Of a stretch of 58,446 nucleotides of DNA, positions 1-58,446 are shown one piece after another. The translations under genes were made by a program, and so were the position numbers. Positions within the stretch are counted from its first letter, which is position 1. The number at the start of each line of letters is the position of its first letter. Source of the DNA: a virus (Duplodnaviria; Caudoviricetes); IMG/VR virus record IMGVR_UViG_3300025012_000101, positions 1 through 58,446 of that record. The stretch is one strand, 5' to 3'. The notes below the pieces were generated by a model that was not told where the DNA came from, made no database searches, and saw only the letters and a program-made list of their open reading frames with translations.

Positions 1-126
1 CGTGGGTCGCAATCCATGAGGTTGTCGGGCATGGCGGGCTGCGCATGCTGGATGCAAAGGTGGCAGAGCATATCGACACCTTGGCGAAGAACACTACCGT
101 AGCAAAGCTGGCGCGTGCGATTGCGG
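1..126 (+). repeat. Terminal direct repeat (assembly overlap of a circular genome), left copy
   Basis: Positions 1-126 are identical to 58318-58443, implying a circular unit of 58,317 bp. Confidence 0.95.
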
Positions 127-3100
127 TTGACCGCGGCGAGACGTTCGACAAGGCAACGCATACCGAAGAGGCGATTGCGGAGCTGGCGGCGGCCTACTTC
201 ACCAATGGCGAGAAGGAGCTGATTGACCGCTACGGCGTAAAGGCTACAGGCATCGCCAAAGATGGATTGCGCGGCATTGTGCAACGCATGATCGACACGA
301 TCCGCCGTGTTCTGGCTGTGGTGATGGGTAAGAAGATCGACGCGGTATCGGATGCCGATGTGCGCAGCGTGATTAACGCGGCACGCCGGGCAGTGGAAGG
401 TACGGAGCAAGCTGATGGGTATGGCGAACCAGGCTATGCTCTGGCATCGCGCGGCAAGCAATCCGCCGAATCTTTCGCCCGTATGGCGTTGGAAGAACTG
501 ACTTCCGAGAACGATTCCGTGTTCGCTTACAAAAAGACTTCCAGCAAGTCGATAGACGGTGCGATTCTGGATGTTGTTGATGGCGCAGAATTCATGGGAG
601 AAGATACCCGCCAGGATGAGCGTACCGAGTCACATGCGGATCGACGCTATGTCTTTAAGACACTTAATGGAAAGCCATTCTATGTGTACGAGACGGATGC
701 CGGAGAAGTATGGATCGATGTAAGCAGACTGGAAACCGGCAGCGGTGGAGGGGCAATCTATGCCGCTATCGGAAACTACGCTTTCAACACCGGCAAGCGC
801 TTCATTGGTGACCCGTTCGGTCTATCCCCGGAAGCGGTGATCAGGCGCACCCATCACATGCTTTCATCGGCACTGCGCTTTGGTACGACACGCCACTTGG
901 ATGCGGCCAAACAACAGGTATGGGGGATGCCGGAAGATGGGGTTGAACCGCTAGATTGGCGTGGCTCTGACATTGACAAAGTGGAGGCGATGATCCACAC
1001 TCTCATCGAGACGGCAGAGGAAATAGCGCCATCCATAAAGGATTTTCATTATGACTTCCAATCTAGTCAATTCAAAGACAAAACCGGAACAGTTGTCTCC
1101 GGCGCGGACATCGCGCGGCTGGTTCAAGAGAGAGACGGAGGTAACGCCGAAGACCTTGGAATTGGCACGAAAACAGCACGTCGTGTTACGGTGCTGCGAT
1201 CCTTACTGGCGGCGGATAGCAAAGGCGCATCCGGGGGGCGAAGCGGCATATTGGAGCAGCTTCTCCATTGGAGCGATTCATCCATCCCAGAAAACCTTGA
1301 AGGGCTTTTCTCCAGAAGCCCTGGCAAAGATGTCCTACATGGAGATCGTGCAGGCGATGCAGGAACGTCAAGCACGGCACTAGAATCATCTGAAGCGCCG
1401 TTATCAAGCCACGCACCGTCTGTCACCAATCCGCTTAATCTGAATACCACCGCAGCGCAGCCTGCCAATTCTTCCATCCCGGAAGAAACTGAATTCCAGA
1501 CGCGCCAGCGCCAGGTTCAGGACAAGATGAACCGCTTTAAGGTTCTTCAGGCGTGGCTCAACCATAAAGGCGTCAAGCTGACCGACAAGGCCAACGTGCA
1601 TGAGGTGGAAAACCTGATGCACGCGAAGATTGCCAACCAGACGCAGGACTTCCGCGACCAAGTTGAGGCTCCACTGTTGGAGCGCGCAGCAAAAGCCGGG
1701 TTCACGCTGGAGCAGATTGCCGATTATCTTGAAGCGCAGCACATCCCGGAAGCAAACGCGCGGATGCGCGGAATTCACCAGAACGCGAACGCCACCGCCA
1801 ACGGAATCACCGATGCAGAGGCTCAAGTAACGCTGGCGCAGTTCCAAGCCATGCCGAAGTTCGCCGAATTCACGAAGCTGGCTGACGAGTTCCGCGCCAT
1901 CGGCGATGAGACGCTGGACATGCGCCTGCGCGAAGGGCTGATTTCGCGCGACCAGTACGATGCCTATAAGGCGACATTCAAGCATTGGGTGCCGCTGCGC
2001 GGTGACGGCAAGAAGCCAGGTGTCGGCAAGGGATTGTCTGTCAACGGCAAAGAGAAGCGCCGCCTCGGGCATGGAGAGCGCGAGGGTGGTGAGTACATCA
2101 TCGAGAACTTGCTGATGGATCGTGAGCGCGCAATATACCAGGTCGAGCATAACCGCACGGTGAAGAGCATCATCCAGTTTGCGCTTGAGGCCAAAGAGCC
2201 GGACATGATCACCGTCGGCAAGCCCGAGAAGCGCCAAGTGCTGAAGGATCAGTCGGTCTTTGAGGTGCAGCACAAAGGCAAGATGATGCGCTCATTCAGT
2301 TCCGAGAACGACGCCAAGGCATTCATCAACCAGGCTATCGCGCTGTCGTCGCAGAACAAGGGCGGCGGCATGGCGCGGTCGAACTTCGCCATCGCCAAGA
2401 CCAGCGACCCGATTGTGGTGATGCAAGCCAGTCCGATGCTGGCCGAGAATGAGATTCAAGGCTACGTCGCTGGGCATACCATCCGCATCCAGCTCAATGA
2501 TGAGTTGCTGGCGCGCGCGGCAACCAATATGGGCGTAGATCAGCTTAATATGCTGCTGTCGGCTGCCCGCACGATCAATATAGGTCTATCTAAGGTCTAC
2601 ACCGCATATTCGCCGGACTTCATTTTTCGCAACGCTACCCGAGACTTCATCGCCGGAACAATCAATCTGACCGGCGACATGGGGGTGAAAATGGCCGGGA
2701 AGATTTATCTGAACTACGGCAAGGCGGCCAAAGAACTGTTCATCGCGCGCAATGACCCGCGCAAGAGCGCATGGGTGCAGAAGTACCGCGCAGCCGGGGG
2801 CAATACTGGGGCGGCCTACTTGTCCGATATTGAGCGGGTAGGGAATGACGCGCGCGCGGCCATGTATGAGCGCATGAAAGCGCTGGATGTGTACCGTACT
2901 GTATACGGGAAGCTGATTTCCGAAGGGCGTGGCCAAGTCTATGCTCATGCCTCGGCGGCGATGCGTTCTGGAATCTCAAAGTTTGGCGCGATCCCAGTTG
3001 TCGGCCACTTCCTGACGCTGATTGAACATCTGAATGCCGTCACCGAGAACGCTCTGCGCCTGGCTACCTACATGACGCTGGTGCAAAACGGTTATACCGA

Positions 3101-4310
3101 ACAGAAGGCCGCATCGGCGGCAAAGAACTCCACGGTGAATTTCAACCGCAAGGGCGAGATCAGCAACGTGGCTGGTTCGCTGTACCTATTCTTCAACCCA
3201 TCCGTACAAGGTTCTGCACGCATGTTCGGATCGTTGCTGAAATCTGAGCACAAGGGGCAGGCGCAGGCAATGGCCGGGATGCTGGCCTTTGCAGCATTTG
3301 CGCTGGCCGAGCTGGGGCGCGGTGGTGATGACGACGACGAACGAAAATGGAAGAACATTCCAGACTACGTGAAGGATCACAACATGATCCTGAAGTTTGG
3401 CGATCTGCAATGGACGATACCGGTGCCGTATGAGTTCGCGCCGTTCCATGTCCTTGGTAACTCAATATCTGATGCCGTGCATGGGGAGAGTGGCTGGAAA
3501 TCTGCGATAAAGGTACTCAAGTCGATTGTTGATAACACCACCCCGCTGGGCGATCCGTTCACCGGTGACGGCAAGGACGGAGCCAACCTGTTCCAGATGA
3601 CGCCGACACTGGTGAAGATGGCGCTGGCCCCACATGAAAATGAAAACTCATTCGGCGCACCGATTCAGCCGGAGAAGGCCAGCTACAGCAAGAACAAGCC
3701 GGACAGTCAAAATATGTTCCGCAATACCAAGGGCACGCTGTACTCGGGTGCAGCAGAATGGATGAACGAAGTCACTGGCGGATCGAAGTACCAGCCTGGC
3801 GGAGTTGATGTGTCTCCCGAGACGCTGAAGTTCTGGGTATCTTCGCTGACTGGCGGAGCCGGGCGCTTCGTGACTGACTCAATCGGCGCTGCGTATGGTG
3901 CAACTGAAGGTGTCGCGCCTGACTTGCGCAGCACACCCATTGCCAGGGTATTTGTCCGCGAGCCTAGTGTGGCGGACGCACGCTCACGGTTCTGGGAAGC
4001 GACCAACGAAGCCAAGCAAGCAGCAGACGCTTTTGCCATGGCGAAGAAGGGGCACGACGGCAGCGCGATGAAGGAAATTCGTGATGCCGACAACGACCTG
4101 ATTCAACTGTCCAGATTCGCCGACCATATGGGGAAGGCTGCCGCGAAGAAGCGTGACCTGATCGACCAGATTAGAATGAATGATCAGATGCCGCTGGCGC
4201 AGAAGCGTGAGCAGATGAAAGAGATCGAGCAGAAGGAGCAGGAATACTACGACCGATTCCTCAAGGTGTTCGACCAGAAGCAGAAGGCGCGGAAGGACAA
4301 GGCGGCGTAG
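3..4310 (+). CDS. C-terminal part of giant polyvalent virion/ejection protein (continues from 51189 across the junction); probable LPD38-like C-terminus
   Basis: The ATG at 45 corresponds to 58362, which is in frame with the ORF starting at 51189. HEVVGHGGLR motif at the junction. C-terminal motifs VNFNRKG, LYLFFNPSVQG and IPVPYE are typical of phage large polyvalent proteins. Confidence 0.85.
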   Translation, partial: WVAIHEVVGHGGLRMLDAKVAEHIDTLAKNTTVAKLARAIAVDRGETFDKATHTEEAIAELAAAYFTNGEKELIDRYGVKATGIAKDGLRGIVQRMIDTIRRVLAVVMGKKIDAVSDADVRSVINAARRAVEGTEQADGYGEPGYALASRGKQSAESFARMALEELTSENDSVFAYKKTSSKSIDGAILDVVDGAEFMGEDTRQDERTESHADRRYVFKTLNGKPFYVYETDAGEVWIDVSRLETGSGGGAIYAAIGNYAFNTGKRFIGDPFGLSPEAVIRRTHHMLSSALRFGTTRHLDAAKQQVWGMPEDGVEPLDWRGSDIDKVEAMIHTLIETAEEIAPSIKDFHYDFQSSQFKDKTGTVVSGADIARLVQERDGGNAEDLGIGTKTARRVTVLRSLLAADSKGASGGRSGILEQLLHWSDSSIPENLEGLFSRSPGKDVLHGDRAGDAGTSSTALESSEAPLSSHAPSVTNPLNLNTTAAQPANSSIPEETEFQTRQRQVQDKMNRFKVLQAWLNHKGVKLTDKANVHEVENLMHAKIANQTQDFRDQVEAPLLERAAKAGFTLEQIADYLEAQHIPEANARMRGIHQNANATANGITDAEAQVTLAQFQAMPKFAEFTKLADEFRAIGDETLDMRLREGLISRDQYDAYKATFKHWVPLRGDGKKPGVGKGLSVNGKEKRRLGHGEREGGEYIIENLLMDRERAIYQVEHNRTVKSIIQFALEAKEPDMITVGKPEKRQVLKDQSVFEVQHKGKMMRSFSSENDAKAFINQAIALSSQNKGGGMARSNFAIAKTSDPIVVMQASPMLAENEIQGYVAGHTIRIQLNDELLARAATNMGVDQLNMLLSAARTINIGLSKVYTAYSPDFIFRNATRDFIAGTINLTGDMGVKMAGKIYLNYGKAAKELFIARNDPRKSAWVQKYRAAGGNTGAAYLSDIERVGNDARAAMYERMKALDVYRTVYGKLISEGRGQVYAHASAAMRSGISKFGAIPVVGHFLTLIEHLNAVTENALRLATYMTLVQNGYTEQKAASAAKNSTVNFNRKGEISNVAGSLYLFFNPSVQGSARMFGSLLKSEHKGQAQAMAGMLAFAAFALAELGRGGDDDDERKWKNIPDYVKDHNMILKFGDLQWTIPVPYEFAPFHVLGNSISDAVHGESGWKSAIKVLKSIVDNTTPLGDPFTGDGKDGANLFQMTPTLVKMALAPHENENSFGAPIQPEKASYSKNKPDSQNMFRNTKGTLYSGAAEWMNEVTGGSKYQPGGVDVSPETLKFWVSSLTGGAGRFVTDSIGAAYGATEGVAPDLRSTPIARVFVREPSVADARSRFWEATNEAKQAADAFAMAKKGHDGSAMKEIRDADNDLIQLSRFADHMGKAAAKKRDLIDQIRMNDQMPLAQKREQMKEIEQKEQEYYDRFLKVFDQKQKARKDKAA

Positions 4311-4317
4311 TGCGGTT

Positions 4318-5295
4318 TCAAAGCCTGCTTGCCAGATTCTCTGCGCTCTCATTGTAGTATATCATCAACATTTTTAGGTCACGGTGCCCGACCATACGCG
4401 CCAGCGCTAGCACGTCGAGCTTCTTTGCCAGCCGAGTAATCGCGGTATGGCGCAGGTCGTGGAATGTCAGCCCTTCGACTTCCGCCATCTTCTTCGCCTT
4501 GCGGAAATTGGCGTCTATCTGCGCGGTGGATAAATTAAACACCACGCTTTCGGTTCCCATCTGCCGCAGCAGCCTGATCGCCTCTTCCGATAGCGGCACG
4601 TCCCGGCTGGCTGCGTCCGTCTTGCCACTATCAACATGCATGTATCGCTTTTGTATATGCACGTTCTGCCAGTCCAGCGCTGCAATTTCACCGGCGCGCA
4701 TGGCTGATTCGATGGCGAATAGCATTGCCGCCCCGACCCTCGCGCCCACCGATCTTGGGGGTTCATTCCTGCTGTAGCCAAGCGCCACGGATAGCAACTC
4801 AATTTCATTCTGTGTTGCGATTCTGTCCCTTGCCTTTCCGTGTGCCGGCACCTTTACGCCGCGCATCGGGTGTTCTTTCAGCCAGTGCCATTCATTTATG
4901 GCAGTGGTGCAAGCAGACGACAGTAGCACCCACTCCCGGCGCACGCTTGACGATGTCACAGATTCAAGCCGCCTATCCCGCCACGACGCGAAATCTGGCT
5001 GCTTGAGTTCGGATAGTTTCACCTTGGCTATCTTGTCCCGCATGATAAGGTTGATGCGCAACCGCTCCCAGCGCTCCCCCTTCTTGGTTGGCGATACCTC
5101 GTCACGGTATTTCTCAAGGAGCTGGCCGAATGTTTTATTCGGTACATCTCCGCGCTTCCCTGCTATTATCTCGGCCTCGATTGAGGTAGCCCAGGATTGA
5201 GCTTCAGCCTTTGTTGAAAACGTCGCGGAGGCACGCTTTCCGTGCTTGGAAACTTCTGCGCGCCACCCGGTTTCTGATTTTCTGAAAGATGCCAT
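4318..5295 (-). CDS. int: Tyrosine recombinase / phage integrase
   Basis: Catalytic motifs AMRAGEI, KT, FHDLRHTAIT and VGHRDLKMLMIYY; adjacent to attP. Confidence 0.95.
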   Translation of the reverse strand: MASFRKSETGWRAEVSKHGKRASATFSTKAEAQSWATSIEAEIIAGKRGDVPNKTFGQLLEKYRDEVSPTKKGERWERLRINLIMRDKIAKVKLSELKQPDFASWRDRRLESVTSSSVRREWVLLSSACTTAINEWHWLKEHPMRGVKVPAHGKARDRIATQNEIELLSVALGYSRNEPPRSVGARVGAAMLFAIESAMRAGEIAALDWQNVHIQKRYMHVDSGKTDAASRDVPLSEEAIRLLRQMGTESVVFNLSTAQIDANFRKAKKMAEVEGLTFHDLRHTAITRLAKKLDVLALARMVGHRDLKMLMIYYNESAENLASRL

Positions 5296-5324
5296 TGCGT
5301 AATTCTTGCGTAAAATTTGCGTAA
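5295..5324 (+). repeat. Three TTGCGTAA direct repeats at 11-bp period; putative integrase arm-type sites
   Basis: Copies at 5295, 5306 and 5317; related copies on the other side of the att core at 5494 (CTGCGTAA) and 5505 (TTGCGCTA). Confidence 0.7.
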
Positions 5325-5391
5325 ATCATAACAGGCTAAAGTAGGAAAGTGTGGAAAATACTAGGGATTGTGAAAGCGTGGAAGTGGCATG

Positions 5392-5411
5392 AAAAAAGCC
5401 CCGAAGGGCTT
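5392..5411 (-). terminator. Rho-independent terminator downstream of the tRNA-like att core
   Basis: Minus strand AAGCCC-TTCG-GGGCTT-TTTT; positioned to terminate the reconstituted tRNA after integration. Confidence 0.75.
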
Positions 5412-5439
5412 ATTCTACGGGGCTTTAGTGCTGTTTACG

Positions 5440-5460
5440 TGGTGCCCAGAAGAGGACTTG
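5440..5460 (-). other. attP core: 3' end of a tRNA (probably tRNA-Leu)
   Basis: Minus strand CAAGTCCTCTTCTGGGCACCA matches the T-arm 3' half, acceptor stem and CCA. No 5' tRNA half is present. It lies between int and xis. Confidence 0.85.
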
Positions 5461-5480
5461 GAAAGCTAGTATTTAAGCGG

Positions 5481-5494
5481 GTTTCACGTGAAAC
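5481..5494. promoter_or_regulatory. Perfect palindrome GTTTCACGTGAAAC matching the core of the chromosomal parS consensus
   Basis: Inner 14 of 16 bp of TGTTTCACGTGAAACA; the outer bases differ. Confidence 0.5.
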
Positions 5495-5509
5495 TGCGTA
5501 ATTATTGCG

Positions 5510-5740
5510 CTATGCTGCACGTCTTTCCTGATGGCGCTGCATCCATGTCAGCACTTCATCTGCCATCCACCTTGGCGTCGATCTTCCACCCCCAGCAAGC
5601 GGCAGCCGGATCGCCTGCGGGAACCCTGGCGCAGTGGCGACATGCTCTTTGAAATACTTGGGTTTCATTTGCAATATTCCGGCGATATAGTCACCATCCC
5701 AAAGCTGGAGTTCGGTTGGAATTTCTTTTGGCTGCCTCAT
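5510..5740 (-). CDS. Excisionase / AlpA-like recombination directionality factor
   Basis: 76 aa from the ATG at 5740; PGFPQAIRL...PRWMADEV winged-helix pattern; next to attP. Confidence 0.75.
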   Translation of the reverse strand: MRQPKEIPTELQLWDGDYIAGILQMKPKYFKEHVATAPGFPQAIRLPLAGGGRSTPRWMADEVLTWMQRHQERRAA

Positions 5741-5922
5741 TCTATTTCTCCTTGCTGAGTGGCCGAACATCCATTCGGCACGAAGTCCTCGCAGACATCC
5801 TGTCCGGCGCGAAATTCGTTGAAGTCTTGGAACGATTGAATCGCGCTCGGTTTCGCCGTGAAGCGGTAGCACTCTTCACGGCTTGGGCATTGCGTGTCTT
5901 GGCACATGGATATATCAGGCAT
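5737..5922 (-). CDS. Small Cys-rich phage hypothetical protein
   Basis: MPDISMCQDTQCPSREECYRF; has an RBS and overlaps the xis start. Confidence 0.65.
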   Translation of the reverse strand: MPDISMCQDTQCPSREECYRFTAKPSAIQSFQDFNEFRAGQDVCEDFVPNGCSATQQGEIE

Positions 5923-5946
5923 GGTGCGTCCTCAAAATGGTAGAAA

Positions 5947-6414
5947 TTAAAAAGGAATATCGTCATCGAAGTTGTCGAACGCACCAGCGCCTTGAGCAGG
6001 CGGATTATCTGGACGCGCGTTCCCTGCTGGCTTCGCTGCCGGAGCTGGGCGCGACTGCTCAGCTTGTTCGTGATCGCCGCCTTGCTGCCTGCTGCTCAGC
6101 ATCTGCATTTCGTTTACGATGATCTCGGTGGTGTAACGGTCTTGGCCCTCTTTTGTCTGATATTTTCGGGTTTGCAACTTACCTTCGATGTAGACCTGAG
6201 AACCCTTCTTCAGGTACTCTCCCGCCACTTCCGCCAGCCGACGGTAGAACACCAGGTTGTGCCATTCTGTCTTTTCCTGTTTTTCACCGGCCTTGTCTTT
6301 CCAGGTTTCGGAAGTCGCAAGCGTGGCGTTGGTCACCGCTTCGCCGTTGGTCATGTAGCGTGTTTCCGGGTCTTTGCCCAGGCGGCCTATCAGAATCACT
6401 TTGTTCACGCTCAT
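5947..6414 (-). CDS. ssb: Single-stranded DNA-binding protein
   Basis: [16 protein letters not shown]-terminus and acidic FDDDIPF tail. Confidence 0.97.
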
Positions 6415-7319
6415 ACTGCTCTCCTTAGTGCTTCAATAACATCGCAAGCCACAACCGGTACAACTGCATTGCCCAGCATGTGCATTGCGTCCTTTGCTCG
6501 TTCTGGAAGCAGGTAATGATGAGGAAACCCCATAAACTTCCTGCACTCTTCAACCGATAGCATGCGCATGCGGTCGCCATCTATAACTGCCCAACGGTCG
6601 CGCGTCGTGATTGTTCCAACTGGGCGGCTCAGGCTACGCCCACCTCGCTCGTTTCCGTAATAGGCGGTCAGGAATCTGCTGCCATGCACTTTGCGCCCTT
6701 CCGATATGCGCGCAAGCGTAGCCACGCTGCGCCCGGCCTTGTTAATTGAAGACCATCGCCCGGCGTTGAAGTCTATGATTTCAGCCGACCCGACATGCTC
6801 GCGCCGTGGCAGGTTTAGTTCGATAGGGTGCTTGCTGCGCGTTCCGACGATAAACAGGCGGCGTCTGTGCTGCGGAACTCCATGATCGGCAGCATCAATA
6901 ATCATGGGCGATAGAGCATAGCCAAGCGCACCCATAGCAGAACACCACGCCGGGTACAGCGACCACTTGGCGAACTCAGGAACGTTCTCTACCGTGAATG
7001 ATTCTGGCCGGTGATATTCGGCAGCGCTTACGACTGCCCATGCCGTGCTTCGCTGGGCATCATGGTGCGGACGCTCCTTTCCACGCGCTCGGCTATGGCC
7101 TTGGCATGCAGGTGATGCCATAAGTAGATCATGTGCAGGAATCTGCTTCCAGTCAGCTTGATGCAAATCTTGGCAGGCATGGATAGTTTCTGGATGGTTG
7201 GCCGCATGAATATTCACGGCAGCTTGCCAATGGTTTGCCGCCCATACAACCTTAACACCGGCCATTTTTGCGCCGGTCGAAAAACCGCCAGCTCCAGCGA
7301 ATAGATCAATTGCATTCAC
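6411..7319 (-). CDS. DNA cytosine-C5 methyltransferase
   Basis: Motifs [36 protein letters not shown] and LGNAV. Confidence 0.92.
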
Positions 7320-8365
7320 GCTATCCTCTCCGGGTAGCCGTCATGCAGCACGCCATCTAGCAGGCGTCCGGCTGCTTTCTTTCCAATACGTGCGACCGCT
7401 GCATCACCTTTTCGGAAATGCCCATCCGGCTCTCGCCCGTCTCCTTGCAGGTAGCGGACGTGGCCACGGCGCAAATCGCCGCCTTCATCGCCGCCAGCAC
7501 GCGCTTGATGCGGTGCCCACTCTCCCCACTGCTTGAACAGAAACGGTACGCCAGCCTCTGCACACTGATCGCGCAGGCTTCTTGCCCAATCAGGATGTAT
7601 CGGTCGAGCGTTGGGGCCGGATTCACCGCCACAAACAACCCAGTCTATCCTTGGGTGCCCTGGGAACTCACGTTGCAACATATCAACGCGGTTCCCGTCA
7701 AAAGGAACAGTGCATGACACCGCGCCGAGCATCGGCTCAACACTGATCCAGTGAACGGCTGCTGGCGTTTGCAGCAACAGCGGGATGCGCGCGTCGGCGG
7801 CTTCCTGATTCTCGACGCTAATGCCGAGCCACACATTCGGCAGGGGGAATTGTGTGAACACGCTTACCTTATTGCCCGGATCGCCGATGTGCGATAGGTT
7901 GGCATAACGCTGTGGCTCCATCGATTCGGCGAAAGCATCACCGGCACGTACCCACTTGTCACGGACGGCGCTCAACCGTAGATAATCCAGCATCCGCTCC
8001 GTCCTCTTCGTGAGCACCTGAAACGTGTGCTGCTTCGCCAGCGCCATCACCGCAAACACTTGGTCGATAAACTCATCCGGCACGCTCTCGTGAAACAGGT
8101 CGGACATGCTGTTCACGAACACCATGCGCGGGCGCTTCCATCGAAGCGGGTCTTGCAAATGTTCCGGCACCAGCTTGATGTTCCCATTCCAGCGCTTCGT
8201 TTCTGGATTGATCGTGCCTTCGTATGGCTGGCCAGCGCCGCAGAACCGCGCGGCCATGCTCTCGGCATAGCAGTTCATGCAGCCAGCGGAAACGCGAGTG
8301 CAGCCGCGCACTGGGTTCCATGTCTCGTCAGTCCAAGCTATCCCGCCGTTGCGCTGGTCAGCCAT
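7316..8365 (-). CDS. Phage Gp37/Gp68 (DUF5131) family protein, radical-SAM-like
   Basis: IAWTDETWNPVRGCTRVSAGCMNCYA, FVNSMSDLFH, WVVCGGESG and FLFKQWG. Confidence 0.9.
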   Translation of the reverse strand: MADQRNGGIAWTDETWNPVRGCTRVSAGCMNCYAESMAARFCGAGQPYEGTINPETKRWNGNIKLVPEHLQDPLRWKRPRMVFVNSMSDLFHESVPDEFIDQVFAVMALAKQHTFQVLTKRTERMLDYLRLSAVRDKWVRAGDAFAESMEPQRYANLSHIGDPGNKVSVFTQFPLPNVWLGISVENQEAADARIPLLLQTPAAVHWISVEPMLGAVSCTVPFDGNRVDMLQREFPGHPRIDWVVCGGESGPNARPIHPDWARSLRDQCAEAGVPFLFKQWGEWAPHQARAGGDEGGDLRRGHVRYLQGDGREPDGHFRKGDAAVARIGKKAAGRLLDGVLHDGYPERIA

Positions 8366-8936
8366 TTGCAGATTCCTTGCACACGAATGGCGCGATATTC
8401 GGCGATGTCCATCCGCCCGGCTTCTTCACTTTGCCGTTTGCGTCCTTGATGGCGACGAGGCCGAGGCCGTTGCAAACTCCGCAATCAACCAATCCTCGTT
8501 CATCGCTAAAATGATGCTTCCCGTTCCCGCATGAACATTCCACCAGCTTTGCCAGATTCGCCCGCGCCACTTCCCCGGCTGCGCCTTCCACGTCAGCACC
8601 TTGAGATAGGGCGCTTCCAATGGTTACCCAGGCAAGGTCGATATCTGCGTCAAGCATGGCGGCGCGGTCTGCAAGCTCAACGGCCTTGTCGAATTCTCCG
8701 ACCTTCATCCCCTGCGAAACGTCATGCAGAATGTCGCGCAAGTGCATCAGTCGCATCACTCCGGAAACATCTGCATCAGGTTCCAGAGATATTCCTTCAA
8801 TCAGTGCATCAACCTTCTCGCACATTTCTTCCGTCTGCAACCCGATATACAGCGCCGTCTGCCGCACGTTGTAGCGGTCTGTGGTGCATCCGATGGCTTC
8901 GGTGAACTGGCGTACTACTTTGATGATGTCGGTCAT
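8358..8936 (-). CDS. MazG-like all-alpha NTP pyrophosphohydrolase with inserted Cys-rich (Zn-ribbon) segment
   Basis: EEMCE, LDADIDLAWVTIG, EVARANLAK and KDANGKVKKPGGW motifs; CSCGNG...CGVCNG insert. Confidence 0.75.
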   Translation of the reverse strand: MTDIIKVVRQFTEAIGCTTDRYNVRQTALYIGLQTEEMCEKVDALIEGISLEPDADVSGVMRLMHLRDILHDVSQGMKVGEFDKAVELADRAAMLDADIDLAWVTIGSALSQGADVEGAAGEVARANLAKLVECSCGNGKHHFSDERGLVDCGVCNGLGLVAIKDANGKVKKPGGWTSPNIAPFVCKESANG

Positions 8937-10246
8937 GCTGCTTCCCCCTTGGTATTTTGGTTAATTGAAATTGATCGTGTTGATCCGGTGTGATTAAGCA
9001 TTGCACGATACGAGCGCAGCGCGTCGGTGCGGTCGCGCCCACCTGATTCGTGCTGACGTAGGCGCTGGTGGTAGCGGCTGCGGATGTAGCGCCCGGCGGA
9101 AATATGTTGCGGCCAGACGACATAACCCAAGAAAGGAATTCCCGCGCTGGCCGGCGCAAGTCGAATCTTGTGTGGATGGATGGTCAGGCCGTCGCTGGCC
9201 AGCTTGGCGGTGATCTGTGCGCATAGGGTTTGTAATTCTTCGTGCGACTCGCCCAGGATCACCATGTCGTCCACATAGCGGATGTAACGCCGGACGCGCA
9301 TGGTTTCTTTGATCCAGTGGTCGAAGTCGTTCAGGAATATGTTGGCGAATAGCTGGCTGGACAGGTTACCGATGGGCATTCCCTTGGCTGCCGTCTGTCG
9401 ATATAGCGTGGATTCATCGAACAGATGGTCGTAGCTGCTATCTGTTTGGAACGAGTCGATTAGGTTGACCAGCAGCACGCGCAGTTCGTGATCTCCGATG
9501 TAGCGCAGCACGCGCTCCTTGAGTAGGGCGTGATTGACCGAGTAGAAATATTTGCTGATGTCGAGCTGCAATACCCAAGTGGCATTATCGCTACGAGCGA
9601 ACTGCGCCAGTCTGCGCACGGCGGCATGGGTGCCTCGGCCTGGCAGGTTTCCGTAGGTATCGTGGATGAACTTCGGCTGCCAGATCGGCAGCAGGAAGCG
9701 GTAGAGCATCCAGTGGACGATGCGGTCTTTCATCGGAGCGTCCACCACATCGCGCCATTTTTTCTCGCGCACGGTGAATGTCTTGTATGGGCCGAAGGTG
9801 TAGCCCCGCTCGCGCAGTCTTTTCTGGATGGCGATCAGATGACGCAGCGGATCAGCAGAGAATCGCTGGATGCGCAGATTGTGAGATTTGTTCTTGCGGG
9901 TATTGAGCCAGCACGCGAACAGATTCGGCAGGCCGGTTAGGTGATGAAAGTCACTACCGCATTCCACTGCGCCACCCGTAGGCATCGCAGCGGTTTCCGG
10001 TTGGGCGTGTTGCCGTGCTTTTGGAACTTGCGCTCCGGGAGATTTTCGACCAAGAGTTGACCTTCCGTGGGTATCCCCAGCGTCTAGGCCGTTTTTTCTT
10101 GGGTCAGCGGAAGCCGATGTTGTCGTTGCGATTGCTGGGCTCGTAGTTGTTGAGATTGAAGACGCCCGCATTCGAGTCGGAACCCCAGCAGCCGCCCCGG
10201 ACGAGCGCATTACCAGACCTTTCAGAAAATCCCCCTCGTTGTTCAT
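8933..10246 (-). CDS. DGR-1 reverse transcriptase (catalytic core from about the ATG at 9985; frame open from 10246)
   Basis: KDRIVH, LQLDISKYFYSV, GMPIGNLSSQLFAN (DGR-type SQ motif), YIRYVDD and FLGY. Confidence 0.95.
   Translation of the reverse strand: MNNEGDFLKGLVMRSSGAAAGVPTRMRASSISTTTSPAIATTTSASADPRKNGLDAGDTHGRSTLGRKSPGAQVPKARQHAQPETAAMPTGGAVECGSDFHHLTGLPNLFACWLNTRKNKSHNLRIQRFSADPLRHLIAIQKRLRERGYTFGPYKTFTVREKKWRDVVDAPMKDRIVHWMLYRFLLPIWQPKFIHDTYGNLPGRGTHAAVRRLAQFARSDNATWVLQLDISKYFYSVNHALLKERVLRYIGDHELRVLLVNLIDSFQTDSSYDHLFDESTLYRQTAAKGMPIGNLSSQLFANIFLNDFDHWIKETMRVRRYIRYVDDMVILGESHEELQTLCAQITAKLASDGLTIHPHKIRLAPASAGIPFLGYVVWPQHISAGRYIRSRYHQRLRQHESGGRDRTDALRSYRAMLNHTGSTRSISINQNTKGEAA
10105..10219 (-). 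repeat. DGR-1 template repeat (TR1), 115 nt, about 22 adenines, AAC-rich
   Basis: Aligns without gaps to 11163-11277 and 16241-16355; all mismatches fall at TR adenines on the minus strand. Confidence 0.96.
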
Positions 10247-11091
10247 GGCTGTGCCTGTGTTGAACGGATAAGTCCGCCGACCAAGCGGCCAAGTTCAACG
10301 GCTAGACCCGCTCTGTGCTCAAAGTTGAGCGCAAGTATGCCTAGCCTTTGAGCCTGTGCGAGATAGTGCTTGATCAGGTCAATATCGGCGGAGAGAGACT
10401 TGAGTAGCTTCTGTTTGTTGTCCTCAAGGCCGTATGCCATAACACCGCGCATGATTCGACCGATGCAGATGCGTAGATTTTCGCCATAGGTGGTGCGCAA
10501 GTCGCGCGGCATCTTGATAATGTCTTGCAGGAGCTGCGTGTCCAGGTCTTGCGCCTTGGCCTTGAGCTGGAAACATGCGGCATCTGGGCTGGATAACAGT
10601 TGGGTGGCAGCAGCCTTGTTCACCTCGCCGCGTTGCTTGAGGTCATCGATCACATCTTGGATGACTTTCGTCGAAACGGATTCCAGTACCGAATTGTTAC
10701 CTGTCGGCTGGCTGGATACATAAACTGTGTGTCCGGTTGCCTGGTTTCCCAGCGCAACGACGTATGGAATGCCGAACTCTTCGACTACCGTCCACAACCT
10801 GCGCTTGAAATTTCCGACTGGAAATCCGATGCGAATATGCGGCTCGGTTGCAGCCCCGACGAGCTTGAGCTTGTACTTTTTCAGCGTAGCCAGCGCGTAT
10901 GCCGTGCGGTCATAGCCATGGAGGAAATTACCGGATTGCACCAATATCAAGTGGCCGGCGTGTTTCTCTTCCAGCTTCTGCGCGATGGTAGCTACCGGAT
11001 CAGCCTGCCCGAGTCCAGCCTCAATGCCCTTAAAGGCGCTGATGCTGAACCTGGTCAGTTCGTCGTTTGTTGGTGTCGGTATTTCTTGCAT
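10243..11091 (-). CDS. DGR-1 accessory protein: N-terminal MutS domain I-like region fused to a C-terminal Avd-like four-helix bundle
   Basis: HLILVQSGNFLHGYDRTAYAL...IGFP resembles the MutS mismatch-binding domain I. KMPRDLRTTYGENLR...ELGRLVGGLIRS resembles Avd. It lies between target and TR. Confidence 0.8.
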   Translation of the reverse strand: MQEIPTPTNDELTRFSISAFKGIEAGLGQADPVATIAQKLEEKHAGHLILVQSGNFLHGYDRTAYALATLKKYKLKLVGAATEPHIRIGFPVGNFKRRLWTVVEEFGIPYVVALGNQATGHTVYVSSQPTGNNSVLESVSTKVIQDVIDDLKQRGEVNKAAATQLLSSPDAACFQLKAKAQDLDTQLLQDIIKMPRDLRTTYGENLRICIGRIMRGVMAYGLEDNKQKLLKSLSADIDLIKHYLAQAQRLGILALNFEHRAGLAVELGRLVGGLIRSTQAQP

Positions 11092-11113
11092 GATGTTCCT
11101 AGTTAATTTTCTA

Positions 11114-11134
11114 GGTCACGGCTACGCCGCGACC
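11114..11134 (-). promoter_or_regulatory. Hairpin 3' of VR1 (DGR target-recognition element)
   Basis: Minus strand GGTCGCGGC-GTA-GCCGTGACC, 12 nt after the stop codon; conserved after VR2. Confidence 0.75.
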
Positions 11135-11146
11135 CGTGACCCGAGA

Positions 11147-11833
11147 TCAGAGACTCTTGGTGCAGCGGAAGCCGATGCGGTCGTGGCGATAGCCGGGCCC
11201 GAAGTAGACGAGATAGAAGACGCCCGCATCCGAGCCGGAACCCCAGCAGCCGCCCCGGACGAGCGCACGACCAGACCAGTTCCGCTCTCCGTCAGGCCGC
11301 CAGCCCATACCTTTTTCTTGCGATGGGTAGGGGGCAGTGGTCAGGCTTGGCGAATCCGCCTTGATGATGGTGGTCAATCCCAAGTCATTGCCCTGCACGT
11401 CGTCAAAAATCCACGAAAATACGTTGCCGTTTAGGTCGCAAACCTTCTCGCCATTCGATAGCGTCAACCAGCGGCGCTCCTTCGCATCGGGTGATTGGAA
11501 CGTACCAGGCTGTGCGCTCGAAACATTTCCTTTGCGCAGTCCACGGAATAGCTTGCCTTCGCCCACTTTCCCCTTAGTCCAGTTGCAATCCTGCTGGGCG
11601 GCATTAAGCCTGATCGCCAGTTCCTGTCTTTCAGTGACGAGCTGGCCGCCAATGTCTACGCACGCCGCTTTTGCTTCTTCAAAGCTGATGCGCACCCACG
11701 GTGTGCCATCCTCGGTGATAACTGCTTTCCCTCCAGCTCCCTTGCTGCAAGCGAACTGCCCATACTGGAATGCGGGAACGACAAGGCCGCTTGGTAGGGT
11801 AGTTTCTGGTACGGTGATGAATAGGTTTTTCAC
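11147..11833 (-). CDS. DGR-1 target protein A (FGE-sulfatase/C-type-lectin fold, C-terminal VR)
   Basis: GTG start at 11833 with GAAAGGGA RBS; PWVRISFEEAKAAC, DLNGNVFSW and RGGCW...IGFRC motifs. Confidence 0.9.
   Translation of the reverse strand: MKNLFITVPETTLPSGLVVPAFQYGQFACSKGAGGKAVITEDGTPWVRISFEEAKAACVDIGGQLVTERQELAIRLNAAQQDCNWTKGKVGEGKLFRGLRKGNVSSAQPGTFQSPDAKERRWLTLSNGEKVCDLNGNVFSWIFDDVQGNDLGLTTIIKADSPSLTTAPYPSQEKGMGWRPDGERNWSGRALVRGGCWGSGSDAGVFYLVYFGPGYRHDRIGFRCTKSL
11163..11277 (-). repeat. DGR-1 variable repeat VR1
   Basis: 15 of 115 mismatches to TR1, all at TR adenines (7 A>G, 5 A>T, 3 A>C). Confidence 0.96.
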
Positions 11834-11858
11834 AATATCCCTTTCGTTCTGGATTGAG

Positions 11859-12680
11859 TTATTTAACGGCGTACTTGCCAAGCATCGCAGGGATGTCGTC
11901 ATTTCCAATTGCATTTACGATGCACTCGGCGAACTGTTCTGCCATTTGCTCTTCGTGTTCTTCGATCTTGATAATGCGCAGATTGATGGCTGGCTTATCA
12001 GCGCCGGTCAGAATCCCAAGGCGCATCACAAAGGTGCGCTCGGCTATGTCCTTATACGGCACGCAAGTAAAACAAATCTCGGTAGGAAGCGGCTCCGTGC
12101 TAGATGCAGTGACACTTTCAAACGCGCTCCTGCTGGCGCTAAGTTGCTGCTCGGCGCTTTCCAGCTTACGCAGCGCTTCAATACTGATCTTGCGCACTGC
12201 CGCAATGGCCTTGTTCGCCGGAACATCAGCGCCGTCCTTGTGGCACGCAATCAAGTTTATCCAGTCTTCAAGAAATTCCGCGATGGCGGATTGCGGGTAT
12301 CCCTTTCCGTCAGCAATTTTGCGCAACGACTCATATGCAGCCGTGCGCTTCTGCTCCAGCCTGGCTGTGTTGTCTGCGTGACCTGGCTTTTCTTGCGTAC
12401 CTAGATTAAGCACGGCAGTTGCAATCATGCTTTCCGGCTCGATGAAGATTGCCGCGCCGAGTTCAGCATTTTTTTTCGCATAGCTTGCGAAGTCGCCGAT
12501 TACGCTCGTTACCATTGCTCCACGCAAACGGCGGCGCGTAGGCATGAACTTTTCGAGGTCGTGTATGTTGTGGTCAGAAGGTAGTGCGATAGCGCCGGTG
12601 GATTGACGATCTATTGCCGCGTTTGCAGCCTGAATTGCTTGAGCCTTTGAGAGTTCTTTTATTACGTCTGCGTCAAACAT
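11859..12680 (-). CDS. YfdQ / DUF2303 family protein
   Basis: LEKFMPTRRRLRG, AVLNLGT--PGHADNTA and AEFLEDW motifs; follows a YfdP-like gene. Confidence 0.85.
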   Translation of the reverse strand: MFDADVIKELSKAQAIQAANAAIDRQSTGAIALPSDHNIHDLEKFMPTRRRLRGAMVTSVIGDFASYAKKNAELGAAIFIEPESMIATAVLNLGTQEKPGHADNTARLEQKRTAAYESLRKIADGKGYPQSAIAEFLEDWINLIACHKDGADVPANKAIAAVRKISIEALRKLESAEQQLSASRSAFESVTASSTEPLPTEICFTCVPYKDIAERTFVMRLGILTGADKPAINLRIIKIEEHEEQMAEQFAECIVNAIGNDDIPAMLGKYAVK

Positions 12681-12706
12681 GATTTATCCTTATATTTAGT
12701 TGATAC

Positions 12707-13081
12707 TTATTTGTTTTTTACTTCGCCAGTTTGTTTGTCCAGAAAGCTCATCTGATTTTCTGGTGCAAGTGAGAGGCGACCATATTTGCCGACATGCAGA
12801 GGCGTTACGCGCTCCTCTTTCTCGCCTGCTGTTCCGTTCAGAGTAGGGCGCGTGAAGCTGAGTTGATGAGCGCAATGAACTTGCGTGGTTCCGGGGATGC
12901 GCTTGAAACTGAATTTAAGCGTCACATCTCCAACGCGGTCGTTGTCGATTACCGCCGCCGCAACCTGAGAAAGCGCCAGAGATAACTTGCGCTCTAACAC
13001 TCCTCCATCCAGGTCTTGAATGAAACCACCGACATCTGTTCCAGCATCACTTTCTTGTTGTGCTGCGGTTTTCTGATTCAT
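12707..13081 (-). CDS. YfdP-like phage protein
   Basis: FIQDLDGGVLERKLSLALSQVA and TPLHVGKYGRLSL; usual pairing with DUF2303. Confidence 0.75.
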   Translation of the reverse strand: MNQKTAAQQESDAGTDVGGFIQDLDGGVLERKLSLALSQVAAAVIDNDRVGDVTLKFSFKRIPGTTQVHCAHQLSFTRPTLNGTAGEKEERVTPLHVGKYGRLSLAPENQMSFLDKQTGEVKNK

Positions 13082-13111
13082 GCTCTTCGCTCCTTTTGTG
13101 AGTTAAATAAT

Positions 13112-13333
13112 TTACTTGGTAAGGTAGCCTGCAATGCCACGCGCTATTGCTGGCCTGCTCCAGTTCGCCATTGCGCGCAATTTCGTGCGCATCCAGCGTG
13201 GTCGCGCTTTAAGTAGCGCATCATGGATCGGGCGCAGCGATACCGGATTTTCAGGGTGCTTGTCGTTGTAGCTCTTGCTGTTGTTGCCGACTACATTGGC
13301 GTTCCTGATTGCAGTTATAGATTGCTTTTTCAT
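13112..13333 (-). CDS. Hypothetical basic protein
   Basis: ATGA-coupled to the upstream exonuclease gene. Confidence 0.55.
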   Translation of the reverse strand: MKKQSITAIRNANVVGNNSKSYNDKHPENPVSLRPIHDALLKARPRWMRTKLRAMANWSRPAIARGIAGYLTK

Positions 13334-15102
13334 GCTACCTTCCTTTCTTCGTGCTGAATGTCGCCACGGAACTCTTGCAGAATCCAGTCCAAAGCGGCTT
13401 CATTGGTTGTGCCAAAAGTGGTTGCAACAGCATCGAGCAGTTCGGCGCGATTGGGGCGGCGCGGCGAAATTGCCTGGGCGACGGATACCGGTGCGACGGC
13501 GTGCATCACGTCGGCAAGCGTAATGGCTCCGGCTTCTTCTCCTTGAGCAGGTAATGTTGCCGGTGACGGGAACGGCCATGTAGCGACCGGGAGGGCGATA
13601 GGTGCAGGCTTTGCGTCCTGCTCATCCTTGAGCTTTGCAGCAGCCTCTATAGCCGCTTTGGCGCGCTCTTCTTCATCCGCCTTTGCTTTGGCTTCTGCTT
13701 CTGACTTTGCGCGAGTGGCGGCTTCGGCCTCAATCTTGGCCTTGGCTTTGGCTTCTTCCTCAATGCGCATTACTTCGCGCTCAGCTTCCAGCTTTTCTGC
13801 TTCGGCGACTTGGTGATCTTTTATGCGGGTTGTGATCACCAGCTTAAAATCATCCATCGGCTTGCTGATAATTTGCGCAAGATCGTTGAACAGGAAACCG
13901 AACCCGGCGGAAGTTTCTTTGCACCACGTCAGTTTGGCGAGAATGTCCTTTGCTGCTGCATCAGCTGCAATCTTTCCGTTGGCCAGTGCAGTATCGACCG
14001 CATCCATCCATGCCGACACCAGACGCTTGCCTTTCATCGCCCCGGCAAAGTCTGGCTGCTGAATATTCAGACGAATTGGTTTGATCCAAGCTTCGAGCGC
14101 GGAGATGTGTTCGGAATAAGCCGTCTTGGCACCATTCAGGATCTCCAGCTTCTTCGCTTCCTTTTCCTTCTCGACATCCTTTTCAAGTTTTAGGGCGGTG
14201 ATGCGTAAATCTTCGTGCCATGCGTCTATCATGCGCGCCGCCGCACCTATGGTCAGAGTCTGCTCAAGCATCGCTTCCTTCGCGAGCATGAGCTTCTTGC
14301 CGGTCTCGCGGTATAACTTGGCGGCAGCCTCAGCATTGGAGAAATCCTGATCAGTTACGAGGCTAGTAGCGCGGACTGTTGCCAGCGAGGCCGCCAGCGC
14401 CTTTCCGAACTCGGCCATATTGTCGTCTGTGATTTCTCCCTTCGCGTGGACGAATAGGGCCGGAAGGGACAGGATCGCTTCGGCAGCAGGCTTCTCGATA
14501 ATCTCGACGTGCTGATAGTTTTCTCGGTCTTTGTTGAATTGCTCCCATCCTGCGCGGATGCGCTCGAACCAAACAGGATCAGGCAATATATCCATGCTGA
14601 CCATGCGCTCTTCGGTGCCGTCTGATACCGTGAATATCCAACTTTCTGCACCGGATACCATCAGGCATTGCTGTGGTTGTGCCATAAATTCATCTGGCAA
14701 TTCTTTCGCTGATACTGCGGCAGCAAGTGTTTCATTCCACTGTTTATGCTCCCATCCTTTGGTGCCCGACATGCGAAGACCATCGCACGAAGCTGAAGTG
14801 CGTCCGCGAGACAGCACGACCGGATATAGCTTGCTGCTTATCTGACGCTCGACGATTGGCCTAGCCAGCGCCTCTACCTCATGCCCGTAGTCAAGGATGT
14901 TTTCCTGCACCCATGAGCTGAACTCCTTTGTGATTCCGGATGACTTCATGCGCAAAAGTTCGGTGCGTGACGTTTTTTTGGATAGGCCAAGCATCGCAGC
15001 TGCTTCGCTTGCTCCATCATGGCTCATGCGGAATTCAATCCATTCAGGAGACCCCTGGATAAGTTCGTGCTCGATCAGCTCTTCTGTCATCATCTCGTCC
15101 AT
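13330..15102 (-). CDS. YqaJ-like (lambda exonuclease family) recombination nuclease with long coiled-coil C-terminus
   Basis: QGSPEWIEFR, GASEAAAMLG, GHEVEALAR, ASCDGL and WEHK motifs. Confidence 0.88.
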   Translation of the reverse strand: MDEMMTEELIEHELIQGSPEWIEFRMSHDGASEAAAMLGLSKKTSRTELLRMKSSGITKEFSSWVQENILDYGHEVEALARPIVERQISSKLYPVVLSRGRTSASCDGLRMSGTKGWEHKQWNETLAAAVSAKELPDEFMAQPQQCLMVSGAESWIFTVSDGTEERMVSMDILPDPVWFERIRAGWEQFNKDRENYQHVEIIEKPAAEAILSLPALFVHAKGEITDDNMAEFGKALAASLATVRATSLVTDQDFSNAEAAAKLYRETGKKLMLAKEAMLEQTLTIGAAARMIDAWHEDLRITALKLEKDVEKEKEAKKLEILNGAKTAYSEHISALEAWIKPIRLNIQQPDFAGAMKGKRLVSAWMDAVDTALANGKIAADAAAKDILAKLTWCKETSAGFGFLFNDLAQIISKPMDDFKLVITTRIKDHQVAEAEKLEAEREVMRIEEEAKAKAKIEAEAATRAKSEAEAKAKADEEERAKAAIEAAAKLKDEQDAKPAPIALPVATWPFPSPATLPAQGEEAGAITLADVMHAVAPVSVAQAISPRRPNRAELLDAVATTFGTTNEAALDWILQEFRGDIQHEERKVA

Positions 15103-15103
15103 G

Positions 15104-16159
15104 TTATTGACCTTCCTTTTCCCATGCGTCAATCTGGAATTGCTGTTCGTCGGTCAGGATCATCGAAGTTTTTGCGGTAGCGATGATTGCCTTTGCCTTT
15201 TTCTTTCCGCTACGCACCAGTGGCTCCCATTCTTTGCTCAGTTCAGCGAACTGCTCGGCGGTGCAGGCTTGCAACTCTCCCTTTCCGGCAGGCTTGCCGG
15301 TTTCTCCATTGCCTTGTTCTGCCTTGTTTTGCATCACGCTTTGCCAAGTCGCTTCGCCATCCTTGATCGCGCCGAAGATTCCACGCAGCGTCACGATTTG
15401 CGGCGGTGAGCATTTGGCTAGGTCATGCCCGAGATAGGAGGCCAGATCGGTCGCGGTAACTCCGATGGAAGAGAATGCGTCCACGATGCGCTTACGCTCT
15501 GCGTCAGGGTCTTTTGCCGCATCGTCCAAGCGAATCTTTTTGATGATCTCTTCAGCTTCATCGCATAAATCGCCTGGGATGATGCGCAGTCCGAGTGAAC
15601 GCATGGCCTTTGAGATCAACGCGCCGCGCTTATTGAGCAGGTCATCGTCAGTGCCTAGTACGGTGTAAACGTCCTTGTTGTAGCTGTTCTTGCGCACGCT
15701 GATGTAGGAGCCATCGCTATTCGGCTTGCTGCGTTCAACAGTTTTCGACACGCGCACGTCAAGCGGGTAGGTAATATTCGCTTCCAGATCGGTGACTGAA
15801 ACGCGGTGAACTTCTTTTTGCTCATCCTCGAAGATCATGGTGGTTTCGACCAGCACGTTCTTCATGCAGCGCAAGGCCACCTCAACAAAACGGATGCCCA
15901 AACCTTCAACGCCTTGTCCGATTGGCTTGATGTAGTAGGCGCTCTTGTTGTTGGCGAACGATGGCCGGCGGCATTCTTTGAGCAGTTCTTGCCGCACCGA
16001 ATCCATGTTGCGCGGATTGCGCATCGCCATGATGTAGCGTGACTCGACCATCGCCTTCGACTGTGCCGCGATCGCTGTTGATGCTGTTTCGACAACCGCC
16101 ATAGTCCGGCCTGTGCCGCCGAAATCTTCTTGTGTTGCCAGTGCTGTTCTATTGTTCAT
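15104..16159 (-). CDS. Putative single-strand annealing/recombination protein
   Basis: Directly upstream of the YqaJ exonuclease in the Red-like position; conserved-looking VEGLGIRFVE and LRIIPGD segments. Family not recognised with certainty. Confidence 0.55.
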   Translation of the reverse strand: MNNRTALATQEDFGGTGRTMAVVETASTAIAAQSKAMVESRYIMAMRNPRNMDSVRQELLKECRRPSFANNKSAYYIKPIGQGVEGLGIRFVEVALRCMKNVLVETTMIFEDEQKEVHRVSVTDLEANITYPLDVRVSKTVERSKPNSDGSYISVRKNSYNKDVYTVLGTDDDLLNKRGALISKAMRSLGLRIIPGDLCDEAEEIIKKIRLDDAAKDPDAERKRIVDAFSSIGVTATDLASYLGHDLAKCSPPQIVTLRGIFGAIKDGEATWQSVMQNKAEQGNGETGKPAGKGELQACTAEQFAELSKEWEPLVRSGKKKAKAIIATAKTSMILTDEQQFQIDAWEKEGQ

Positions 16160-16191
16160 GGTGTGCTCCTGATGTAATTTTGTTTAGCGAA

Positions 16192-16212
16192 GGCCACGGC
16201 TGCGCCGCGACC
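16192..16212 (-). promoter_or_regulatory. Hairpin 3' of VR2
   Basis: Minus strand GGTCGCGGC-GCA-GCCGTGGCC, 12 nt after the stop codon, the same spacing as for VR1. Confidence 0.75.
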
Positions 16213-16224
16213 CGTGACCAGCGA

Positions 16225-17133
16225 TCAGAGACTCTTGGTGCAGCGGAAGCCGACGCCGCCGATGCGATGGCCGGGCCCGAAGACGTCGAGATAGAAGACG
16301 CCCGCATACGAGTCGGAACCCCAGCAGCCGCCCCGGACGAGCGCACCACCAGACCAGTTCCGCTCTCCGTCAGGCCGCCAGCCCATACCTTTTTCTTGCG
16401 ATGGGTAGGGGGCAGTGGTCAGCGATATGGAATCGGCAGCAATCTTGCCAGTCAGGCCGTTTTCATCGCCCTGGATGTCGTCGAATACCCATGAGTAGCA
16501 GTTGCCAGAGAAGTCGTAGATTTTTTCGCCGTTGCTCAGCTGGTGCCAGCGGCGCTCTTCTGCATCGTCGGATTCGTAGGTTCCTTCCTGCGCTTCACTG
16601 ACGTTATCTTTGTGGATGCCTTGGAAAATCTTGCCTTCGCCGACCTTGCCACCAGTCCAGTTAATGTCTTGCTGGCTGATGTCGTATGCAATGGCCAGCG
16701 CGCGGGTTTCAGCGAGAAGGTCATAACCAGCAACGGCGCAAGCTTTGCGTGCATTGTCATAGTTGATCTCGACCCAAGGCATTGCGTCAGCGACCGACTG
16801 TGGAATTCCTGCTGGGCCGCGTGATGCGATGTACTGAGCAACTTGGAAGGATGGAACCACTTTGCCGTTTGGCAGCGTAACTTCCGGCACTGTGACGAAC
16901 AGGCTGCTTGCCTTAACCGTTGCAGCCACTTTGGCGCGCAGATCGGAAGCCAGTAGAGGGTATTCAGCCGCGCACGATTCTGCGTATGCCGCAATCGCCG
17001 GGATGCCGTGCTTGTCAGTGGTGAGGTTCAGGACGAAGTATTCGTTTCCTTCATGCTTCCCGCCTGGTGCATCAGTGCCGTCGGTGCGCGTGACGTTGAA
17101 TTTATGGTAAAGACCTTGTTCGCGTTGGTTCAT
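16225..17133 (-). CDS. DGR-1 target protein B (paralog of A with an extra ~75-aa N-terminal domain)
   Basis: Same CLec/FGE motifs (PWVEINYDNARKAC, DFSGNCYSW, RGGCW...VGFRC) and the same C-terminal TKSL. Confidence 0.9.
   Translation of the reverse strand: MNQREQGLYHKFNVTRTDGTDAPGGKHEGNEYFVLNLTTDKHGIPAIAAYAESCAAEYPLLASDLRAKVAATVKASSLFVTVPEVTLPNGKVVPSFQVAQYIASRGPAGIPQSVADAMPWVEINYDNARKACAVAGYDLLAETRALAIAYDISQQDINWTGGKVGEGKIFQGIHKDNVSEAQEGTYESDDAEERRWHQLSNGEKIYDFSGNCYSWVFDDIQGDENGLTGKIAADSISLTTAPYPSQEKGMGWRPDGERNWSGGALVRGGCWGSDSYAGVFYLDVFGPGHRIGGVGFRCTKSL
16241..16355 (-). repeat. DGR-1 remote variable repeat VR2
   Basis: 16 of 115 mismatches to TR1, all at TR adenines (10 A>G, 5 A>T, 1 A>C). 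Confidence 0.96.
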
Positions 17134-17330
17134 TTTGCTATCTCCTGTTGTTGGTTTAATTTCTCTGCGTTGCGATACCGCCGAATTTGTGCGTCAGACC
17201 GGATAAACCAGCCCACCTTGACGTTGATGCTATCCAGCGCGGCCTGTGCCATCCTGCGTCCCTCGGCATGGGCTTCTTCTGCCATGCGGTCAATCTCTGC
17301 GTGGTGCTCGGCGCGTCTATCGGCGCTCAC
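17130..17330 (-). CDS. Hypothetical early protein
   Basis: ATGA-coupled chain of small early ORFs. Confidence 0.6.
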   Translation of the reverse strand: MSADRRAEHHAEIDRMAEEAHAEGRRMAQAALDSINVKVGWFIRSDAQIRRYRNAEKLNQQQEIAK

Positions 17331-17421
17331 AACTTGCCTCGCGCAATTTCCAGCGCTTTACTGAACCGATAGCCCTGCCTGAAGTAATGGCGGTACAGCG
17401 CGCGGATGAATGCGAGCGGCC

Positions 17422-17742
17422 TCATTTCAGTAGCTCCAGCTTTTTGAGCTTGCAGGTCATCAGCTTGGCGTCGAACGTCACCACGGCACCATTGGCGCAC
17501 CTGGACAGCGTGGCGCTGATGCGGTCGTATTGCTGCCGGTCGGCCATTGTGTCCAGGCGGTGCTGGATTACGTCGCGGTAGCCGGCGGTGAGTGTCCACA
17601 GCATCACGGCTGCTGCGGCTGTCATCACGGTGTAGAACAGCGGCGTGGCGCGGCGCTCGATGTCGTCCATGCGGGCGTTCTCGCGCTCGACTTCGGCACG
17701 CCTGTTGAGCTTGTTGACGATGTGCTGGTGGGCGAGGCTCAT
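17422..17742 (-). CDS. Hypothetical protein with one hydrophobic segment
   Basis: LFYTVMTAAAAVMLWTLTA; coupled to neighbouring ORFs. Confidence 0.6.
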   Translation of the reverse strand: MSLAHQHIVNKLNRRAEVERENARMDDIERRATPLFYTVMTAAAAVMLWTLTAGYRDVIQHRLDTMADRQQYDRISATLSRCANGAVVTFDAKLMTCKLKKLELLK

Positions 17743-18173
17743 GCTTCGTCCCTCCGTTCCATGTATGCGCGCAAGCTATCTTCCGCGCCTACATCGCCGT
17801 CAATCTCGATACTGCGGGACAGTGAACAGGCGGCGTTCTCAAGTTCAGTCGCGCAGCCGGTGATAGTGGATGTGCGGTCGATCAGCTCATTGATGATGTG
17901 CTTGCATTCCAGCAGGCTGGCGTTGCCGATAAAGTCGGCGATTTCAACCAATTCATCCAGCCTGCCAAGCCGCTGCGCCTTGCGCTGGCCTTCTACGATC
18001 ATCTGCGGCACGTCCGGCATGTCACCCAGCTTATTCATGAGCGGGCGGATTGCGCGCAGCGTGGCGATGATGTGCTGGTTGCGGCGGATTGCTGCATCGT
18101 GTTCCACCGGCGGCGGCGTCAGGCCGGGAAGAAACTCTGGCAACCCGGCGGCTTGGGTTTCGATCATGTTCAT
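17739..18173 (-). CDS. Hypothetical protein, first gene of the leftward early operon
   Basis: Strong GGAGGT RBS upstream on the minus strand. Confidence 0.7.
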   Translation of the reverse strand: MNMIETQAAGLPEFLPGLTPPPVEHDAAIRRNQHIIATLRAIRPLMNKLGDMPDVPQMIVEGQRKAQRLGRLDELVEIADFIGNASLLECKHIINELIDRTSTITGCATELENAACSLSRSIEIDGDVGAEDSLRAYMERRDEA

Positions 18174-18645
18174 GGCGTTACCTCCATAAAGTTATCCGGT
18201 TGCCCGACCTAGGGCTGGGCTGGTTTCTTTCGCACTACCAGCGGTCGCTCACCTTTCCGAGTAGTCAGGCTCCCTTGTCGCATGAGGTCTAATCGCCATT
18301 ACCTCGTTCCACTTCACTGCGCTTGCTACTCAATCAGCAGTACGGAAGCGCCTGAACTTCATCCGGCTTGCAATCGGGGGAAATCCGGCTGCCGTCAGCT
18401 CGCTTCTTCATGCTCACGGAACTATTGATCCAACCGCCTCCGTGCTGCCGACTGTTACTGCCACTGCATTCTCGCTACCGTCAGGCTTCACCGTAGTCCT
18501 GCCTATTCACCATGCCCGCGATTCAGGCTGACGCTACTTGCCGGTACTTATGGATTCCTCCACCCCGAGGGACTGAATCCTGCTCTATCCTGCGTTCGCT
18601 GCTGCTGGGCTGCCGGTATCCCGCGTTGATCTGTAGGATGGGTGA

Positions 18646-18674
18646 ATTATCGACAAGTCGATTTAATAAGTCAA
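18646..18674 (-). promoter_or_regulatory. pL-like sigma70 promoter
   Basis: TTGACT-17 bp-GATAAT on the minus strand, overlapped by operator palindromes. Confidence 0.85.
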
Positions 18675-18687
18675 TAGATATTTCGAT
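18649..18687. promoter_or_regulatory. OL operators (two 14-bp sites)
   Basis: ATCGACAAGTCGAT (18649-18662) and ATAGATATTTCGAT (18674-18687); consensus AT(C/A)G-N6-C(G/T)AT shared with OR. Confidence 0.8.
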
Positions 18688-18700
18688 ATTCGAGGGAAAT

Positions 18701-18722
18701 AAAAAACCCGCCGAAGCGGGTT
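18701..18722 (-). terminator. Terminator of the cI/immunity operon
   Basis: Minus strand AACCCGC-TTCG-GCGGGTT-TTTT. Confidence 0.85.
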
Positions 18723-18743
18723 ATGGTTTGATGGTGTGCTAAA

Positions 18744-19037
18744 TTATTCTCGTCGGTCTTTTTCTTTTGCGGCTTCGTTGGTCTGCCATTGCATATTGCC
18801 TGAAGCGTCTGCGCCGCCGCGCTTGAGCGGTACAACGTGGTCAATAACGTATCCAGAACAGCGGCCAGTTGATTTACCGGTGGATGGACAAGGGTTGGCG
18901 TGCTTGAAGTCTTTTATCGCGCTGGCGCTGCGCTGGATGCGGCCATTGCTGTCGCGCGGGCAGGTGTCGCAGCGCGTGGATGCGAATGCAGGGAACGTCA
19001 GGCAGGAAAGCAGAATAAGCAGGGCGATGCGTGTCAT
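18744..19037 (-). CDS. Small exported HNH-like protein
   Basis: Signal peptide ending in AFA; GYVIDHVVPLKRGGAD--NMQWQ. Confidence 0.75.
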   Translation of the reverse strand: MTRIALLILLSCLTFPAFASTRCDTCPRDSNGRIQRSASAIKDFKHANPCPSTGKSTGRCSGYVIDHVVPLKRGGADASGNMQWQTNEAAKEKDRRE

Positions 19038-19423
19038 TGTGTAACGTAAATGGCTGTTGCAGATAGCGTCTTGCTCCGAGCCTGATACGGAACAAACACT
19101 CCACCTCCATAGGGTTGCTTAACAAACGTACTGCCAGTGGTTACTTCTGTGCCACTGGTGTTAAGCACAATCGCATTTGCCCCGATAGCGGCTGCCTGTT
19201 TCTTCAACTCTTCGAGGGCGTAGTTTTGCTTCTCCTGGTCGGAAAATCCCCCCATGCTTCTCGCTTCTACCAACCCTATGACTTCGTGATTCGGTGGCGG
19301 TTGGAGCAACACCTTAACCTGCATAAAGTCTATCGGAGCGCGCGTTTGTCCAGTAACGACACCAGACCCGGTGGCGCAGCCGGTAAGCGTTACCGCTAGA
19401 ACCATCCATGCTATTCGTTTCAT
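19034..19423 (-). CDS. Lipoprotein (YbjQ-like fold possible)
   Basis: Lipobox LTGC after a hydrophobic leader; ELKKQAAAIGANAIV. Confidence 0.75.
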   Translation of the reverse strand: MKRIAWMVLAVTLTGCATGSGVVTGQTRAPIDFMQVKVLLQPPPNHEVIGLVEARSMGGFSDQEKQNYALEELKKQAAAIGANAIVLNTSGTEVTTGSTFVKQPYGGGVFVPYQARSKTLSATAIYVTQ

Positions 19424-19492
19424 TGATCTACCCCTTTAGGATTGCGTTGAGAATCCTCCTGGTGCTGCGGCGCTGGGCGCTCTCGTAATGAT

Positions 19493-19732
19493 CTACCTGT
19501 CGATACTGACCGAACCCTGTATGTCGGCATCAATCGTGCCTCCTTGAACTCGAACAAGTGGTAGCTTTTCAATCAATTTAAGTCGTTGTTCTTGCCTCTT
19601 ATCGTTATCTTGTATGTCTTTGAGCGCACGAAAATCCCCAAAAGTCGGAGGCGTAGAAACATAAAGTTTTAGTGCGATAAAGCAAAGCGCTGCGGCTATA
19701 ACGGCAAGAATCGCCTTGGCTGTATTGTCCAC
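19493..19732 (-). CDS. Small membrane-anchored protein
   Basis: N-terminal hydrophobic helix AILAVIAAALCFIAL. Confidence 0.6.
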   Translation of the reverse strand: MDNTAKAILAVIAAALCFIALKLYVSTPPTFGDFRALKDIQDNDKRQEQRLKLIEKLPLVRVQGGTIDADIQGSVSIDR

Positions 19733-19735
19733 ACT

Positions 19736-20101
19736 TCACTCCCCGCAAAATTTACCACATGATCCATCCGCGCCACGATCATCGGGAGCGTCCGGGCAAT
19801 CCCTCCAGCTACAGAAAGTTTCCGCTGCTGTTTTTTGTGCCGGGGGAAACGTGTGAAACAGAAACCACGCGCATAGGAGGAATGCCGCCCAAGCAGATGT
19901 GTTGCAAAATCTCTTCCCTTTGCGCACTCCGGCAACTACAACGGAAATCCAAAACGGCACCATGAGCTGCCAGTAGTAGATGGTCAGCGCCAAGCCAAAC
20001 AGGAATATCACCAAACAAAAAATAAGCGCCACCAACGATCCTGCGCCGTCTATCAACCCAGAAAGTACGTCGCCGATGGCGCGTATCGTTCGCTCGATCA
20101 T
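19736..20101 (-). CDS. Multi-pass membrane protein coupled to cI
   Basis: Two to three hydrophobic segments; ATGA overlap with the cI stop. Confidence 0.6.
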   Translation of the reverse strand: MIERTIRAIGDVLSGLIDGAGSLVALIFCLVIFLFGLALTIYYWQLMVPFWISVVVAGVRKGKRFCNTSAWAAFLLCAWFLFHTFPPAQKTAAETFCSWRDCPDAPDDRGADGSCGKFCGE

Positions 20102-20733
20102 ACGTCCATAACCATCTGCTTGACCACGCCGCAGATTACCGCATCAGGGCGCATTGGCATGATCGGGTAGCGTTCGTTGAGCGGCTTCAGGTAGGTTTGC
20201 CCGCCGTCGATCACCAACTGCTTAAAGGTAGCATCTGAGCCGTTCTGGCGCACGATCACGAAGCTACCGTTGCGCGCCTCTTCTTCTGGCTCGACAATCA
20301 GGATCGCGCCATTTGGGAATTTTGGCTCCATTGAGTCGCCCTGAACACGTAAGGCGTAGGTGTGTTGCTTAACGGTGACAGTTGTTGAAATCCACTCATC
20401 TGCTTGTTCGGTTGAAAAATTATCCACGGTCTCGCTCCAGTTGCCAGCCGCCACTAGGCTGATTAAAGGAACTCTTCCCCCGATGGCTATTTTTATCGGC
20501 GAGATATTACCTGTCTCTGGGTAGCCAGGTTCTTTTTTGCCTTTTCCTGTGGCGAGCCACATTGCATCCACACCTAGAGCTGTGGCAATTTGAGCTGTTG
20601 ACGGGGTTTTGTTGGTTCTCCCTCGCTCCAAGTCGGCAATAGTTGATTGCTGCACCTTTGCAGCCTTTGCAAGTGCCACCTGAGTAAGCCCGCGTTCTTT
20701 GCGCGTCGCTTTGATTCTTTCGCCTATAGCCAT
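20098..20733 (-). CDS. cI: CI-like repressor (XRE HTH plus S24 peptidase)
   Basis: HTH LTQVALA...QSTIADLERG; AG cleavage site, VQGDSMEP and TFKQL. Confidence 0.95.
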   Translation of the reverse strand: MAIGERIKATRKERGLTQVALAKAAKVQQSTIADLERGRTNKTPSTAQIATALGVDAMWLATGKGKKEPGYPETGNISPIKIAIGGRVPLISLVAAGNWSETVDNFSTEQADEWISTTVTVKQHTYALRVQGDSMEPKFPNGAILIVEPEEEARNGSFVIVRQNGSDATFKQLVIDGGQTYLKPLNERYPIMPMRPDAVICGVVKQMVMDV

Positions 20734-20794
20734 TTCGATAATCTACATCTAATTAAAATCGAAAAGGCTATTGCGCAAATATCGTTCATTCGAT
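20726..20794. promoter_or_regulatory. OR operators (three 14-bp sites) in the cI/cro divergent region
   Basis: ATAGCCATTTCGAT (20726), ATCGAAAAGGCTAT (20758) and ATCGTTCATTCGAT (20781). Confidence 0.8.
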
Positions 20795-20805
20795 ATATTG
20801 GGAAC

Positions 20806-20994
20806 ATGAACTGGAAAAAACTAATTCAAGACTTGCTTGATGAAGGCATGACGCAAGTGGCTATTGCCGATGAAATCGGACTGAAACAGCCTTCTATCGT
20901 TGACATCTTGCAAGAAAATACCAAGAGCGTGCGCTGGGAAACTGGCAACAAGCTCATCGCTCTGCACAAGCGCGTCATGCGGAAGGCCGCCTAA
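20806..20994 (+). CDS. cro: Cro-like HTH regulator
   Basis: 62 aa, GMTQVAIADEIGLKQPSI; divergent from cI. Confidence 0.88.
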   Translation: MNWKKLIQDLLDEGMTQVAIADEIGLKQPSIVDILQENTKSVRWETGNKLIALHKRVMRKAA

Positions 20995-21082
20995 CATGAA
21001 CAACCGGCCAATTTTACTCTTCCGTTTCATTGGCCGGATTTGCCCTGCGCTTGCGCTGGGCTTTTTTATTTCAAGGTGACGT

Positions 21083-21340
21083 ATGAGTGATCCACAAGAC
21101 GACGCACCTCTGGCATCGCGCGCGGCATCCAGCAACTCATACGGCAAATGCACCGAGGAAGTGAAGGCGCGCATCCCATACGACATCAAGGAAGGTTTCA
21201 CCCGTATCGCACACGATATGGGGATGAATGAATCCGAGTTGTTGCGCGAAATGGTCATGGTCAAGGTTCTTGGTATGGACACAGTACGCAGGATATACGA
21301 AGAGCGCTTGCAGCGCGTGGCTGGAATAGGGAACGAATAA
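21083..21340 (+). CDS. Small DNA-binding regulator in the CII position (RHH-like)
   Basis: GKCTEEVKARIP...GMNESELLR; located between cro and the replication gene. Confidence 0.6.
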   Translation: MSDPQDDAPLASRAASSNSYGKCTEEVKARIPYDIKEGFTRIAHDMGMNESELLREMVMVKVLGMDTVRRIYEERLQRVAGIGNE

Positions 21341-21342
21341 TC

Positions 21343-22209
21343 ATGGCCGGCGACTGGATCAAGATGCGCCCTTCGCTGTTGACCAGCCCGAAGGTAAACG
21401 GTATCGCCAGAGAACTTGAAGGTGTTAAAGAGGTGACGAAAACACTTTCAATTGGATTCAATGGAAGTATGTCAGAAATCGTTACACGTAACGTTATGCG
21501 TAACGTAACGGTCGCGTCACTACTCGTTATATGGGGAGCCGCCAACGAGCATACAACAGATGGAATTTTCCATAACGCAGACCTTTCCGACCTTGATGAT
21601 ATGGTTGGGATACCAGGGTTCGGTGCGGCTATGGAATCGGTCGGATGGGCTGAATACGACGAAGAGAATTGCGCTGTAATCTTACCAAACTTCAATGAAT
21701 ACAATACTTGCGCTGGTGAACGGACGGCTTCTGCTAAGACTTCTGCGCAGCGTCAAAAAGAGTACCGTGATCGAAAAAAGTTACAACAAAGTGACGTAAC
21801 GAGTGACGTAACGAGTAACCGCAGAGAAGAGAAGAGAAGAGAAGATATAAAACCTACCAGTCAACCAGGCGCGGTGGGGTCGGAGAAATTCCAGATGCAC
21901 ATCGGCTGGATGCCATCGGTTCACGTTGCCGACCTTGCCAAGCAAGCGAACGTCACGATCAAACCCGAAAAGCTGCCGGAGTTCATCGCTCACTGGCTGA
22001 CGCAGACGGCACAGCGCACTCAATCCGAGTGGGATAAGGCGCTGTTGCAATCGGCAATGCATGACCGCAACCGGGACGCAGGCAAGCCGGATGCTGGTTC
22101 AAAGCTGCAATCAGGAAATCTGGCGAAGTTCGACCCGGTTGCATTCGTCAACGGTGGTCAATCACAAGCGGAGGGCGGACATGGGCGCACTATCGAAAAC
22201 GCAGCCTAG
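21343..22209 (+). CDS. Replication initiation protein (lambda O analogue, DnaT-like C-terminal part)
   Basis: MAGDWIKMR N-terminus, SAQRQKEYRDRKK, REEKRRE and FQMHIGWMP...EFIAHW. Confidence 0.82.
   Translation: MAGDWIKMRPSLLTSPKVNGIARELEGVKEVTKTLSIGFNGSMSEIVTRNVMRNVTVASLLVIWGAANEHTTDGIFHNADLSDLDDMVGIPGFGAAMESVGWAEYDEENCAVILPNFNEYNTCAGERTASAKTSAQRQKEYRDRKKLQQSDVTSDVTSNRREEKRREDIKPTSQPGAVGSEKFQMHIGWMPSVHVADLAKQANVTIKPEKLPEFIAHWLTQTAQRTQSEWDKALLQSAMHDRNRDAGKPDAGSKLQSGNLAKFDPVAFVNGGQSQAEGGHGRTIENAA
21790..21845 (+). repeat. Putative origin iterons plus purine tract within the replication gene
   Basis: AGTGACGTAACG twice plus AGTAAC, then (AGAGA)n; related CGTAACG motifs at about 21481-21510. 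Confidence 0.5.
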
Positions 22210-22831
22210 CTCGGCATGGCTTACGCCGCGCAAGTGGCCGGACGCCGACAAGCCGCTGACGATGATGGACAGGCTGTTCAACCGAATGGACGGCAGCTAC
22301 CCGCACAAGTGGCGCAGCGCGTTCGCCAATGCGCAGGCGATCCAGAACTGGCGCGAAGCATGGGCTGAAGCGTTTGACGAAGAGGTGCTGACGCTGGACG
22401 AGATCAGGGCTGGGATCGTGACCTGCCGCAAGCTGTACGACTGGCCGCCGTCGCTGCCTGAGTTCCTGAAAGCGTGCCGCCCGGCCATTGACGCCGAGCG
22501 CGCCTTCATCGAGGCGACTGAGCAGATGCGCCTGCGCGATGCCGGGAAAGATTGCTGGAGCAGCCCGGTGGTGTATTGGGCGGCGGTGAGCCTCGGCCAA
22601 GACCTGCGCAACAACCACTACGGCGCGATCAGCAAGCGCTGGGCGGCGGCGCTGGATTGGGCGGGCAAGCGGATCAAGTCCGGCGAATTTCCGAACCAGG
22701 TTCCACCCCGGCGCGAGGCGCTTCCGGCACCAGGCAGGCAGAGCGTCGATGCAGAACAGGCTGCGGCCAACATCGCAAAACTGCATGAAATGCTTGGCAA
22801 GTCGAAAATTGCAGAGGGAGTTCCAGCATGA
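22181..22831 (+). CDS. Replication protein P-like helicase loader
   Basis: LFNRMDGSYPHKW, WREAWAEAF and WPPSLPEFLKACR; follows the O-like gene. Confidence 0.75.
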   Translation: MGALSKTQPSSAWLTPRKWPDADKPLTMMDRLFNRMDGSYPHKWRSAFANAQAIQNWREAWAEAFDEEVLTLDEIRAGIVTCRKLYDWPPSLPEFLKACRPAIDAERAFIEATEQMRLRDAGKDCWSSPVVYWAAVSLGQDLRNNHYGAISKRWAAALDWAGKRIKSGEFPNQVPPRREALPAPGRQSVDAEQAAANIAKLHEMLGKSKIAEGVPA

Positions 22832-23022
22832 GCCAGTACAAAAGCATGTTTGAGCAAGCGATCAGAGCACTGGCAGCGATTGATGATGCTCTTGGGCTTG
22901 AAGATGATGGCTGCAACGAGCCTGAACGCACTCTTGACGCTATTGCAGAACTGAAAGCAGCGGCAGCACGAGGGGAGGAATTAGCGCGAACGGTAATGTC
23001 TGACACAGTGGGGAAAGCATGA
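22828..23022 (+). CDS. Hypothetical protein
   Basis: ATGA-coupled on both sides. Confidence 0.6.
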   Translation: MSQYKSMFEQAIRALAAIDDALGLEDDGCNEPERTLDAIAELKAAAARGEELARTVMSDTVGKA

Positions 23023-23336
23023 GCCTCGAACTCGCCCGCGCTCAAGTGCTGCTGCATCCGAACCAGTTCCGCAAGGACTTCTACGACTGGATAAATTACA
23101 ACTTCCATGTGTTCGAGTATTTCGAGCAGTGCGCCGTCAAGGTCTGGGATGCCGGATTCACCCACTACAGCGCCCGAACCATCGTCGAGGTGATGCGTCA
23201 CCGCTCCAACGTGCGCGAGATCATCGGCGAATACAAGCTCAACGATCATCGCACTCCGGATATGGCGCGGCTCTACATGCTGGTTCACCCGGAGCATCGC
23301 GGGCTGTTCGAGTTCCGCGAGAGAAAGGCGGCATGA
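23019..23336 (+). CDS. Conserved phage hypothetical protein
   Basis: HYSARTIVEVMR...YKLND...ARLY...LFEFR pattern; coupled ORF. Confidence 0.7.
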   Translation: MSLELARAQVLLHPNQFRKDFYDWINYNFHVFEYFEQCAVKVWDAGFTHYSARTIVEVMRHRSNVREIIGEYKLNDHRTPDMARLYMLVHPEHRGLFEFRERKAA

Positions 23337-24070
23337 ATGAGCTGGCTCTTTTCGCAGGCGCTGGTGGCGGAATACTTGGCGGATACTTGCTCGGATGGCG
23401 AACTATCTGCGCAGTTGAACGTGATGCCTACGCCGCACAAGTTCTGGCACAAAGACAAAATGATGGATCACTCGAACCTTTCCCGATTTGGTCTGACGTT
23501 GAAACGTTTGACGGAAAGCCGTGGCGTGGAATTGTTGACATTGTATCTGGAGGATTCCCGTGTCAGGACATCAGTTCGCAAGGTAGCGGGGGGGGGGTAC
23601 GTGATGGCGAACGAAGCGGACTCTGGGCGCAGATGGCAAGGATTATTGGCGAAGTACGACCCAGCTTTGTGTTTGTGGAAAATAGCCCAATGCTCACTAC
23701 TCGCGGACTTGGAACAGTGCTTGGAGATTTGGCCGCGCTGGGGTTCGATGCGGAATGGGGAGTGTTATCAGCAGCCGATGTTGGCGCTCCGCACCTCAGA
23801 GAGCGCATCTGGATTGTTGCCTACTCCAATGGCTTCGGATTGGAAGGGCGGAACGTCATCAATCAGGAAGGACACCGGGAAGCAACGGCTAGATCAGTTC
23901 CGAGATTGGTGCAAAAGCATTCATGGCCTGACGTATCCAATCCCAGAGCATTCGGAAGCGATGATGGGGTGGCCTATCGGATGGAGCGACTTAAAGCTAT
24001 TGGTAATGGGCAAGTCCCAGAATGCCATGCGACAGCATTCACTCTGCTGCGAGAAAGGCTAGAAGCATGA
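23333..24070 (+). CDS. DNA cytosine-C5 methyltransferase, alpha-like chain (motifs I-VIII and X)
   Basis: LFAGAGG, GGFPCQD, FVENSP, APHLRERIW and RLKAIGNGQVP; short, with no evident TRD or motif IX. Confidence 0.9.
   Translation: MNELALFAGAGGGILGGYLLGWRTICAVERDAYAAQVLAQRQNDGSLEPFPIWSDVETFDGKPWRGIVDIVSGGFPCQDISSQGSGGGVRDGERSGLWAQMARIIGEVRPSFVFVENSPMLTTRGLGTVLGDLAALGFDAEWGVLSAADVGAPHLRERIWIVAYSNGFGLEGRNVINQEGHREATARSVPRLVQKHSWPDVSNPRAFGSDDGVAYRMERLKAIGNGQVPECHATAFTLLRERLEA
23337..24062 (+). CDS. Overlapping +1-frame ORF; putative beta chain of the methyltransferase (TRD and motif IX)
   Basis: 241 open codons nested in the MTase gene; LLPTPMASDWKG and PEHSEAMMGWPIGWSD. Confidence 0.65.
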   Translation: MSWLFSQALVAEYLADTCSDGELSAQLNVMPTPHKFWHKDKMMDHSNLSRFGLTLKRLTESRGVELLTLYLEDSRVRTSVRKVAGGGYVMANEADSGRRWQGLLAKYDPALCLWKIAQCSLLADLEQCLEIWPRWGSMRNGECYQQPMLALRTSESASGLLPTPMASDWKGGTSSIRKDTGKQRLDQFRDWCKSIHGLTYPIPEHSEAMMGWPIGWSDLKLLVMGKSQNAMRQHSLCCEKG

Positions 24071-24252
24071 GCAACCTATCCCCTTGGTTCAAGCCATCAG
24101 ACCCGCCAGAGCGCGAAGGACGCTATCAGGTCAAGGACTGGCTAGGCCACATCAACTACGCGGAATGGTGGAAAGGCGAATGGCGCAACCCGGAGACTTA
24201 TGACCATATCCAGAAGAACAGGATTCGAGGCTGGCGCGGGGTGGCTAGGTAA
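24067..24252 (+). CDS. Small Trp-rich hypothetical protein
   Basis: SPWFKPSDPPEREGRYQV...WRGV; coupled ORF. Confidence 0.6.
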   Translation: MSNLSPWFKPSDPPEREGRYQVKDWLGHINYAEWWKGEWRNPETYDHIQKNRIRGWRGVAR

Positions 24253-24791
24253 TGGCAAATATAATCATTGCCCGCACCTGCGCGCCATTGCCGGAAGAAG
24301 CGGAGCGCGTCGGCCTGCGCAAGATGCTGTTCGAGTGCTTCAAGGGCGCTAACGATGCGGACGATAAGGCGTGGCGGCGTTTCTGGAAGCGCGTCATCAG
24401 TCTGGAGCCTGGGGAGATTTCCTTTCTCGATCTCGTCATCCCGCGCAACGGAAAATTTCATCGCAAGTTCTTCGCCATGCTCGATGTTGGGTACGACGCA
24501 TGGGAGCCGCCGCGCAAGCGCAGGACGTACAAGAAGCGCGAGATCACCAAGAACCGGGAGCAGTTCCGCGAGGAGATCATCATCCTTGCCGGCTTCTATG
24601 AGCAGACATTCAACCTGAAAGGCGAAATGCGCCTGCGCGCCAGGTCGATCAGCTTTGCCAAGATGGAGCAGCCGGAATTTGAAGAGCTTTACTCCGCCGT
24701 TGTGGACGTGCTGCTGCGCGAGGTGTTGCACACCTACAAGGATCGCGACGAGCTGGATGCGGTCGTGGAAAGGGTGTTGGGATTCGCATGA
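24252..24791 (+). CDS. DUF1367 family protein
   Basis: PRNGKFHRKFFAML, AGFYE and SISFAKMEQPEFEELYSAV. Confidence 0.85.
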   Translation: MANIIIARTCAPLPEEAERVGLRKMLFECFKGANDADDKAWRRFWKRVISLEPGEISFLDLVIPRNGKFHRKFFAMLDVGYDAWEPPRKRRTYKKREITKNREQFREEIIILAGFYEQTFNLKGEMRLRARSISFAKMEQPEFEELYSAVVDVLLREVLHTYKDRDELDAVVERVLGFA

Positions 24792-25180
24792 GCGCAACCA
24801 TGACGCAAGAATTCGAGTCCGACATTCGCAGGCGTGTGAATCCAGCCTATGTTGATGTGCGCGGCACCGAGAGTTATGAGCGCGCCGCCCTTCTGGGCGA
24901 AATAGACCGGCTGCGCGCGGCGATCCGGCAAACGTTGGATGAGAACGGACATCTTGCGGACGGGGACAACTGCACGCTGATCACGCTGAAACGCGCATTA
25001 AATATCCAGACTTGCCGGAAGTGCGGCGGCGACATGAAGTCGGGCATGGCGATGTGTCAAACCTTAACCGGAATAGCTGATTTCATTGGCGGCGAGGTTT
25101 GCACGGTGTCGCCTGGCGGGCCTGGTAAGGTGATCGGGTGTTGGAAGTGCGAGCAATGCGGTTGGAGCGTGACGGCATGA
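24788..25180 (+). CDS. Hypothetical protein with C-terminal Zn ribbon
   Basis: CRKCGG...KCEQCGWS; coupled ORF. Confidence 0.6.
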   Translation: MSATMTQEFESDIRRRVNPAYVDVRGTESYERAALLGEIDRLRAAIRQTLDENGHLADGDNCTLITLKRALNIQTCRKCGGDMKSGMAMCQTLTGIADFIGGEVCTVSPGGPGKVIGCWKCEQCGWSVTA

Positions 25181-26712
25181 ACGCAATCAGCCAAATGGAA
25201 TGCACTGCGCTGACTTTGCACAGCCCGCTGGAATTGCTGTTTGCCCAATACCGTGCGGATCATGAGGGAATTGAGAAAATCGCCGGATTTGTTGATTCAG
25301 CCAGGCAGATGAATTATTTCTTCGATGCGGCGAGAGTTGAGCAAAGGTCTGTAACTGCATCGGCGCATGAAGTGTTTAAGCTGGAACCAGCCTTGCGCGC
25401 ACTGGATGCGTCCTACTGGCAAAGGGCTATGTTCCTGACTGACGTGTTGGAATACATGCCCGCCGATAAGCGCAACGAGTGGCACAACCAAATATCGAAG
25501 CACGAGACCCCGACATTCGAGAAAGAGAGCGTCAAGTCAACCCTGATCCAGATGCTCAACAACCGTGCGCAGTTCATGGCAGAGCGTGTTGACGGGCTGT
25601 TCCGCGCGTTGCCCGGCGACCATGTTACCAATCAGCCGCAGGCATTCGGTAAGCGGTTCATCCTGAATTACATGCTGTCGTACAGTTCAATCAGCCATGA
25701 TCGCGCCAACTACATCCACGACCTGCGCTGCGTGATCGGTAAGTTCATGGGGCGAGACGTTCCAAACTCGCACAATACCTATTCAGATTTGAACGGTATG
25801 GCGCGGGATGGACAGTGGAACGAGTTTGACGGCGGAGCATTTAAGGTGCGGCTGTACAAAAAAGGCACCGCGCACATGGAAGTGCATCCTGAAATGGCGT
25901 GGCAGTTGAATAAGGTACTGGCTTTTTTGTACCCAATGGCAATACCGGCAGAATTCCGCACAAAGCCGAAGAAGGCCGCGAAGTCTCACAAGCTGCACTA
26001 CGACCTGGTGAGCTACGAAGTCATCAAGGAATTGGAGCGCGGCCTGCCATACCACGACAAAGCAACAACCAGCCTGCATTATGAGTACAAGGAGCCGCCG
26101 ACAGCTCCGACCATTGCCGTGATGGAGCGACTGGGCGCGGTGAGCACTGAAAAGAGGATATGGGAGTTTGGCTATCTCATCCTGCCGATCATCAAGGAAC
26201 TGTCGCGCACCGGGCGCATTCCAGAGCAGAAGAGTCACCAGTTTTACCCGACGCCGCGCGAACTCGCCGAGGTGGCAGTAGCGATGGCCGAGATCGAGCC
26301 GCACCATTCATGCTTGGAGCCGTCAGCCGGGCAAGGTGGGCTGGCCGACCTGATGCCGAAGTCAACAACCTGCATTGAGGTATCGGCGCTGCATTGCGCA
26401 GTGTTGAGAGCAAAAGGCTATGAGGTTGAACAAGCTGATTTTATAGATTGGGCAGACTTACAGTTTCCGCTCCGTAAATATGCCCGCATTGTGATGAACC
26501 CGCCTTTCAGCGAAGGCCGCGCAGTGAAGCACGTCAAACATGCTGCATCGATGCTGTCCGTTGGAGGCGTGCTGGTCGCCATTATGCCAGCGTCAAACAA
26601 GGGCAAGACCATCGTGGAAGGCATGAAGCACGAATGGAGCGCAGCCTACGACAACGAGTTTAAAGATGCGTCGGTGAGCGTGGTGATTTTGAAATTGATA
26701 GGGTGCGCATGA
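25177..26712 (+). CDS. DUF4942-domain protein with C-terminal amino-methyltransferase domain (N6-A/N4-C)
   Basis: QFYPTP, LEPSAGQG and IVMNPPF; N-terminal YKKGTAHMEVHPEMAWQLN. Confidence 0.85.
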   Translation: MNAISQMECTALTLHSPLELLFAQYRADHEGIEKIAGFVDSARQMNYFFDAARVEQRSVTASAHEVFKLEPALRALDASYWQRAMFLTDVLEYMPADKRNEWHNQISKHETPTFEKESVKSTLIQMLNNRAQFMAERVDGLFRALPGDHVTNQPQAFGKRFILNYMLSYSSISHDRANYIHDLRCVIGKFMGRDVPNSHNTYSDLNGMARDGQWNEFDGGAFKVRLYKKGTAHMEVHPEMAWQLNKVLAFLYPMAIPAEFRTKPKKAAKSHKLHYDLVSYEVIKELERGLPYHDKATTSLHYEYKEPPTAPTIAVMERLGAVSTEKRIWEFGYLILPIIKELSRTGRIPEQKSHQFYPTPRELAEVAVAMAEIEPHHSCLEPSAGQGGLADLMPKSTTCIEVSALHCAVLRAKGYEVEQADFIDWADLQFPLRKYARIVMNPPFSEGRAVKHVKHAASMLSVGGVLVAIMPASNKGKTIVEGMKHEWSAAYDNEFKDASVSVVILKLIGCA

Positions 26713-26972
26713 CCACGGCCAGTGAAAAGAGCTACATGGGGCGCGTGGCTGCATTGGGCTGCATCATTCCAGACTGCGGAAGCCCTGCCGTGTTACATCA
26801 CCCCCGTTTCTGCTGCGGCATGGCACAGCGTGCCAGCAACTTCCTCGTAATCCCGCTTTGCCCAGACCACCACGCCGGGGCATTGAGCATCCACAAGTCT
26901 CCGCGCCAGTTTGAAAATCTGTTCGGCTCGGAGGTTGATCTGTTGGCCGAAACAATCAGGAGGTTAGCATGA
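26709..26972 (+). CDS. Ref/DUF968-like HNH-type nuclease
   Basis: VAALGCI--C...HH...IPLCPDHH...FG-E--LL. Confidence 0.75.
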   Translation: MTTASEKSYMGRVAALGCIIPDCGSPAVLHHPRFCCGMAQRASNFLVIPLCPDHHAGALSIHKSPRQFENLFGSEVDLLAETIRRLA

Positions 26973-27224
26973 TGGAAGATTTGCCACTGATATTCGTTAT
27001 TGTTCTGTGGGCAGGATTGCTAACCGCAGGTTTGGACGCAATGCTTACCGAATTTGAATACGGTGATCGGAAATGAGCCCGTGCCATACCTGCATTTACC
27101 GCGCCCTGCGCTCAATCGGTGGATTTGCATTATGGGGATGCCTCAAGCATAGGATCAGGTTCGGCAATGATTCTGATTGGAAGGCCGGAAAGAATCAGCC
27201 CAAATCGTGTGTGGATTACGCGAA

Positions 27225-27539
27225 ATGAAGCAATCCGCGCCAGAAGCTGCATTTGCCCTGCACTGCCGGGCGCACAAACTCAATCCAGTGCCTGAGTTCA
27301 AGTTTCATCCGGTGCGGAAGTGGCGCGCTGACTTCGCGTTCCCTGCGCACATGATCCTGATCGAGATCGAGGGCGGGGTGTGGGTGAATGGCCGGCATAA
27401 CCGGGGCGCAGGGTATTCGGCGGACTGCGAGAAGTATTCGCATGCTGCTTTGTTGGGGTATCGGGTGTTTCGCTTCACGCCTGATATGGTGAAAAGCGGG
27501 GAGGCTGTGCAAATGGTGATAGAGGCAGTTGGTAGATGA
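27225..27539 (+). CDS. PD-(D/E)XK endonuclease (DUF559/Vsr-like; possible resolvase)
   Basis: EFKFHPVRKWRADFA, IEIEGG and DCEKY---LLGYRVFRFT. Confidence 0.8.
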   Translation: MKQSAPEAAFALHCRAHKLNPVPEFKFHPVRKWRADFAFPAHMILIEIEGGVWVNGRHNRGAGYSADCEKYSHAALLGYRVFRFTPDMVKSGEAVQMVIEAVGR

Positions 27540-27699
27540 AATCAACGGCCATGCCCAGCAGATTCTACGGCGACCCGGCCAACTGTTGCGATGAGCGGCG
27601 CAAACTTACTGAGTTGGCAAAGAAGCTGGCAGAGCGCGACCGGAAGCACAAGTCTAGACGGATTCAGATGTTGGTTAAACAGGCGAAGAGGGGTAGATA

Positions 27700-28218
27700 A
27701 TGTTCAAAAGCGCACACCATGCCTTGCAATTCGCATTCAGGACAATCAATACGCCTATCGTCAAGATGTCATCGGTTAACTCAATGCGCGGGGCAAGTGG
27801 CTCTGGTGAAATGACTCCACATGATAGGCATGCACAGGCGGCGATCATTCTGTCCATTATTGAAAAGGCGGTGGATGTGAACGGGTTGGCGTACCTAAAG
27901 GCGCACTATGGACGTGAACTGCAAGGCGGAGAAGATCAGCACACCGTAGCTGATGTGCTGGTGCGCGTGGCGATGGCCGCTATGCCAACCGGGATGCACA
28001 GCCGGCGCGGGGTGGAAAAGTTGGTGCGCATCTACTTCGGGCAAGACATCAGCATGGTGTCAGTGCGTAAAGATATGGGGTGTGGCCATCCGAGAGCCAA
28101 TGAGTACCGTGATGCCGTGCGAAAGGCGTTGAACGCAATTGGTGATCGGGCTGATTATGATGTTGATGCCGCCTTGAGGGTAGCTTGCCAGGTTGGCGAT
28201 GAAGCGGTGGCGGCATAA
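27700..28218 (+). CDS. Putative late-gene activator/antiterminator (Q position)
   Basis: Last early gene before an intergenic region with a terminator and the lysis genes; helical C-terminus. Confidence 0.55.
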   Translation: MFKSAHHALQFAFRTINTPIVKMSSVNSMRGASGSGEMTPHDRHAQAAIILSIIEKAVDVNGLAYLKAHYGRELQGGEDQHTVADVLVRVAMAAMPTGMHSRRGVEKLVRIYFGQDISMVSVRKDMGCGHPRANEYRDAVRKALNAIGDRADYDVDAALRVACQVGDEAVAA

Positions 28219-28301
28219 GGCAAAAAACTATTTGATTTTTTTTGAAACTGCTAGTAGAAGTAAAAACCTAGTGTGGGATTCCTGCCCACCAAATAATTTC
28301 C

Positions 28302-28325
28302 AGCCCGCCCTGTGCGGGCTTTTTT
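28302..28325 (+). terminator. tR'-like terminator ahead of the lysis genes
   Basis: AGCCCGC-CCTGT-GCGGGCT-TTTTT. Confidence 0.8.
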
Positions 28326-28343
28326 ATTGGGCGCGACAGAAAA

Positions 28344-28814
28344 ATGATAACCGTCGAACTTTACCTGATGGGCCGAGATTTGAAGTACGCCTGCTCAGAC
28401 GAGGTGCGCCGCAATGCTTTAGTGACGGTTGATAAGACCAATCAGCTAAAGATGCTGGCCGCCTTGGACGGTATTGAGTTCCCCGACGATGCTACCGAAG
28501 TCGCAAGCGGCTGGCGGCCTGCTGCAATCAATGAATACACCAGCAACGCGGCAAAGCTCAGTTCGCACATCACCGGATGCGGTCTAGACACGCGCGATCC
28601 GCAAAGGCTATTCGCGCGCTGGTGTCTGCGAAATATTGCGCATTTGGAAAAGATTGGGTTGTGGATGGAAAACCCGAGATGGACGCCAACTTGGGTGCAT
28701 CTACAAACCTACTCGCCGGGAAGCGGCAAGCGCGTGTACATCCCATCAACAAAACCGCAACTCGCGCCAGCATTGCCGGAGCAGGGCGGGCCGCGCTTCA
28801 TGGAAACAGCATAG
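28344..28814 (+). CDS. Endolysin, peptidase M15-like
   Basis: SGWRP--IN, SSHITGCGLD (H-x6-D) and WVHLQ zinc motifs. Confidence 0.8.
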   Translation: MITVELYLMGRDLKYACSDEVRRNALVTVDKTNQLKMLAALDGIEFPDDATEVASGWRPAAINEYTSNAAKLSSHITGCGLDTRDPQRLFARWCLRNIAHLEKIGLWMENPRWTPTWVHLQTYSPGSGKRVYIPSTKPQLAPALPEQGGPRFMETA

Positions 28815-28823
28815 GAGAACATC

Positions 28824-29375
28824 ATCGACCCGATAACAATTGCAATGGGGCTGGCGCAGTTCGTGCCGCAGCTCGCCAAATGGATAACCGGCAGCGACAA
28901 GGCCGAACAGGTGGCGCAGAAGGCCATCGACATCGCCAGGAGTGTGACTGGTGCGCATACCGGCGATGAGGCGGTTAAGGCGTTGCAGGACAACCCCGAT
29001 CTGGTGCTGCAATACCGCAAGGCGGTGCTGGATCAAGAGGTTGTGTTTCAGACGCTGGCGGTGCAGAACGCCCACGACATCAATACGACCATGCAGGCGG
29101 AAGCGGTCGCAGAACACTGGCCGACTTACTGGTGGCGGCCTTATATTGGCTTCTGCTTCGGGACTTTAGCCCTGCAATGCGGGGTAACGGTAGCGATTGC
29201 GTATATCGGCGTGATGTTCTTCGCGGTGAAGCCGGAAGTTCTTAGTTACCTGCCTGCCATGTTAGGAGCAGAGGCTGCGGTGATGGCGACGATGGCCCCG
29301 ATCCTCGGCGTAGCAAGCTGGTTCAGGGGCAAGATGCAGGCCGACCCAGGCATTGCTACGGTAAATAGAGGCTGA
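28824..29375 (+). CDS. Holin-like membrane protein (3TM/GTA-holin type); first ATG at 28845, possible ATC start at 28824
   Basis: WRPYIG motif and two C-terminal TM segments; follows the endolysin. Confidence 0.75.
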   Translation: MDPITIAMGLAQFVPQLAKWITGSDKAEQVAQKAIDIARSVTGAHTGDEAVKALQDNPDLVLQYRKAVLDQEVVFQTLAVQNAHDINTTMQAEAVAEHWPTYWWRPYIGFCFGTLALQCGVTVAIAYIGVMFFAVKPEVLSYLPAMLGAEAAVMATMAPILGVASWFRGKMQADPGIATVNRG

Positions 29376-29376
29376 T

Positions 29377-29721
29377 ATGAGCGGCGACATCAAGAACGAC
29401 ATCATCGCAGCTATCGCGAAGACGGATGACGACAACATGAAAACAGTGCTGCTTCTGTTGTTGGCTGTTGTCGGGCAGATCGGGGACAAGATTGACGCTA
29501 TGCAGCGCGACGAGAAGGGGCTGCGCGATGCCGTGCTGAATGGCCATGAGCCGGTACACCACTCGCACCATGAGTGGGTGGCGAAGCGCATCAAGCAGGA
29601 AGAGGATGATGCTGCGGCAGAGAAAGACTCAAAGCGCAAGATACGCGATGACCTGGTAGTGAAGGTGCTTGGGTTTCTGGTGATCGGATTGCTTACCGCT
29701 TCAGGGTGGGTGTTGAAGTAA
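29377..29721 (+). CDS. Membrane protein in the lysis cassette
   Basis: Two hydrophobic segments, one a C-terminal anchor. Confidence 0.6.
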   Translation: MSGDIKNDIIAAIAKTDDDNMKTVLLLLLAVVGQIGDKIDAMQRDEKGLRDAVLNGHEPVHHSHHEWVAKRIKQEEDDAAAEKDSKRKIRDDLVVKVLGFLVIGLLTASGWVLK

Positions 29722-30368
29722 TGGCTGCGCCGAAGAAAGTTGATTACGCCCAGATAGAGTCGGGCTGGCGAGCTGGGATTAAAAGCCCAAGGCAACTTTC
29801 CGCCGACTATGAGGAAGAGACAGGAAGTAAGGTTTCGCATACCTCTATCACCAAGCACTTCACCAAGTTGGGTGTGCCGCGCGACCTAAAAGCCAAAATC
29901 AACGCCAAAGCTGAGGCGATGGTTAACATGGCGATGGTTGACAGTAAGGTTGACAGCGAAACCATACCCAAGGAAGCGGAGATTATTAACGCCAATGCGG
30001 CAGTTGTTGCCACCACTCTGCTTGACCACAGGAAGGACATCAAGCGGCATCGTACCTTGGCTGTCAGTCTGCTTGCTGAGATAGAGTCGGAGACGTTCGA
30101 CCCAGAGCTTTTTGATAAACTTGGCGAAATGATGCATGCGCCAGACGAAAAGGGCATGGACAAGCTGAACGAGTTGTACCGCAAGGTTATCTCCACTCCA
30201 AGCCGGGTAGATTCCATGAAGAAGTTATCGGACACGCTCAAGACGCTGATTGGGCTGGAGCGTGAAGCGATTGGGATGGATCACGCCAAGCCGCAGACCC
30301 CTGGCGATGCCCTGGACAACCTGCTGACTGCCTTGGACGGAAGAACTGCAAGCCTGATTCCAAAGTAA
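29721..30368 (+). CDS. terS: Terminase small subunit
   Basis: DYAQIESGWRAG--S-RQL HTH, RDLKAKI and LIGLEREA; directly precedes terL. Confidence 0.8.
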   Translation: MAAPKKVDYAQIESGWRAGIKSPRQLSADYEEETGSKVSHTSITKHFTKLGVPRDLKAKINAKAEAMVNMAMVDSKVDSETIPKEAEIINANAAVVATTLLDHRKDIKRHRTLAVSLLAEIESETFDPELFDKLGEMMHAPDEKGMDKLNELYRKVISTPSRVDSMKKLSDTLKTLIGLEREAIGMDHAKPQTPGDALDNLLTALDGRTASLIPK

Positions 30369-30370
30369 TC

Positions 30371-31873
30371 GTGGCTGAAACGGAAGATCAAAAGTTCGCC
30401 AGAACAATAGGCGACCGCAACTGGCGGCTGCGCAATCTGTATTGGATCACAGACAAGGACGGCAAGAAGGTCAAGTTTGTACCGAATGAAGCCCAGCTAA
30501 GTTTGTTGGGCGCGTTCTGGTATTTGAACATCATTCTGAAAGCGCGGCAGCGCGGATTTACCACGCTGATTTGCATATTGTGGCTGGATACGATCCTGTT
30601 CAACAGCAACGTCCGCTGCGGCATCATCGCCGACACGCTACCTAACGCGACGGTAATCTTCCGCGACAAGATCAAGTTCGCGTATGACAACCTGCCGGAT
30701 GCGCTCAAGGAAAAGCGACCGGCCATCAAGAACGATGCCGGCGAGCTTTTGCTGTCGAACAATAGCAGTATCCGCGTAGGCACGTCGATGCGCTCAGGCA
30801 CGCTGCAATACCTGCATGTGTCTGAGTTTGGGAAGATTTGCCGTAAGTACCCAGAGAAAGCCAACGAAATCATCACCGGGGCGCTGAATACGGTGAGCGC
30901 CGGGCAGTTTGTGGTGATTGAGAGCACGGCTGAAGGGCGCGGCGGTAAATACCATGAGATGTGCATGGATGCGCAAGCGCTCTTGCAGCAGGCCAAGCAG
31001 CTCGGCCAGTTGGACTACAAGTTCCATTTCTACTCTTGGTGGGACGCTGACGAGTACGAGATTGACCCGTCCACCGTTGTCATTACGGATGAGGATCACA
31101 AGTATTTCGACCAGGTAGAAGAGAGGATCGGGCTCGGCCTGAGCATGCGCAAGCGCGCGTGGTATGTGCAGAAGAAGAAAACTCAGGGCGACAAGATGCG
31201 CCAGGAGTACCCGTCCACATCGGACGAGGCATTCGAGCAGGCCATTGAGGGCGCTTACTACAGCGCGGAAATGCTAAAGACTCGGGTGGAAGGACGCATC
31301 TGCTCTATTCCGGTCATACCATCGGTGCCGGTGCATACGTTCTGGGACTTAGGCCGAAATGACATGAACGCAATCTGGTTCATGCAGCATATCGGAACGC
31401 AGTACCGATTCATCCGCTACTACGAGAACAGTGGTGAGAGCTTGGCACACTACGCCAAATACCTGCGCGATACCGGATACTTGCTCGGCGACATCTATCT
31501 GCCGCACGATGCCTGCCATGAGCTGCTTGGGCAAATCGATACGGTCGATGTCCAGCTCGGGAAGATGTTGCCCGGCGTGAACATCAAGATCGTGCAGCGG
31601 ATTCCAAGGGTGATCGAAGGCATCGGCATGATGCGCGATAAGTTCCCGCAGGTCTGGCTTGACGAGACAAGCTGCGCCAAAGGCATCCCGCACTTGGACA
31701 ACTACCGCAAGCAGTGGAATGAGGCGCTTGGAGTATGGCGCGAAGAGCCGCTGCACGACATTGCTTCTAACGGTGCCGATGCCATCCGGCAGTTTGCCCA
31801 AGGATACGAAGAAGAGTCGCGGCTGATCAGCAGCAAGCCGAGAAAACCATTTAACTGGCGCGTAGGCGCTTAA
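30371..31873 (+). CDS. terL: Terminase large subunit
   Basis: ILKARQRGFTT (Walker A), LHVSEFG (Walker B), IESTAEG and nuclease FWDLG...ADA. Confidence 0.95.
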   Translation: MAETEDQKFARTIGDRNWRLRNLYWITDKDGKKVKFVPNEAQLSLLGAFWYLNIILKARQRGFTTLICILWLDTILFNSNVRCGIIADTLPNATVIFRDKIKFAYDNLPDALKEKRPAIKNDAGELLLSNNSSIRVGTSMRSGTLQYLHVSEFGKICRKYPEKANEIITGALNTVSAGQFVVIESTAEGRGGKYHEMCMDAQALLQQAKQLGQLDYKFHFYSWWDADEYEIDPSTVVITDEDHKYFDQVEERIGLGLSMRKRAWYVQKKKTQGDKMRQEYPSTSDEAFEQAIEGAYYSAEMLKTRVEGRICSIPVIPSVPVHTFWDLGRNDMNAIWFMQHIGTQYRFIRYYENSGESLAHYAKYLRDTGYLLGDIYLPHDACHELLGQIDTVDVQLGKMLPGVNIKIVQRIPRVIEGIGMMRDKFPQVWLDETSCAKGIPHLDNYRKQWNEALGVWREEPLHDIASNGADAIRQFAQGYEEESRLISSKPRKPFNWRVGA

Positions 31874-31886
31874 TCGAGGTAAAAAT

Positions 31887-34034
31887 ATGGTCGAAGTGCC
31901 GCAGCTTACAGTTTCAGAATGGGGCGACATCCTCACTGAAATACAGCAGCAGCCTGCTTGGCGCTCGCAGGCTGACCGCGAGGCTGACTATTTCGACGGC
32001 AACCAGATCGATGCGCCAACGCTTCAGGCTATGGCCGACCTTGGCATGGCACCTATCGTAGAGAACATCATGTCGCCAACGGTTGATTCCGTGCTCGGAC
32101 TGGAAGCGCAGAACCGACTGGACTTCGTGGTGAAGGCCGAATACGACGACAAGCATGCCGAGGTTGCCGAAGCCATCAATGTGAAGGTAAATGAGGCCGA
32201 GAAGCGAAGCAAGCTCGATGCTGCTTGTACCGAGGCGTTTGCCGGGCAGGCAAAAGTTGGGCTTGGCTGGGTGCTGGTTGGCAAGGAGCACGATCCGTTC
32301 AAGTATTCACACAAAGCCGAGTTTGTTCACCGCAACGAGGTGTTCTGGGATTTTAAGTGCCGCGAGAACGATACCGACAACTACCGCTACCTTGTGCGCA
32401 GCAAGTGGTACGACGTGGATCAGCTCAAGCTGGTGTTCAAGGACAAGACGGAATTGCTTGATAGCACAGGAACTGCGTGGTCTTCGCTAGATGCCTCGTT
32501 GCTGCTGGATGGTGGCAAGAGCACCGGTTTGGCGATGGACTTCAACATCGAGCGCGGATTCACTGTCATGGAGCAGGAGTGGCGCGACACATATCGCAAG
32601 CGGCTGCGATTGTCCGAGGTATGGTATCGCCGCTGGGTGACTGGCAAGATACTGAAATCTCCTGATGGGCGCGTGGTTGAGTATGACGAGAGCAACCCGA
32701 ATCATGTTGCCGTTGTTCAATCCGGATACATTCAACCATTTGAGGCTACCTACTCCAAGGTGAGATTAAGCTGGTGGGTCGGCTGCCACTGCCTGGCCGA
32801 CATCGAAAACCCGTACAAACACGGGAAGATTCCATACGTACCGTTCTTCGGCAAGCGCGAGGACATGACCGGCATCCCTTACGGTCTTGGAAGGCCGATG
32901 ATCCCGATGCAGGACGAGGTGAACGCGCGCAACACGAAGATGATCTGGTTGCTGGCAGCCAAGCGCGTGACCATGACCAAAGGTGTGGCCGATGTCGAGC
33001 AAGTGCGCTCAGAAGCGGCGCGGCCTGATGCCGTGCATGTGCTGGACGCCGAAAAGATGCGCCAAGGCGGCGTATTCAAGGTTGAGACTGATTTCGAGTT
33101 AAACGCCCAGCAGTATCAGGCGCTGGTGGATAAGCGCCAAGCGATCAAGAATGTGGCTGGTGTTTACGCGGCATTCGAGGGTAAAAACAGCAGCGCAAAC
33201 TCTGGCCGTGCCATTGATTCGCTGGTTAATCAGACTACCCAGACGCTTGCAGTGATCTACGACAACCAGCGCCAAGCGCGCTCGCTATGCGGTGAATTGC
33301 TGATGTCGAACATCATTCAGGAGATGGGCGATATAGAGCATGTCGTGACAATCGACGATGGCGCGGGCTCGAATCCGAAATCCGTTGTGCTTAACCAGCG
33401 CACCACTGAAGGGATGAACAACGACGTGCAGCGTGCAATGTTGAGGCTGTCGCTGTCGAGTATCCCGTCAACACCGAGCTACCGCCAGCAGCAGTCTTCC
33501 GGGTTCGCAGAGATTCTGAAGTCTCTGCCGCCGGAAATGCAGGCGCAACTGATGGATTTCTACCTGCTGTCCACCGACTTCAAGGATAAAGAAAAGGCCG
33601 TCGTGCGCATCCGCAAGATAATCGGCGTTGTTGATGGCGAGTCGGAAGACCCGAAAACAATCCAGCTCAAGCAGCAGTTGCAGGAATTGCAGGCGCAACT
33701 TGAGGCAGCATTGCATGGGAACCAGCAGGCGCAGGCCGCACTGGATGACAAGAGCAAGGAGTTTGAGCTGAAGAGCCGCGAACTGGACATCAAGGAGAAC
33801 ACCGGCGCTTTGCAGGCGCGCATTGATGCAGAGCATGTCGTGCTCAAGCGCGAACAGTCTGGCGGTCAGCAAGTGGAGCTAGATAACGAGTCCGCTGAGA
33901 TCGATGCCATTGTGGAAAAGGTCACGGCCCGCATCAATCCGGCTATGCAGCAAATCCTAACCATGCTTGCAGAGATGCGTAATGAGGATGCCAAAGAGGA
34001 CAAGATCGAGGCGCAACCAATAGAAATCCAATAA
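31887..34034 (+). CDS. Portal protein (P22/933W-like)
   Basis: 715 aa after terL; DYFDGNQ, PYVPFFG-RED-TG-PYGL and QDEVN; coiled-coil C-terminal barrel. Confidence 0.9.
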   Translation: MVEVPQLTVSEWGDILTEIQQQPAWRSQADREADYFDGNQIDAPTLQAMADLGMAPIVENIMSPTVDSVLGLEAQNRLDFVVKAEYDDKHAEVAEAINVKVNEAEKRSKLDAACTEAFAGQAKVGLGWVLVGKEHDPFKYSHKAEFVHRNEVFWDFKCRENDTDNYRYLVRSKWYDVDQLKLVFKDKTELLDSTGTAWSSLDASLLLDGGKSTGLAMDFNIERGFTVMEQEWRDTYRKRLRLSEVWYRRWVTGKILKSPDGRVVEYDESNPNHVAVVQSGYIQPFEATYSKVRLSWWVGCHCLADIENPYKHGKIPYVPFFGKREDMTGIPYGLGRPMIPMQDEVNARNTKMIWLLAAKRVTMTKGVADVEQVRSEAARPDAVHVLDAEKMRQGGVFKVETDFELNAQQYQALVDKRQAIKNVAGVYAAFEGKNSSANSGRAIDSLVNQTTQTLAVIYDNQRQARSLCGELLMSNIIQEMGDIEHVVTIDDGAGSNPKSVVLNQRTTEGMNNDVQRAMLRLSLSSIPSTPSYRQQQSSGFAEILKSLPPEMQAQLMDFYLLSTDFKDKEKAVVRIRKIIGVVDGESEDPKTIQLKQQLQELQAQLEAALHGNQQAQAALDDKSKEFELKSRELDIKENTGALQARIDAEHVVLKREQSGGQQVELDNESAEIDAIVEKVTARINPAMQQILTMLAEMRNEDAKEDKIEAQPIEIQ

Positions 34035-34053
34035 AAACATAGTTTTGTAGCAC

Positions 34054-34159
34054 CCGCAGCCCAGCGATACGGGCAACCCCGACCGGCTTAATACCGGTTT
34101 TTTTACGCCCACCGCAAGGTGGTTTTGATTACTTCCTTACCGCAGCCCAGCGATACGGG
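34054..34159 (+). repeat. 20-bp direct repeat CCGCAGCCCAGCGATACGGG (34054-34073, 34140-34159) flanking a terminator
   Basis: Two exact copies; ACCGG-CTTAATA-CCGGT-TTTTTT at 34082-34104 lies between them. Confidence 0.85.
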
Positions 34160-34187
34160 TTCTGGTTATCCAGATAGGAGAAAAGCG

Positions 34188-35138
34188 ATGTCGGAACATA
34201 AAGACGCAGCATTTTACTTGGCCAACCCAGATGAACTCGCAGGATTGTCTGCGGATGAGCTGGAGGCGCTTGCCTACCCAGGAGAAGCAACAGGTGCAGC
34301 ACAGGACGACACGGCGCAAGCCGATCCCGCTCCGTCCGGCGATGCAGTTGCAACAAAGGAAGCAGGCGAACAACCACAACCAGATGCGATTCTGGCGCGC
34401 GACGGGAAGCATTTGATCCCAATATCCGTGCTGGATGCCGCACGCAAAGACGCAACCAATGCGCAGGCAGCGGCTAATACCGAGGCTGAAGCAAGGGTGG
34501 CGGCAGAGCAGCGCTTGGCTGAGTTGCAGGCAAAAGTAGATGCAATGCAGAGCGGAGACGGCAAGGCTGTCGAAGGAGTTTCTGTGCTATCTGCGGAAGA
34601 ACTTGCGCAGATGGAAGAGGACTTCCCGACACTGGCCAAAGGTTTCCAGGTGATGCAGGCAGAAATTGCACGACTGCAAGCATTGTCTGCCAGGCAGGAA
34701 ACAGCAAAGCAGGAAACAGAGATCGATACTGTGGCTCGTACAGTGCAGGACTTGATCGACTCCAACCCGAAGCTGTCTCATCTGCAAACAACTGACCCGA
34801 CCGGATGGGCAAAGGCTGTCGCCATCGACGATGGGTTGCGAGCGGCAATGCCGGGCACAGACATGGCATCCCGCTTCAACGCTGTCGTAGCGGCATACGA
34901 GGCGCAGTACGGGGCTGTTGTTGCACCAGCTAAAACCGAAACGACATCGCAAGAAACACATAAACAACCAGTAAAGAATCAGAACGTGCCGCTCTCAATG
35001 TCGCAAATCCCCGGTGGAACTCCGCCGGCTGTCAGCGAGGCCGCCGCACTGCTTGCAATGAACGGAACGCAAGCATTGGCGCACTTCGATGGCATGACCA
35101 AGGAGCAGATCGAACGTCAGCTTGATTCGATGCTATAG
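34188..35138 (+). CDS. Capsid scaffolding protein
   Basis: Acidic, Ala-rich coiled coil between portal and capsid; ILARDGKHLIP; AGGAG RBS. Confidence 0.78.
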   Translation: MSEHKDAAFYLANPDELAGLSADELEALAYPGEATGAAQDDTAQADPAPSGDAVATKEAGEQPQPDAILARDGKHLIPISVLDAARKDATNAQAAANTEAEARVAAEQRLAELQAKVDAMQSGDGKAVEGVSVLSAEELAQMEEDFPTLAKGFQVMQAEIARLQALSARQETAKQETEIDTVARTVQDLIDSNPKLSHLQTTDPTGWAKAVAIDDGLRAAMPGTDMASRFNAVVAAYEAQYGAVVAPAKTETTSQETHKQPVKNQNVPLSMSQIPGGTPPAVSEAAALLAMNGTQALAHFDGMTKEQIERQLDSML

Positions 35139-35162
35139 AGAAATCTCTTAAACCGAAACCAG

Positions 35163-35183
35163 ACCGCCTTTTGGCGGTTTTTT
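35163..35183 (+). terminator. Terminator/attenuator before the capsid gene
   Basis: ACCGCC-TTTT-GGCGGT-TTTTT. Confidence 0.7.
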
Positions 35184-35206
35184 CATTTCTAAAAAGGAAA
35201 TAAGTC

Positions 35207-36487
35207 ATGGGTACAAATATCGCAAGTGGTGCCGCACAAACGGGCGCAATCGTCGGCGCAGCCTTATTCGCGCAGGCACAGAAAACTACTGGCACGTTCC
35301 GAAATCTGGTCGGGCCAACCCCTTCGATGTCGGAAATCGAAGGCAAGTTGGGCAAGCAGCAATCCAGCGCGGCAATGCCTATCGTTGAAGTTAAAGACCT
35401 CACCAAAGCAGCCAGCGACACCGTGCGCGTGGATTGCGTGGACGTGGTTGTTACCGAGCCAATCATGGGCAGCCGCAACGCGGAAGGCAAGGGCGCGCCA
35501 ATGTCCTTCTCCAGCTTCGACACCAAAGTTGACCAGTACACATTCCCGGTGAGCGCTGGCAACAATATGTCGCAGCAACGCACTCCGCACAACCTGCGGC
35601 GCTTGGCTCGCGCTCAAGCAGTTGGTTTGATGAGCAAGTATTTCGAGCTGACCAGTCTGGTGCATTTGGCCGGTTCGCGTGGTCAGGCTACTGGTGGCGA
35701 TTGGGGCATCATCCCGTTGCAGACCGCTGACAACTTTGCGGAAGTCATGGTGAATCCGGTTAAGGCTCCGACCTACAACCGTCACTTCGTCGTGAGTGGT
35801 GCAAACATCGTTCAGGGCGGGGCGCAGTTGGCCTCTATCGCCTCGACCGACCTTCTGAAGCTGTCCCACCTCGACCAGTTGCGCAACGTTATCGACAACC
35901 TCGATCTGTCCTTGCAGTCGGTCAAGATTGCTGATGACCCTGCCGCAAACGACGAACCGATGTGGGTAATGTACGCCCCGTCCAATGTGTACTCGTCGCT
36001 TTTGCAAGAGGGTTCGCTGCGCGCCTTCCAGCAGCACGCCATCAACCGTGCATCGTTCGGCAGCAAGCATCCGCTGTTCCGTGGCGAGTGCGGCATGTGG
36101 AACGGCATCTTGGTTAAGAAATTGCCGCGCGCCATCCGCTTTGGAGCAGGCACTACCACCAAGCACATCACTTCCGCCAACGCAGCAGCCGGTACGGAAA
36201 CCGATGTGACCATCACTGCCGGCCTGACCGCAGGCTACGCAGTGGAGCGCTGTATCTTGTTGGGTGCGCAGGCATTAACGCAGGCTTACGGCAACAACAA
36301 TAACAGCGGCACGCCGTACACCTGGGCTGAGAAGCTGCACAACTTCGAGCGCGACCCCGAGTTCGCAGTGTTCGGCGTTGGCGGTCAAGCCAAGGTGCGT
36401 TTCGATGTCAAGGACTCCACCGGTGCCAAAATCCCCACGGATCACGGCGTCATCGTCCTGGACGTGGCGGCCAAGCAGTCCGTGTAA
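35207..36487 (+). CDS. Major capsid protein (N4-gp56/DUF4043 family)
   Basis: DLTKAASDTV, MSQQRTPHNLR, VHLAGSRG, HPLFRGECGMWNGILVKK and DHGVIVLD. Confidence 0.9.
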   Translation: MGTNIASGAAQTGAIVGAALFAQAQKTTGTFRNLVGPTPSMSEIEGKLGKQQSSAAMPIVEVKDLTKAASDTVRVDCVDVVVTEPIMGSRNAEGKGAPMSFSSFDTKVDQYTFPVSAGNNMSQQRTPHNLRRLARAQAVGLMSKYFELTSLVHLAGSRGQATGGDWGIIPLQTADNFAEVMVNPVKAPTYNRHFVVSGANIVQGGAQLASIASTDLLKLSHLDQLRNVIDNLDLSLQSVKIADDPAANDEPMWVMYAPSNVYSSLLQEGSLRAFQQHAINRASFGSKHPLFRGECGMWNGILVKKLPRAIRFGAGTTTKHITSANAAAGTETDVTITAGLTAGYAVERCILLGAQALTQAYGNNNNSGTPYTWAEKLHNFERDPEFAVFGVGGQAKVRFDVKDSTGAKIPTDHGVIVLDVAAKQSV

Positions 36488-36496
36488 CGACGAGTA

Positions 36497-36527
36497 GTCG
36501 GCCTCTTGAGTGAGGCCGACGCTTTTT
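36497..36527 (+). terminator. Hairpin/terminator after the capsid gene
   Basis: GTCGGCCTC-TTGAGT-GAGGCCGAC followed by GCTTTTT. Confidence 0.65.
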
Positions 36528-36558
36528 ATTCGCAACACCTTCTATAAGGAATTGAAAA

Positions 36559-37005
36559 ATGGGTACTCATAACTCTGGTAACACAAAGCCGGTTCATGCT
36601 GCCGAATACGGTAACGCGGTCAAGTTCCACGACCAAATCACTACCGTTGCAGGCGATGCCGCAGCTGCGTCCATCATCCATCTGGTCAAGGTTGCAGCCG
36701 GAACCGAAGTTGACCGCGTTGTGGTCAAGAACACCGATCTGGACACCAACGGCACTCCGGCGATGACCGCCAAGATCGGATTCGCGCCGATTGACGGCTC
36801 TGCCGCCGTAACCGGTGCCGATACCGCAATCGCTGCTGATGGCGTATTCGGCCAAGCTGCGGCAACGACCACCTATGAAATCTTCCCGCCGTATCTGGTC
36901 GAGGTTGATTCGTGGCTGGCCATCGTGGTCGGTACTGCTGCCGCTACCGCAGCGGCAGGCACGATCAATGCGAAGGTCGAAGGCATCGCCAAGGGCGTTC
37001 GTTAA
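36559..37005 (+). CDS. Capsid decoration/cement-like protein
   Basis: Beta-rich 148 aa directly after the major capsid gene; DLDTNGTP. Confidence 0.65.
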   Translation: MGTHNSGNTKPVHAAEYGNAVKFHDQITTVAGDAAAASIIHLVKVAAGTEVDRVVVKNTDLDTNGTPAMTAKIGFAPIDGSAAVTGADTAIAADGVFGQAAATTTYEIFPPYLVEVDSWLAIVVGTAAATAAAGTINAKVEGIAKGVR

Positions 37006-37066
37006 GCCGTAGCAAAACCACAACAGGGCGGCTTCGGTCGCCCTGTTCCATATTTAGGAGGCCGCA

Positions 37067-37846
37067 ATGGCAAAGATGATCGGAGTCCGCTACATCGGGC
37101 TTAAAGAAGAAGTAGAGGACACGGTAACCAACAGTGGTGCCATATGGAAACAGGGCCAGATTCACAACTTCTCGGATACTATCGCGCGCCAGTTGCTTGT
37201 GCATACCGACTCGTTTGAGGAAGTGAAGCCGGAAGTGTCAGGCGGCAACTTTCTGAGCGGCAAGGTCGGCGGTAAGATCATCGAAGCTGCCTCATACGTC
37301 AATCTAAACGCAATGGGCGTGGATCAATTGCTCCACTATGCCCATGTCGAATTCAACAGAATCATCAATCCATCCGGCAAGACTGAAGGCGAGCTGCGCG
37401 GCGAAGTGCAGACGATGATGACCATGGCGACACTGGACGAAGTTCGCCGTGATGGCGAAGTTGTATGCGAAGAGCCGCGCTTTAAGGCGTTCGTCTCTGT
37501 AACGCAGGCGGAATTGGACGCACTCAATTCTGGCGAACTCACGGTTAAGCTGGTTCCGTTCGTGCCGGAAGAGGTCGCTGGACTGGTTACGGATCAAGTT
37601 GTCCAAGAAGGCGCTGGAAATGTGGATATACAACCCGTAAACGCCGGGCCTTCTGTACCTACAGAAGGTGCAGGCTTAAGCGATGCTGCTGGCAAGTCAG
37701 CCATACCGACGGCGGAAGAAATCACTGCCATGAACAAGGCGCAGTTGCTGGCGATCGGCTCATCCCAAGGTATTTCGCTAAACGACTCTGCGCCCGCTGT
37801 CACGCTACGCAAGCAGTTGATCGAAGCGCTGCACCCAACTGTTTAA
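37067..37846 (+). CDS. Virion morphogenesis hypothetical protein
   Basis: Strong AGGAGG RBS; VRYIG-KE---D N-terminus; small helical C-terminal domain. Confidence 0.65.
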   Translation: MAKMIGVRYIGLKEEVEDTVTNSGAIWKQGQIHNFSDTIARQLLVHTDSFEEVKPEVSGGNFLSGKVGGKIIEAASYVNLNAMGVDQLLHYAHVEFNRIINPSGKTEGELRGEVQTMMTMATLDEVRRDGEVVCEEPRFKAFVSVTQAELDALNSGELTVKLVPFVPEEVAGLVTDQVVQEGAGNVDIQPVNAGPSVPTEGAGLSDAAGKSAIPTAEEITAMNKAQLLAIGSSQGISLNDSAPAVTLRKQLIEALHPTV

Positions 37847-37858
37847 CAAGGGGCTGAC

Positions 37859-38530
37859 ATGCTCGTTTCCGTTGTTATTGGCCGCGCCGGTACGATTTTG
37901 CAAGATGCGACTGGCGTGCGCTGGCCGGAAGCCGAGTTGGTTGGTTGGCTGAACGATGGCCAGCGCGAGGTCGTGCAGGTTCGCCACGACGCATCTGTAT
38001 CCAATGGGGCAATTACTCTGATAGCTAACAGCGCAAAGCAGACATTGCCTGCTGGTTCGATTGCACTGCTTGGAATCAGCCGCAATCTTGGCACCGATGG
38101 GCTTACTCCAGGTGCGCCAATCAAGCTGACGAAACGCGAGTATCTGGATGCGCTGGTTCCGACATGGCATACCGATGCCGGGCAGGCGGCTATCAAGCAC
38201 TACTGCAATGACGTGCTTGATCCAAAGCACTTCTATGTTTATCCGCGCCCTCATGCGACAACTGCGGTGCAGGTAGAGGCTCTGCTGTGCGTGCTTCCTG
38301 CGGATTGTGCGCTGCCAAGTGCAACGCCGAGTGCAGCACTTACGCTGGCTGATGAATATGCGAATTCCTTGGTTGATTACATCTTGTACCGCGCATTCAG
38401 CAAGGACACTGAAGCCGCGAGCGCGCAACGTGCATCTGATCACTACGCCTTGTTTATGACATCGCTTGGCGTAAAAACAAAGTCTGATGTAGCGACAAAC
38501 CCTAACACCAAGACAGGAGCGCCTGCGTAA
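37859..38530 (+). CDS. Head-tail adaptor (DUF6682-like)
   Basis: LQD--VRWPEAELVGWLNDGQR, FYVYP and LVDYILYRAFSKD. Confidence 0.75.
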   Translation: MLVSVVIGRAGTILQDATGVRWPEAELVGWLNDGQREVVQVRHDASVSNGAITLIANSAKQTLPAGSIALLGISRNLGTDGLTPGAPIKLTKREYLDALVPTWHTDAGQAAIKHYCNDVLDPKHFYVYPRPHATTAVQVEALLCVLPADCALPSATPSAALTLADEYANSLVDYILYRAFSKDTEAASAQRASDHYALFMTSLGVKTKSDVATNPNTKTGAPA

Positions 38531-39192
38531 TGGCTACGACACAATTTAGCGCATTTCTGCCAAGTATCCTGATCGATGTTCTTGGCTGTCCGGATATTCT
38601 GGTAGAGCGAGAAGTTCGTAATTCGGCAATCGACTTCTGCCGTAGATCACAGGCTTGGCGTGTGCAGCTTGACCCGATTTCGGTGGTAGCCAATGTCGAT
38701 ACTTACGACATTGACCAATACGGCACGGTTGTCGAAAAAATCATTGATGTGTTCTACACCGGCATTCAGCTAACGCCAAAAACGTATGGTGAGATCAACG
38801 CGCAGCGCAAACTCGCAATCTCAATTGCACTAGGCACGACATTGGACGGCGTGCTACCAGCGGTCAAATTCTTTGCACAGCAAAATCCATCACAAATCGT
38901 TTTGTATGGGATGCCTGATGCCAGCTATGTGGATGGCCTGTTGATAGACGCCGTGCTTGTGCCAACTCGCACTTCAACCGGCATGGATAGTGTAATTGCA
39001 GATCGCTATTGGGATGCGATTGTGCATGGGGCAAAGCATCGACTGATGATTGTGCCAAGCAAGCCATGGACAGACGCCAATCTTGCAGCGTGGCACAAGA
39101 CACAGATGGATAACTTGGTTGATAGCGCAGGCATCGAAGCCGTCCGCGGTTTCAATAATGCGCCGATCAGAACCAAGACATATTTGAGGTAA
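38530..39192 (+). CDS. Second adaptor/tail-tubular-A-like protein
   Basis: VLGCP...SAIDFCRRS and AIVHGAK-RLM-VP-KPW. Confidence 0.7.
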   Translation: MATTQFSAFLPSILIDVLGCPDILVEREVRNSAIDFCRRSQAWRVQLDPISVVANVDTYDIDQYGTVVEKIIDVFYTGIQLTPKTYGEINAQRKLAISIALGTTLDGVLPAVKFFAQQNPSQIVLYGMPDASYVDGLLIDAVLVPTRTSTGMDSVIADRYWDAIVHGAKHRLMIVPSKPWTDANLAAWHKTQMDNLVDSAGIEAVRGFNNAPIRTKTYLR

Positions 39193-39260
39193 TTATTCGC
39201 ACCACCAGCTACTCGAAGTAAAGGTTTCACGCATTCCCTGGCGTTACAGGGCGCAACCGC

Positions 39261-39284
39261 AACCCGCTCTAAGTGGGTTTTTTT
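39261..39284 (+). terminator. Rho-independent terminator
   Basis: AACCCGC-TCTAA-GTGGGTT-TTTTT. Confidence 0.7.
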
Positions 39285-39310
39285 ACGTCCCAACTATAGG
39301 AGATTCAATC

Positions 39311-39709
39311 ATGCCAGGTGCATTTTCAAACTACATGGAAGCAAAGATCGTTGACGCATTCCTGCGCAACACGCCCTACACCCCAGCTGCCACCGTCTAT
39401 CTGGCGTTGTTCGAGTCAGACCCCGGCGAAGATACAGGCGGCACGGAAACGGCATTCACCAACTATGCACGTCAGGCTGTGGCATGGACGGCGCTTGATG
39501 GAGCAGGGCAGACTAAGAACTCCGCTCTGGTAACCTTCCCAGCCAACGGCAACGCCTCAGCTTCTGCGACCATCACCCACATCGGCATCTATGACGCTGC
39601 CACCACCGGCAACCGCTTGTTGTATGCCGCGCTGACCGCGCCAAAAACATTGGCTCCCGGCGACGTTCTGGCCTTCGCCGCCAATGCGTGTGTGTTCACG
39701 CTGGACTAA
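39311..39709 (+). CDS. Small tail-fibre-associated structural protein
   Basis: FSNYMEAK, VYLALF--DP, YARQAV and THIGIYDAATTGN-L. Confidence 0.7.
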   Translation: MPGAFSNYMEAKIVDAFLRNTPYTPAATVYLALFESDPGEDTGGTETAFTNYARQAVAWTALDGAGQTKNSALVTFPANGNASASATITHIGIYDAATTGNRLLYAALTAPKTLAPGDVLAFAANACVFTLD

Positions 39710-39713
39710 ATAG

Positions 39714-40877
39714 ATGTTGCTTAACGGCTTCGCGCTCAACAGGGCGGCGCTTAACGGCGCTGCACTGCTGGCGATCCTGTATGGAGGGGTATCGGGTACT
39801 GCTGGCGCGACAGGATCTCCTGTGGCGACAAAGACGCAGTATGCGCATGTAGCGGCCAACTCTGGAGTGGTGGTAACGCTCGAAGCTTATGAAAAAGACT
39901 ATGGGTTTACAGTCGGCTCTGCTGGCGCAGTATCGCTTGTAACGTCAACACAAAGCCATTCAGCAAAATCAGCGCTGAGCGCTGGCGCAACTGGCATTGC
40001 GTTCGTTTACAACGCTCGCTTTGCTTACGCTGGAGGCGACTGTTCCGCCACTGGCTACGCGCTGCCAAATAGTAAGCTGGCTGATGTGGCGGCCAGTAGT
40101 GGCGTTTCAGGAAGCTTTATTTCAACGCTTAACCAGCATGCCAAATCCAGTGTGTCAGGAACGGCGGCAGGCACGGCGGAAGGGGTAAAGACACAGCATC
40201 CAGCAGTGACAACGGCACCAGGCTGCGCAGGGTATGCGGATTGGCAGTACAAGGCATCAGGCGGAAGCACTTGGCTGCACGATGGTCACGCTTGGGCAAG
40301 CGCAGGCGGCATTCTTGCGGTGGACGAAACCAAGTACAAGGTTGTCATCGGGGATGGCTTAATTGCCACGGCGGAAGCTTCTGTTGTTGCGCGTGCGTAT
40401 GTCGAGTGTCGCGCAAGATCATCTACATCCTGCAACGCAACAGCCACATCAGAAGCAATCAGAACTGCCTACGCAACAATGGCAGGTACGGTTGGGTGCG
40501 CGAATGTGTCAGTGGCAACCTACAACCACATGGCAAGTGTGGCGGGTGCGTGTGGCGTGCTTTACACACAGCAACCGAACTTTGTCACTGTTGCAGGTAC
40601 TGGCAGCGCAGAGGGAATCGGAATTGCGTCCGCGCAGATCAACGGGATGATTGTCAAATTTGCAGGCAGTGCAGTGCCATGCGGCGCGACTGGGTTAGCA
40701 GCCCCTTATGTTCTTAAATTTGGCGCATTCAGCGTTTCCGCTTCCGTCTCCGTAACGGCGAATGCCTTTGGTAATGCCGGTGTTCACGCCACCACAGATA
40801 GAACCATGACCGTGCCAGCAGAAAATCGCGGCATGGCCGTGCCATTTGATGATCGAATTATGAGGTTAACCGCATGA
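39714..40877 (+). CDS. Ala/Gly/Ser/Thr-rich fibre-like structural protein
   Basis: LNGFALN-AALNG N-terminal repeats; low-complexity repeats. Confidence 0.65.
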   Translation: MLLNGFALNRAALNGAALLAILYGGVSGTAGATGSPVATKTQYAHVAANSGVVVTLEAYEKDYGFTVGSAGAVSLVTSTQSHSAKSALSAGATGIAFVYNARFAYAGGDCSATGYALPNSKLADVAASSGVSGSFISTLNQHAKSSVSGTAAGTAEGVKTQHPAVTTAPGCAGYADWQYKASGGSTWLHDGHAWASAGGILAVDETKYKVVIGDGLIATAEASVVARAYVECRARSSTSCNATATSEAIRTAYATMAGTVGCANVSVATYNHMASVAGACGVLYTQQPNFVTVAGTGSAEGIGIASAQINGMIVKFAGSAVPCGATGLAAPYVLKFGAFSVSASVSVTANAFGNAGVHATTDRTMTVPAENRGMAVPFDDRIMRLTA

Positions 40878-41149
40878 TACTCGGAACATTTACCAAGCAA
40901 CCGGCGGATAAGTTTGATTATGACATCGACTACACGGACTGGCTGACATCAGGCGACAACGTACAGGGCGCAATAGTCTCAGGAGATGCCGGAATTACGA
41001 TTGATTCGACCTTTATCAATGATCCGCGCATCAAGATTTGGCTGTCCGGCGGCACGGCTGGAGCAACCTATAAAGTGACCTGCACCATGACCAGCTCAGA
41101 CGGCAGAGTGCGTCAGGACGAATTTAAGATTCGCATCAAGGAGTATTGA
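40874..41149 (+). CDS. Fibre-tail adaptor-like small protein
   Basis: FTKQPAD-FDYDIDYTDWL...IWLSGGTAG-TYKVT...GR. Confidence 0.7.
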   Translation: MILGTFTKQPADKFDYDIDYTDWLTSGDNVQGAIVSGDAGITIDSTFINDPRIKIWLSGGTAGATYKVTCTMTSSDGRVRQDEFKIRIKEY

Positions 41150-41152
41150 TAG

Positions 41153-42718
41153 ATGATTCAACTTTTCGCAAATAACGCCGCCAGCCTGCTGGCATCCAGC
41201 CTGACCAACGTAGCTACCAGCTTGTCGATTACGGCTGGTGCAGGGGTAAAGTTCCCGTCTCCAACCGGAGGCGATTATTTCAAGGCAACATTGTGCCAAC
41301 TTTCGGGCGTGGACGAGGTAAATTTCGAGATCGTGAAAGTGACGGCAAAATCAACCGATACTTTTACTATTGTCAGGGCGCAGGAAGGCACAACGGCGCT
41401 GGCATTCAATGCAGGCGACAAGTTTGAATTGCGAATCACTAAGGGAACGCTTGAGACGTTTGCGCTGAACTCAAGCGACAACATCAATAACGTTGGCATT
41501 CCAGGCGCAGCCGGGTTTGGCGTTGGCATTTGCCCGACGCTCCCAGCAGGGTTTGTTGCAATGTCTGGATACGATCAGCCAGGCACAGACAACTACGGCA
41601 ACTATCAGTACAGCGACGGCAGTATCATGGTCTGGATACCAGCCTTCTTTTACAAGTACGGCACCGGATCGAATGGTTTTGCAGTCAACATCGTGGATAT
41701 TAAGCCGGAATCGGCTTACGCGAATGAAGCGGCTGCCAATGCCGCAGGTTATGCGCTACATCGGGCATTTTACGATGGCGGCGCGGTGCAGCGCGGCGTG
41801 TTCGTTGACAAGTATAAATGCTCTGCCAATGCTGGCATCGCATCCAGCATCAAAAACGGCATTCCGATGTCGAGCAATTCTGCCAATAATCCGTTCAGCG
41901 TCTGCACTGCAAACGGCCAGACGCCGGCACAGTTTTACTACGGCGCTATTGCCGCCGCGAAGTCGCGCGGAAATAACTTTTTCCCCGGTAGTATGTTCAT
42001 TCGTGGCGCGCTGGCGCTGCTGGCGCTGGCACACGCGCAAGCCTCAACCGCAACGACGTGGTGCGCCTGGTATCACGCCACAAACAACTTCCCCAAAGGC
42101 TGCAACAACAACGCGCTTGGCGATCAGAACGATGCAGAACTGTTGTTTGTAACGTCCGGGTACTCAACCGCCAATAAAACCGGCAGTGCGAACGTGCTGG
42201 CCAAGACCACGCACAACGGTCAGAACTGCGGCGTGGCTGATGTGAACGGCACGTTATGGGAAGTGTGTCTGGGCATCACGTCCGATGCGACCAACTTCTA
42301 CGTCCTCAAAACCAGCGCGGCGATGAAGAACATCACATCAGGAAACACCGGCGCTACAGACGCATGGGGCGCTACCGGCATTACTGCGCTATACGACAGC
42401 CTCGGCGCGACCTACGGTGCGCTGACTGCATCCAGCACGGCAAAGTTATATGGCTCGGCAACACAGGTGTTTGATGCTGCAACCAGCGGAAATGCGTGGA
42501 ATGCAGCTGGCGCAGGAATTCCGCTGGTTGGTGGTGTTGGCGGAACGAATGCCTTTGGCAATGACGGTCTATGGGATTACAGGCCAAACGAGATGTGCCC
42601 GATTGCCGCGGGTAGCTGGAGCGCCGCGGCGGCCGCGGGGGCGTGGGCGTTGAATCTCAGCACCGTGCGTGGCAGCTCGGCCACCACCGTTGGGTTGCGC
42701 GCGGCCTTGTATCTTTGA
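41153..42718 (+). CDS. DGR-2 target: tail fibre / major tropism determinant-like receptor-binding protein with C-terminal CLec VR
   Basis: N-terminal virion anchor (FANNAASLL, EIVKVT, TIVRAQEGT); MVWIPAF, VDKYKCS and HNGQNCGVADVNGTLWE; VR at the C-terminus. Confidence 0.92.
   Translation: MIQLFANNAASLLASSLTNVATSLSITAGAGVKFPSPTGGDYFKATLCQLSGVDEVNFEIVKVTAKSTDTFTIVRAQEGTTALAFNAGDKFELRITKGTLETFALNSSDNINNVGIPGAAGFGVGICPTLPAGFVAMSGYDQPGTDNYGNYQYSDGSIMVWIPAFFYKYGTGSNGFAVNIVDIKPESAYANEAAANAAGYALHRAFYDGGAVQRGVFVDKYKCSANAGIASSIKNGIPMSSNSANNPFSVCTANGQTPAQFYYGAIAAAKSRGNNFFPGSMFIRGALALLALAHAQASTATTWCAWYHATNNFPKGCNNNALGDQNDAELLFVTSGYSTANKTGSANVLAKTTHNGQNCGVADVNGTLWEVCLGITSDATNFYVLKTSAAMKNITSGNTGATDAWGATGITALYDSLGATYGALTASSTAKLYGSATQVFDAATSGNAWNAAGAGIPLVGGVGGTNAFGNDGLWDYRPNEMCPIAAGSWSAAAAAGAWALNLSTVRGSSATTVGLRAALYL
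42593..42707 (+). repeat. DGR-2 variable repeat VR3
   Basis: 18 of 115 mismatches to TR2, all at TR adenines (11 A>G, 7 A>C). Confidence 0.96.
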
Positions 42719-42742
42719 TGCCTGAGCGATAGCGATGGGCAT
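42718..42742 (+). promoter_or_regulatory. Imperfect hairpin 3' of VR3, overlapping the avd start
   Basis: ATGCCTGAGC-GATA-GCGATGGGCAT. Confidence 0.5.
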
Positions 42743-43145
42743 TCACGATGAGGCGAAGCTGGATAAGAAATTCATGGAATTCGCCAAGTTGATGAACATC
42801 CACCTCAACCACTTCCCGAAGCATGAGAAGTACGGACTCGCGCTTGAAATCAGGCGTGCTGCCTATGAGATGTATGGCTTTATCGTAGAGGCGCAAAAGC
42901 GCTATCACAAGAAAACCGCAATGACCAACCTTGATACCCGGCATGAGCAGTTGCGCATGTTGGTGCGCCTTGCGTACACGCTGGGGTATTTTGAATTCAA
43001 GGATGGTCAGCGTGCAGAAAAATCACCATCCGAGTTAGGCGAGCATCGTTATCTCGCGCTGTCTCGGCTGGTGGATGAATTAGGCAGGATGATCGGCGGA
43101 TGGATTGTCGCCGAGCGCCTGCTTGATAAACGGGAGGCGTCTTAA
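42735..43145 (+). CDS. avd: DGR accessory variability determinant
   Basis: HFPKHEKYGLALEIRR...VDELGRMIGGWI; lies between target and TR. Confidence 0.92.
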   Translation: MGIHDEAKLDKKFMEFAKLMNIHLNHFPKHEKYGLALEIRRAAYEMYGFIVEAQKRYHKKTAMTNLDTRHEQLRMLVRLAYTLGYFEFKDGQRAEKSPSELGEHRYLALSRLVDELGRMIGGWIVAERLLDKREAS

Positions 43146-43146
43146 T

Positions 43147-43261
43147 ATGTGCCCGATTGCCGCAGGTAACTGGAACAACGCGGCGAACGCAGGAGCGTGG
43201 GCGTTGAATCTCAACAACGTGCGTGACAACTCGAACAACAACGTTGGGTTGCGCGCGGACT
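43147..43261 (+). repeat. DGR-2 template repeat (TR2), about 29 adenines
   Basis: AAC-rich ungapped copy of 42593-42707. Confidence 0.96.
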
Positions 43262-43400
43262 CGGTTTCACCTCACAGGCCGCATTTTGGTCATAGTGGAA
43301 TCAAGGGAGACGCTTTCCGGCGCGTGGTGAAAGCCACGGCGAAATCGGTATGCTTCCGCCTTTCTGGTAGGGCGGAAGATCGTCTCGAAGGTCTGGCGAC

Positions 43401-44423
43401 ATGAAGCGTATCGGCCATCTATATGAGCAGGCTTTTACCCGCGAGGCGTTGCTGATCGCATTTCACGCGGCGGCGCGCAACAAGCGCGGCAAGCGTGCTT
43501 GCTTCAACTTTGAAAAAAGCCTCGCCAGCAATCTGGACGCCCTCCACAACGAGCTGAGTAACGGGAGTTATAAGCCGCGCCCATACTACAGTTTCATGGT
43601 CTACGAACCGAAGCCGCGCCGCATCTATGCTCCGGCCTTCCGCGATCTGGTGGTGCAGCACGCCATCTATCGCGTGGTCGCGCCAATCTTCGAGTGCGGA
43701 TTCATCGACCAGTCGTTCGCCTGCCGCATCGGCTACGGAACACACAAGGCCGCAGATTACGCGCAGGCCGCATTACAGCAGATACCGCGCGACAGCTACA
43801 CACTCAAGCTGGACATCCGCAAGTTCTTCTACCGCATCGACCGCAGCATCCTGCGCACGCAGATCGAGCGCAAGATCAAGGATGCCCGCTTTGTTGACCT
43901 GATGACGATGTTCGCCGACCACGGCGAACCGGAAGGCATCCCAATCGGGAATCTACTGTCGCAACTCTACGCGCTGATCTACCTGAACCCGCTGGATCAC
44001 TACATCAAGCGCGAGCTGGGCATCAAGCACTACTGCCGATATGTGGACGATTTCGTGTTATTTGGTATCAGCCGCGAGCGAGCGCTGGAATGCCAGCGCC
44101 TGATCATTGATTTCATCCGGCGCGAACTCGGTCTGGAGCTATCCAAGTCTACCATCGCGCCAGTGGCGCGCGGCATCAACTTCGTCGGCTATCGCACCTG
44201 GGCTAGCAAGCGCTTCATCCGCCGCCACAGTCTAGGTAATTACCGCGTAGCGATGCGCCGTGGTGAGATTGAATCCGCTGCATCAATTCTTGGCCATGCA
44301 CGCCATACCCATTCGTTGCAGCACATGCTGCGTTATTCCAAGGAGCAGCACCATGCCAACCATTGTCGCCTACCGCAAATATATCGATCCAGAGATCACG
44401 CGCGAACTTCGCCTGCCTGTTGA
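43401..44423 (+). CDS. DGR-2 reverse transcriptase
   Basis: APAFRDLVVQHA, LKLDIRKFF, GIPIGNLLSQ, YCRYVDDF and NFVGY. Confidence 0.96.
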   Translation: MKRIGHLYEQAFTREALLIAFHAAARNKRGKRACFNFEKSLASNLDALHNELSNGSYKPRPYYSFMVYEPKPRRIYAPAFRDLVVQHAIYRVVAPIFECGFIDQSFACRIGYGTHKAADYAQAALQQIPRDSYTLKLDIRKFFYRIDRSILRTQIERKIKDARFVDLMTMFADHGEPEGIPIGNLLSQLYALIYLNPLDHYIKRELGIKHYCRYVDDFVLFGISRERALECQRLIIDFIRRELGLELSKSTIAPVARGINFVGYRTWASKRFIRRHSLGNYRVAMRRGEIESAASILGHARHTHSLQHMLRYSKEQHHANHCRLPQIYRSRDHARTSPAC

Positions 44424-44811
44424 CGGCCAGCATCAATCGCTCGGCACCGAGCTGGCGACACTCGCAGACGGTACAACCTACGTCTGCCTGCCGGACGGCG
44501 CGGTGCTGCCAGCCGGCCAGCATGACGAGATCGCCGTTAGCATCCAGACCGTGACGCTGACCACTGCGCAGATTGCCGAAATCAAATCGGTCAGCCCTCA
44601 TGTGCGACTGATTTCCGACCGGATGCAGCAGATGATCCGTGACGCCTATAGCCTGGAGGATGAGCAGTATTTCTCCCGCATCGGGGTTGGAGTAGCGCTT
44701 GGTGCGTATGTATTTCAGGCCGGCGAAATGGACGCATTACTGGCCTTCGGCGCGCATGTCGAGGCTGTCCGGCAGTGGGGTAGAGATCGCCGCGCGGAGA
44801 TTGGGCTGTGA
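44353..44811 (+). CDS. Tail-fibre-associated hypothetical protein
   Basis: AGGAG RBS before the ATG at 44353; IRDAYSLEDE...R-EIGL. Confidence 0.65.
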   Translation: MPTIVAYRKYIDPEITRELRLPVDGQHQSLGTELATLADGTTYVCLPDGAVLPAGQHDEIAVSIQTVTLTTAQIAEIKSVSPHVRLISDRMQQMIRDAYSLEDEQYFSRIGVGVALGAYVFQAGEMDALLAFGAHVEAVRQWGRDRRAEIGL

Positions 44812-45140
44812 TTGCCATCCTCTACACTATCGCCTACCTATACCTATTCTGGTGCGCCTATGTACTGGTGATGGCTCTATATAGGGCGCACCTCGACAAG
44901 CGATTACATGGGACGAATCGCATCCTTGCATTGCCGGTGGTGGCCTTTGGCATCGGGATTGATGTGTTCTCAAACATGATAATCGCGCCGGTGGTGTTTC
45001 TCGATCTGCCGCGTGAATGGTTGGTGACGCAGCGTCTTTCGCGCTACATTAAAACGGATACAGGCTGGCGTGCCACGCTGGCCGAGCGCATCTGCAATGG
45101 ATTGCTGGATGCGTTTGACCCAACCGGAGATCATTGCTGA
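44808..45140 (+). CDS. Membrane protein
   Basis: Two hydrophobic helices; PREWLVTQRL and LDAFDPTGDHC. Confidence 0.7.
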   Translation: MIAILYTIAYLYLFWCAYVLVMALYRAHLDKRLHGTNRILALPVVAFGIGIDVFSNMIIAPVVFLDLPREWLVTQRLSRYIKTDTGWRATLAERICNGLLDAFDPTGDHC

Positions 45141-45242
45141 TGACAGGCTTTTCAGTAAGACAATTCAAGTGGATCGCCCCGCGCGCAGAATTGCACTGAC
45201 CAAGCCAAGCACCATCCAAACCATTCTGATAAAGCAACCAAC

Positions 45243-45266
45243 AAGCCGCCATTGAGCGGCTTTTTA
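45243..45266 (+). terminator. Rho-independent terminator
   Basis: AAGCCGC-CATTGA-GCGGCTT-TTT. Confidence 0.75.
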
Positions 45267-45279
45267 TTTTGGATACTCC

Positions 45280-46899
45280 ATGACCGTAATCGCAATCAAG
45301 GAATTCGACGGTGAAGCACCAAAGGTAAACCCGCGTCAGCTCCCGGCTACCATGGCGCAGCGCGCGCTGAACTGCAAGCTATGGGCAACGCTTGAACCGT
45401 TCCGTGATGTTGCCGCCGTGATTACGCCGACAAAGGTTGGCGCAAATATGTCCATGTACCGGATTGGTCAAGGGTTGGCCGAAACGCTGTTCTGGATGAC
45501 CTGGGCGATGGATGTAAACGTGGCGCGCGGCCAGATCGCCGGAGATACCACAGAGCGCACCTATTACACCGGTGACGGCGTGCCGAAGGTTACTGACGCA
45601 TCAATGTGCAGCACCGGAGGAACGAACTACCCAAATGCATCCTACACGCTCGGGCTTCCAAAGCCCGCCGCCTCTCCAATCGCTACAGTTTCTGGTGCCG
45701 GAACCGGGCTTCCCGAGCGGCGCATCTATGTCTACACCTACGTTTCAGCATGGGGTGAAGAGTCGCAACCTTGCCTGGCATCTGCTCCAGCGGATGTGCT
45801 GGTTGGCCAAACTGTCACGCTCTCCAGCCTATCGGTTGCGCCGACTGGAGCCTATAACGTGGCGACCAAGCGCATCTACCGCTCGAACTCTGGAACATTC
45901 GGTACGCAGTTCCAGTTCGTCGCCGAGATTCCAGTAGCCACGACAACCTACGCCGACACCTTGCTTGGAACGGCATTGGGCGAATTGCTGCCGTCCGATA
46001 CCTGGGCGATGCCACCGGCAACCCTTTCCGGCCTGATCACATTGCCGAATGGAGTCATGGCCGGGTTTGCTGGCAACGAGGTGTGTTTCTGTGAGCCTTA
46101 CAAGCCCTATGCATGGCCGATCAAGTACCGGCAGGCGACAGATTTCCCGATTGTTGCTATCGGACAGTATGGCGGCGTGCTGATCGTCGCTACGACCGGT
46201 ACGCCATACATGCTGTCTGGTGTTGACCCGTCCAGCATGTCCATGATCAAGATGGAATTGCAGCAGGCATGCGTCTCCAAGCGCTCAATGGTGAACATGG
46301 GCAATGGCGTGTGCTACGCCTCCCCGGATGGGCTGGTATTCGCCACGGCAGGCGGCGCGATGCTGGCGACCAAAGAGCACTTCACCCGCGACCAATGGCA
46401 GGCGCTCAAGCCGGATTCGATCCACGCCTATCTGCTCGATGGCCGCTACATCGGCTTCTACAACACCGGCACGGTATCGGGCGGGTTCATCTTCAGCCCG
46501 GCAGACGGCAAGGATGGGCTGGTGATGATCGACACTTACGCAACTGCTGGCTACGTTGATCCGGTGCTGGACGCGCTCTACCTTCGGATAGGTGCGAACA
46601 TCGTGCGCTGGGATGCCCATGCCACGGCGAAGAAAACGCTGACATGGAAATCCAAAGTATTCACCGCGCCAAAGCCGTGCAATATGTCCTGCGCCCAAGC
46701 TCTGGCCGCCGCCTACCCGGTGACGGTAAACGTCTACGCCGATGGGGTATTGAAGCGCGCGCAGACGGTGACTAGCGATCTGCCGTTCCGGCTGCCTTCT
46801 GGATTTCTGGCGCGCGACTGGGAAATTGAGGTGGTAGGGCAGAACGAGATTTACGCGCTGTTCCTGGCTGAATCCATGACGGAACTGGCAAATGGCTAA
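45280..46899 (+). CDS. Tail tubular/nozzle (hub) protein
   Basis: Beta-propeller-like 539 aa; [31 protein letters not shown] and FRLPSG. Confidence 0.72.
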
Positions 46900-48517
46900 C
46901 CTGCTCACGGCGACCAAGCTGCCAGCGATTCCGCCAGTTCCTGCCGGGTTGCAGCCGCCTGCCTTGTCGCAGGTTCTGGTGGCGGTCAGAGAGGCATTGA
47001 ACGTGATGAACGGCGTGACCGGCGACCCGCTGGATGCGTCAGTCACCTTCCGCGACCTGATTAACTCCGGCGCACTGTTGCTCAACTACAACGGGCAGAC
47101 TTCCACCGGAACGGGGATGTTGCCGCTGGGCAGCGGAATACAAGTCGCGGCCACAACGCAGGTTGACTACACGCCTCCGCCCGCGCCGACAGGCTTGATC
47201 GCGTCCGGCGCAATCGGCAACATGATCCTTGCATGGGATACCCCAACCTACAAAAACCACGCCTACACCGAGATATGGCGCGCGCAGGTGACATTCACCG
47301 CAGGCGTTGCCGACCCCAGCAATATCGGCTTGGCGCAAAAGGTTGGCACATCATCCGGCTATGTCGGCGTGTATGCGGACGCCACGGGCGCGGCCAGTGA
47401 TTGCTGGTACTGGATCAGGTTCGTCTCAACGGCGAACGTGACCGGCGCTTACAACGCGATTGCCGGGGTGCGCGGAACGACCGCGACTGATCCTGCATAC
47501 CTGATGAGTCTGTTGACTGGAGCGCTTGGTGATCAGCCGCTCTATCAGTTGGCAACCACGACGGTTATCAACGGGGTGAGCGTGCCGCCCGGCGTGTACA
47601 TGAAGGCTGTGTATATTCAGGACGGCGTGATCACCAATGCCAAGATTGGCAGTCTTGCAGTCGATACAGCCAAGATAGCCGATGCAGCAATATCCAATGC
47701 GAAGATTGCCGCGCTTGCCGTAAGCAATGCGCAAATTCAGGATGCGGCGATCACAACGGCAAAAATCGCGTTGGCGCAGATCACGCAGGCATTGATCGCC
47801 AATGCGGCTATTGGGAATGCACAGATTCAGAATGCAGCGATTGATACCTTGCAGCTTGCCGGACAGGCGGTGACCATTCCAGTTAGCTCATACGCTGCTT
47901 CTTCTGTTGCGCTTGCCACAACCGATACCAATTGCGGTTCTGCGACCATTATTTCATCTGGAGCTCCAATTAGCGTAAGAGTTGCGTGCCGTGTGGCTAT
48001 CTCGGTATCGCCAATACTAACTCAGCCGCAGCTATATGTAGCCGGCACAATTACTGCCAACACAACCGTAAACTCTTCTGCAAACGCAACAACCAGTGTA
48101 AACACCAACGTCTCTGTAGGCAGTGCGTATTGCACGACTTTCCATAATCATACGGCAAGCGCAAACAGCACTGCAAATACAAGTGTTAATGTCAATTCAA
48201 CAGCAAATACAAGCGTAAATGGAGGCGGGCAATATATATTCGGAAGCAATGTAGCAGCAGCAGGCTATGCCACTGTTACGGCAAGAATACTTCGGTCGGA
48301 TGGCGTTTCATTTAATGCGGGTTTGGTGGCGCGCTGTGATGCAAGCACAAACTCATCTGGATTTAATGGCACATTTGTTTTGGAAATTACTGACATGCCT
48401 GGCGTTGGAACTTTCACATATAGCGTGATTGCATCCTACGCAACAGGAGGGTCTATCGCTGCGGCATCTGCATCCGTGTCAAATAGAAATGTGAATTTGT
48501 TGGAGACAAAACGATGA
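46892..48517 (+). CDS. Second tail fibre/spike protein (Fn3-like domain, 10-aa AKI--AAI repeats, AT-rich C-terminal module)
   Basis: PPAPTGL...YTEIWR...YWIRFV; repeated [20 protein letters not shown]. Confidence 0.75.
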
Positions 48518-48702
48518 AAAACTATGTGGTGTATGACAGGCAAGGTATTATTCAAAAGACTGGTCATTGTCCAACCGACATGCTTGAGTTGCAAGCTGGG
48601 CAAAACGAATTCGTTATGGAAGGTCAAGCAGACGAAGAGAGCGATCTAATTGATGTTGCGGCAAAAACGGTGTTAAGGAATGCTCGGAAACAGCATACCT
48701 AA
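48514..48702 (+). CDS. Small fibre-associated hypothetical protein
   Basis: ATGA-coupled to the fibre gene. Confidence 0.6.
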
Positions 48703-48763
48703 CCTCTTGCATTTCCCCCAAAAACAAGTAGAAGTAGAGGGCACATTCAAACTTTATTGAGGT

Positions 48764-49243
48764 GTGCAAGTGGTCGATAACCTGACCTATCAGGTAGAGA
48801 AATACAGCGACACGCTTCCCGACATGAAGCCGCTGTATAACGACCACTGGCTTGAGCTTGGCACGAACCACGACGTTATCAAGCTCAACATGGATTACAA
48901 GCGCTACGAGGCATTGGATGCCGCCGGCGTGTTGCATCTGGTCACAGTTCGCAACCACGGCGAACTGATCGGCTACTACCTTTCCATCATCATGCCGCAC
49001 CTGCACTACGCCGACGTACTTACGTCATTCGGCGACATCATGTATCTGAAAAAACAATACCGACGCGGATTCTCCGGCGTGCGCCTGCTGAAGTTCGCCG
49101 AGGAATCGCTGCGCGCCATCGGCGTGAAATGGATTTTCTCTGGATCGAAGCTGCATTTTGAGGAAGGAAGGCTGGGCAAAGTTCTTGAATTGCTCGGCTA
49201 TAAGGCGCGAGAGGTTCAATACACGAAATACTTAGGGGGTTAA
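48764..49243 (+). CDS. GNAT-family acetyltransferase-like protein
   Basis: LIGYY...DIMYLKKQYRRGFSGVRLLKFAE...LGY. Confidence 0.75.
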   Translation: MQVVDNLTYQVEKYSDTLPDMKPLYNDHWLELGTNHDVIKLNMDYKRYEALDAAGVLHLVTVRNHGELIGYYLSIIMPHLHYADVLTSFGDIMYLKKQYRRGFSGVRLLKFAEESLRAIGVKWIFSGSKLHFEEGRLGKVLELLGYKAREVQYTKYLGG

Positions 49244-49245
49244 TC

Positions 49246-49947
49246 ATGTTCGTTGGTTGGTACATCAGATTTTTCAAGGCTACATTTATGTGCCATTGGG
49301 GGGTTGCGGCATCCATTGCTATTCCCATGATCATTGGTGACAACGGCCAAGGCGATGCAAATCAGGCGTCGGCCAATGCGGCGAATTCAAGCGCAGCCGC
49401 AGCGGACAAGCAAGTCGCCATCGCGCAGGATCAGTGGGATATGTGGAAGCAGCAGTACGGCCCGATGAACAATCAATTAACCGGCCTTACCACTGCCGCC
49501 GGATCGCCCGCGCAGATTGACCAGGAAGGCGCGATTGCGGATGCAAATGCCACCCAGCAGATCGGGCTGGCGAGCGCCGCAAAGAGTCGCGCGCTTCAGC
49601 GCACCGGCGTAAACCCGAACTCTGGGAATGCGCTGGCGCTGGCCACCGAGAATGCCAACAACGAGGCGCTGATGAAAACGGGAGCAGTCAACACCGCGCG
49701 CAAGACCACTCAGGATACCGCCTTTGCCAAGACGCTGGATACCGTCAACGCGGGCAATCGCGTGGCCAGCAATGCCACTACCGGGCTTTCATCGGCGACC
49801 GCCGGACTTTCTGCGGCATCGAATGCGAGTGCCGGGGTTGCGGCCAATGCGGCAAAAACAAACGAGTCGATGGGTGGGTTATACAACACGATTGGAACAG
49901 GTATCGCTAAAGTCTTAACTCAACCGAGTGGATGGGGAGGTGGTTAA
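49246..49947 (+). CDS. Internal virion / DNA ejection protein
   Basis: Ala/Asn/Gln-rich; LQRTGVNPNSG; in the ejectosome position. Confidence 0.65.
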   Translation: MFVGWYIRFFKATFMCHWGVAASIAIPMIIGDNGQGDANQASANAANSSAAAADKQVAIAQDQWDMWKQQYGPMNNQLTGLTTAAGSPAQIDQEGAIADANATQQIGLASAAKSRALQRTGVNPNSGNALALATENANNEALMKTGAVNTARKTTQDTAFAKTLDTVNAGNRVASNATTGLSSATAGLSAASNASAGVAANAAKTNESMGGLYNTIGTGIAKVLTQPSGWGGG

Positions 49948-49949
49948 TC

Positions 49950-51170
49950 ATGGCAATTTCAATGGCAGGACTGGCAAGCACAATGCAAGGGTATCAGCAG
50001 GCTGACCGCCAGCGCGCGAGCGATGAAGCGAACACCCGCAAGGATCGGCGCGACCAATGGCAATTCGAGCAGGAAAAGAAGGCGCAAGAGGCGCGCACAA
50101 GGGAAGATGCTGTCCTGAATGGCGAACCTGGACTCAGTGCAGTTACTCCAAAAGTGCCCGCAGCTACTGATCAGGCCGCGCCCGTTACCCAGCAGCCTTC
50201 CGCCAGCATGGGCGCATCAACGCCGGCATTGGCGCAGCCATCTGCTCAAGCAGCGCCTACCTCGCCTATCTCCTATTCCAAGCAGATGCAGCAGCGCGTG
50301 AATGACTACGCCGCGAAGAATCCGAACGACATCAAAGGCATCACCTCGATGCAAGCCAAGGTGGATTCGTTTGCTCAGGGTGAAACAGCAAAAAAACAAA
50401 ACGAGTTTCTGGCCTATGGAAACGATGCAATCCGCAAGCTGGTCGCCTTCAACGACGTATCTGGTGTGCAGGAACTTATGACGAAGCATTGGCCGGACGG
50501 CAAGCAGTACCAGTTCCAGGCGAACAAGGATGGTTCGTATGACGTTGCCGAAGTAGGCGGCACCCGCACCAAGCATTTCAGCAACATGGATGAGCTTGGC
50601 AGGACAATTACCAATGTGCTGAGTCCGGCGCAATACCAAGCAGCCCATGCAAAAGCGCAGGAAACCGGCCTTGTGGAAGGTGCAAAATTACCCGCGAAGG
50701 TTGCCGAGGAAGAGGCCAAGGCGCGCGCCAAGGCAAAAGGTGATATTGAGACAGCGCAGCAAACCGGCGTAGTGGACAAGAATAAAGCCGATGCAACGCA
50801 ATCAAGGGCTGCTGCCGGGTTATCGTCGGCATCCGCCGGTGAAAAGAACTTCGACACCGGGCAAAAAAGCGCACTGGCCAAGGTGAATGCGCAGATCGCC
50901 GCAACCGATGAAGTTGCCGAGCCATCCAAGTACAAAGAACTGCTGAAGCAAAGAGCGAGCCTTGAGCCGCGCCAAGTCAATGTCGGAGGGTTGCATACCA
51001 CGCTTGGCGAAAACGATAGCGGCATGAAGGTGCCGATCATTACCGATCCGGTTACCGGCAAGGTGTATCAAGGCGGGAATGTGATCTATGACCGTAGCAG
51101 CGGGTCGGCCACTCCCAAGCAAACTCCACTGCCAGCAGCGGGACTCCCTTCAGGATTTAAGCCGCTCTAA
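49950..51170 (+). CDS. Internal virion / DNA ejection protein
   Basis: GGAGGT RBS; Ala/Gln/Lys-rich; precedes the giant gene. Confidence 0.65.
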   Translation: MAISMAGLASTMQGYQQADRQRASDEANTRKDRRDQWQFEQEKKAQEARTREDAVLNGEPGLSAVTPKVPAATDQAAPVTQQPSASMGASTPALAQPSAQAAPTSPISYSKQMQQRVNDYAAKNPNDIKGITSMQAKVDSFAQGETAKKQNEFLAYGNDAIRKLVAFNDVSGVQELMTKHWPDGKQYQFQANKDGSYDVAEVGGTRTKHFSNMDELGRTITNVLSPAQYQAAHAKAQETGLVEGAKLPAKVAEEEAKARAKAKGDIETAQQTGVVDKNKADATQSRAAAGLSSASAGEKNFDTGQKSALAKVNAQIAATDEVAEPSKYKELLKQRASLEPRQVNVGGLHTTLGENDSGMKVPIITDPVTGKVYQGGNVIYDRSSGSATPKQTPLPAAGLPSGFKPL

Positions 51171-51188
51171 GCAAAAGGACATCGCCCA

Positions 51189-54100
51189 ATGGCACAGCAA
51201 TGGAAAGCAGTTGAAGGCGCTGCGAAGAACGATAGCGGAGAATACCAGGCGCTTGTTGGCGGGAAGTGGCAGCCGGTAGCGGGCGCGGCGAAGAATGACG
51301 CTGGCGAGTACATGGCGCTGATGGATGATGCGCCACCCGGATTGCTTGACCGCGCAACCGCTGCTGTAAAGTCCGGCCTGTCTTCCATTGACTCTGCGCT
51401 ATCCGCGCCGAAGTCTGTGATGGATGGCTATGTCGATGATCGCCAATCGAAGTCGGCAGCAAACCCAAGCCTTGGTCAATCCGGGCTGAGTCAAGCCGGT
51501 TATGGACGCGCCGTGAGTATGGCGCGCGCCGGTTCTGTGCCTGAACAGGATGGTGACATTGTGTCCAGGGCGGTCAATGTAGCCAGTGGTGACACTCGGG
51601 CTATGGCAGGCCGGCAGGCTGTTGACGATGCCGCAGATCAGATAAAGGCTGAGCAGCAAACGCAGGCCGCGCAAGACAAGGCATTTCGTACTGATCATCC
51701 GATCATGTCCGGGTTCGCGTCTGGAGCCTCACAACTTGCCGAATCTGTAGCCGATGCTCCACAGTTCGCTAACGACACCATTAAGGAAGTGGCAATCAAC
51801 CCATTCATGCGTCTGTTCGGCCAAGAACCATTGAAACCGACTGAGCGATTCTCTATTGCAAAAGACCTTGAGAACACATCGAACGCGCTGCGCCCAGACA
51901 TTGCGAACAAGAAATTATCCGAACTGAAAGGAATGGGCGATTACACGGACTGGATCGCGGCGCAGGCCGCCATTCAAGCACCGCAAATCGTCGGTTCAAC
52001 TGGCGCTGCTTTCATTCCAAAGTTGCGCGCCGCATATCTTGGAATGATGGGCGTTACATCCGGTGCATTGCAATACCAGCAAGACCTCGAAAAGAACGTA
52101 ACTCAACGCCGCGCATGGTTGGACGGAGTAACCAATGGAGCATTCGAGGCTCTAGGCGAGGCGCTTCCGTTCGCGGCGTTCGATAAGATTGGTGCGCTTG
52201 TGATGAGAATGCCAGCGTCGCAACGCGCACCGTTCATTGCAGAGGCTGTCAAGAAAACGCTTGCGGCTACCGGGGCGATGGTAGGGCAGCACGCCTCAGA
52301 GGGTGTGTCAGAAGCTTTCACGCAGGCAGGTCAAAACGCATCACAGAACTACATTGCTGAAATCCCTACCGGGCTAATGGATAACGTACCCGAAGCTGGA
52401 GCAATCGGCGCAATCATGGCGACACCGATGGCCTTGTCTCACGGCTACCACGCGGCGCGTCAGCCGCAATCAGCCGGCGCAGCACTCGGTAATTCCCTGC
52501 AATCCGAAGTAGATGGCAATCAATTCGACAAGCGCGCCATCACCGAGGACGCGCTACGTGCCTTGTCTCCCACTGGCAAGCTACCCACGCCGCTCACCGC
52601 AAAGGCTGCCGAAGCATCGGCGCGTCAAAAATCTATCGTCACCGGCCAGCCGCACCAGGTTATTGAGCATCCAGCAGAAGCGGGGAAATTTACCGCCGTG
52701 CCTGCCACTGTTGCGCAGGAGGTTGAGCAGAAAGCCGCCGCAATTCAGCCAGAGATTCAGGCAGAAGATGCCGCCATGCTGCAACAGGCCGAGGAATTCG
52801 GACAGGCACCCGTCGATCACTTCGCCAATGGCGTAACACCCGAGGCGCTGGACAGCCTATTTGCAGAGTCGCGCGCCAAGGCCGCTGCAAAAGTTGCACA
52901 ACCTATCGCAGCACCGGCCACGCCAATTCAGGAAATCGCACCGATTCAGGTTACTCCATCGACAACAATTCAAGAATTATCGACAACTTTCCCCGACTTC
53001 AATACCTGGAAGCAGGGTAAGGCCGGCACGCCTGATGACCTCGAAGCGCAGTGGTTCGCAGATCAAAAGGTGCATGCGAAAGCCAAGGCAATGCAGGACA
53101 TTATCCCAGCCAATCCGATTGATGCCGCTGCACATGATGCGGCCACCTCACCGCTCAATGACTTGCCCGAGCCAACGCAGGCACAGAAAGAGGCTGGTAA
53201 CTACAAGAAGGCGCATATCAAGCTGCACGGGCTGGACATTGCCATAGAGAACCCGAAGGGATCGGAGCGCAGCGGCATAGACCCGAACGGAGAGGCATGG
53301 AGCGTTGCGCTTCCGGATCACTACGGGTATATCAAGCGCACCAGTGGCGCGGATGGCGATCATGTTGATACCTATATCGGAAACAATCCGGAAAGCCTGC
53401 ATGTATTCGTAGTCGATCAGGTCAATGCCGACTCTGGCAAGTTCGACGAACACAAAATAATGCTCGGATTTAATAGCGTGGAAGATGCGATGCGCAGCTA
53501 TCAGGCCGCATTCAACGATGGGCGTGGGCATGCACGCATCGGCTCTATCACACCGATGACTGTTGACGCATTCAAGACATGGCTTAAGGAAGGCGAAACG
53601 AAGCAACCTGCTGCGCCTCAAGCATTTTGGAAAGGAAACCATGAAGCATCTGCCGCCAAACCATTACCTACTGACTCGCAACCCGATCATGGCGCAAGTA
53701 AAGCCGCTGGGAACATGGTACAGCCATCATCCGGAACTATCGGAAGCGATGCAGCTACCGTGGGAAGAGCTGCTGCTGTGGACGGCGGGATGGCTTCCGG
53801 AGAAGCGCAACGACATAGTGACGCAGAGGGTGCTGATGCACGACATGCTGCGGGGAGCGACACGGCAGTAACACCAGACGTAACCGGAGCAATCCGCGCC
53901 CACGTCGAGCAGCTTGTGAAGCGCCGCGCGGTCGCACAGCAAATCAAGCGCGGCGATTACTTCGGTGCCGCCCTGCAAGAAGCCAAGAATGCTATGGCCG
54001 GCAAGAAGGTATCCGCAGAGAAAATGCGCAAGCACGCCATCGCTTTCGCTTCGGATGTAAAGCTGGCTGACGCATTCAATGGCATCGCCGACGTTCTGGA

Positions 54101-57100
54101 AGCAAGCAGTCAAGCCAAGCAGCCAGCACAGAAGAAGCCGCAGCGTGCCTCGCATGACTTGTTGCAGCGCATCAAGCAGCTTGGTGGCATTGACGGAACA
54201 CTGGCGCTGGACATCACCGGCGAGGCGCGCGCGCCCGGCGGATGGAAGTTCGCCTTCAAGAAGGGCGGCACCGGCCTGGACGATTTGGCTACCATGCTGG
54301 CTGACGATGGGTTTATGATAGACACCAGCGACGTGGACGGTGGCGTGCAGCAGTTGCGCGACATGATCCGTGCGCACATCGGCGGCGAGCGCAACTTCAA
54401 GGCGAAGACGCTGGAAGCGTCGACCGAGGCAATGGCAAGCGAGCGCAACCTGGACGCACTGGCGCAGCGCGCTAACGAGCTGGGCATCAATTGGCGCAAC
54501 CTATCCGCACAGCAGTTGTCGGATGCCGTGTATGAGGCGGAAGATGCCTTGGCGATGGACGCACTTGATGCGGCAGATAATCCAGAAGAAGCTGCCGAAC
54601 TGTCAGACGCGGTATTTGATGGCGTGGTAGATGATGGAGATATTGAATTCACAGCAAGTACACCCGACGAAATAGCCGCATGGCTGGGAGAAGATGATGG
54701 ACAAGAAGGAAATGCAGGAACGGTTCAAGGCGTTGTCGCCGAAGGACAAGAAGCTGGTACTGGACGTAACGGCGGCACGAATCGCCAAGAAGCGGGAGTT
54801 GGACAAGAAGTTCTCCAAAGCTACACCGCCGCAGAAGTAACTCAGCGCGAAGCCGCACAGGATGCGCAGGAACGCGCCCAGCGCGCCGAAGAGGATGCGG
54901 CAAAGGCGGAGCAAGCCGCAAAGGATCAAGCCGCGCTAGATGCCAAAATCAAGGCGCGCACCGACAACCCAGAGAACTTCAAATTCGGTGAAAACAGCAA
55001 GCAGGCCGCAGCGCCGGTTTCCGACCTGTTCAATCAGCCGTCCGCATCAAGCAACCTAGAACTCCAGCGCGTCATCAAGAAGGCTTACGAAGTCGGCGTA
55101 AGCGCCGCGCGCATCAGCGAGATCGGCAATGACATTCCTGCGCTGACAGAGGAAATTGGCCGCGCCGTAATGGCGATGGGCAGCAAGCAAGCGGCAAAGC
55201 CAACCGCGAAGCAATCCGATAATGCCCTGACTGCCGCGCTGAATGAGTACGAGGAAACCGGCGAAATTGGAACAGTCGATGAATTGGCTGATCGCATCGA
55301 GTCTATGATTGACGAAGGCACTGCGCCTGAATCGTTGACTGAAGCTATAAAGCAGTACCGAGACGACCAAGCATACGACCGCGAGCTATCCGGGCGCGGC
55401 GACATGGATGCGGCGGAAGTAAGGCTGATTGCTGCGATCCGTGCGGCGTCAAATGAAAGCAAGCCAGAAGAAATCCTCGTCAAGCAGCCGTACAACGTCA
55501 ACACGATGGCCGGTATTGCCGAGTTCGAGCAAGCGAAAGAAACCGCATCCAGCGCCCCAGAAAACACAATCATCCGCGTCCGCATCGAGAAGGAAGGTCT
55601 GTATGAGCATGATCCGGTAAAAACTCTCTACGGCGCATTTGTGGCGAATGGCGACGGCACAGCAACATGGGCGCAAGCCACATTCCCGGCATCGAAGGAA
55701 ATCCCATCTGATGCGGAGATCATGGAATTGGCAGAATCAATCCGACTGCGCGACAAGGAAACCGAAGCCAAGATTGCCGAGCAGTCGCGCAAGAACAAGG
55801 CTGGACTGGCCGACAAAGGAATTGTGGTCGGGCTGGAATTGCAAAGCCCGTCAACCTATGTTCCGGGCAAAAAAGGCATGACCACGTTCACGCGCGCCAA
55901 AGTGGTGGCGATTGACGACCACGGAATTGCAGAGGTTCACGCCACACTCAAGGGATCGGGTAAGACCTATGTGTTCAAAGCGGATGCCGATAGTAGGCTG
56001 TTCGAGAAACTGGCAGAGAAAACTGAATTAACACAAGCCAAAAAACTCGAAGTCCTGAAAGCCCAGGCACAGGGCAAGATTAGCGGCGATCAGGCCGATG
56101 CGATGAAGCAATTGGCCGATGCCGGGGAACATGCGGCAGTGGATGAGGTGCTGAAGCCAGCGCAGGCCGAGCAACCCGAAATTTCTGATTCTGAATACGA
56201 TACGCTGATAGCGAGAGCAGAAAAAGAAAACTCGCTTGAGCCAAGATCGATGCGCAGAGCCGCATTTGTTGAAGGAGTTAATGACGGGATGTACGGAAAC
56301 CCGCAGAAGCGAACAAATGCAGACGCTTACCGAGAAGGTTACGCATGGGGAATTGAGAATAAGCCATCCAAGGCCGAGCAACCAGCCAGCGTAGAGGGTG
56401 CGCCTATCGAGGATTTTGGCGAAAAAATATCCGGTGCGCGCAAGGAATACGCCGCCGCCTACAAAGATAAGATGGATGCCGCGAAGGGCATGGACATTCT
56501 CGCACAGCCGCTGTCGAAGTCGTGGCCAGAGCCGGACTATCAGAAGCTGGTTGATGCCGGAAATGACAAGAGCATCGTCGGGCTGGTGCGCTCGATGCGC
56601 GACGAAATCCCGAATAAGCCCGGCAAGTCATACCGCCAAAAGACCTGGGCGGCACAAGTTGAACTGCTGCGCGACACCGCCGACAAGCTGCTGAACGATC
56701 AAGCATTCGCGGACAAGTTCGTCAGCGACATGAAGAAGGTTGAGCATCTTAAACTGGATGATGTAATTAATGGCCGCGCCGAGCTGTATGCCTTGCTCGG
56801 ACATGAAAAATCCCTGAAGGGAATCCGCATATCGCGCAGCCAGTATGGCGTTTACAACGGCGTCCCATTTAACCCGCCTAAGATCATTTGGGAAGTCACT
56901 AAGGATGCGAAGGCTACTGCGTTCGGCAACATGCCCAGGACGCTCGGCAGCGGCGACACGCGGCAGGCTGCAATCGACTCGTTCACCAAAGCATATTCCA
57001 CGCTGGATACCAGCAAAGAGAAGGACAACAAGACCAAGTTCGACCTGTACGCAAATAGGTACGCCAAGGCTGGCGACAAAGGGCAGTATTTCATCGGCAA

Positions 57101-58446
57101 GAAGGTGGGGCGCAACGTCATTCACATCAAGGACGGGCTCGATACCGTTAAGGAAGCGCGCGTCTACGCGGCAGAGCACAACGATGAGCTGACTGCCATC
57201 CTTGAGCAAAAGAAGGCAATACCCAACGAGCGCTACGACACCAACCAGCCGCGTGTTGGGCAGGATATGCGCAACGGGCAGGATGTCACGCCGCAGATGT
57301 TCTCAGATGCCTTCGGCTTCCGTGGGGTGCAATTCGGGAATTATGTGGAGGGCGCGCGTCGGCAGAAAGACTTGAACGATGCCTACGATGCGCTGATGGA
57401 CTTGGCCGCCGTGCTGGACATTCCGCCCAAGGCGTTGTCGCTGAATGGCGAACTCGGGCTGGCCTTCGGCGCACGCGGCACAGGCGGAAAGAACCCGCAT
57501 TCCGCCCACTATGAATCCGGCCAAGTTGTCATTAACCTAACCAAAGGCAGCGGAGCGGGCAGTCTGGCGCATGAATGGTGGCACGCACTAGACAGCTATT
57601 TCTCGCGCGTTGCGGGGAAGAAAGACGATTTCGCCACTGACCGACCAGATGTCTCGCTGGCCGCGCGCGACGCGAAGTATTATTTCAATAATGACGGCAT
57701 CCGCAAGGAAATGATCGAAGCGTTCGGCGCGGTCGTGAAGGCCATCAACGGAACGGCCATCAAGCAGCGTTCCGGCTCGCTCGATGCGCGCCGCACGAAA
57801 GAATACTGGGGCACCGGCATTGAGATGTCAGCGCGCTCATTCGAGCGCTACGTGATCGCCAAGCTGCATGACAACGGATTCGCAAACGATTATCTGGCAA
57901 ACGTGGTATCGGAAAAATACTGGAACGCGGCAGAAGCATTGGGCATCGGTGAAGGTGGAAGCTACCCGTACCCGACAGAATCAGAACTGCCGGCCATTCG
58001 CGGCGGGTTCGATAAGTTCTTCCAGACCATTGAGTCCAAGGAAACCGACAAGGGCGTGGCGATGTTCAGCCGAGGCGAGCAGGTAGGCGGCCAAACCGTC
58101 GCCTCCGTCACCAAGTCCACCGCCCAACTCCGCGCCCGCTGGCTTGGCTTCCGTCGCGTCAAGATCGTGCAGTCGGTTAAGGAAGTTCCGAACGAAATCT
58201 ATCTGCGTGCGCTGCGTGCGCTCAAGCCAATCGATCAGGGCACAGAAGGGTTTTACGATCCCAAGACAAACACTGTCTACCTGATCGCGGACAATATCGC
58301 ATCGCCGGAGCGCGCGGCGTGGGTCGCAATCCATGAGGTTGTCGGGCATGGCGGGCTGCGCATGCTGGATGCAAAGGTGGCAGAGCATATCGACACCTTG
58401 GCGAAGAACACTACCGTAGCAAAGCTGGCGCGTGCGATTGCGGAGC
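51189..58446 (+). CDS. N-terminal part of a ~3,812-aa polyvalent ejection protein (iPPase-like and LPD1-like zincin domains)
   Basis: ATG at 51189 after an AAGGA RBS. In-frame spot checks: HYGYIKRTSGADGDHVD (53319), GVQFGNYV...LAFGARG...LAHEWWHALD (57570) and the ATG at 58362. It is absent from the ORF track, which is consistent with no stop before the contig end. Confidence 0.85.
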   Translation, partial: MAQQWKAVEGAAKNDSGEYQALVGGKWQPVAGAAKNDAGEYMALMDDAPPGLLDRATAAVKSGLSSIDSALSAPKSVMDGYVDDRQSKSAANPSLGQSGLSQAGYGRAVSMARAGSVPEQDGDIVSRAVNVASGDTRAMAGRQAVDDAADQIKAEQQTQAAQDKAFRTDHPIMSGFASGASQLAESVADAPQFANDTIKEVAINPFMRLFGQEPLKPTERFSIAKDLENTSNALRPDIANKKLSELKGMGDYTDWIAAQAAIQAPQIVGSTGAAFIPKLRAAYLGMMGVTSGALQYQQDLEKNVTQRRAWLDGVTNGAFEALGEALPFAAFDKIGALVMRMPASQRAPFIAEAVKKTLAATGAMVGQHASEGVSEAFTQAGQNASQNYIAEIPTGLMDNVPEAGAIGAIMATPMALSHGYHAARQPQSAGAALGNSLQSEVDGNQFDKRAITEDALRALSPTGKLPTPLTAKAAEASARQKSIVTGQPHQVIEHPAEAGKFTAVPATVAQEVEQKAAAIQPEIQAEDAAMLQQAEEFGQAPVDHFANGVTPEALDSLFAESRAKAAAKVAQPIAAPATPIQEIAPIQVTPSTTIQELSTTFPDFNTWKQGKAGTPDDLEAQWFADQKVHAKAKAMQDIIPANPIDAAAHDAATSPLNDLPEPTQAQKEAGNYKKAHIKLHGLDIAIENPKGSERSGIDPNGEAWSVALPDHYGYIKRTSGADGDHVDTYIGNNPESLHVFVVDQVNADSGKFDEHKIMLGFNSVEDAMRSYQAAFNDGRGHARIGSITPMTVDAFKTWLKEGETKQPAAPQAFWKGNHEASAAKPLPTDSQPDHGASKAAGNMVQPSSGTIGSDAATVGRAAAVDGGMASGEAQRHSDAEGADARHAAGSDTAVTPDVTGAIRAHVEQLVKRRAVAQQIKRGDYFGAALQEAKNAMAGKKVSAEKMRKHAIAFASDVKLADAFNGIADVLEASSQAKQPAQKKPQRASHDLLQRIKQLGGIDGTLALDITGEARAPGGWKFAFKKGGTGLDDLATMLADDGFMIDTSDVDGGVQQLRDMIRAHIGGERNFKAKTLEASTEAMASERNLDALAQRANELGINWRNLSAQQLSDAVYEAEDALAMDALDAADNPEEAAELSDAVFDGVVDDGDIEFTASTPDEIAAWLGEDDGQEGNAGTVQGVVAEGQEAGTGRNGGTNRQEAGVGQEVLQSYTAAEVTQREAAQDAQERAQRAEEDAAKAEQAAKDQAALDAKIKARTDNPENFKFGENSKQAAAPVSDLFNQPSASSNLELQRVIKKAYEVGVSAARISEIGNDIPALTEEIGRAVMAMGSKQAAKPTAKQSDNALTAALNEYEETGEIGTVDELADRIESMIDEGTAPESLTEAIKQYRDDQAYDRELSGRGDMDAAEVRLIAAIRAASNESKPEEILVKQPYNVNTMAGIAEFEQAKETASSAPENTIIRVRIEKEGLYEHDPVKTLYGAFVANGDGTATWAQATFPASKEIPSDAEIMELAESIRLRDKETEAKIAEQSRKNKAGLADKGIVVGLELQSPSTYVPGKKGMTTFTRAKVVAIDDHGIAEVHATLKGSGKTYVFKADADSRLFEKLAEKTELTQAKKLEVLKAQAQGKISGDQADAMKQLADAGEHAAVDEVLKPAQAEQPEISDSEYDTLIARAEKENSLEPRSMRRAAFVEGVNDGMYGNPQKRTNADAYREGYAWGIENKPSKAEQPASVEGAPIEDFGEKISGARKEYAAAYKDKMDAAKGMDILAQPLSKSWPEPDYQKLVDAGNDKSIVGLVRSMRDEIPNKPGKSYRQKTWAAQVELLRDTADKLLNDQAFADKFVSDMKKVEHLKLDDVINGRAELYALLGHEKSLKGIRISRSQYGVYNGVPFNPPKIIWEVTKDAKATAFGNMPRTLGSGDTRQAAIDSFTKAYSTLDTSKEKDNKTKFDLYANRYAKAGDKGQYFIGKKVGRNVIHIKDGLDTVKEARVYAAEHNDELTAILEQKKAIPNERYDTNQPRVGQDMRNGQDVTPQMFSDAFGFRGVQFGNYVEGARRQKDLNDAYDALMDLAAVLDIPPKALSLNGELGLAFGARGTGGKNPHSAHYESGQVVINLTKGSGAGSLAHEWWHALDSYFSRVAGKKDDFATDRPDVSLAARDAKYYFNNDGIRKEMIEAFGAVVKAINGTAIKQRSGSLDARRTKEYWGTGIEMSARSFERYVIAKLHDNGFANDYLANVVSEKYWNAAEALGIGEGGSYPYPTESELPAIRGGFDKFFQTIESKETDKGVAMFSRGEQVGGQTVASVTKSTAQLRARWLGFRRVKIVQSVKEVPNEIYLRALRALKPIDQGTEGFYDPKTNTVYLIADNIASPERAAWVAIHEVVGHGGLRMLDAKVAEHIDTLAKNTTVAKLARAIAE
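58318..58443 (+). repeat. Terminal direct repeat, right copy
   Basis: Identical to 1-126. Confidence 0.95.

Follow-up and report, generated by a model that had tools for sequence, protein, structure and literature searches.

The window analysed here is the whole 58,446-nt stretch, a single IMG/VR virus record corresponding to a circle of ~58,317 bp with the genome layout of a temperate lambdoid podophage. The first-pass annotation had claimed two complete DGRs in one phage, and all of the parts it listed were found in place (Table 1). The window holds two repeat families, TR-A with VR-A1 and VR-A2, and TR-B with VR-B. An RVT_1 search of the window gave two matches (RT-A at 9119-9763, minus strand; RT-B at 43614-44195, plus strand) and no further RT. 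The open frame of RT-A extends from 8933 to 10246, across TR-A, and the true start is therefore probably the ATG at 9985. In DGR-B, the fibre gene is preceded by the gene for a Gp77 fibre-tail adaptor (40874-41149), and its product matches tail-fibre PHROGs at the N-terminus and phrog_2889 at the C-terminus.

Table 1. Positions of the two DGRs and their parts in the window
Feature	Position	Strand	Description
DGR-A	8933-17133	minus	RT, TR, 282-aa accessory protein, two VRs in paralogous target genes
RT-A	8933-9985	minus	RVT_1 E 1.3e-27; phrog_1423 E 8e-104; YVDD and IGNLSSQ
Stem-loop TGGG-GATA-CCCA	10067-10080	minus	spacer 3' of TR-A
TR-A	10097-10219	minus	adenine-specific mismatches against two VRs
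DGR-A accessory protein	10243-11091	minus	282 aa; N-terminal ~170 aa unplaced; C-terminal Avd-like helix bundle
Hairpin after VR-A1	11114-11134	minus	9-pair stem, GTA loop
Target gene A1	11147-11914	minus	255 aa; FGE-sulfatase/C-type-lectin fold; PF03781 E 5.7e-6; VR-A1 at 11155-11277
Hairpin after VR-A2	16192-16212	minus	GCA loop
Target gene A2	16225-17133	minus	302 aa; A1 paralogue; PF03781 E 1.2e-5; VR-A2 at 16233-16355
DGR-B	41153-44423	plus	tail fibre (VR), Avd, TR, RT, in this order; BPP-1-like
Target gene B	41153-42718	plus	tail fibre, 521 aa; VR-B at 42593-42707
GATA-loop element after VR-B	42719-42741	plus	overlaps start of Avd-B gene
Avd-B	42735-43145	plus	136 aa; bAvd E 3.9e-17; phrog_3206 E 7.6e-24; NF033474 E 1e-21
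TR-B	43147-43261	plus	repeat pair with VR-B
RT-B	43401-44423	plus	RVT_1 E 1.3e-15; phrog_1423 E 6e-107; YVDD and IGNLLSQ

Of the mismatches that separate VR-A1 from its TR, 16 of 17 lie at TR adenines (P = 1.7e-12); the figures are 17 of 18 for VR-A2 (P = 1.7e-13) and 18 of 20 over 119 nt of VR-B (P = 1.4e-11), the last becoming 18 of 18 in the 115-nt core. TR adenines are placed in codon positions 1 and 2 in both systems (25/26 in DGR-A, 27/30 in DGR-B). Ungapped identity is 84-86% for cognate TR/VR pairs versus 39-41% for the best cross pair, consistent with the earlier claim that no VR matches the other system's TR. The description of the two TRs as unrelated holds at the nucleotide level only: each codes for the last part of a C-type-lectin fold, and a short AATCTCAACAAC core is common to them; this shared core counts against full separation of the two.

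The VR ends and the elements that follow them also differ between the two systems. TR-A ends 3' in GCTGACCC, in place of which both VRs carry GCTGCACC, and both VR-As are followed by GGTCGCGGC-G(T/C)A-GCCGTG(A/G)CC. Among 62 distinct VR flanks of the DGR-A family, 54 have this hairpin with 9/9 pairs, versus 12 of 1000 shuffles, and the hairpin shows paired changes. The stem in the TR-A spacer likewise shows paired letter changes among 12 relatives when read by eye (for example TGGGCATGCCCA, TCTGCACAGCAGA and ATGGCATTGCCGT). After VR-B we find the GATA-loop element instead, as expected from the earlier claim of differing 3' hairpins. Here GAGCGATAGCGA is conserved (read by eye, 32 flanks of 68), and the outer 4-bp stem shows paired changes in relatives (TGCC/GGCA, GCCC/GGGC, GGCC/GGCC, CCCC/GGGG). 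In remoter relatives the GC stem is 8 bp long and the loop is GATA, GAGA or GAAA; folding of the window's own GATA-loop sequence alone was not significant.

The accessory genes were correctly described as different, a 136-aa Avd in DGR-B versus a 282-aa protein that is Avd-like in its C-terminal part alone, and the two products have in common a stretch of 22 residues only. The larger protein matches bAvd (E 9.6e-4), phrog_3206 (E 1.7e-7) and NF033474 (E 7.6e-8, under the model cut-off), and by fold it comes closest to the Avd chains in 8ub7 and 4dwl (TMt ~0.8). Its N-terminal half is modelled with pLDDT <50; a likeness of this part to MutS_I is weak and seen in 13 of 37 relatives, and hhalign against residues 12-61 of E. 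coli MutS gave an E of 0.0083 and a probability of 4.8%, below significance.

The record carries 100% identical copies of a 126-bp repeat at its ends, and CheckV puts its completeness at 97%. A Logan contig of 41,481 nt from run X1, made by a different assembler, spans from 23408 through the end of the record to 6571 at a depth of 16.3, and the DGR-A pieces in this run have depths of 15.4-16.4, with contig breaks at the TR and VRs. Run X1 is probably the source sample, and the even depth, read from contigs, is that of a second assembly and not of second data; pieces identical to the window were also found in runs of two other samples. Chimeras do occur among metagenome contigs, repeats of the TR/VR type break assemblies and IMG/VR classes the record as 'linear', all of which would fit a chimera of two phages with one DGR apiece. 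We consider this extremely improbable: the end repeat is exact, the 41.5-kb contig closes the circle and links DGR-B to the integrase side at a depth matching that of the DGR-A pieces, as the check on co-location and even coverage had foreseen, and an independently assembled relative from another metagenome (G002) has the same gene order and both DGRs. To the extent that these data permit, an assembly chimera is thus excluded. A betaproteobacterium from groundwater is the probable host.

In both RTs the reading frame is unbroken and includes YVDD and an IGNL(S/L)SQ motif. Aligned over 254 aa, the two proteins have 33% identity. A tree of 56 RTs gathers the RT-A family in a 24-row clade (SH-aLRT 100, branch 1.76), apart from which RT-B joins phage Bise at 100, in line with the distinct clades that had been expected. 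PADLOC models of the DRT/UG type match both RTs (RT-A against RT_UG17, E 1e-33), and the defence-candidate models PDC-M41B and PDC-M30B match a gene next to it (7316-8365), but the best PADLOC match is a generic RT model, RT-B, a BPP-1 relative, scores alike, and the NCBIfam models for Drt and retrons all score well short of their cut-offs. Given in addition the adenine-specific TR/VR pairs in 11/13 viral and 22/22 genome loci of the RT-A family and the Avd-like accessory protein, a reading of RT-A as a defence-type RT (DRT/UG or retron-like) beside incidental repeats has practically no chance of being right.

Activity of both DGRs is indicated by comparison of the window (G000) with G002. TR-A differs between them at 13/123 sites and TR-B at 14/115, with 5 and 10 non-A differences, respectively. 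At these the VRs carry the TR base of their own genome in 20/20 cases for DGR-A and 20/20 for DGR-B, indicating that both DGRs have homed since the two genomes split. That a single active RT serves both TRs, or that one cassette is a decaying relic, could be argued from the DGR type of both RTs and the lectin-fold ends with a common core encoded by both TRs. We regard this as very unlikely, since both frames keep the catalytic YVDD, each cassette has kept its own accessory gene, each family conserves its own IMH end and hairpin, unlike those of the other, and the tracking of its own TR by each VR in both genomes implies that both TRs were copied recently. The two DGRs thus look independent in RT clade, accessory gene, TR, IMH end and post-VR hairpin, and to judge from these sequences they would be orthogonal, with no cross-reaction of RT and TR between DGR-A and DGR-B. 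In all likelihood the source phage is one circular ~58.3 kb temperate lambdoid-type podophage genome with two complete, independent DGRs side by side.

This pairing is not unique to the window. A count of dual-DGR phages in a small sample yielded four further two-RT phage records, and both TR/VR sets are present in three of the four; the second set of G001 is a weak 50-nt pair with 5/7 mismatches at A. G002 has the same trio of VRs and the same gene order, and its virion proteins are 26-64% identical to those of the window (portal 37%, capsid 49%, fibre 64%) while the DGR-A parts are 82-92% and Avd-B and RT-B 86-87% identical. G003 and G001 have no portal, capsid or terminase in common with the window at E 1e-5, yet RT-A, the accessory protein and A1 are retained in them at 86-98% (in G003 also A2, at 84%). 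Their second RT differs from RT-B, DGR-A being paired there with other fibre DGRs, and G015 has a further, other DGR pair. In line with the statement that a phage usually has one DGR cassette, GenBank phage records have one RT place each (164 records matching RT-A, 159 matching RT-B). The DGR-A family is itself widespread, with A-biased VRs in 22/22 bacterial-genome loci and two to four VRs in 18 of these.

The two VR-As lie at the 3' ends of their target genes, inside the recombination/early block, where A1 and A2 neighbour genes for a RecE-like nuclease, SSB and DUF2303. A2 has an additional ~75-aa N-terminal domain compared with A1; its AF2 model (pLDDT 89.6) best matches the DGR variable proteins TaqVP (5vf4) and Mtd (1yu2), and also FGE. 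Inspection of the A1 and A2 sequences revealed no visible signal peptide. Genomic context suggests that A1 and A2 are small non-virion binding proteins, and they may act inside the cell, as the lack of a visible signal peptide and the early-block position would suggest, along with comparison with relatives, in which they travel with that block and with no virion module. The lectin fold is also that of Mtd and many phage tail-fibre tips, and the majority of known phage DGR targets are structural according to PMC8008677, so that A1 and A2 might be virion or receptor-binding proteins, for example particle-attached accessory adhesins, with both DGRs serving host range. We find this unlikely, as both genes lie in the leftward recombination block, 24 kb from the fibre genes, and encode small proteins in which a fibre-type N-terminal anchor was not found. 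Moreover, A1 and A2 are 84-88% identical in G003, and A1 86% in G001, without a detectable shared portal, capsid or terminase, and in 22 bacterial-genome loci the targets are always directly upstream of the accessory gene. Gene order and the lambdoid phages as a model would make DGR-A early and DGR-B late; between 4300 and 21700, neither promoter-like sites (8 versus 10.6 in shuffles) nor terminator-like sites (18 versus 21.1) were in excess.

We propose that DGR-B, which lies among the late virion genes, acts on the tail fibre by rewriting its C-type-lectin tip and would thereby change receptor binding. DGR-A, with its long-branched RT clade and fused accessory protein in the leftward block with recombination genes, would use its single TR to rewrite ~40 codons at the end of two genes, whose products are small, paralogous lectin-fold proteins outside the virion. 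Each RT/accessory pair would use its own TR RNA and recognise its own VR end (IMH and hairpin), so that the two would not feed each other. The pair probably arose as modules were shuffled among related phages, which exchange the DGR-A-bearing early block separately from the late block and its fibre DGR. One temperate phage would then direct two unrelated targeted-mutation cassettes, one at its tail fibre and the other at two small proteins, in a pairing repeated in related phages.

Bordetella phage BPP-1 is a temperate podophage, as the phage in the window would also be. DGR-B resembles its mtd-avd-TR-brt cassette in gene order, with a C-terminal VR in the fibre gene followed by Avd, TR and RT, in having an Avd of the bAvd family and an RT 40.5% identical to Brt, and in a 4-nt-loop hairpin after the VR. 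It differs in that RT-B falls together with Pseudomonas phage Bise (59% identity) in a sister clade, and in that the hairpin of its sub-clade has an interrupted stem that extends over the start codon of Avd. For DGR-A the nearest likeness is to the MSL-type DGRs ('Architecture D', 16 cases), in which, by the main-text description, MSL proteins are 112-283 aa long and Avd function is present in all MSL-bearing DGRs (Wu et al. 2018, NAR 46:11, PMC5758913). The 282-aa accessory protein is at the top of that size range, has a weak likeness to MutS domain I and would also provide Avd function; compared with the same description, it differs in combining MSL-like and Avd-like parts in one protein. 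In Quimbyvirus, as described, one RT and one TR serve structural and non-structural targets, the target outside the virion module being encoded on the opposite strand, with methyltransferase and nuclease genes around it, and being read as non-structural and involved in phage-host conflict (Benler et al. 2021, Microbiome 9:78, PMC8008677). DGR-A, also in a phage, likewise has targets away from the virion module; judged against that account, the window differs in splitting both jobs between two complete, unrelated DGRs. Several DGRs per cellular genome are described for Trichodesmium, Nanoarchaeota, Bacteroides and Syntrophobotulus (PMC8867640, PMC4372165, PMC11601372, PMC5758913). Such genomes resemble the window in having more than one DGR, sometimes of different RT clades, but they are megabase chromosomes whose DGRs, as described there, are often on separate mobile elements, whereas the window is one 58-kb phage genome.

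The window carries all of the parts listed in the first-pass annotation, which had read two complete, independent DGRs from this phage, and their coordinates are collected in the table together with those of the surrounding genes. CheckV rates the window 97% complete, and PHROG and Pfam scans gave the gene layout of a temperate lambdoid phage. Bases 1-126 are repeated exactly at 58318-58443, indicating a genome of ~58,317 bp that is either circular or terminally redundant. The 126-bp repeat stops three bases short of the record end, which may explain why the record is classed as linear. A giant open frame crosses the record ends and would encode ~3,800 aa on the 58,317-bp circle; its segments match giant phage proteins (phrog_30335, phrog_616, phrog_14770 and a DarB-like antirestriction family), with an endolysin/transglycosylase-like segment at ~aa 630-815, and it is probably a giant ejected virion protein. 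Two side observations concern the gene content. Three DNA methyltransferase genes are present in this 58-kb phage, at 6411-7319 (-), 23337-24062 (+) and 25138-26712 (+). The gene at 7316-8365 (-), two genes downstream of RT-A, matches phrog_2045 and the PADLOC defence-candidate models PDC-M41B (E 4e-75) and PDC-M30B (E 1e-73), and has relatives near RT-A in several other loci.

Coordinates and properties of the features of the window
Feature	Coordinates	Strand	Remarks
Integrase	4318-5295	leftward	PHROG/Pfam
SSB, methyltransferase, DUF2303		leftward	leftward block; PHROG/Pfam
Terminator-like site, second	5411-5396	-	after DGR-A block
RT-A frame	8933-10246	-	probable start ATG 9985, because the frame upstream runs over TR-A
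TR-A	10097-10219	-
Accessory gene of DGR-A	10243-11091	-	282 aa
Hairpin after VR-A1	11114-11134		9-pair, GGTCGCGGC-G(T/C)A-GCCGTG(A/G)CC
Target gene A1	11147-11914	-	ends in VR-A1, 11155-11277
RecE-like nuclease	13330-15132	leftward	PHROG/Pfam
Hairpin after VR-A2	16192-16212		as after VR-A1
Target gene A2	16225-17133	-	ends in VR-A2, 16233-16355
Extra N-terminal domain of A2	16909-17133	-	~75 aa; consensus GLYxKFNVxRTDG...KH...YFVLNL...AYA..C
Promoter-like site	18674-18646	-	TTGACT-17-GATAAT; best of region; directly after terminator-like site 18722-18705
Terminator-like hairpin	18722-18705	-	AACCCGC-TTCG-GCGGGTT and T run; strong; upstream of DGR-A block
CI-like repressor	20098-20733	leftward	PHROG/Pfam
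Replication initiator and helicase loader	21343-22831	rightward	PHROG/Pfam
NinB		rightward	rightward block; PHROG/Pfam
Terminase	29706-31873	rightward	PHROG/Pfam
Portal		rightward	rightward block; PHROG/Pfam
Major capsid protein	35207-36487	rightward	PHROG/Pfam
Fibre-tail adaptor, Gp77-type	40874-41149	rightward	PHROG/Pfam
Fibres and internal virion proteins		rightward	rightward block; PHROG/Pfam
Tail-fibre gene	41153-42718	+	VR-B at 42593-42707
Avd-B	42735-43145	+	plain bAvd, E 3.9e-17
TR-B	43147-43261	+
RT-B	43401-44423	+	YVDD and IGNLLSQ
Giant open frame	51189-58446, then 1-4310	+	across record ends

Exactly two RVT_1 matches were found in the window. RT-A is a DGR-type RT with an intact catalytic motif (RVT_1 E 1.3e-27, phrog_1423 E 8e-104, YVDD and IGNLSSQ), the SQ motif being a mark of DGR RTs. 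Both RT-A and RT-B scored far below the cut-offs of the NCBIfam models for Drt2, Drt3a, Drt3b, Drt4, Drt5 and retrons, and a defence-associated RT (DRT/UG or retron), with no score above these curated cut-offs, was rejected as a candidate. In both cassettes the differences between TR and VR fall almost entirely on TR adenines: 16 of 17 mismatches for TR-A/VR-A1 (hypergeometric P 1.7e-12), 17 of 18 for TR-A/VR-A2 (P 1.7e-13) and 18 of 20 for TR-B/VR-B (P 1.4e-11). The adenines themselves are concentrated at codon positions 1 and 2 (25/26 in TR-A, 27/30 in TR-B). VR-A1 and VR-A2 end 8 nt before the stop codons of their genes, and the sole non-A mismatch of each DGR-A pair lies at the extreme 3' end, where an IMH/IMH* difference would be expected; the TR reads GCTGACCC there and both VRs read GCTGCACC. 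Across the DGR-A family, A-biased TR/VR pairs were found at 11 of 13 viral loci and all 22 bacterial-genome loci; each of the latter has at least one A-biased VR and 18 have between two and four, in every case on the upstream side of the accessory gene.

The RTs, accessory proteins, TR/VR sets and cis elements all differ between the two cassettes, so that there is good support for reading them as two complete, independent DGRs within one phage. RT-A and RT-B share 33% identity over 254 residues, and they stand apart in a maximum-likelihood tree of 56 RTs (quick search without bootstraps), in agreement with the distinct clades anticipated in the first-pass annotation. The 24 rows of the RT-A family, of which 13 are bacterial-genome loci, 10 are viral records and one is the window, fall in a single clade with an SH-aLRT of 100, set off by a branch of 1.76 changes per column. 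On the opposite side lie the RT-B family and each of the ten reference phage RTs, and RT-B groups with the RT of Pseudomonas phage Bise (100). Some long reference branches were flagged in this tree; the RT-A and RT-B clades were not among them. The accessory proteins have only a 22-residue stretch in common. At the nucleotide level the best ungapped match of either TR to the VRs of the other system reached 39-41%, against 84-86% for the cognate pairs.

To survey the hairpins that follow VR-A1 and VR-A2 across the DGR-A family, we took the 3' flanks of its VRs at 12 viral and 21 bacterial-genome loci, which gave 62 distinct sequences; two VR rows without a recognisable IMH core and one flank whose core matched upstream of the true end were left out, the latter by hand. 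Of the 62 flanks, 54 have all nine pairs of the homologous hairpin and 61 have eight or more, and its stem letters covary (CGGC/GCCG, CCGC/GCGG, CTGC/GCAG, CCCC/GGGG, ACGGC/GCTGT). For comparison, among 1000 shuffles of ten flanks nine pairs were seen in 12 and eight in 156. The loops are GTA, GCA, AAA or GNRA-like tetraloops, indicating that the GNA triloop of the window is one form of a family feature. After VR-B stands an element with a GATA loop, which in the sub-clade of the window consists of the core GAGCGATAGCGA and a 4-bp outer stem whose letters change in pairs; in distant relatives the stem is a GC one of 8 bp and the loop is GATA, GAGA or GAAA. Of 80 loci scanned, 68 had a TR/VR pair, and the element was read by eye in the flanks of the first 32 of these. 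Among 12 relatives, paired changes were likewise seen by eye in a stem-loop of the spacer 3' of TR-A. Single-sequence folding of the VR-B, TR-A and TR-B flanks gave no significant z-scores, and hairpins were accepted from comparative data only.

The first-pass annotation had itself raised the possibility that the two halves were joined by chimeric assembly, and both the contigs of a second assembler and the relative G002 speak against it. In the sequencing run X1, probably the source sample, contigs from an independent assembler (Logan) include one of 41,481 nt, of which one end covers 23408-24000 and the other 4300-6571; its length is exactly that of the path from 23408 through the record end to 6571 on the 58,317-bp circle. 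Its depth is 16.3, and the DGR-A pieces have depths of 15.4, 16.4, 15.5 and 16.3. Breaks between the X1 contigs fall at TR-A, VR-A1 and VR-A2, which is the effect that repeats or variable sites would have. Pieces identical to the window (0 other letters) were found in the runs of two other samples, one of them from another study. In G002 the genes follow one another around the circle as they do in the window (integrase, SSB, DGR-A, RecE-like gene, replication genes, virion genes, DGR-B), and we regard a chimeric origin of the record as very improbable. A separate observation concerns a 116-nt X1 contig over VR-A2 (16223-16338), which has a depth of 10.7 compared with 15.5-16.3 for the flanking contigs. 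The drop may reflect phages in the population whose VR-A2 sequences are different, a hint that comes from contigs; the differences listed from Logan contigs trace mostly to related strains.

To determine if both systems have been active, we compared the window with G002, a 61,468-bp record from another metagenome that is rated 100% complete and has the same VR trio and the same two cassettes. Between the two genomes, 13 of the 123 TR-A sites and 14 of the 115 TR-B sites differ. At the five of these differences in TR-A that do not involve adenine, all four VRs carry the base of their own TR (20/20), and at the 10 such differences in TR-B both VRs do the same (20/20); the base of the other genome was found in none. 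Together with the adenine-specific mismatches, this tracking indicates that both TRs were copied into their VRs since G000 (the window) and G002 diverged. As judged by sequence comparison, the pattern shows directional TR-to-VR transfer (mutagenic homing) in both DGRs since that divergence.

The related genomes further suggest how such a pair may come together. The virion proteins of G002 are 26-64% identical to those of the window (portal 37%, capsid 49%, fibre 64%), the DGR-A parts 82-92%, and Avd-B and RT-B 86-87%. In G003 (84,410 bp, terminal repeats) and G001 (a provirus), two other records with two RTs, no portal, capsid or terminase in common with the window was found at E 1e-5; RT-A, the accessory protein and target A1 are kept at 86-98% in both, and target A2 at 84% in G003. 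The second RT of G003 is sister to BPP-1 Brt (SH-aLRT 99) and is accompanied by a TR/VR of its own, located in a tail protein gene. The second RT of G001 lies at the end of the provirus record and adjoins a weak 50-nt pair with 5 of 7 mismatches at A; we count it as a second RT but do not regard a second DGR as proven. Overall, two RTs occur in 3 of 10 related records with the DGR-A accessory gene and in 1 of 12 long records with a DGR-B-type RT. The latter, G015 (loci L155-L157), is a complete phage of 53,474 bp with terminal repeats and two DGRs, at ~17837-20555 and 27989-30954. One of them is a DGR-B-type fibre cassette; the other is a DGR of a third kind, and its RT falls together with that of Burkholderia phage Magia. 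The TR of this third kind (19437-19544) has VRs at 18363 and 18766, with 14/14 and 16/16 mismatches at A, and its targets are small phrog_4245 proteins adjoining a ParB-like gene. A fibre DGR is thus paired with a non-structural DGR of the DGR-A kind in the window, G002 and G003, and with one of an unrelated RT clade in G015, so that this predicted combination is a recurrent one. The module and RT comparisons point to separate shuffling of the early and the late modules, and the pair would have originated by exchange of one module of either kind, each bringing its own DGR.

That DGR-A belongs to an early leftward unit and DGR-B to a late rightward one is plausible from the gene order, on the model of lambdoid phages. 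The earlier proposal that the two systems differ in timing and that one acts inside the cell is plausible. Promoter- and terminator-like sites flank the DGR-A block (table). The counts of such sites overall were not above those in shuffles, and for this reason we claim no transcription units from the scan.

Targets A1 and A2 are paralogues with a 300-nt repeat in common (85% identity). The AF2 model of A2 (pLDDT 89.6) has its best solved-structure matches in the DGR variable proteins TaqVP and Mtd and in formylglycine-generating enzymes (FGE), indicating that A2 is a lectin-fold variable protein; a PDB sequence search with the target family returned nothing. No hydrophobic N-terminal signal was seen by eye in A1, A2 or the family consensus. 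As a side observation, the N-terminal domain of A2 also occurs as stand-alone phage proteins of 74-180 aa, for example in Burkholderia phage BcepF1 (47% identity), and an ESM Atlas look-up of the N-terminal 80 aa gave one unnamed cluster (score 0.75) without usable identity. The family is large: at E ≤ 0.001, A2 has 707 relatives and the accessory protein 376. The named relatives of DGR-A proteins are almost all from Betaproteobacteria (such as Gallionella, Thauera, Aromatoleum, Undibacterium and Pseudoduganella), and the last four of these genera include cultured isolates that carry the DGR-A family; the window DNA itself occurs in groundwater metagenomes. Because the A-type targets move together with the early block and are not tied to one kind of virion, a virion role for A1 and A2 appears unlikely. 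A role in intracellular conflict, either counter-defence or the exclusion of other phages, is a possibility to which we give less than even confidence. Equally tentative is a broader proposal, that DGR-A may be the type example of a system that prophages carry widely among Betaproteobacteria. The phage would use it to diversify one to four cytoplasmic lectin-fold binders from the early/recombination block against changing intracellular opponents, such as host defence proteins or the proteins of competing phages. An incompatible set of RT, accessory protein, TR and IMH would separate this ready-made binder repertoire from the fibre DGR, which is directed at the receptor. If true, the recurring combination of a fibre DGR and a non-structural DGR would represent two separate arms races run by one virus. 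Identifying the partners of A-type targets would extend the range of uses for which targeted hypermutation is known in viruses. The phage is in any case a good natural system for DGR specificity studies, a natural experiment with two RTs, accessory proteins, TRs and kinds of VR end in one cytoplasm and with G002 as a close relative for comparison.

The accessory protein of DGR-A combines two parts. All 37 family members scanned match bAvd; the score of the DGR-A protein lies below the Pfam and NCBIfam cut-offs. Its C-terminal part (AF2 pLDDT 70-90) finds as top fold matches the Avd chains of 8ub7 (the BPP-1 DGR particle) and 4dwl (TMt ~0.8, rmsd 2.2-2.9 Å, E 0.02-0.13), and is by its predicted structure an Avd-like bundle with the bAvd four-helix-bundle fold. 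The N-terminal ~170 residues gave an unusable model (pLDDT below 50). A likeness of this region to MutS domain I is suggested, not established: MutS_I matched weakly in 13 of 37 relatives (best E 0.016), hhalign aligned residues 32-81 with residues 12-61 of E. coli MutS at E 0.0083 but with a probability of 4.8%, a PF01624 scan of the window was without a match at E 10, and a PDB profile search with the N-terminus found nothing relevant. According to Wu et al. 2018 (PMC5758913), MSL proteins are 112-283 aa and MSL-bearing DGRs also carry avd; a protein of 282 aa with an Avd-like part would fit that description, and the DGR-A cassette is probably an MSL-class DGR.

Close relatives of the phage are lacking among GenBank phage records, since in 50,697 of them a DNA-level search gave no match for 30371-50000 and a single 158-nt match for 4318-21704. 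At the protein level RT-A matched 164 of these records at 164 places and RT-B 159 at 159, none with two. We found no paper describing two DGRs in one phage in the full-text literature as accessible to search; the supplementary tables of large surveys (PMC8144416, PMC5758913), which lie outside that scope, may list multi-DGR viral contigs. The accounts of multiple DGRs in that literature concern cellular cases, along with single-DGR phages with two targets. Each cassette is of a known DGR kind, and what is new is the presence of two complete cassettes of different clades, both recently active, in one small phage genome. DGR-B is of the same kind as the BPP-1 DGR, with an RT, an Avd, a TR, a VR in a fibre gene and adenine-specific differences, and RT-B is 59% identical to the RT of Pseudomonas phage Bise and 40.5% identical to BPP-1 Brt. 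For the A-type targets, the closest precedent is the single DGR of Quimbyvirus, which has a non-structural target according to its description (PMC8008677).

Follow-up and report, generated by a model that had tools for sequence, protein, structure and literature searches.

Phage DGRs are mostly understood as receptor-switching devices. What, then, is diversified when such an element lies among early phage genes and its targets carry no sign of a place in the virion? The question is raised by a circular phage of approximately 58.3 kb, which makes up the window (the whole stretch of DNA analysed, 58,446 nucleotides) and has two DGRs in one genome, one in the early arm and one at the tail fibre. 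The phage is lambda-like, temperate, and of Betaproteobacteria. Judged from its sequence, the early-arm element is a complete and real DGR that is probably active. Its parts, all on the minus strand, are a reverse transcriptase (RT1), a spacer, a template repeat (TR1), an accessory protein, and targets A and B (Table 1).

Table 1. Features of the early arm and of the tail-fibre DGR
Feature	Coordinates	Strand	Remarks
Terminator-like hairpin, distal end of left arm, before integrase gene	5396..5411	-	hairpin scan
RT1, DGR reverse transcriptase, ~350 aa	8933..9985	-	phrog_1423, RVT_1, IGNLSSQ and YVDD
Spacer (Sp-like) of DGR RNA, between TR and RT	9986..10104	-	RNAalifold
Template repeat TR1	10105..10219	-	22 A in 115 nt
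Accessory protein, 282 aa, between TR and target A	10243..11091	-	C-terminal Avd-like part
GC-rich inverted repeat GGTCACGG ... CCGTGACC	11114..11141	-	directly 3' of VR1 and stop codon
Target A, 228 aa, FGE/C-type-lectin fold only	11147..11833	-	FGE-sulfatase, phrog_2889, phrog_9572
VR1, 3' part of target A	11163..11277	-	15/15 mismatches to TR1 at template A
GC-rich inverted repeat 3' of VR2	16192..16219	-	counterpart of repeat at 11114..11141
Target B, 302 aa, ~75-aa N-terminal domain and FGE/C-type-lectin fold	16225..17133	-	phrog_9572, AlphaFold2
VR2, 3' part of target B	16241..16355	-	16/16 mismatches to TR1 at template A
pL-like promoter candidate TTGACT-17-GATAAT	18646..18674	-	best site of scan, 10/12 matches
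Terminator-like hairpin, would end CI transcript	18705..18722	-	just upstream of promoter candidate
CI-type repressor, HTH and S24 peptidase	20098..20733	-	profile matches
Cro-like HTH gene, divergent from CI	20806..20994	+	profile matches
Second, canonical DGR	41153..44423	+	tail-fibre target, Avd, TR, RT
Tail-fibre target of second DGR	41153..42718	+	VR 42593-42707
Avd of second DGR	42735..43145	+	part of canonical DGR
TR of second DGR	43147..43261	+	part of canonical DGR
RT of second DGR	43401..44423	+	part of canonical DGR

Components of the early-arm DGR

A first-pass annotation of this DNA had described a DGR consisting of an RT with YVDD and IGNLSSQ motifs, TR1, and two variable repeats (VRs) that differ from TR1 only at adenines. 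Both motifs were found in the translation and, read on the coding (minus) strand, every TR/VR mismatch lies at a template A. Outside the TR and VR limits the mismatches cease to be A-restricted, and thus the boundaries drawn in that annotation are right. Eight of the 14 variable codons in TR1 are AAY, and none of the 14 can mutate to a stop; the template capacity over these codons is approximately 1e13 protein variants per target. A VR-specific IMH-like 3' end and the GGTCACGG/CCGTGACC repeat are common to both VRs and absent at the TR. We regard these as putative sites of the IMH and inverted-repeat kind present in DGRs; the fold z-scores of the two inverted repeats are unremarkable (-2.1 and +0.5).

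Profile matches and motifs assign RT1 to the DGR-type RTs. The RT ORF matches the PHROG family 'Reverse transcriptase' (phrog_1423, E = 8e-104, residues 86-426 of the long ORF) and Pfam RVT_1 (E = 1e-27), and among solved structures it matches 8ub7 best ('Reverse transcriptase', E = 6e-36), with group II and retron RTs far behind (~1e-14). The open frame (8933-10246) extends upstream across the TR. Since RT homology begins only at residue 86, translation probably starts from an ATG at 9985, and the TR stretch of the long ORF is probably untranslated. The predicted structure of the spacer RNA is conserved, with five of 41 pairs showing compensatory changes, and the 3' end of the TR, GACCCAAGA, pairs with TCTTGGTC downstream (both RNAalifold, n = 9 sequences).

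Only the C-terminal ~107 residues of the accessory protein are Avd-like. They match phrog_3206, 'Avd protein of DGR' (E = 1.7e-7, residues 174-280), and Pfam bAvd at E = 9.6e-4 (20.1 bits, below the cut-off of 40), and four long helices span residues 169-277 of the predicted model (pLDDT 55-73). The gene adjoins TR-RT at nine of the 20 viral loci and at 25 of the 42 genome loci compared. By these matches and this position, the protein is taken as the Avd-containing accessory protein of the element. The N-terminal domain, of ~170 aa, may be MutS-domain-I-like. It has no Pfam match, PF01624 included, even at E = 10, and its predicted model is unusable (pLDDT <50). Sub-threshold PF01624 matches (E ~0.08) occur in ORFs of 275 and 285 aa in two related genomes, the first of which is the accessory gene by coordinate mapping, and hhalign placed the domain on MutS_I in the expected register at only 1.6% probability.

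Contigs break at the TR and VRs (a comparison of contigs only), which is explained by the repeats alone. The G+C content of the cassette is uniform, without a compositional break, and the start of target B overlaps the stop of a small upstream ORF; together these argue against an independently expressed moron.

The tail-fibre DGR

It had also been proposed that tropism is already served by a separate DGR. This agrees with the canonical element at the tail fibre, where 18 of 18 TR/VR mismatches are at A. Its target contains a fibre domain, unlike targets A and B, and from its sequence we assign this element (41153-44423) to the Mtd type, with a presumed role in tropism.

Target proteins

Targets A and B are 59% identical to each other. 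The longest ORF of target A reaches 11914 (255 aa); a GTG at 11833, preceded by an AAAGGGA ribosome-binding site, gives 228 aa and, because similarity to relatives begins at this codon, is probably the start. Pfam FGE-sulfatase scores lie just above the cut-off of 23.3 (26.6 bits for target A and 25.5 for target B), and target B matches phrog_9572 with E = 3.5e-45.

The first-pass annotation took the targets for paralogous CLec/FGE-fold proteins with neither signal peptide nor fibre anchor, and called for a structure prediction. The AlphaFold2 model of target B (pLDDT 90.1) has the FGE/C-type-lectin fold, and the VR occupies the C-terminus of this predicted fold, as in DGRs generally. Foldseek matches of the target model were TaqVP, FGE, Mtd, and TvpA, of which TaqVP is best (E = 5.9e-8). 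Similarity to FGE is at the level of the fold and a weak Pfam match (11-16% identity), and on these matches the targets are filed under the FGE fold, not the FGE enzyme.

The second part of the description holds as well. By simple home-made hydropathy and motif scripts (no trained predictor), none of 121 family members has a lipobox or Tat motif and none has a hydrophobic N-terminus (top 12-residue hydropathy 1.32). Pfam and PHROG revealed no anchor, Ig, or fibre domain in targets A and B, Pfam and PADLOC no effector, NTPase, or kinase domain, and neither target has a PADLOC match. By these searches the targets appear to be neither tail-fibre or virion receptor-binding proteins of the Mtd type nor proteins of the LdtA/TvpA type, with a signal peptide, lipobox, or Tat motif. 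Small proteins that consist of the ~75-aa N-terminal domain of target B alone account for 2125 cluster representatives, and in all three cultured phages examined the domain lies in a replication or DNA-metabolism module; its matches mark it as a widespread small phage domain.

Position and regulation in the early arm

The targets lie between CI and integrase, downstream of the pL-like promoter candidate, on the strand of these genes and opposite to the structural genes. Their neighbours encode a C5 methylase, a MazG-like pyrophosphohydrolase, a DUF5131 protein that matches the candidate defence models PDC-M41B and PDC-M30B, an SSB, and a RecE-like exonuclease. On the plus strand, O-like and P-like replication genes follow the Cro-like gene. 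A palindrome, ATCGACTTGTCGAT, overlaps the spacer and -10 element of the pL-like promoter candidate, and the operator-like 9-mer ATTTCGATA has just two copies in the whole window, one at the pL-like site and one in the CI/Cro intergenic region. Overall, the promoter and terminator scans gave no excess of sites over shuffles, and they detected no promoter or terminator belonging to the target genes themselves. Of the earlier placement of the cassette, in a CI-repressed pL operon far from the tail, the position stands (the strand of CI and integrase, ~24 kb from the tail-fibre genes), whereas we infer the CI-repressed operon from the hairpin, the promoter candidate, the palindrome, and the 9-mer.

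Distribution and activity in the lineage

A synteny survey of homologues, likewise called for at first pass, found the same layout in 9 of 20 viral contigs and, among genome loci of Betaproteobacteria, in 25 of 42; some full-cassette loci belong to cultured strains that are not pathogens (Aromatoleum, Thauera, Methylotenera, and Pseudoduganella). The order in a Methylotenera prophage is the same: CI ... targets ... Avd ... RT ... integrase. Relatives of the terminase, portal, capsid, and fibre of the window were found by tblastn at none of the 20 viral and 42 genome loci (flanks up to 10 kb), a screen that could miss strongly diverged structural genes in relatives. By these counts, the cassette family is common in betaproteobacterial prophages.

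Of 15 VRs compared at nine related viral loci, 11 depart from the TR of their own element at A positions alone, three show one non-A difference each, and one is out of register. Nine close homologues of target B are 89-97% identical outside the VR and 64-69% identical inside it. This comparison between genomes supports DGR activity in the lineage.

Relationship to known DGRs

The established mechanism of DGR mutagenesis is that of BPP-1. The BPP-1 DGR (mtd-avd-TR-brt) shares with the early-arm element an RT, an Avd-like protein, an A-to-N TR, a TR-spacer RNA, a VR at the C-terminus of a C-type-lectin-fold target, and an IMH-like end with a GC inverted repeat. However, its target Mtd is the tail-fibre tip, encoded in the late structural module, whereas the targets described here are short, anchorless, and encoded in the early arm. 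The accessory protein here has 282 aa and includes an extra N-terminal domain, and the element serves a pair of targets, one at a distance of 5 kb.

The suggestion that this is an undescribed system was overstated, as phage DGR targets outside the structural module are known (PMC8008677, PMC12629997). The Quimbyvirus DGR has such a target near counter-defence genes (Benler et al. 2021, PMC8008677), and four cultured gut prophages carry a DGR with a distal second VR in a non-structural target, again near counter-defence genes (PMC12629997). Non-structural phage DGR targets are thus not wholly new, these examples having come earlier. As described there, the likeness extends to the position on the other strand beside methyltransferases and counter-defence-like genes, and the authors read the distal target as part of phage-host conflict. 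By its gene content, the early-arm locus would belong with the Quimbyvirus type, in which the VR-containing gene stands apart from the structural module, beside genes of a DNA-modification or counter-defence-like kind. However, the Quimbyvirus and gut-prophage elements are single tail-adjacent cassettes of Bacteroidota phages, each with a structural target and a distal one, whereas here a separate, complete early-arm cassette with its own RT, Avd, and TR serves non-structural targets only, a second DGR serves the fibre, and the hosts are Betaproteobacteria. Our literature search found no description of a dedicated early-arm DGR cassette with solely non-structural targets.

The cellular protein TvpA is a lipoprotein. 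Two FGE-type DGR variable proteins, Treponema TvpA and Thermus TaqVP (category b, Wu et al. 2018), are of the same fold class as the targets, small, and with few added domains; compared with TvpA, the present targets are phage-encoded and lack a lipobox or signal peptide. In Legionella and other MSL-containing DGRs an extra accessory domain likewise accompanies Avd, MSL being 112-283 aa and always found together with avd (Wu et al. 2018). Here, however, the extra domain forms one protein with Avd, and the PF01624 matches, sub-threshold, came from two related genomes; the Legionella target is of the DUF1566/CLec2 type (supplementary table). The cytoplasmic sensors of cellular DGRs (Dore et al. 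2024) are also lectin-fold targets in biological conflict. They are reportedly chromosomal, with signalling or effector domains, whereas the present targets are phage early genes without such domains.

Proposed function

By analogy with BPP-1, the parts suggest that RT1 and the Avd-containing accessory protein would jointly copy an RNA comprising TR and spacer, with adenines misread in the process, and that the cDNA would replace the 3' ends of both paralogous target genes at the IMH and inverted-repeat sites. Expression of the cassette and of targets A and B would follow soon after infection or induction and would be intracellular. Every progeny genome would then bear its own pair of intracellular binders, to be put to the test when the next cell is infected; there the link between genotype and phenotype would be kept. 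The ligand may, speculatively, be a variable molecule of the host or of a rival mobile element, for example an immunity protein. We consider it somewhat probable that the element is a complete, probably active early-arm DGR whose targets are soluble, non-virion, and intracellular, a reading in which we infer timing, location, and ligand. Possible, but distinctly more tentative, is an antibody-like role in counter-defence. In each lytic round a library of intracellular lectin-fold binders would be made, and the next host would select variants that neutralise a variable immunity protein or a rival-prophage protein of that cell; of the two hypermutation systems, the fibre would serve entry and the early arm survival inside.

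The best-known proteins with the FGE/C-type-lectin fold are found at surfaces or in virions (TvpA, Mtd). The BFVD structural neighbours of the target fold are mostly tail fibres. The targets could be extracellular, either auxiliary receptor-binding or decoration proteins of the virion or soluble adhesins that are released at lysis and bind cell surfaces, a role proposed for tentaclins and other second DGR targets. This is unlikely in our judgement, even though the fold is common to Mtd, TvpA, TaqVP, and many phage tail-collar fibre proteins, and two-target phage DGRs have been interpreted as adhesins (PMC10743442). The targets have no anchor, Ig, or fibre domain, their genes are in the early arm opposite to the structural genes, a fibre-anchored DGR target is already encoded in the same genome, and the N-domain of target B accompanies replication modules. 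Moreover, a protein released as a public good would break the link between genotype and benefit.

Less likely again is a service to the lysogen, in which the prophage would make variable sensors of incoming phages, or factors that exclude them, comparable to the antigen sensors that DGRs diversify in cellular conflict systems. Cellular DGRs reportedly diversify cytoplasmic lectin-fold sensors (PMC10907252), and the nearby DUF5131 protein with its PDC-M41B and PDC-M30B matches would fit. However, the effector, NTPase, and kinase domains sought were not found, and the targets sit amid recombination genes, downstream of the terminator that would end the CI transcript; the scans detected no promoter or terminator specific to them, and the G+C content runs on evenly across the cassette. 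That the cassette is a decaying or silent relic with merely historical A-specific differences is very improbable, as no part is disrupted, the variable codons of the template cannot turn into stops, pairs in the spacer RNA covary, close relatives diverge mainly in the VR, and the cassette is kept in dozens of loci.

We therefore return to soluble targets acting inside the cell. A second cassette, placed in the early operon and directed at two small, soluble proteins of lectin fold, indicates that phages probably also diversify proteins acting intracellularly, and this dedicated cassette is the cleanest genomic case of it known to us. The role of non-structural phage DGR targets was raised as a question for gut phages in 2021 and 2025. 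Because the present family is common in betaproteobacterial prophages, some of them in cultured strains, tractable hosts exist in which to test that role. Should the ligands prove to be immunity proteins, the cassette would give the phage an anti-defence system that can be programmed, and would offer a natural scaffold for binders that work inside cells.

Organization of the left arm

The first 126 bases of the window recur at its far end, from which we take the phage genome, ~58.3 kb long, to be circular or terminally redundant. On the right arm (+ strand) are genes for Cro-like, O-like and P-like replication proteins, NinB, terminase, portal, major head protein and fibres, together with a very large internal-protein-like ORF. 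By their coordinates, the open-ended ORFs at the two ends of the window are in frame across the 126-bp repeat and would form one gene of ~3,800 codons, with PHROG matches to lysin-like, DarB-like antirestriction and large internal-virion-protein families.

The early-arm DGR lies in the left arm (- strand), which is bounded by a CI-type repressor (HTH and S24 peptidase) and, at its distal end, a tyrosine integrase. The CI gene is followed by three small genes, a terminator-like hairpin, a promoter-like site, a ~470-nt leader and small ORFs. Next come target B, a phrog_3657 gene, a RecE-like exonuclease, small genes, DUF2303, target A, the accessory gene, the template repeat (TR1) and the reverse transcriptase (RT1), and then a MazG-like gene, DUF5131, a C5 methylase, SSB, a second terminator-like hairpin and the integrase. 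Two PADLOC candidate defence models, PDC-M41B and PDC-M30B, also recognize the DUF5131 protein (E ~1e-74; Pfam DUF5131, E 3e-98). The leader, which separates the pL-like promoter from the first ORF of the left arm, contains no same-strand ORF of ≥40 aa and could include an antitermination RNA or a very small gene; an Rfam scan matched no RNA family there or elsewhere in the window.

Features of the window and their coordinates
Feature	Coordinates	Strand	Remark
Terminal repeat	1-126, 58318-58443		126 bases
Open-ended ORFs	51189-58445, 3-4310		would join across the repeat
Tyrosine integrase	4318-5295	-	
Terminator-like hairpin	5411-5396	-	ahead of integrase
DUF5131 protein	7316-8365	-	
RT1 long ORF	8933-10246	-	
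TR1	10105-10219	-	
Accessory gene	10243-11091	-	282 aa
VR1	11163-11277	-	in target A
VR2	16241-16355	-	in target B
Similar target 3' ends	11113-11412, 16191-16490	-	
Target B N-domain	16897-17133	-	residues 1-79
Leader	18174-18645	-	
Promoter-like site	18674-18646	-	
Terminator-like hairpin	18722-18705	-	
CI-type repressor	20098-20733	-	
Tail-fibre DGR	41153-44423	+	

Template and variable repeats

On the coding strand, TR1 differs from VR1 at 15 positions and from VR2 at 16, all of them template adenines, of which TR1 has 22. The adenine bias of mismatches disappears beyond the repeat limits, and both the A-only pattern and the boundaries reported in the first-pass annotation hold. Read in the frame of the targets, the template has 14 variable codons, eight of them AAY and none convertible to a stop, with a computed coding capacity of ~1e13 proteins. 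The two VRs share an identical 3' end that diverges from the TR at ...GCTG/CA (VR) versus ...GCTG/AC (TR), and beyond each of these ends lies a GC-rich inverted repeat (GGTCACGG ... CCGTGACC), which is missing at the TR. The 119-nt spacer between TR and RT has an RNA fold conserved across nine sequences, with compensatory changes in 5 of 41 pairs, in which the 3' end of the TR is paired with the downstream TCTTGGTC.

Reverse transcriptase and accessory protein

RT1 carries the motifs IGNLSSQ and YVDD and matches phrog_1423 (E 8e-104). Its best relative of solved structure is 8ub7 (E 6e-36), which we take to be the BPP-1 RT complex, whereas group II intron and retron RTs reach only ~1e-14. The open frame spans the TR; since RT homology begins at residue 86 of the long ORF, translation probably starts at the ATG at 9985.

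The accessory protein is Avd-like in its last ~107 residues only (PHROG Avd, E 1.7e-7; Pfam bAvd fell under the cut-off). Its first ~170 residues are conserved among relatives and have no Pfam match, even at E 10. A suspected likeness to the MutS N-terminal motif prompted comparison of this N-domain with the 'MSL' accessory domain. Sub-threshold matches to PF01624 were found in ORFs of 275 and 285 aa from two related genomes, and hhalign with a 10-sequence alignment placed the N-domain in the expected MutS-domain-I register, at a probability of only 1.6%. The model of the protein (pLDDT 49) was too poor for a fold search, and a sequence search of solved structures gave no meaningful match. In Wu et al. 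2018 the MSL domain is found only together with avd and ranges from 112 to 283 aa in size; in a review it is identified with PF01624. From its sequence, we suspect that the accessory N-domain is possibly of this MSL type (MutS domain I). Because all parts of a BPP-1-type system are present, mutagenesis would by analogy follow the established BPP-1 model.

Target proteins

Target B (302 aa) has a predicted fold at pLDDT 90.1 whose best structural match is the DGR variable protein TaqVP, followed by formylglycine-generating enzymes, PvdO, Mtd and TvpA. Target A, probably starting at GTG 11833, has the same fold minus the first ~75 residues and is 59% identical to target B. The last 300 nt of both target genes plus 34 nt past the stop are 85% identical, against the 59% over the whole proteins, which suggests that the 3' ends are kept alike, via either fold constraint or homing-linked conversion.

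With a simple script, no lipobox, Tat motif or hydrophobic N-terminus was found in either target or in any of 119 homologues. Pfam, PHROG and PADLOC revealed no fibre, Ig or effector domain in either target, PADLOC had no match for the targets or their small neighbours, and the target profile had no meaningful match among the sequences of solved structures. The target of the other DGR, by contrast, has an N-terminal tail-fibre domain, and all 18 of its VR mismatches fall at A. These results bear out the earlier description of two FGE/C-type-lectin-fold targets free of signal peptide and fibre anchor, and of a separate DGR.

The first residues of target B form an unnamed domain of ~70 aa with no Pfam match, even at E 10, and a top ESM Atlas score of 0.75, under the meaningful level. 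At E ≤0.001 it has 2125 cluster representatives, and the 150 best-scoring ones are mainly stand-alone proteins, 80-150 aa long. Some proteins carry it as a fusion, at either the N- or the C-terminus. The PHROG label 'sulfatase-modifying factor enzyme' arises from fused members only. A scan of 35 longer carriers revealed an additional Lar-like restriction-alleviation domain in one (just below cut-off) and DUF551 in one. The domain is present in six cultured phages and lies in a DNA-metabolism neighbourhood in all three examined: beside primase, ParB-like nuclease and HNH genes in PBb001, SSB in Tabio, and DNA polymerase, dNMP phosphatase, ligase, resolvase and exonuclease in JWF.

Taken with the position of the genes, this domain content and the neighbours of the N-domain in other phages make it fairly probable that the targets are early, intracellular, non-virion proteins. 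Alternatively, they could be virion or lysate adhesins, the interpretation given to tentaclins, another class of second target (PMC10743442).

Regulation of the left arm

The promoter-like site is the best in the arm (10 of 12 matches). The palindrome ATCGACTTGTCGAT overlaps its -10 element, and the 9-mer ATTTCGATA occurs in the window in two copies only, one at this site and one in the CI/Cro intergenic region. Overall, promoter and terminator scans gave sites no more numerous than in shuffled sequences. For the 'CI-repressed pL operon' of the first-pass annotation, CI control is suggested only indirectly, by this palindrome and the 9-mer shared with the CI/Cro region. A second alternative is that the targets are sensors expressed by the lysogen. 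The uniform G+C along the cassette, and the overlap of the target B start with the stop of the preceding ORF, argue against a separately expressed moron.

Related loci and activity in the lineage

Among 50,697 deposited phages, no near-identical or protein-level relative of the 8.2-kb region was found, and target B had a single match, to its N-domain only. At E ≤0.001 target B has 707 homologues, and we compared 20 viral (IMG/VR) loci and 42 betaproteobacterial genome loci. Targets, accessory gene and RT occur together in 9 of the 20 viral loci; target B is followed by the phrog_3657 gene in eight, with the RecE-like gene next in six of these. Targets adjoin an accessory gene in 25 of the 42 genome loci (RT also detected in 22), from hosts including Gallionella, Rhodocyclaceae, Thauera, Aromatoleum, Methylotenera and Oxalobacteraceae, with one to four targets per locus. 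Annotated gene by gene, a Methylotenera prophage has the topology of the window, with O-like, DnaB and CII genes on one strand and CI, target A-like, HNH, target B-like, accessory gene, methylase, RT and integrase on the other. Synteny among homologues, which the first-pass annotation had proposed to survey, is thus seen in part of the loci. Relatives of the window's terminase, portal, capsid and fibre were absent from the flanks of either locus set, in a screen that would miss diverged structural genes.

The biggest array found (L048, a genome locus, 7189-12900) has four tandem target-A-like genes ahead of the accessory gene and RT. An 84-kb viral contig (L018, shared with L006) carries at 15891-16658 an extra RT like that of the tail-fibre DGR, on the opposite strand and ~4 kb from the early-arm cassette; two DGRs per genome may thus be common in the group. 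Nine Massilia/Telluria genome loci (L047, L049-L053, L055-L057; match ~10001-10675 in each) carry a target-A-like gene and lack TR, Avd and RT within 10 kb; from species to species the 'VR' of this gene hardly changes (...GGSWSSQEGAGVFTVVDERP...). The L053 copy is flanked by carbamoyltransferase and spoT genes. These genes appear to be chromosomal, fixed relatives of the phage-encoded targets.

The nine related viral loci with a TR have 15 VRs; 11 depart from the TR of their locus solely at adenines, three show a single additional difference, and an indel puts the last out of register. Nine close target B homologues are 89-97% identical over residues 1-262 versus 64-69% over the VR-encoded residues. 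Logan contigs from the probable source metagenome run break at TR, VR1 and VR2, which is uninformative on heterogeneity because the three repeats share stretches longer than the assembly word. A VR1 variant contig from three other runs (15 differing sites, 10 at TR-adenine positions) was discounted as a related phage with its own TR. The sequence comparisons indicate that the early-arm DGR is real and probably active, and a cassette that is merely a relic fits them poorly.

Possible role of the targets

In the classification of Roux et al. 2021, viral DGR targets are mostly tail proteins, the remainder being 'unknown'. The Quimbyvirus DGR has one structural and one non-structural target, the latter 'nested within defense-related genes' and then called unprecedented (Benler et al. 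2021, PMC8008677), and a 2025 study describes a second, distal VR near counter-defence genes in four cultured gut prophages (PMC12629997). The general idea of non-structural phage DGR targets therefore already exists, and to that extent the system is less new than had been proposed. The early-arm family itself was not found in print by full-text search (subscription journals and bioRxiv supplements lay outside its scope). Wu et al. 2018 tabulate, in their supplement, other multi-target cassettes from Betaproteobacteria, of the DUF1566 type; word searches there found no entry equatable with this family. Unlike Quimbyvirus and the gut prophages, the window has a separate, complete early-arm cassette with non-structural targets only, sharing its genome with a canonical fibre DGR. 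Other differences are that the accessory protein is a fusion and the N-domain distinctive, and that the cassette belongs to betaproteobacterial prophages, some in culturable hosts such as Aromatoleum toluclasticum (L025), Thauera butanivorans (L030), Methylotenera oryzisoli (L027) and Pseudoduganella rivuli (L033).

The DGR observation is confirmed. An early protein made in a cell just entered by its own genome would keep genotype and phenotype together; because selection on a diversity generator requires such a link, this favours the early intracellular reading. The most attractive guess for the ligand, and a tentative one, is a variable protein of the host or of a rival element.

Follow-up and report, generated by a model that had tools for sequence, protein, structure and literature searches.

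The sole accessory protein of DGR-1 in this phage is, with high confidence, a natural fusion of two known DGR helper modules, a MutS-like (MSL) module at about residues 26 to 131 and an Avd bundle at about residues 169 to 282, joined by a helical linker of about 35 residues. The protein, P0001, is encoded on the minus strand of the window (the whole 58,446-nucleotide stretch of DNA analyzed), with its ATG at position 11091 and its stop codon at 10243 to 10245 in the ORF list. A preliminary description of the DNA had proposed a 282-aa MutS-domain-I/Avd fusion as the DGR-1 accessory protein. The ORF is as described there, the strings quoted from it (LILVQSGNFLHGYDRTAYAL, GFP, MPRDLRTTYGENLR, and ELGRLVGG) all occur in the translation, and fold, HMM matches, and gene order support the identification. 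The gene and the parts of its product are as follows.

10243..11091, minus strand: DGR-1 accessory gene, encoding the 282-aa MutS-domain-I-like/Avd fusion protein (ORF list and translation)
11017..11091, minus strand: acidic N-terminal extension, residues 1 to 25, pI 4.4 (low model confidence)
10699..11016, minus strand: MutS domain I-like (MSL) module, residues 26 to 131 (Foldseek, VIA, hhalign, Pfam bridge through the relative P0161, ESM Atlas, and conservation)
10918..10926, minus strand: codons F56-L57-H58, aligned to F36-Y37-E38 of E. coli MutS (hhalign and family alignment)
10588..10698, minus strand: linker, residues 132 to 168, acidic, mostly one long helix at 141 to 167 (AF2 model, pI)
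10246..10587, minus strand: Avd-like four-helix bundle, residues 169 to 282, basic, pI 9.3 (HMM and structure matches)

The N-terminal extension is conserved in part (PT.EE ... KGIE.GLGQ.DP). The AF2 model of the full-length protein had a pTM of 0.50, too low to place the domains relative to one another.

Fold and sequence of the two modules

We scanned 48,161 PDB chains in an unbiased manner, using the model of the N-terminal domain alone as the query. Only four chains reached a Z score of at least 8, and all four were MutS-family domain I: Taq MutS (Z 11.2, 102 aligned, residues 8 to 117, rmsd 3.2), MSH3 (Z 10.8), and MSH6 (Z 9.5 and 8.6). The next-best chain scored 4.8. Foldseek against the PDB also placed MutS on top (1nne_B, E 3.5e-4, 99 columns, 20% identity), a VIA comparison matched residues 26 to 128 of P0001 to residues 9 to 118 of Taq MutS at Z 12.5, and MutS_I was present in 27 of the 30 nearest ESM Atlas clusters.

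At the sequence level the similarity to MutS is weak. Pfam MutS_I (PF01624) gave no match at E ≤ 1 on P0001 or in the six frames of the phage record, and MutS_II to MutS_V gave no matches on P0001. In five host genomes the MutS_I model, again at E ≤ 1, matched the canonical MutS and missed the fusion genes. Searches of PDB sequences by phmmer with P0001 and with a profile of its close relatives found nothing, and a broader family profile reached Taq MutS at an E value of only 0.14; rows for the SIGIRR TIR domain in the PDB sequence searches (E 0.1 to 1) were weak and were taken as noise. The link to Pfam comes from P0161, a divergent full-length relative (29% identity, phmmer E 5e-5) that passes the MutS_I cut-off, with 23.1 bits against 20.6, and also matches bAvd (E 5.9e-5). 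Three fragments, P0183, P0184, and P0185, likewise pass the MutS_I cut-off. The resemblance of the N terminus to MutS domain I, as first noticed in the preliminary description, is thus recovered by structure search, with Taq MutS as the best match, and is missed by the Pfam model on P0001 itself.

The same description had read the GxFxE motif of MutS as retaining its Phe and having its Glu replaced by His, and this reading agrees with every alignment obtained, albeit at low hhalign probability. In hhalign, G54-N-F56-L-H58 of P0001 fell weakly on G34-D-F36-Y-E38 of E. coli MutS (E 0.0042 and 0.0007, probability 8% and 26%), and the alignment of P0161 to MutS gave the same motif register. Both F56 and the neighboring Gly are kept in 128 of 129 full-length relatives, and the family hardly varies in its RVGFP block, which aligns with MAGIP of MutS. 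Position 58 is His in 124 of the 129, Gln in 4, and Gly in 1, and it is Ala, Cys, or Gln in the divergent members; because His is not conserved in the latter, H58 deserves no weight.

P0001 thus shares with domain I of MutS, MSH6, and MSH3 (PF01624) the fold, the G-x-F of GxFxE, and the GxP block. Unlike MutS, it lacks domains II to V (connector, core, clamp, and ABC ATPase) and so has no clamp, ATPase, or MutL signaling; Glu38 is replaced (by His), and the sequence is too diverged for the Pfam model. The hosts' own MutS proteins lie in open frames of 864 to 960 aa, compared with 282 aa for P0001. Conservation within the protein is highest in the MutS-like part, with a mean pairwise identity of 0.71 versus 0.65 for Avd and with 36 of its 106 columns at least 95% conserved. 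It is also basic (pI 9.5, computed over residues 26 to 135).

At the C terminus, three profile collections found Avd. Pfam bAvd (PF22296) matched residues 187 to 277 (E 9.6e-4) but missed its curated cut-off, with 20.1 bits against 40; NCBIfam DivGenRetAVD (NF033474) matched with an E value of 7.6e-8 but likewise missed its cut-off, with 32.6 bits against 80; and PHROG 3206, "Avd protein of DGR," matched with an E value of 1.7e-7. Significant but under threshold, the HMM matches point to a divergent Avd-like domain. In structure comparisons of the model, residues 170 to 281 matched bAvd chain 8ub8_C (Z 15.2, rmsd 1.9 Å, 110 aligned), and the Avd part matched bAvd chain 4dwl_D at Z 14.6. A four-helix fold alone is not specific for Avd, because unrelated helical bundles score Z 13 to 14 in the same list. 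Sub-threshold in the HMM searches and matching bAvd in structure, the C-terminal Avd of about 110 aa claimed earlier was borne out.

The likeness to bAvd of Bordetella phage BPP-1 (PDB 4dwl, 8ub7, and 8ub8) therefore consists of a four-helix bundle of about 110 residues (Z 14.6 to 15.2, rmsd 1.7 to 1.9 Å). As in BPP-1, the Avd part is basic and the gene lies between the target and the TR-RT. Unlike bAvd, with which it has 16% identity, P0001 misses the HMM cut-offs and carries a 168-residue N-terminal addition. We considered M194 as an internal start for a free Avd and rejected it: because residue 10 of bAvd aligns near residue 170 of P0001, a start at M194 would fall within the bundle.

The Avd of DGR-2 in the same phage, with which the preliminary description had contrasted P0001 in size, was found at 42735 to 43145. 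It is indeed a protein of 136 aa, with a Pfam bAvd score of 63.1 bits (E 3.9e-17). By BLASTP, the Avd part of P0001 shares only the ELGR..GG stretch with it (E 0.005). DGR-2 has 18 of 18 TR/VR differences at A and has no MutS-like module.

The DGR-1 locus and the fusion family

The fusion gene sits among the other components of DGR-1, which are listed here.

8933..10246, minus strand: DGR-1 RT ORF as listed, with an RVT_1 domain at 9119 to 9763 (ORF list, Pfam)
10097..10220, minus strand: template repeat (TR), about 25 nt past the fusion stop codon (TR/VR comparison)
11114..11141, minus strand: GC-rich hairpin lying past the target-gene stop and ahead of the fusion start, in the position of a DGR target-site hairpin (−10.8 kcal/mol, z −3.26)
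11147..11914, minus strand: DGR-1 target gene, 255 aa, with an FGE-sulfatase/C-type-lectin-fold C terminus (Pfam FGE-sulfatase 26.6 bits, PHROG)
11155..11278, minus strand: variable repeat (VR), located 3′-terminally in the target gene (TR/VR comparison)

The TR and VR differ at 16 positions, all 16 of them TR adenines, so that 16 of the 23 adenines are changed. Since every difference falls at a TR adenine, DGR-1 is active. The listed start of the RT overlaps the TR, and translation probably begins inside the listed ORF, at M88 (ATG at 9985). One reference, L006, which has a stop codon inside, was left out of the RT alignment.

We found 376 homologues of P0001 of about 280 aa. The family is conserved and phage-borne, being carried by betaproteobacterial (pro)phages, and its loci have the order target-fusion-TR-RT. 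Among whole GTDB loci, the target gene was upstream in 22 of 22 and a near-full RT was downstream in 19 of 22, the others being one locus cut by a contig end and two with RT fragments only. Among IMG/VR loci, 59 of 61 had the target gene upstream and 56 of 61 had the RT downstream; four of the five misses had less than 150 nt of room. Related loci hold one to four copies of the target gene.

A tblastn search of the deposited phage genomes in INPHARED gave no match. A fold search of BFVD gave no convincing two-domain match; it returned Avd-like proteins on the one hand and small phage proteins with MutS_I on the other. The search for a stand-alone form returned 8 matches of less than 155 aa and 31 of 46 to 200 aa, which were mostly fragments or contig-end pieces of the fusion family and showed no split form.

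Known MSL and Avd relatives

MSL and Avd are both known DGR accessory proteins, described as separate genes by Wu et al. (PMC5758913), and MSL has been an accessory class since the 2017/2018 survey. Table S1 of that work gives the order TG-MSL-AVD-TR-RT, with adjacent separate genes, for eight occurrences in Bacteroidetes DGRs, and in these eight entries MSL lies directly upstream of avd, which is the module order of the P0001 fusion. P0001 resembles the MSL of "Architecture D" (PMC5758913) and the Bacteroides Msl (bioRxiv 10.1101/2024.11.15.621889) in having a small, ATPase-less, MutS-domain-I-like module in an Avd-bearing DGR cassette. It has the defining feature of the MSL accessory class, a MutS-like module in a DGR cassette with Avd, but in fused form. 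As described in these sources, published MSL is a separate gene of 112 to 283 aa, of neutral pI (7.2) and mostly from Bacteroidetes; the P0001 module, likened to it by description and not by sequence, is joined to Avd, has a pI of 9.5, and comes from betaproteobacterial (pro)phages.

One member of the family was already catalogued. The long "AVD" of the Sideroxydans lithotrophicus ES-1 DGR (CP001965.1_1972697_1973665, Table S1, PMC5758913) is family member P0021, which is 281 aa long and 77% identical to P0001. That DGR shares the TG-acc-TR-RT order of DGR-1 and likewise has a target of the FGE-sulfatase type. The table entry (8871..9716, 846 nt) gives the protein as AVD only and makes no mention of a MutS-like part, and the words "fused" and "fusion" are absent from the main text and the examined parts of the supplement (PMC5758913). 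Our literature search found no paper describing a MutS-like/Avd fusion and none testing MSL function. An ESM Atlas cluster named "bAvd-like/MutS domain I domain-containing protein" (230 aa, 54 members, 98% with both Pfam families) embodies the same two-domain idea; known from its cluster annotation, it is a different and more Pfam-like lineage than P0001 (feature score 0.89, a lead only).

Possible roles of the MutS-like module

The preliminary description had suggested that a mismatch module tethered to the RT complex could recognize the cDNA:VR heteroduplex or shield it from host repair, and this idea is plausible. We tentatively favor, as a possibility, that the module binds mismatches while tethered to the RT and in this way conceals the heteroduplex from host MutS. 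The Avd part would form a pentameric barrel like that of Bordetella bAvd, bind the RT and spacer RNA, and be needed for cDNA synthesis. The fusion would then place up to five Phe-wedge DNA-binding modules on each RT particle, without the clamp, connector, or ATPase of MutS. Pairing of adenine-mutagenized cDNA with the VR would yield a densely mismatched heteroduplex, here with 16 mismatches in about 116 bp, and MSL modules bound to it could prevent host MutS from bringing back the parental sequence. P0001 would in this way be a cis-acting shield, binding without repair signaling. That it might bind but be unable to signal repair follows from the absence of all MutS signaling parts and from the GxFxE Glu, which is not kept.

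Several published results are consistent with such a shield. Knockout of mutS in Bacteroides ovatus is reported to raise VR mutagenesis 5- to 10-fold (bioRxiv 10.1101/2024.11.15.621889), so that host MutS lowers DGR output by that factor, and published engineered E. coli DGR systems include a dominant-negative MutL. Canonical MutS is present in all five host genomes carrying the fusion. MSL and Avd are separate neighbors in Bacteroidetes DGRs and fused in another lineage, which suggests that they act together, and their covalent joining argues for MSL acting on the RT-Avd particle. As published, bAvd is a pentamer, bRT touches two of its protomers, and one protomer contacts the template:primer duplex.

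Other evidence counts against a shield. According to Wu et al. (PMC5758913), mutS is not required for retrohoming of the Bordetella phage, and deleting mutS made no difference in one E. coli reporter assay, although the 18-nt insertion used there is, per its authors, not a MutS substrate. Most DGRs function without a MutS-like module, DGR-2 of the same phage included. The GxFxE Glu is missing, with a variable substitute (His, Ala, Cys, or Gln), and the sequence similarity to MutS is weak. Domain I on its own is without the clamp domains by which MutS stays on DNA, so affinity would have to come from five-fold avidity, itself a supposition about the pentamer. The strongest form of the idea, a retroelement-encoded anti-mismatch-repair device in which five Phe-wedge domains per Avd pentamer coat the heteroduplex and exclude host MutS, is somewhat doubtful.

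The module might instead act earlier, during cDNA synthesis, gripping from its seat on the RT-Avd particle the template:primer duplex with its non-standard pairs, or the RNA:cDNA hybrid with its misincorporations opposite template adenines, and aiding RT priming or extension past mispairs. Its tie to Avd, its basic character and better conservation than Avd, and a Glu loss that would suit binding to something else than mismatched DNA all favor such a role. MutS domain I, however, is known as a binder of DNA duplex and not of RNA or RNA:DNA hybrid. In addition, bRT-Avd is reported to carry out adenine mutagenesis without such a module, as presumably does DGR-2, and we consider a role in synthesis unlikely. 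The same tethering would serve if the module aided homing or target recognition, sensing the point where cDNA and VR first pair with mismatches, or DNA distortion at the VR hairpin, holding the RT particle and cDNA there, and so raising integration instead of blocking repair. A GC-rich hairpin does follow the VR immediately, some 20 nt before the fusion start codon, and the route of cDNA integration is described in the literature as still open. Nothing in silico separates such an aid from a shield. One accessory gene serves targets up to kilobases away and multiple target genes, with one to four copies in related loci, so that an aid would have to act in trans; we rate it as quite unlikely.

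There are two further readings. The module could have kept the MutS domain I fold and lost nucleic-acid binding, so that as an add-on it would only help Avd in structure or assembly, for example by lending stability, docking to the RT, or regulating it, much as MSH2-type domain I modules make no contact with the mismatch. The loss of the GxFxE Glu and the failure of Pfam MutS_I on P0001 would fit, but the stacking Phe and the neighboring Gly are each kept in 128 of 129 relatives, RVGFP is nearly invariant, and a pI of 9.5 suits nucleic-acid binding, all of which makes the add-on rather improbable. As for chance or convergence, with the gene encoding merely a long Avd, the weak sequence evidence for P0001 (hhalign probability 8 to 26%, E 0.14 for the profile against Taq MutS) and the published listing of one family member as plain AVD speak for it. 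It is nevertheless very hard to reconcile with the clean gap between MutS-family chains (Z 8.6 to 11.2) and all others (at most 4.8), the four relatives that pass the MutS_I cut-off (P0161, P0183, P0184, and P0185), and MutS_I in 27 of the 30 nearest ESM Atlas clusters, and we regard it as extremely improbable.

If the shield model were correct, the fused module would be a natural counterpart of the engineers' dominant-negative MutL, stand-alone MSL proteins would likewise be part of the RT-Avd particle, and engineered DGR mutagenesis might be improved by adding the module, with no need to turn the whole host into a mutator. With its one accessory gene, DGR-1 is a compact setting for the question of a DGR-borne mismatch-repair shield. 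As the ES-1 entry illustrates, DGR catalogues may conceal such fusions under the name "Avd."

DGR-1 and its accessory gene

The sequence spans an entire IMG/VR virus record (58,446 bases; estimated completeness 97%) and carries two DGRs (two RVT_1 and two bAvd matches). DGR-1 sits inside an early/recombination block (6411-16159, minus strand). The 282-aa accessory ORF attributed to it in the preliminary description is present between the target gene with its VR and the TR and RT, and the 136-aa Avd with which its product had been compared belongs to DGR-2, an element of classic layout.

Features of the two DGRs and the genes around DGR-1
6411-7319, minus: C5 cytosine methylase
7316-8365, minus: DUF5131
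8358-8936, minus: nucleotide-pyrophosphohydrolase-like protein
8933-10246, minus: DGR-1 RT ORF as listed (RVT_1, E 1.3e-27)
10097-10220, minus: DGR-1 TR
10243-11091, minus: DGR-1 accessory ORF (fusion protein, 282 aa)
11114-11141, minus: GC-rich hairpin directly after the VR and target stop codon (-10.8 kcal/mol, z -3.26)
11147-11914, minus: DGR-1 target gene, FGE-sulfatase/C-type-lectin-like end
11155-11278, minus: DGR-1 VR
11859-12680, minus: DUF2303
13330-15132, minus: YqaJ-like exonuclease domain protein
15104-16159, minus: phrog_3657 protein, 351 aa
41153-44423, plus: DGR-2, whole element
41153-42718, plus: DGR-2 target, tail-fibre-like
42593-42707, plus: DGR-2 VR
42735-43145, plus: DGR-2 Avd, 136 aa
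43147-43261, plus: DGR-2 TR
43401-44423, plus: DGR-2 RT

The TR and VR of DGR-1 differ at 16 positions, and because all 16 fall on TR adenines (16 of 23 A), this element has been active. In DGR-2, 18 of 18 differences are at TR adenines. The hairpin downstream of the DGR-1 VR lies where DGRs have their target-recognition hairpin. The listed RT start of DGR-1 is an ATG directly 3' of the fusion stop codon, from which the reading frame crosses the TR. Resemblance to related RTs often begins only near residue 48-98, and M88 (ATG at 9985) is the probable start; a spacer of about 111 nt would then follow the TR.

MutS-like and Avd-like parts of the fusion protein

The N-terminal part had been proposed to resemble MutS domain I. 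Taken from the fusion protein alone, the sequence evidence for this identity is thin: Pfam MutS_I gave no match, a profile search of PDB sequences reached Taq MutS only at E 0.14, and comparison by hhalign with a small alignment of MutS domain I, built from the E. coli protein and four host MutS, returned E 0.0042 and 0.0007 (probability 8% and 26%). The HMM assignment did hold for P0161, a full-length but divergent member of the family (263 aa; 29% identity; phmmer E 5e-5), which scores above the Pfam MutS_I cut-off and also matches bAvd. In the ESM Atlas, 27 of the 30 clusters nearest to residues 26-135 are small MutS_I proteins, which we treat as a lead only.

We modelled the protein with AlphaFold2 from 33 relatives (mean pLDDT 78.7, pTM 0.50). 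MutS chains topped the Foldseek list for this model, and a second structure comparison placed residues 26-128 on Taq MutS 9-118 with Z 12.5. Residues 1-140 were also modelled separately and aligned with all 48,161 representative PDB chains, of which only four reached Z>=8, all from the MutS family (Taq MutS, 11.2; MSH3, 10.8; MSH6, 9.5 and 8.6) and each aligned across its own mismatch-binding domain; the following chain scored 4.8. On the predicted structures, the identity of the N-terminal part as MutS domain I is clear.

The proposal that the motif Phe is kept and the Glu replaced by His is consistent with all alignments, including those with hhalign probabilities of 8-26%, which place G54-N-F56-L-H58 on G34-D-F36-Y-E38 of E. 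coli MutS and RIGFP on MAGIP. Among 129 full-length relatives, the Phe and Gly54 are each present in 128. The residue at position 58 is mostly His (124 relatives; Gln in four, Gly in one), and in more divergent members it is Ala, Cys or Gln. The stacking Phe is therefore strongly selected, and the Glu is gone with no fixed replacement. No other segment of the protein is as well conserved as the basic MutS-like part (pI 9.5), whose mean pairwise identity is 0.71 (Avd, 0.65; linker, 0.56; first 25 residues, 0.49). Preceding this fold, residues 1-25 (11017-11091, minus strand) form an acidic extension of low model confidence with a conserved pattern (PT.EE ... KGIE.GLGQ.DP). No match to these residues was found; a docking peptide is one possibility.

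The C-terminal part is Avd-like, as had been claimed. Residues ~175-280 match Pfam bAvd (20.1 bits; curated cut-off 40), NCBIfam DivGenRetAVD (32.6 bits; cut-off 80) and PHROG 3206 (E 1.7e-7), all three falling below their curated cut-offs. In the model, residues 169-279 form four long helices. Superposed on bAvd as seen in the DGR particle of Bordetella (8ub8_C), 110 residues align at 16% identity with Z 15.2 and rmsd 1.9 A; 4dwl_D gives Z 14.6. Since scores of Z 13-14 are also reached there by unrelated helical bundles, the assignment rests jointly on fold, HMM matches and gene position.

Distribution and published relatives

A word-indexed search found 376 proteins of this family, nearly all of 280-285 aa among the 120 matches listed. 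Neither plain MutS nor plain Avd was among the 43 matches (15 at E<=1e-30) of an exhaustive search of 50% representatives. There are 23 fusion loci in GTDB genomes (Gallionella, Aromatoleum, Thauera, Undibacterium, Duganella, Pseudoduganella, a Lysobacteraceae MAG and others) and 61 on IMG/VR contigs, two sets that overlap, as contigs of identical length show, so that their counts are not independent. The 22 whole GTDB loci have one to four target-gene copies upstream and, in 19, a near-full RT downstream; one ends at a contig edge. The other two (L007 and L009) retain an intact fusion gene beside RT fragments and are probably decaying DGRs. At the viral loci, the target gene lies upstream in 59 of 61 and the RT downstream in 56, with less than 150 nt of room in four of the five exceptions. 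The family is rare per genome, occurring in 2 of 401 sampled genomes of one host's order, that host included. Among five related phage records, the three closest have two RTs and the other two have one, so the fusion-type DGR also occurs alone. In a single metagenomic sequence of 169 aa, P0183, an N-domain that resembles MutS_I and belongs with the P0161 subfamily continues directly into RT-like sequence (RVT_1, E 0.007), which may reflect either a deletion fusing accessory gene and RT or an assembly artefact.

In the fusion, two accessory modules already known from DGRs are joined. In the accessible parts of Wu et al. 2018 (PMC5758913), MSL is defined as a new accessory class found in 16 of 372 DGRs, mostly of Bacteroidetes with the order TG-MSL-AVD-TR-RT; the proteins are neutral, of 112-283 aa, and always accompanied by avd. 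A table there enters the Sideroxydans ES-1 member of the fusion family as plain AVD with an 846-nt range, and the words "fused" and "fusion" are absent from the main text and supplement parts. Msl is named in three elements in the available part of a Bacteroides preprint (10.1101/2024.11.15.621889). In the literature searched outside subscription journals, we found no paper that describes an MSL-Avd fusion or tests the function of MSL. Automatic annotation does contain the architecture, since one Atlas cluster bears the name "bAvd-like/MutS domain I." Within a lineage of betaproteobacterial phages the fusion form is widespread, and the searchable literature does not describe it as such.

Possible roles of the MutS-like module

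By homology with bAvd, the Avd part should assemble as a pentameric barrel binding both RT and spacer RNA, in which case the RT particle would carry up to five of the MutS-like modules. The reading we tentatively favour is that these act as a local shield against mismatch repair, as the preliminary description had suggested, because canonical MutS is present in all five of five hosts carrying the element and because MutS reverses DGR heteroduplexes, according to the accessible text of the Bacteroides preprint (10.1101/2024.11.15.621889), which also gives a 5- to 10-fold rise in VR mutagenesis without mutS. That the module instead acts on irregular duplexes in the course of cDNA synthesis seems rather unlikely, and we consider it improbable that it holds the cDNA at the target, or that the domain is purely structural.

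The recombinase module adjoining DGR-1 recalls engineered DGR systems, which combine an annealing protein with repair suppression; in a 2026 preprint (10.64898/2026.07.21.739853), a DGR in E. coli is supplemented with dominant-negative MutL.
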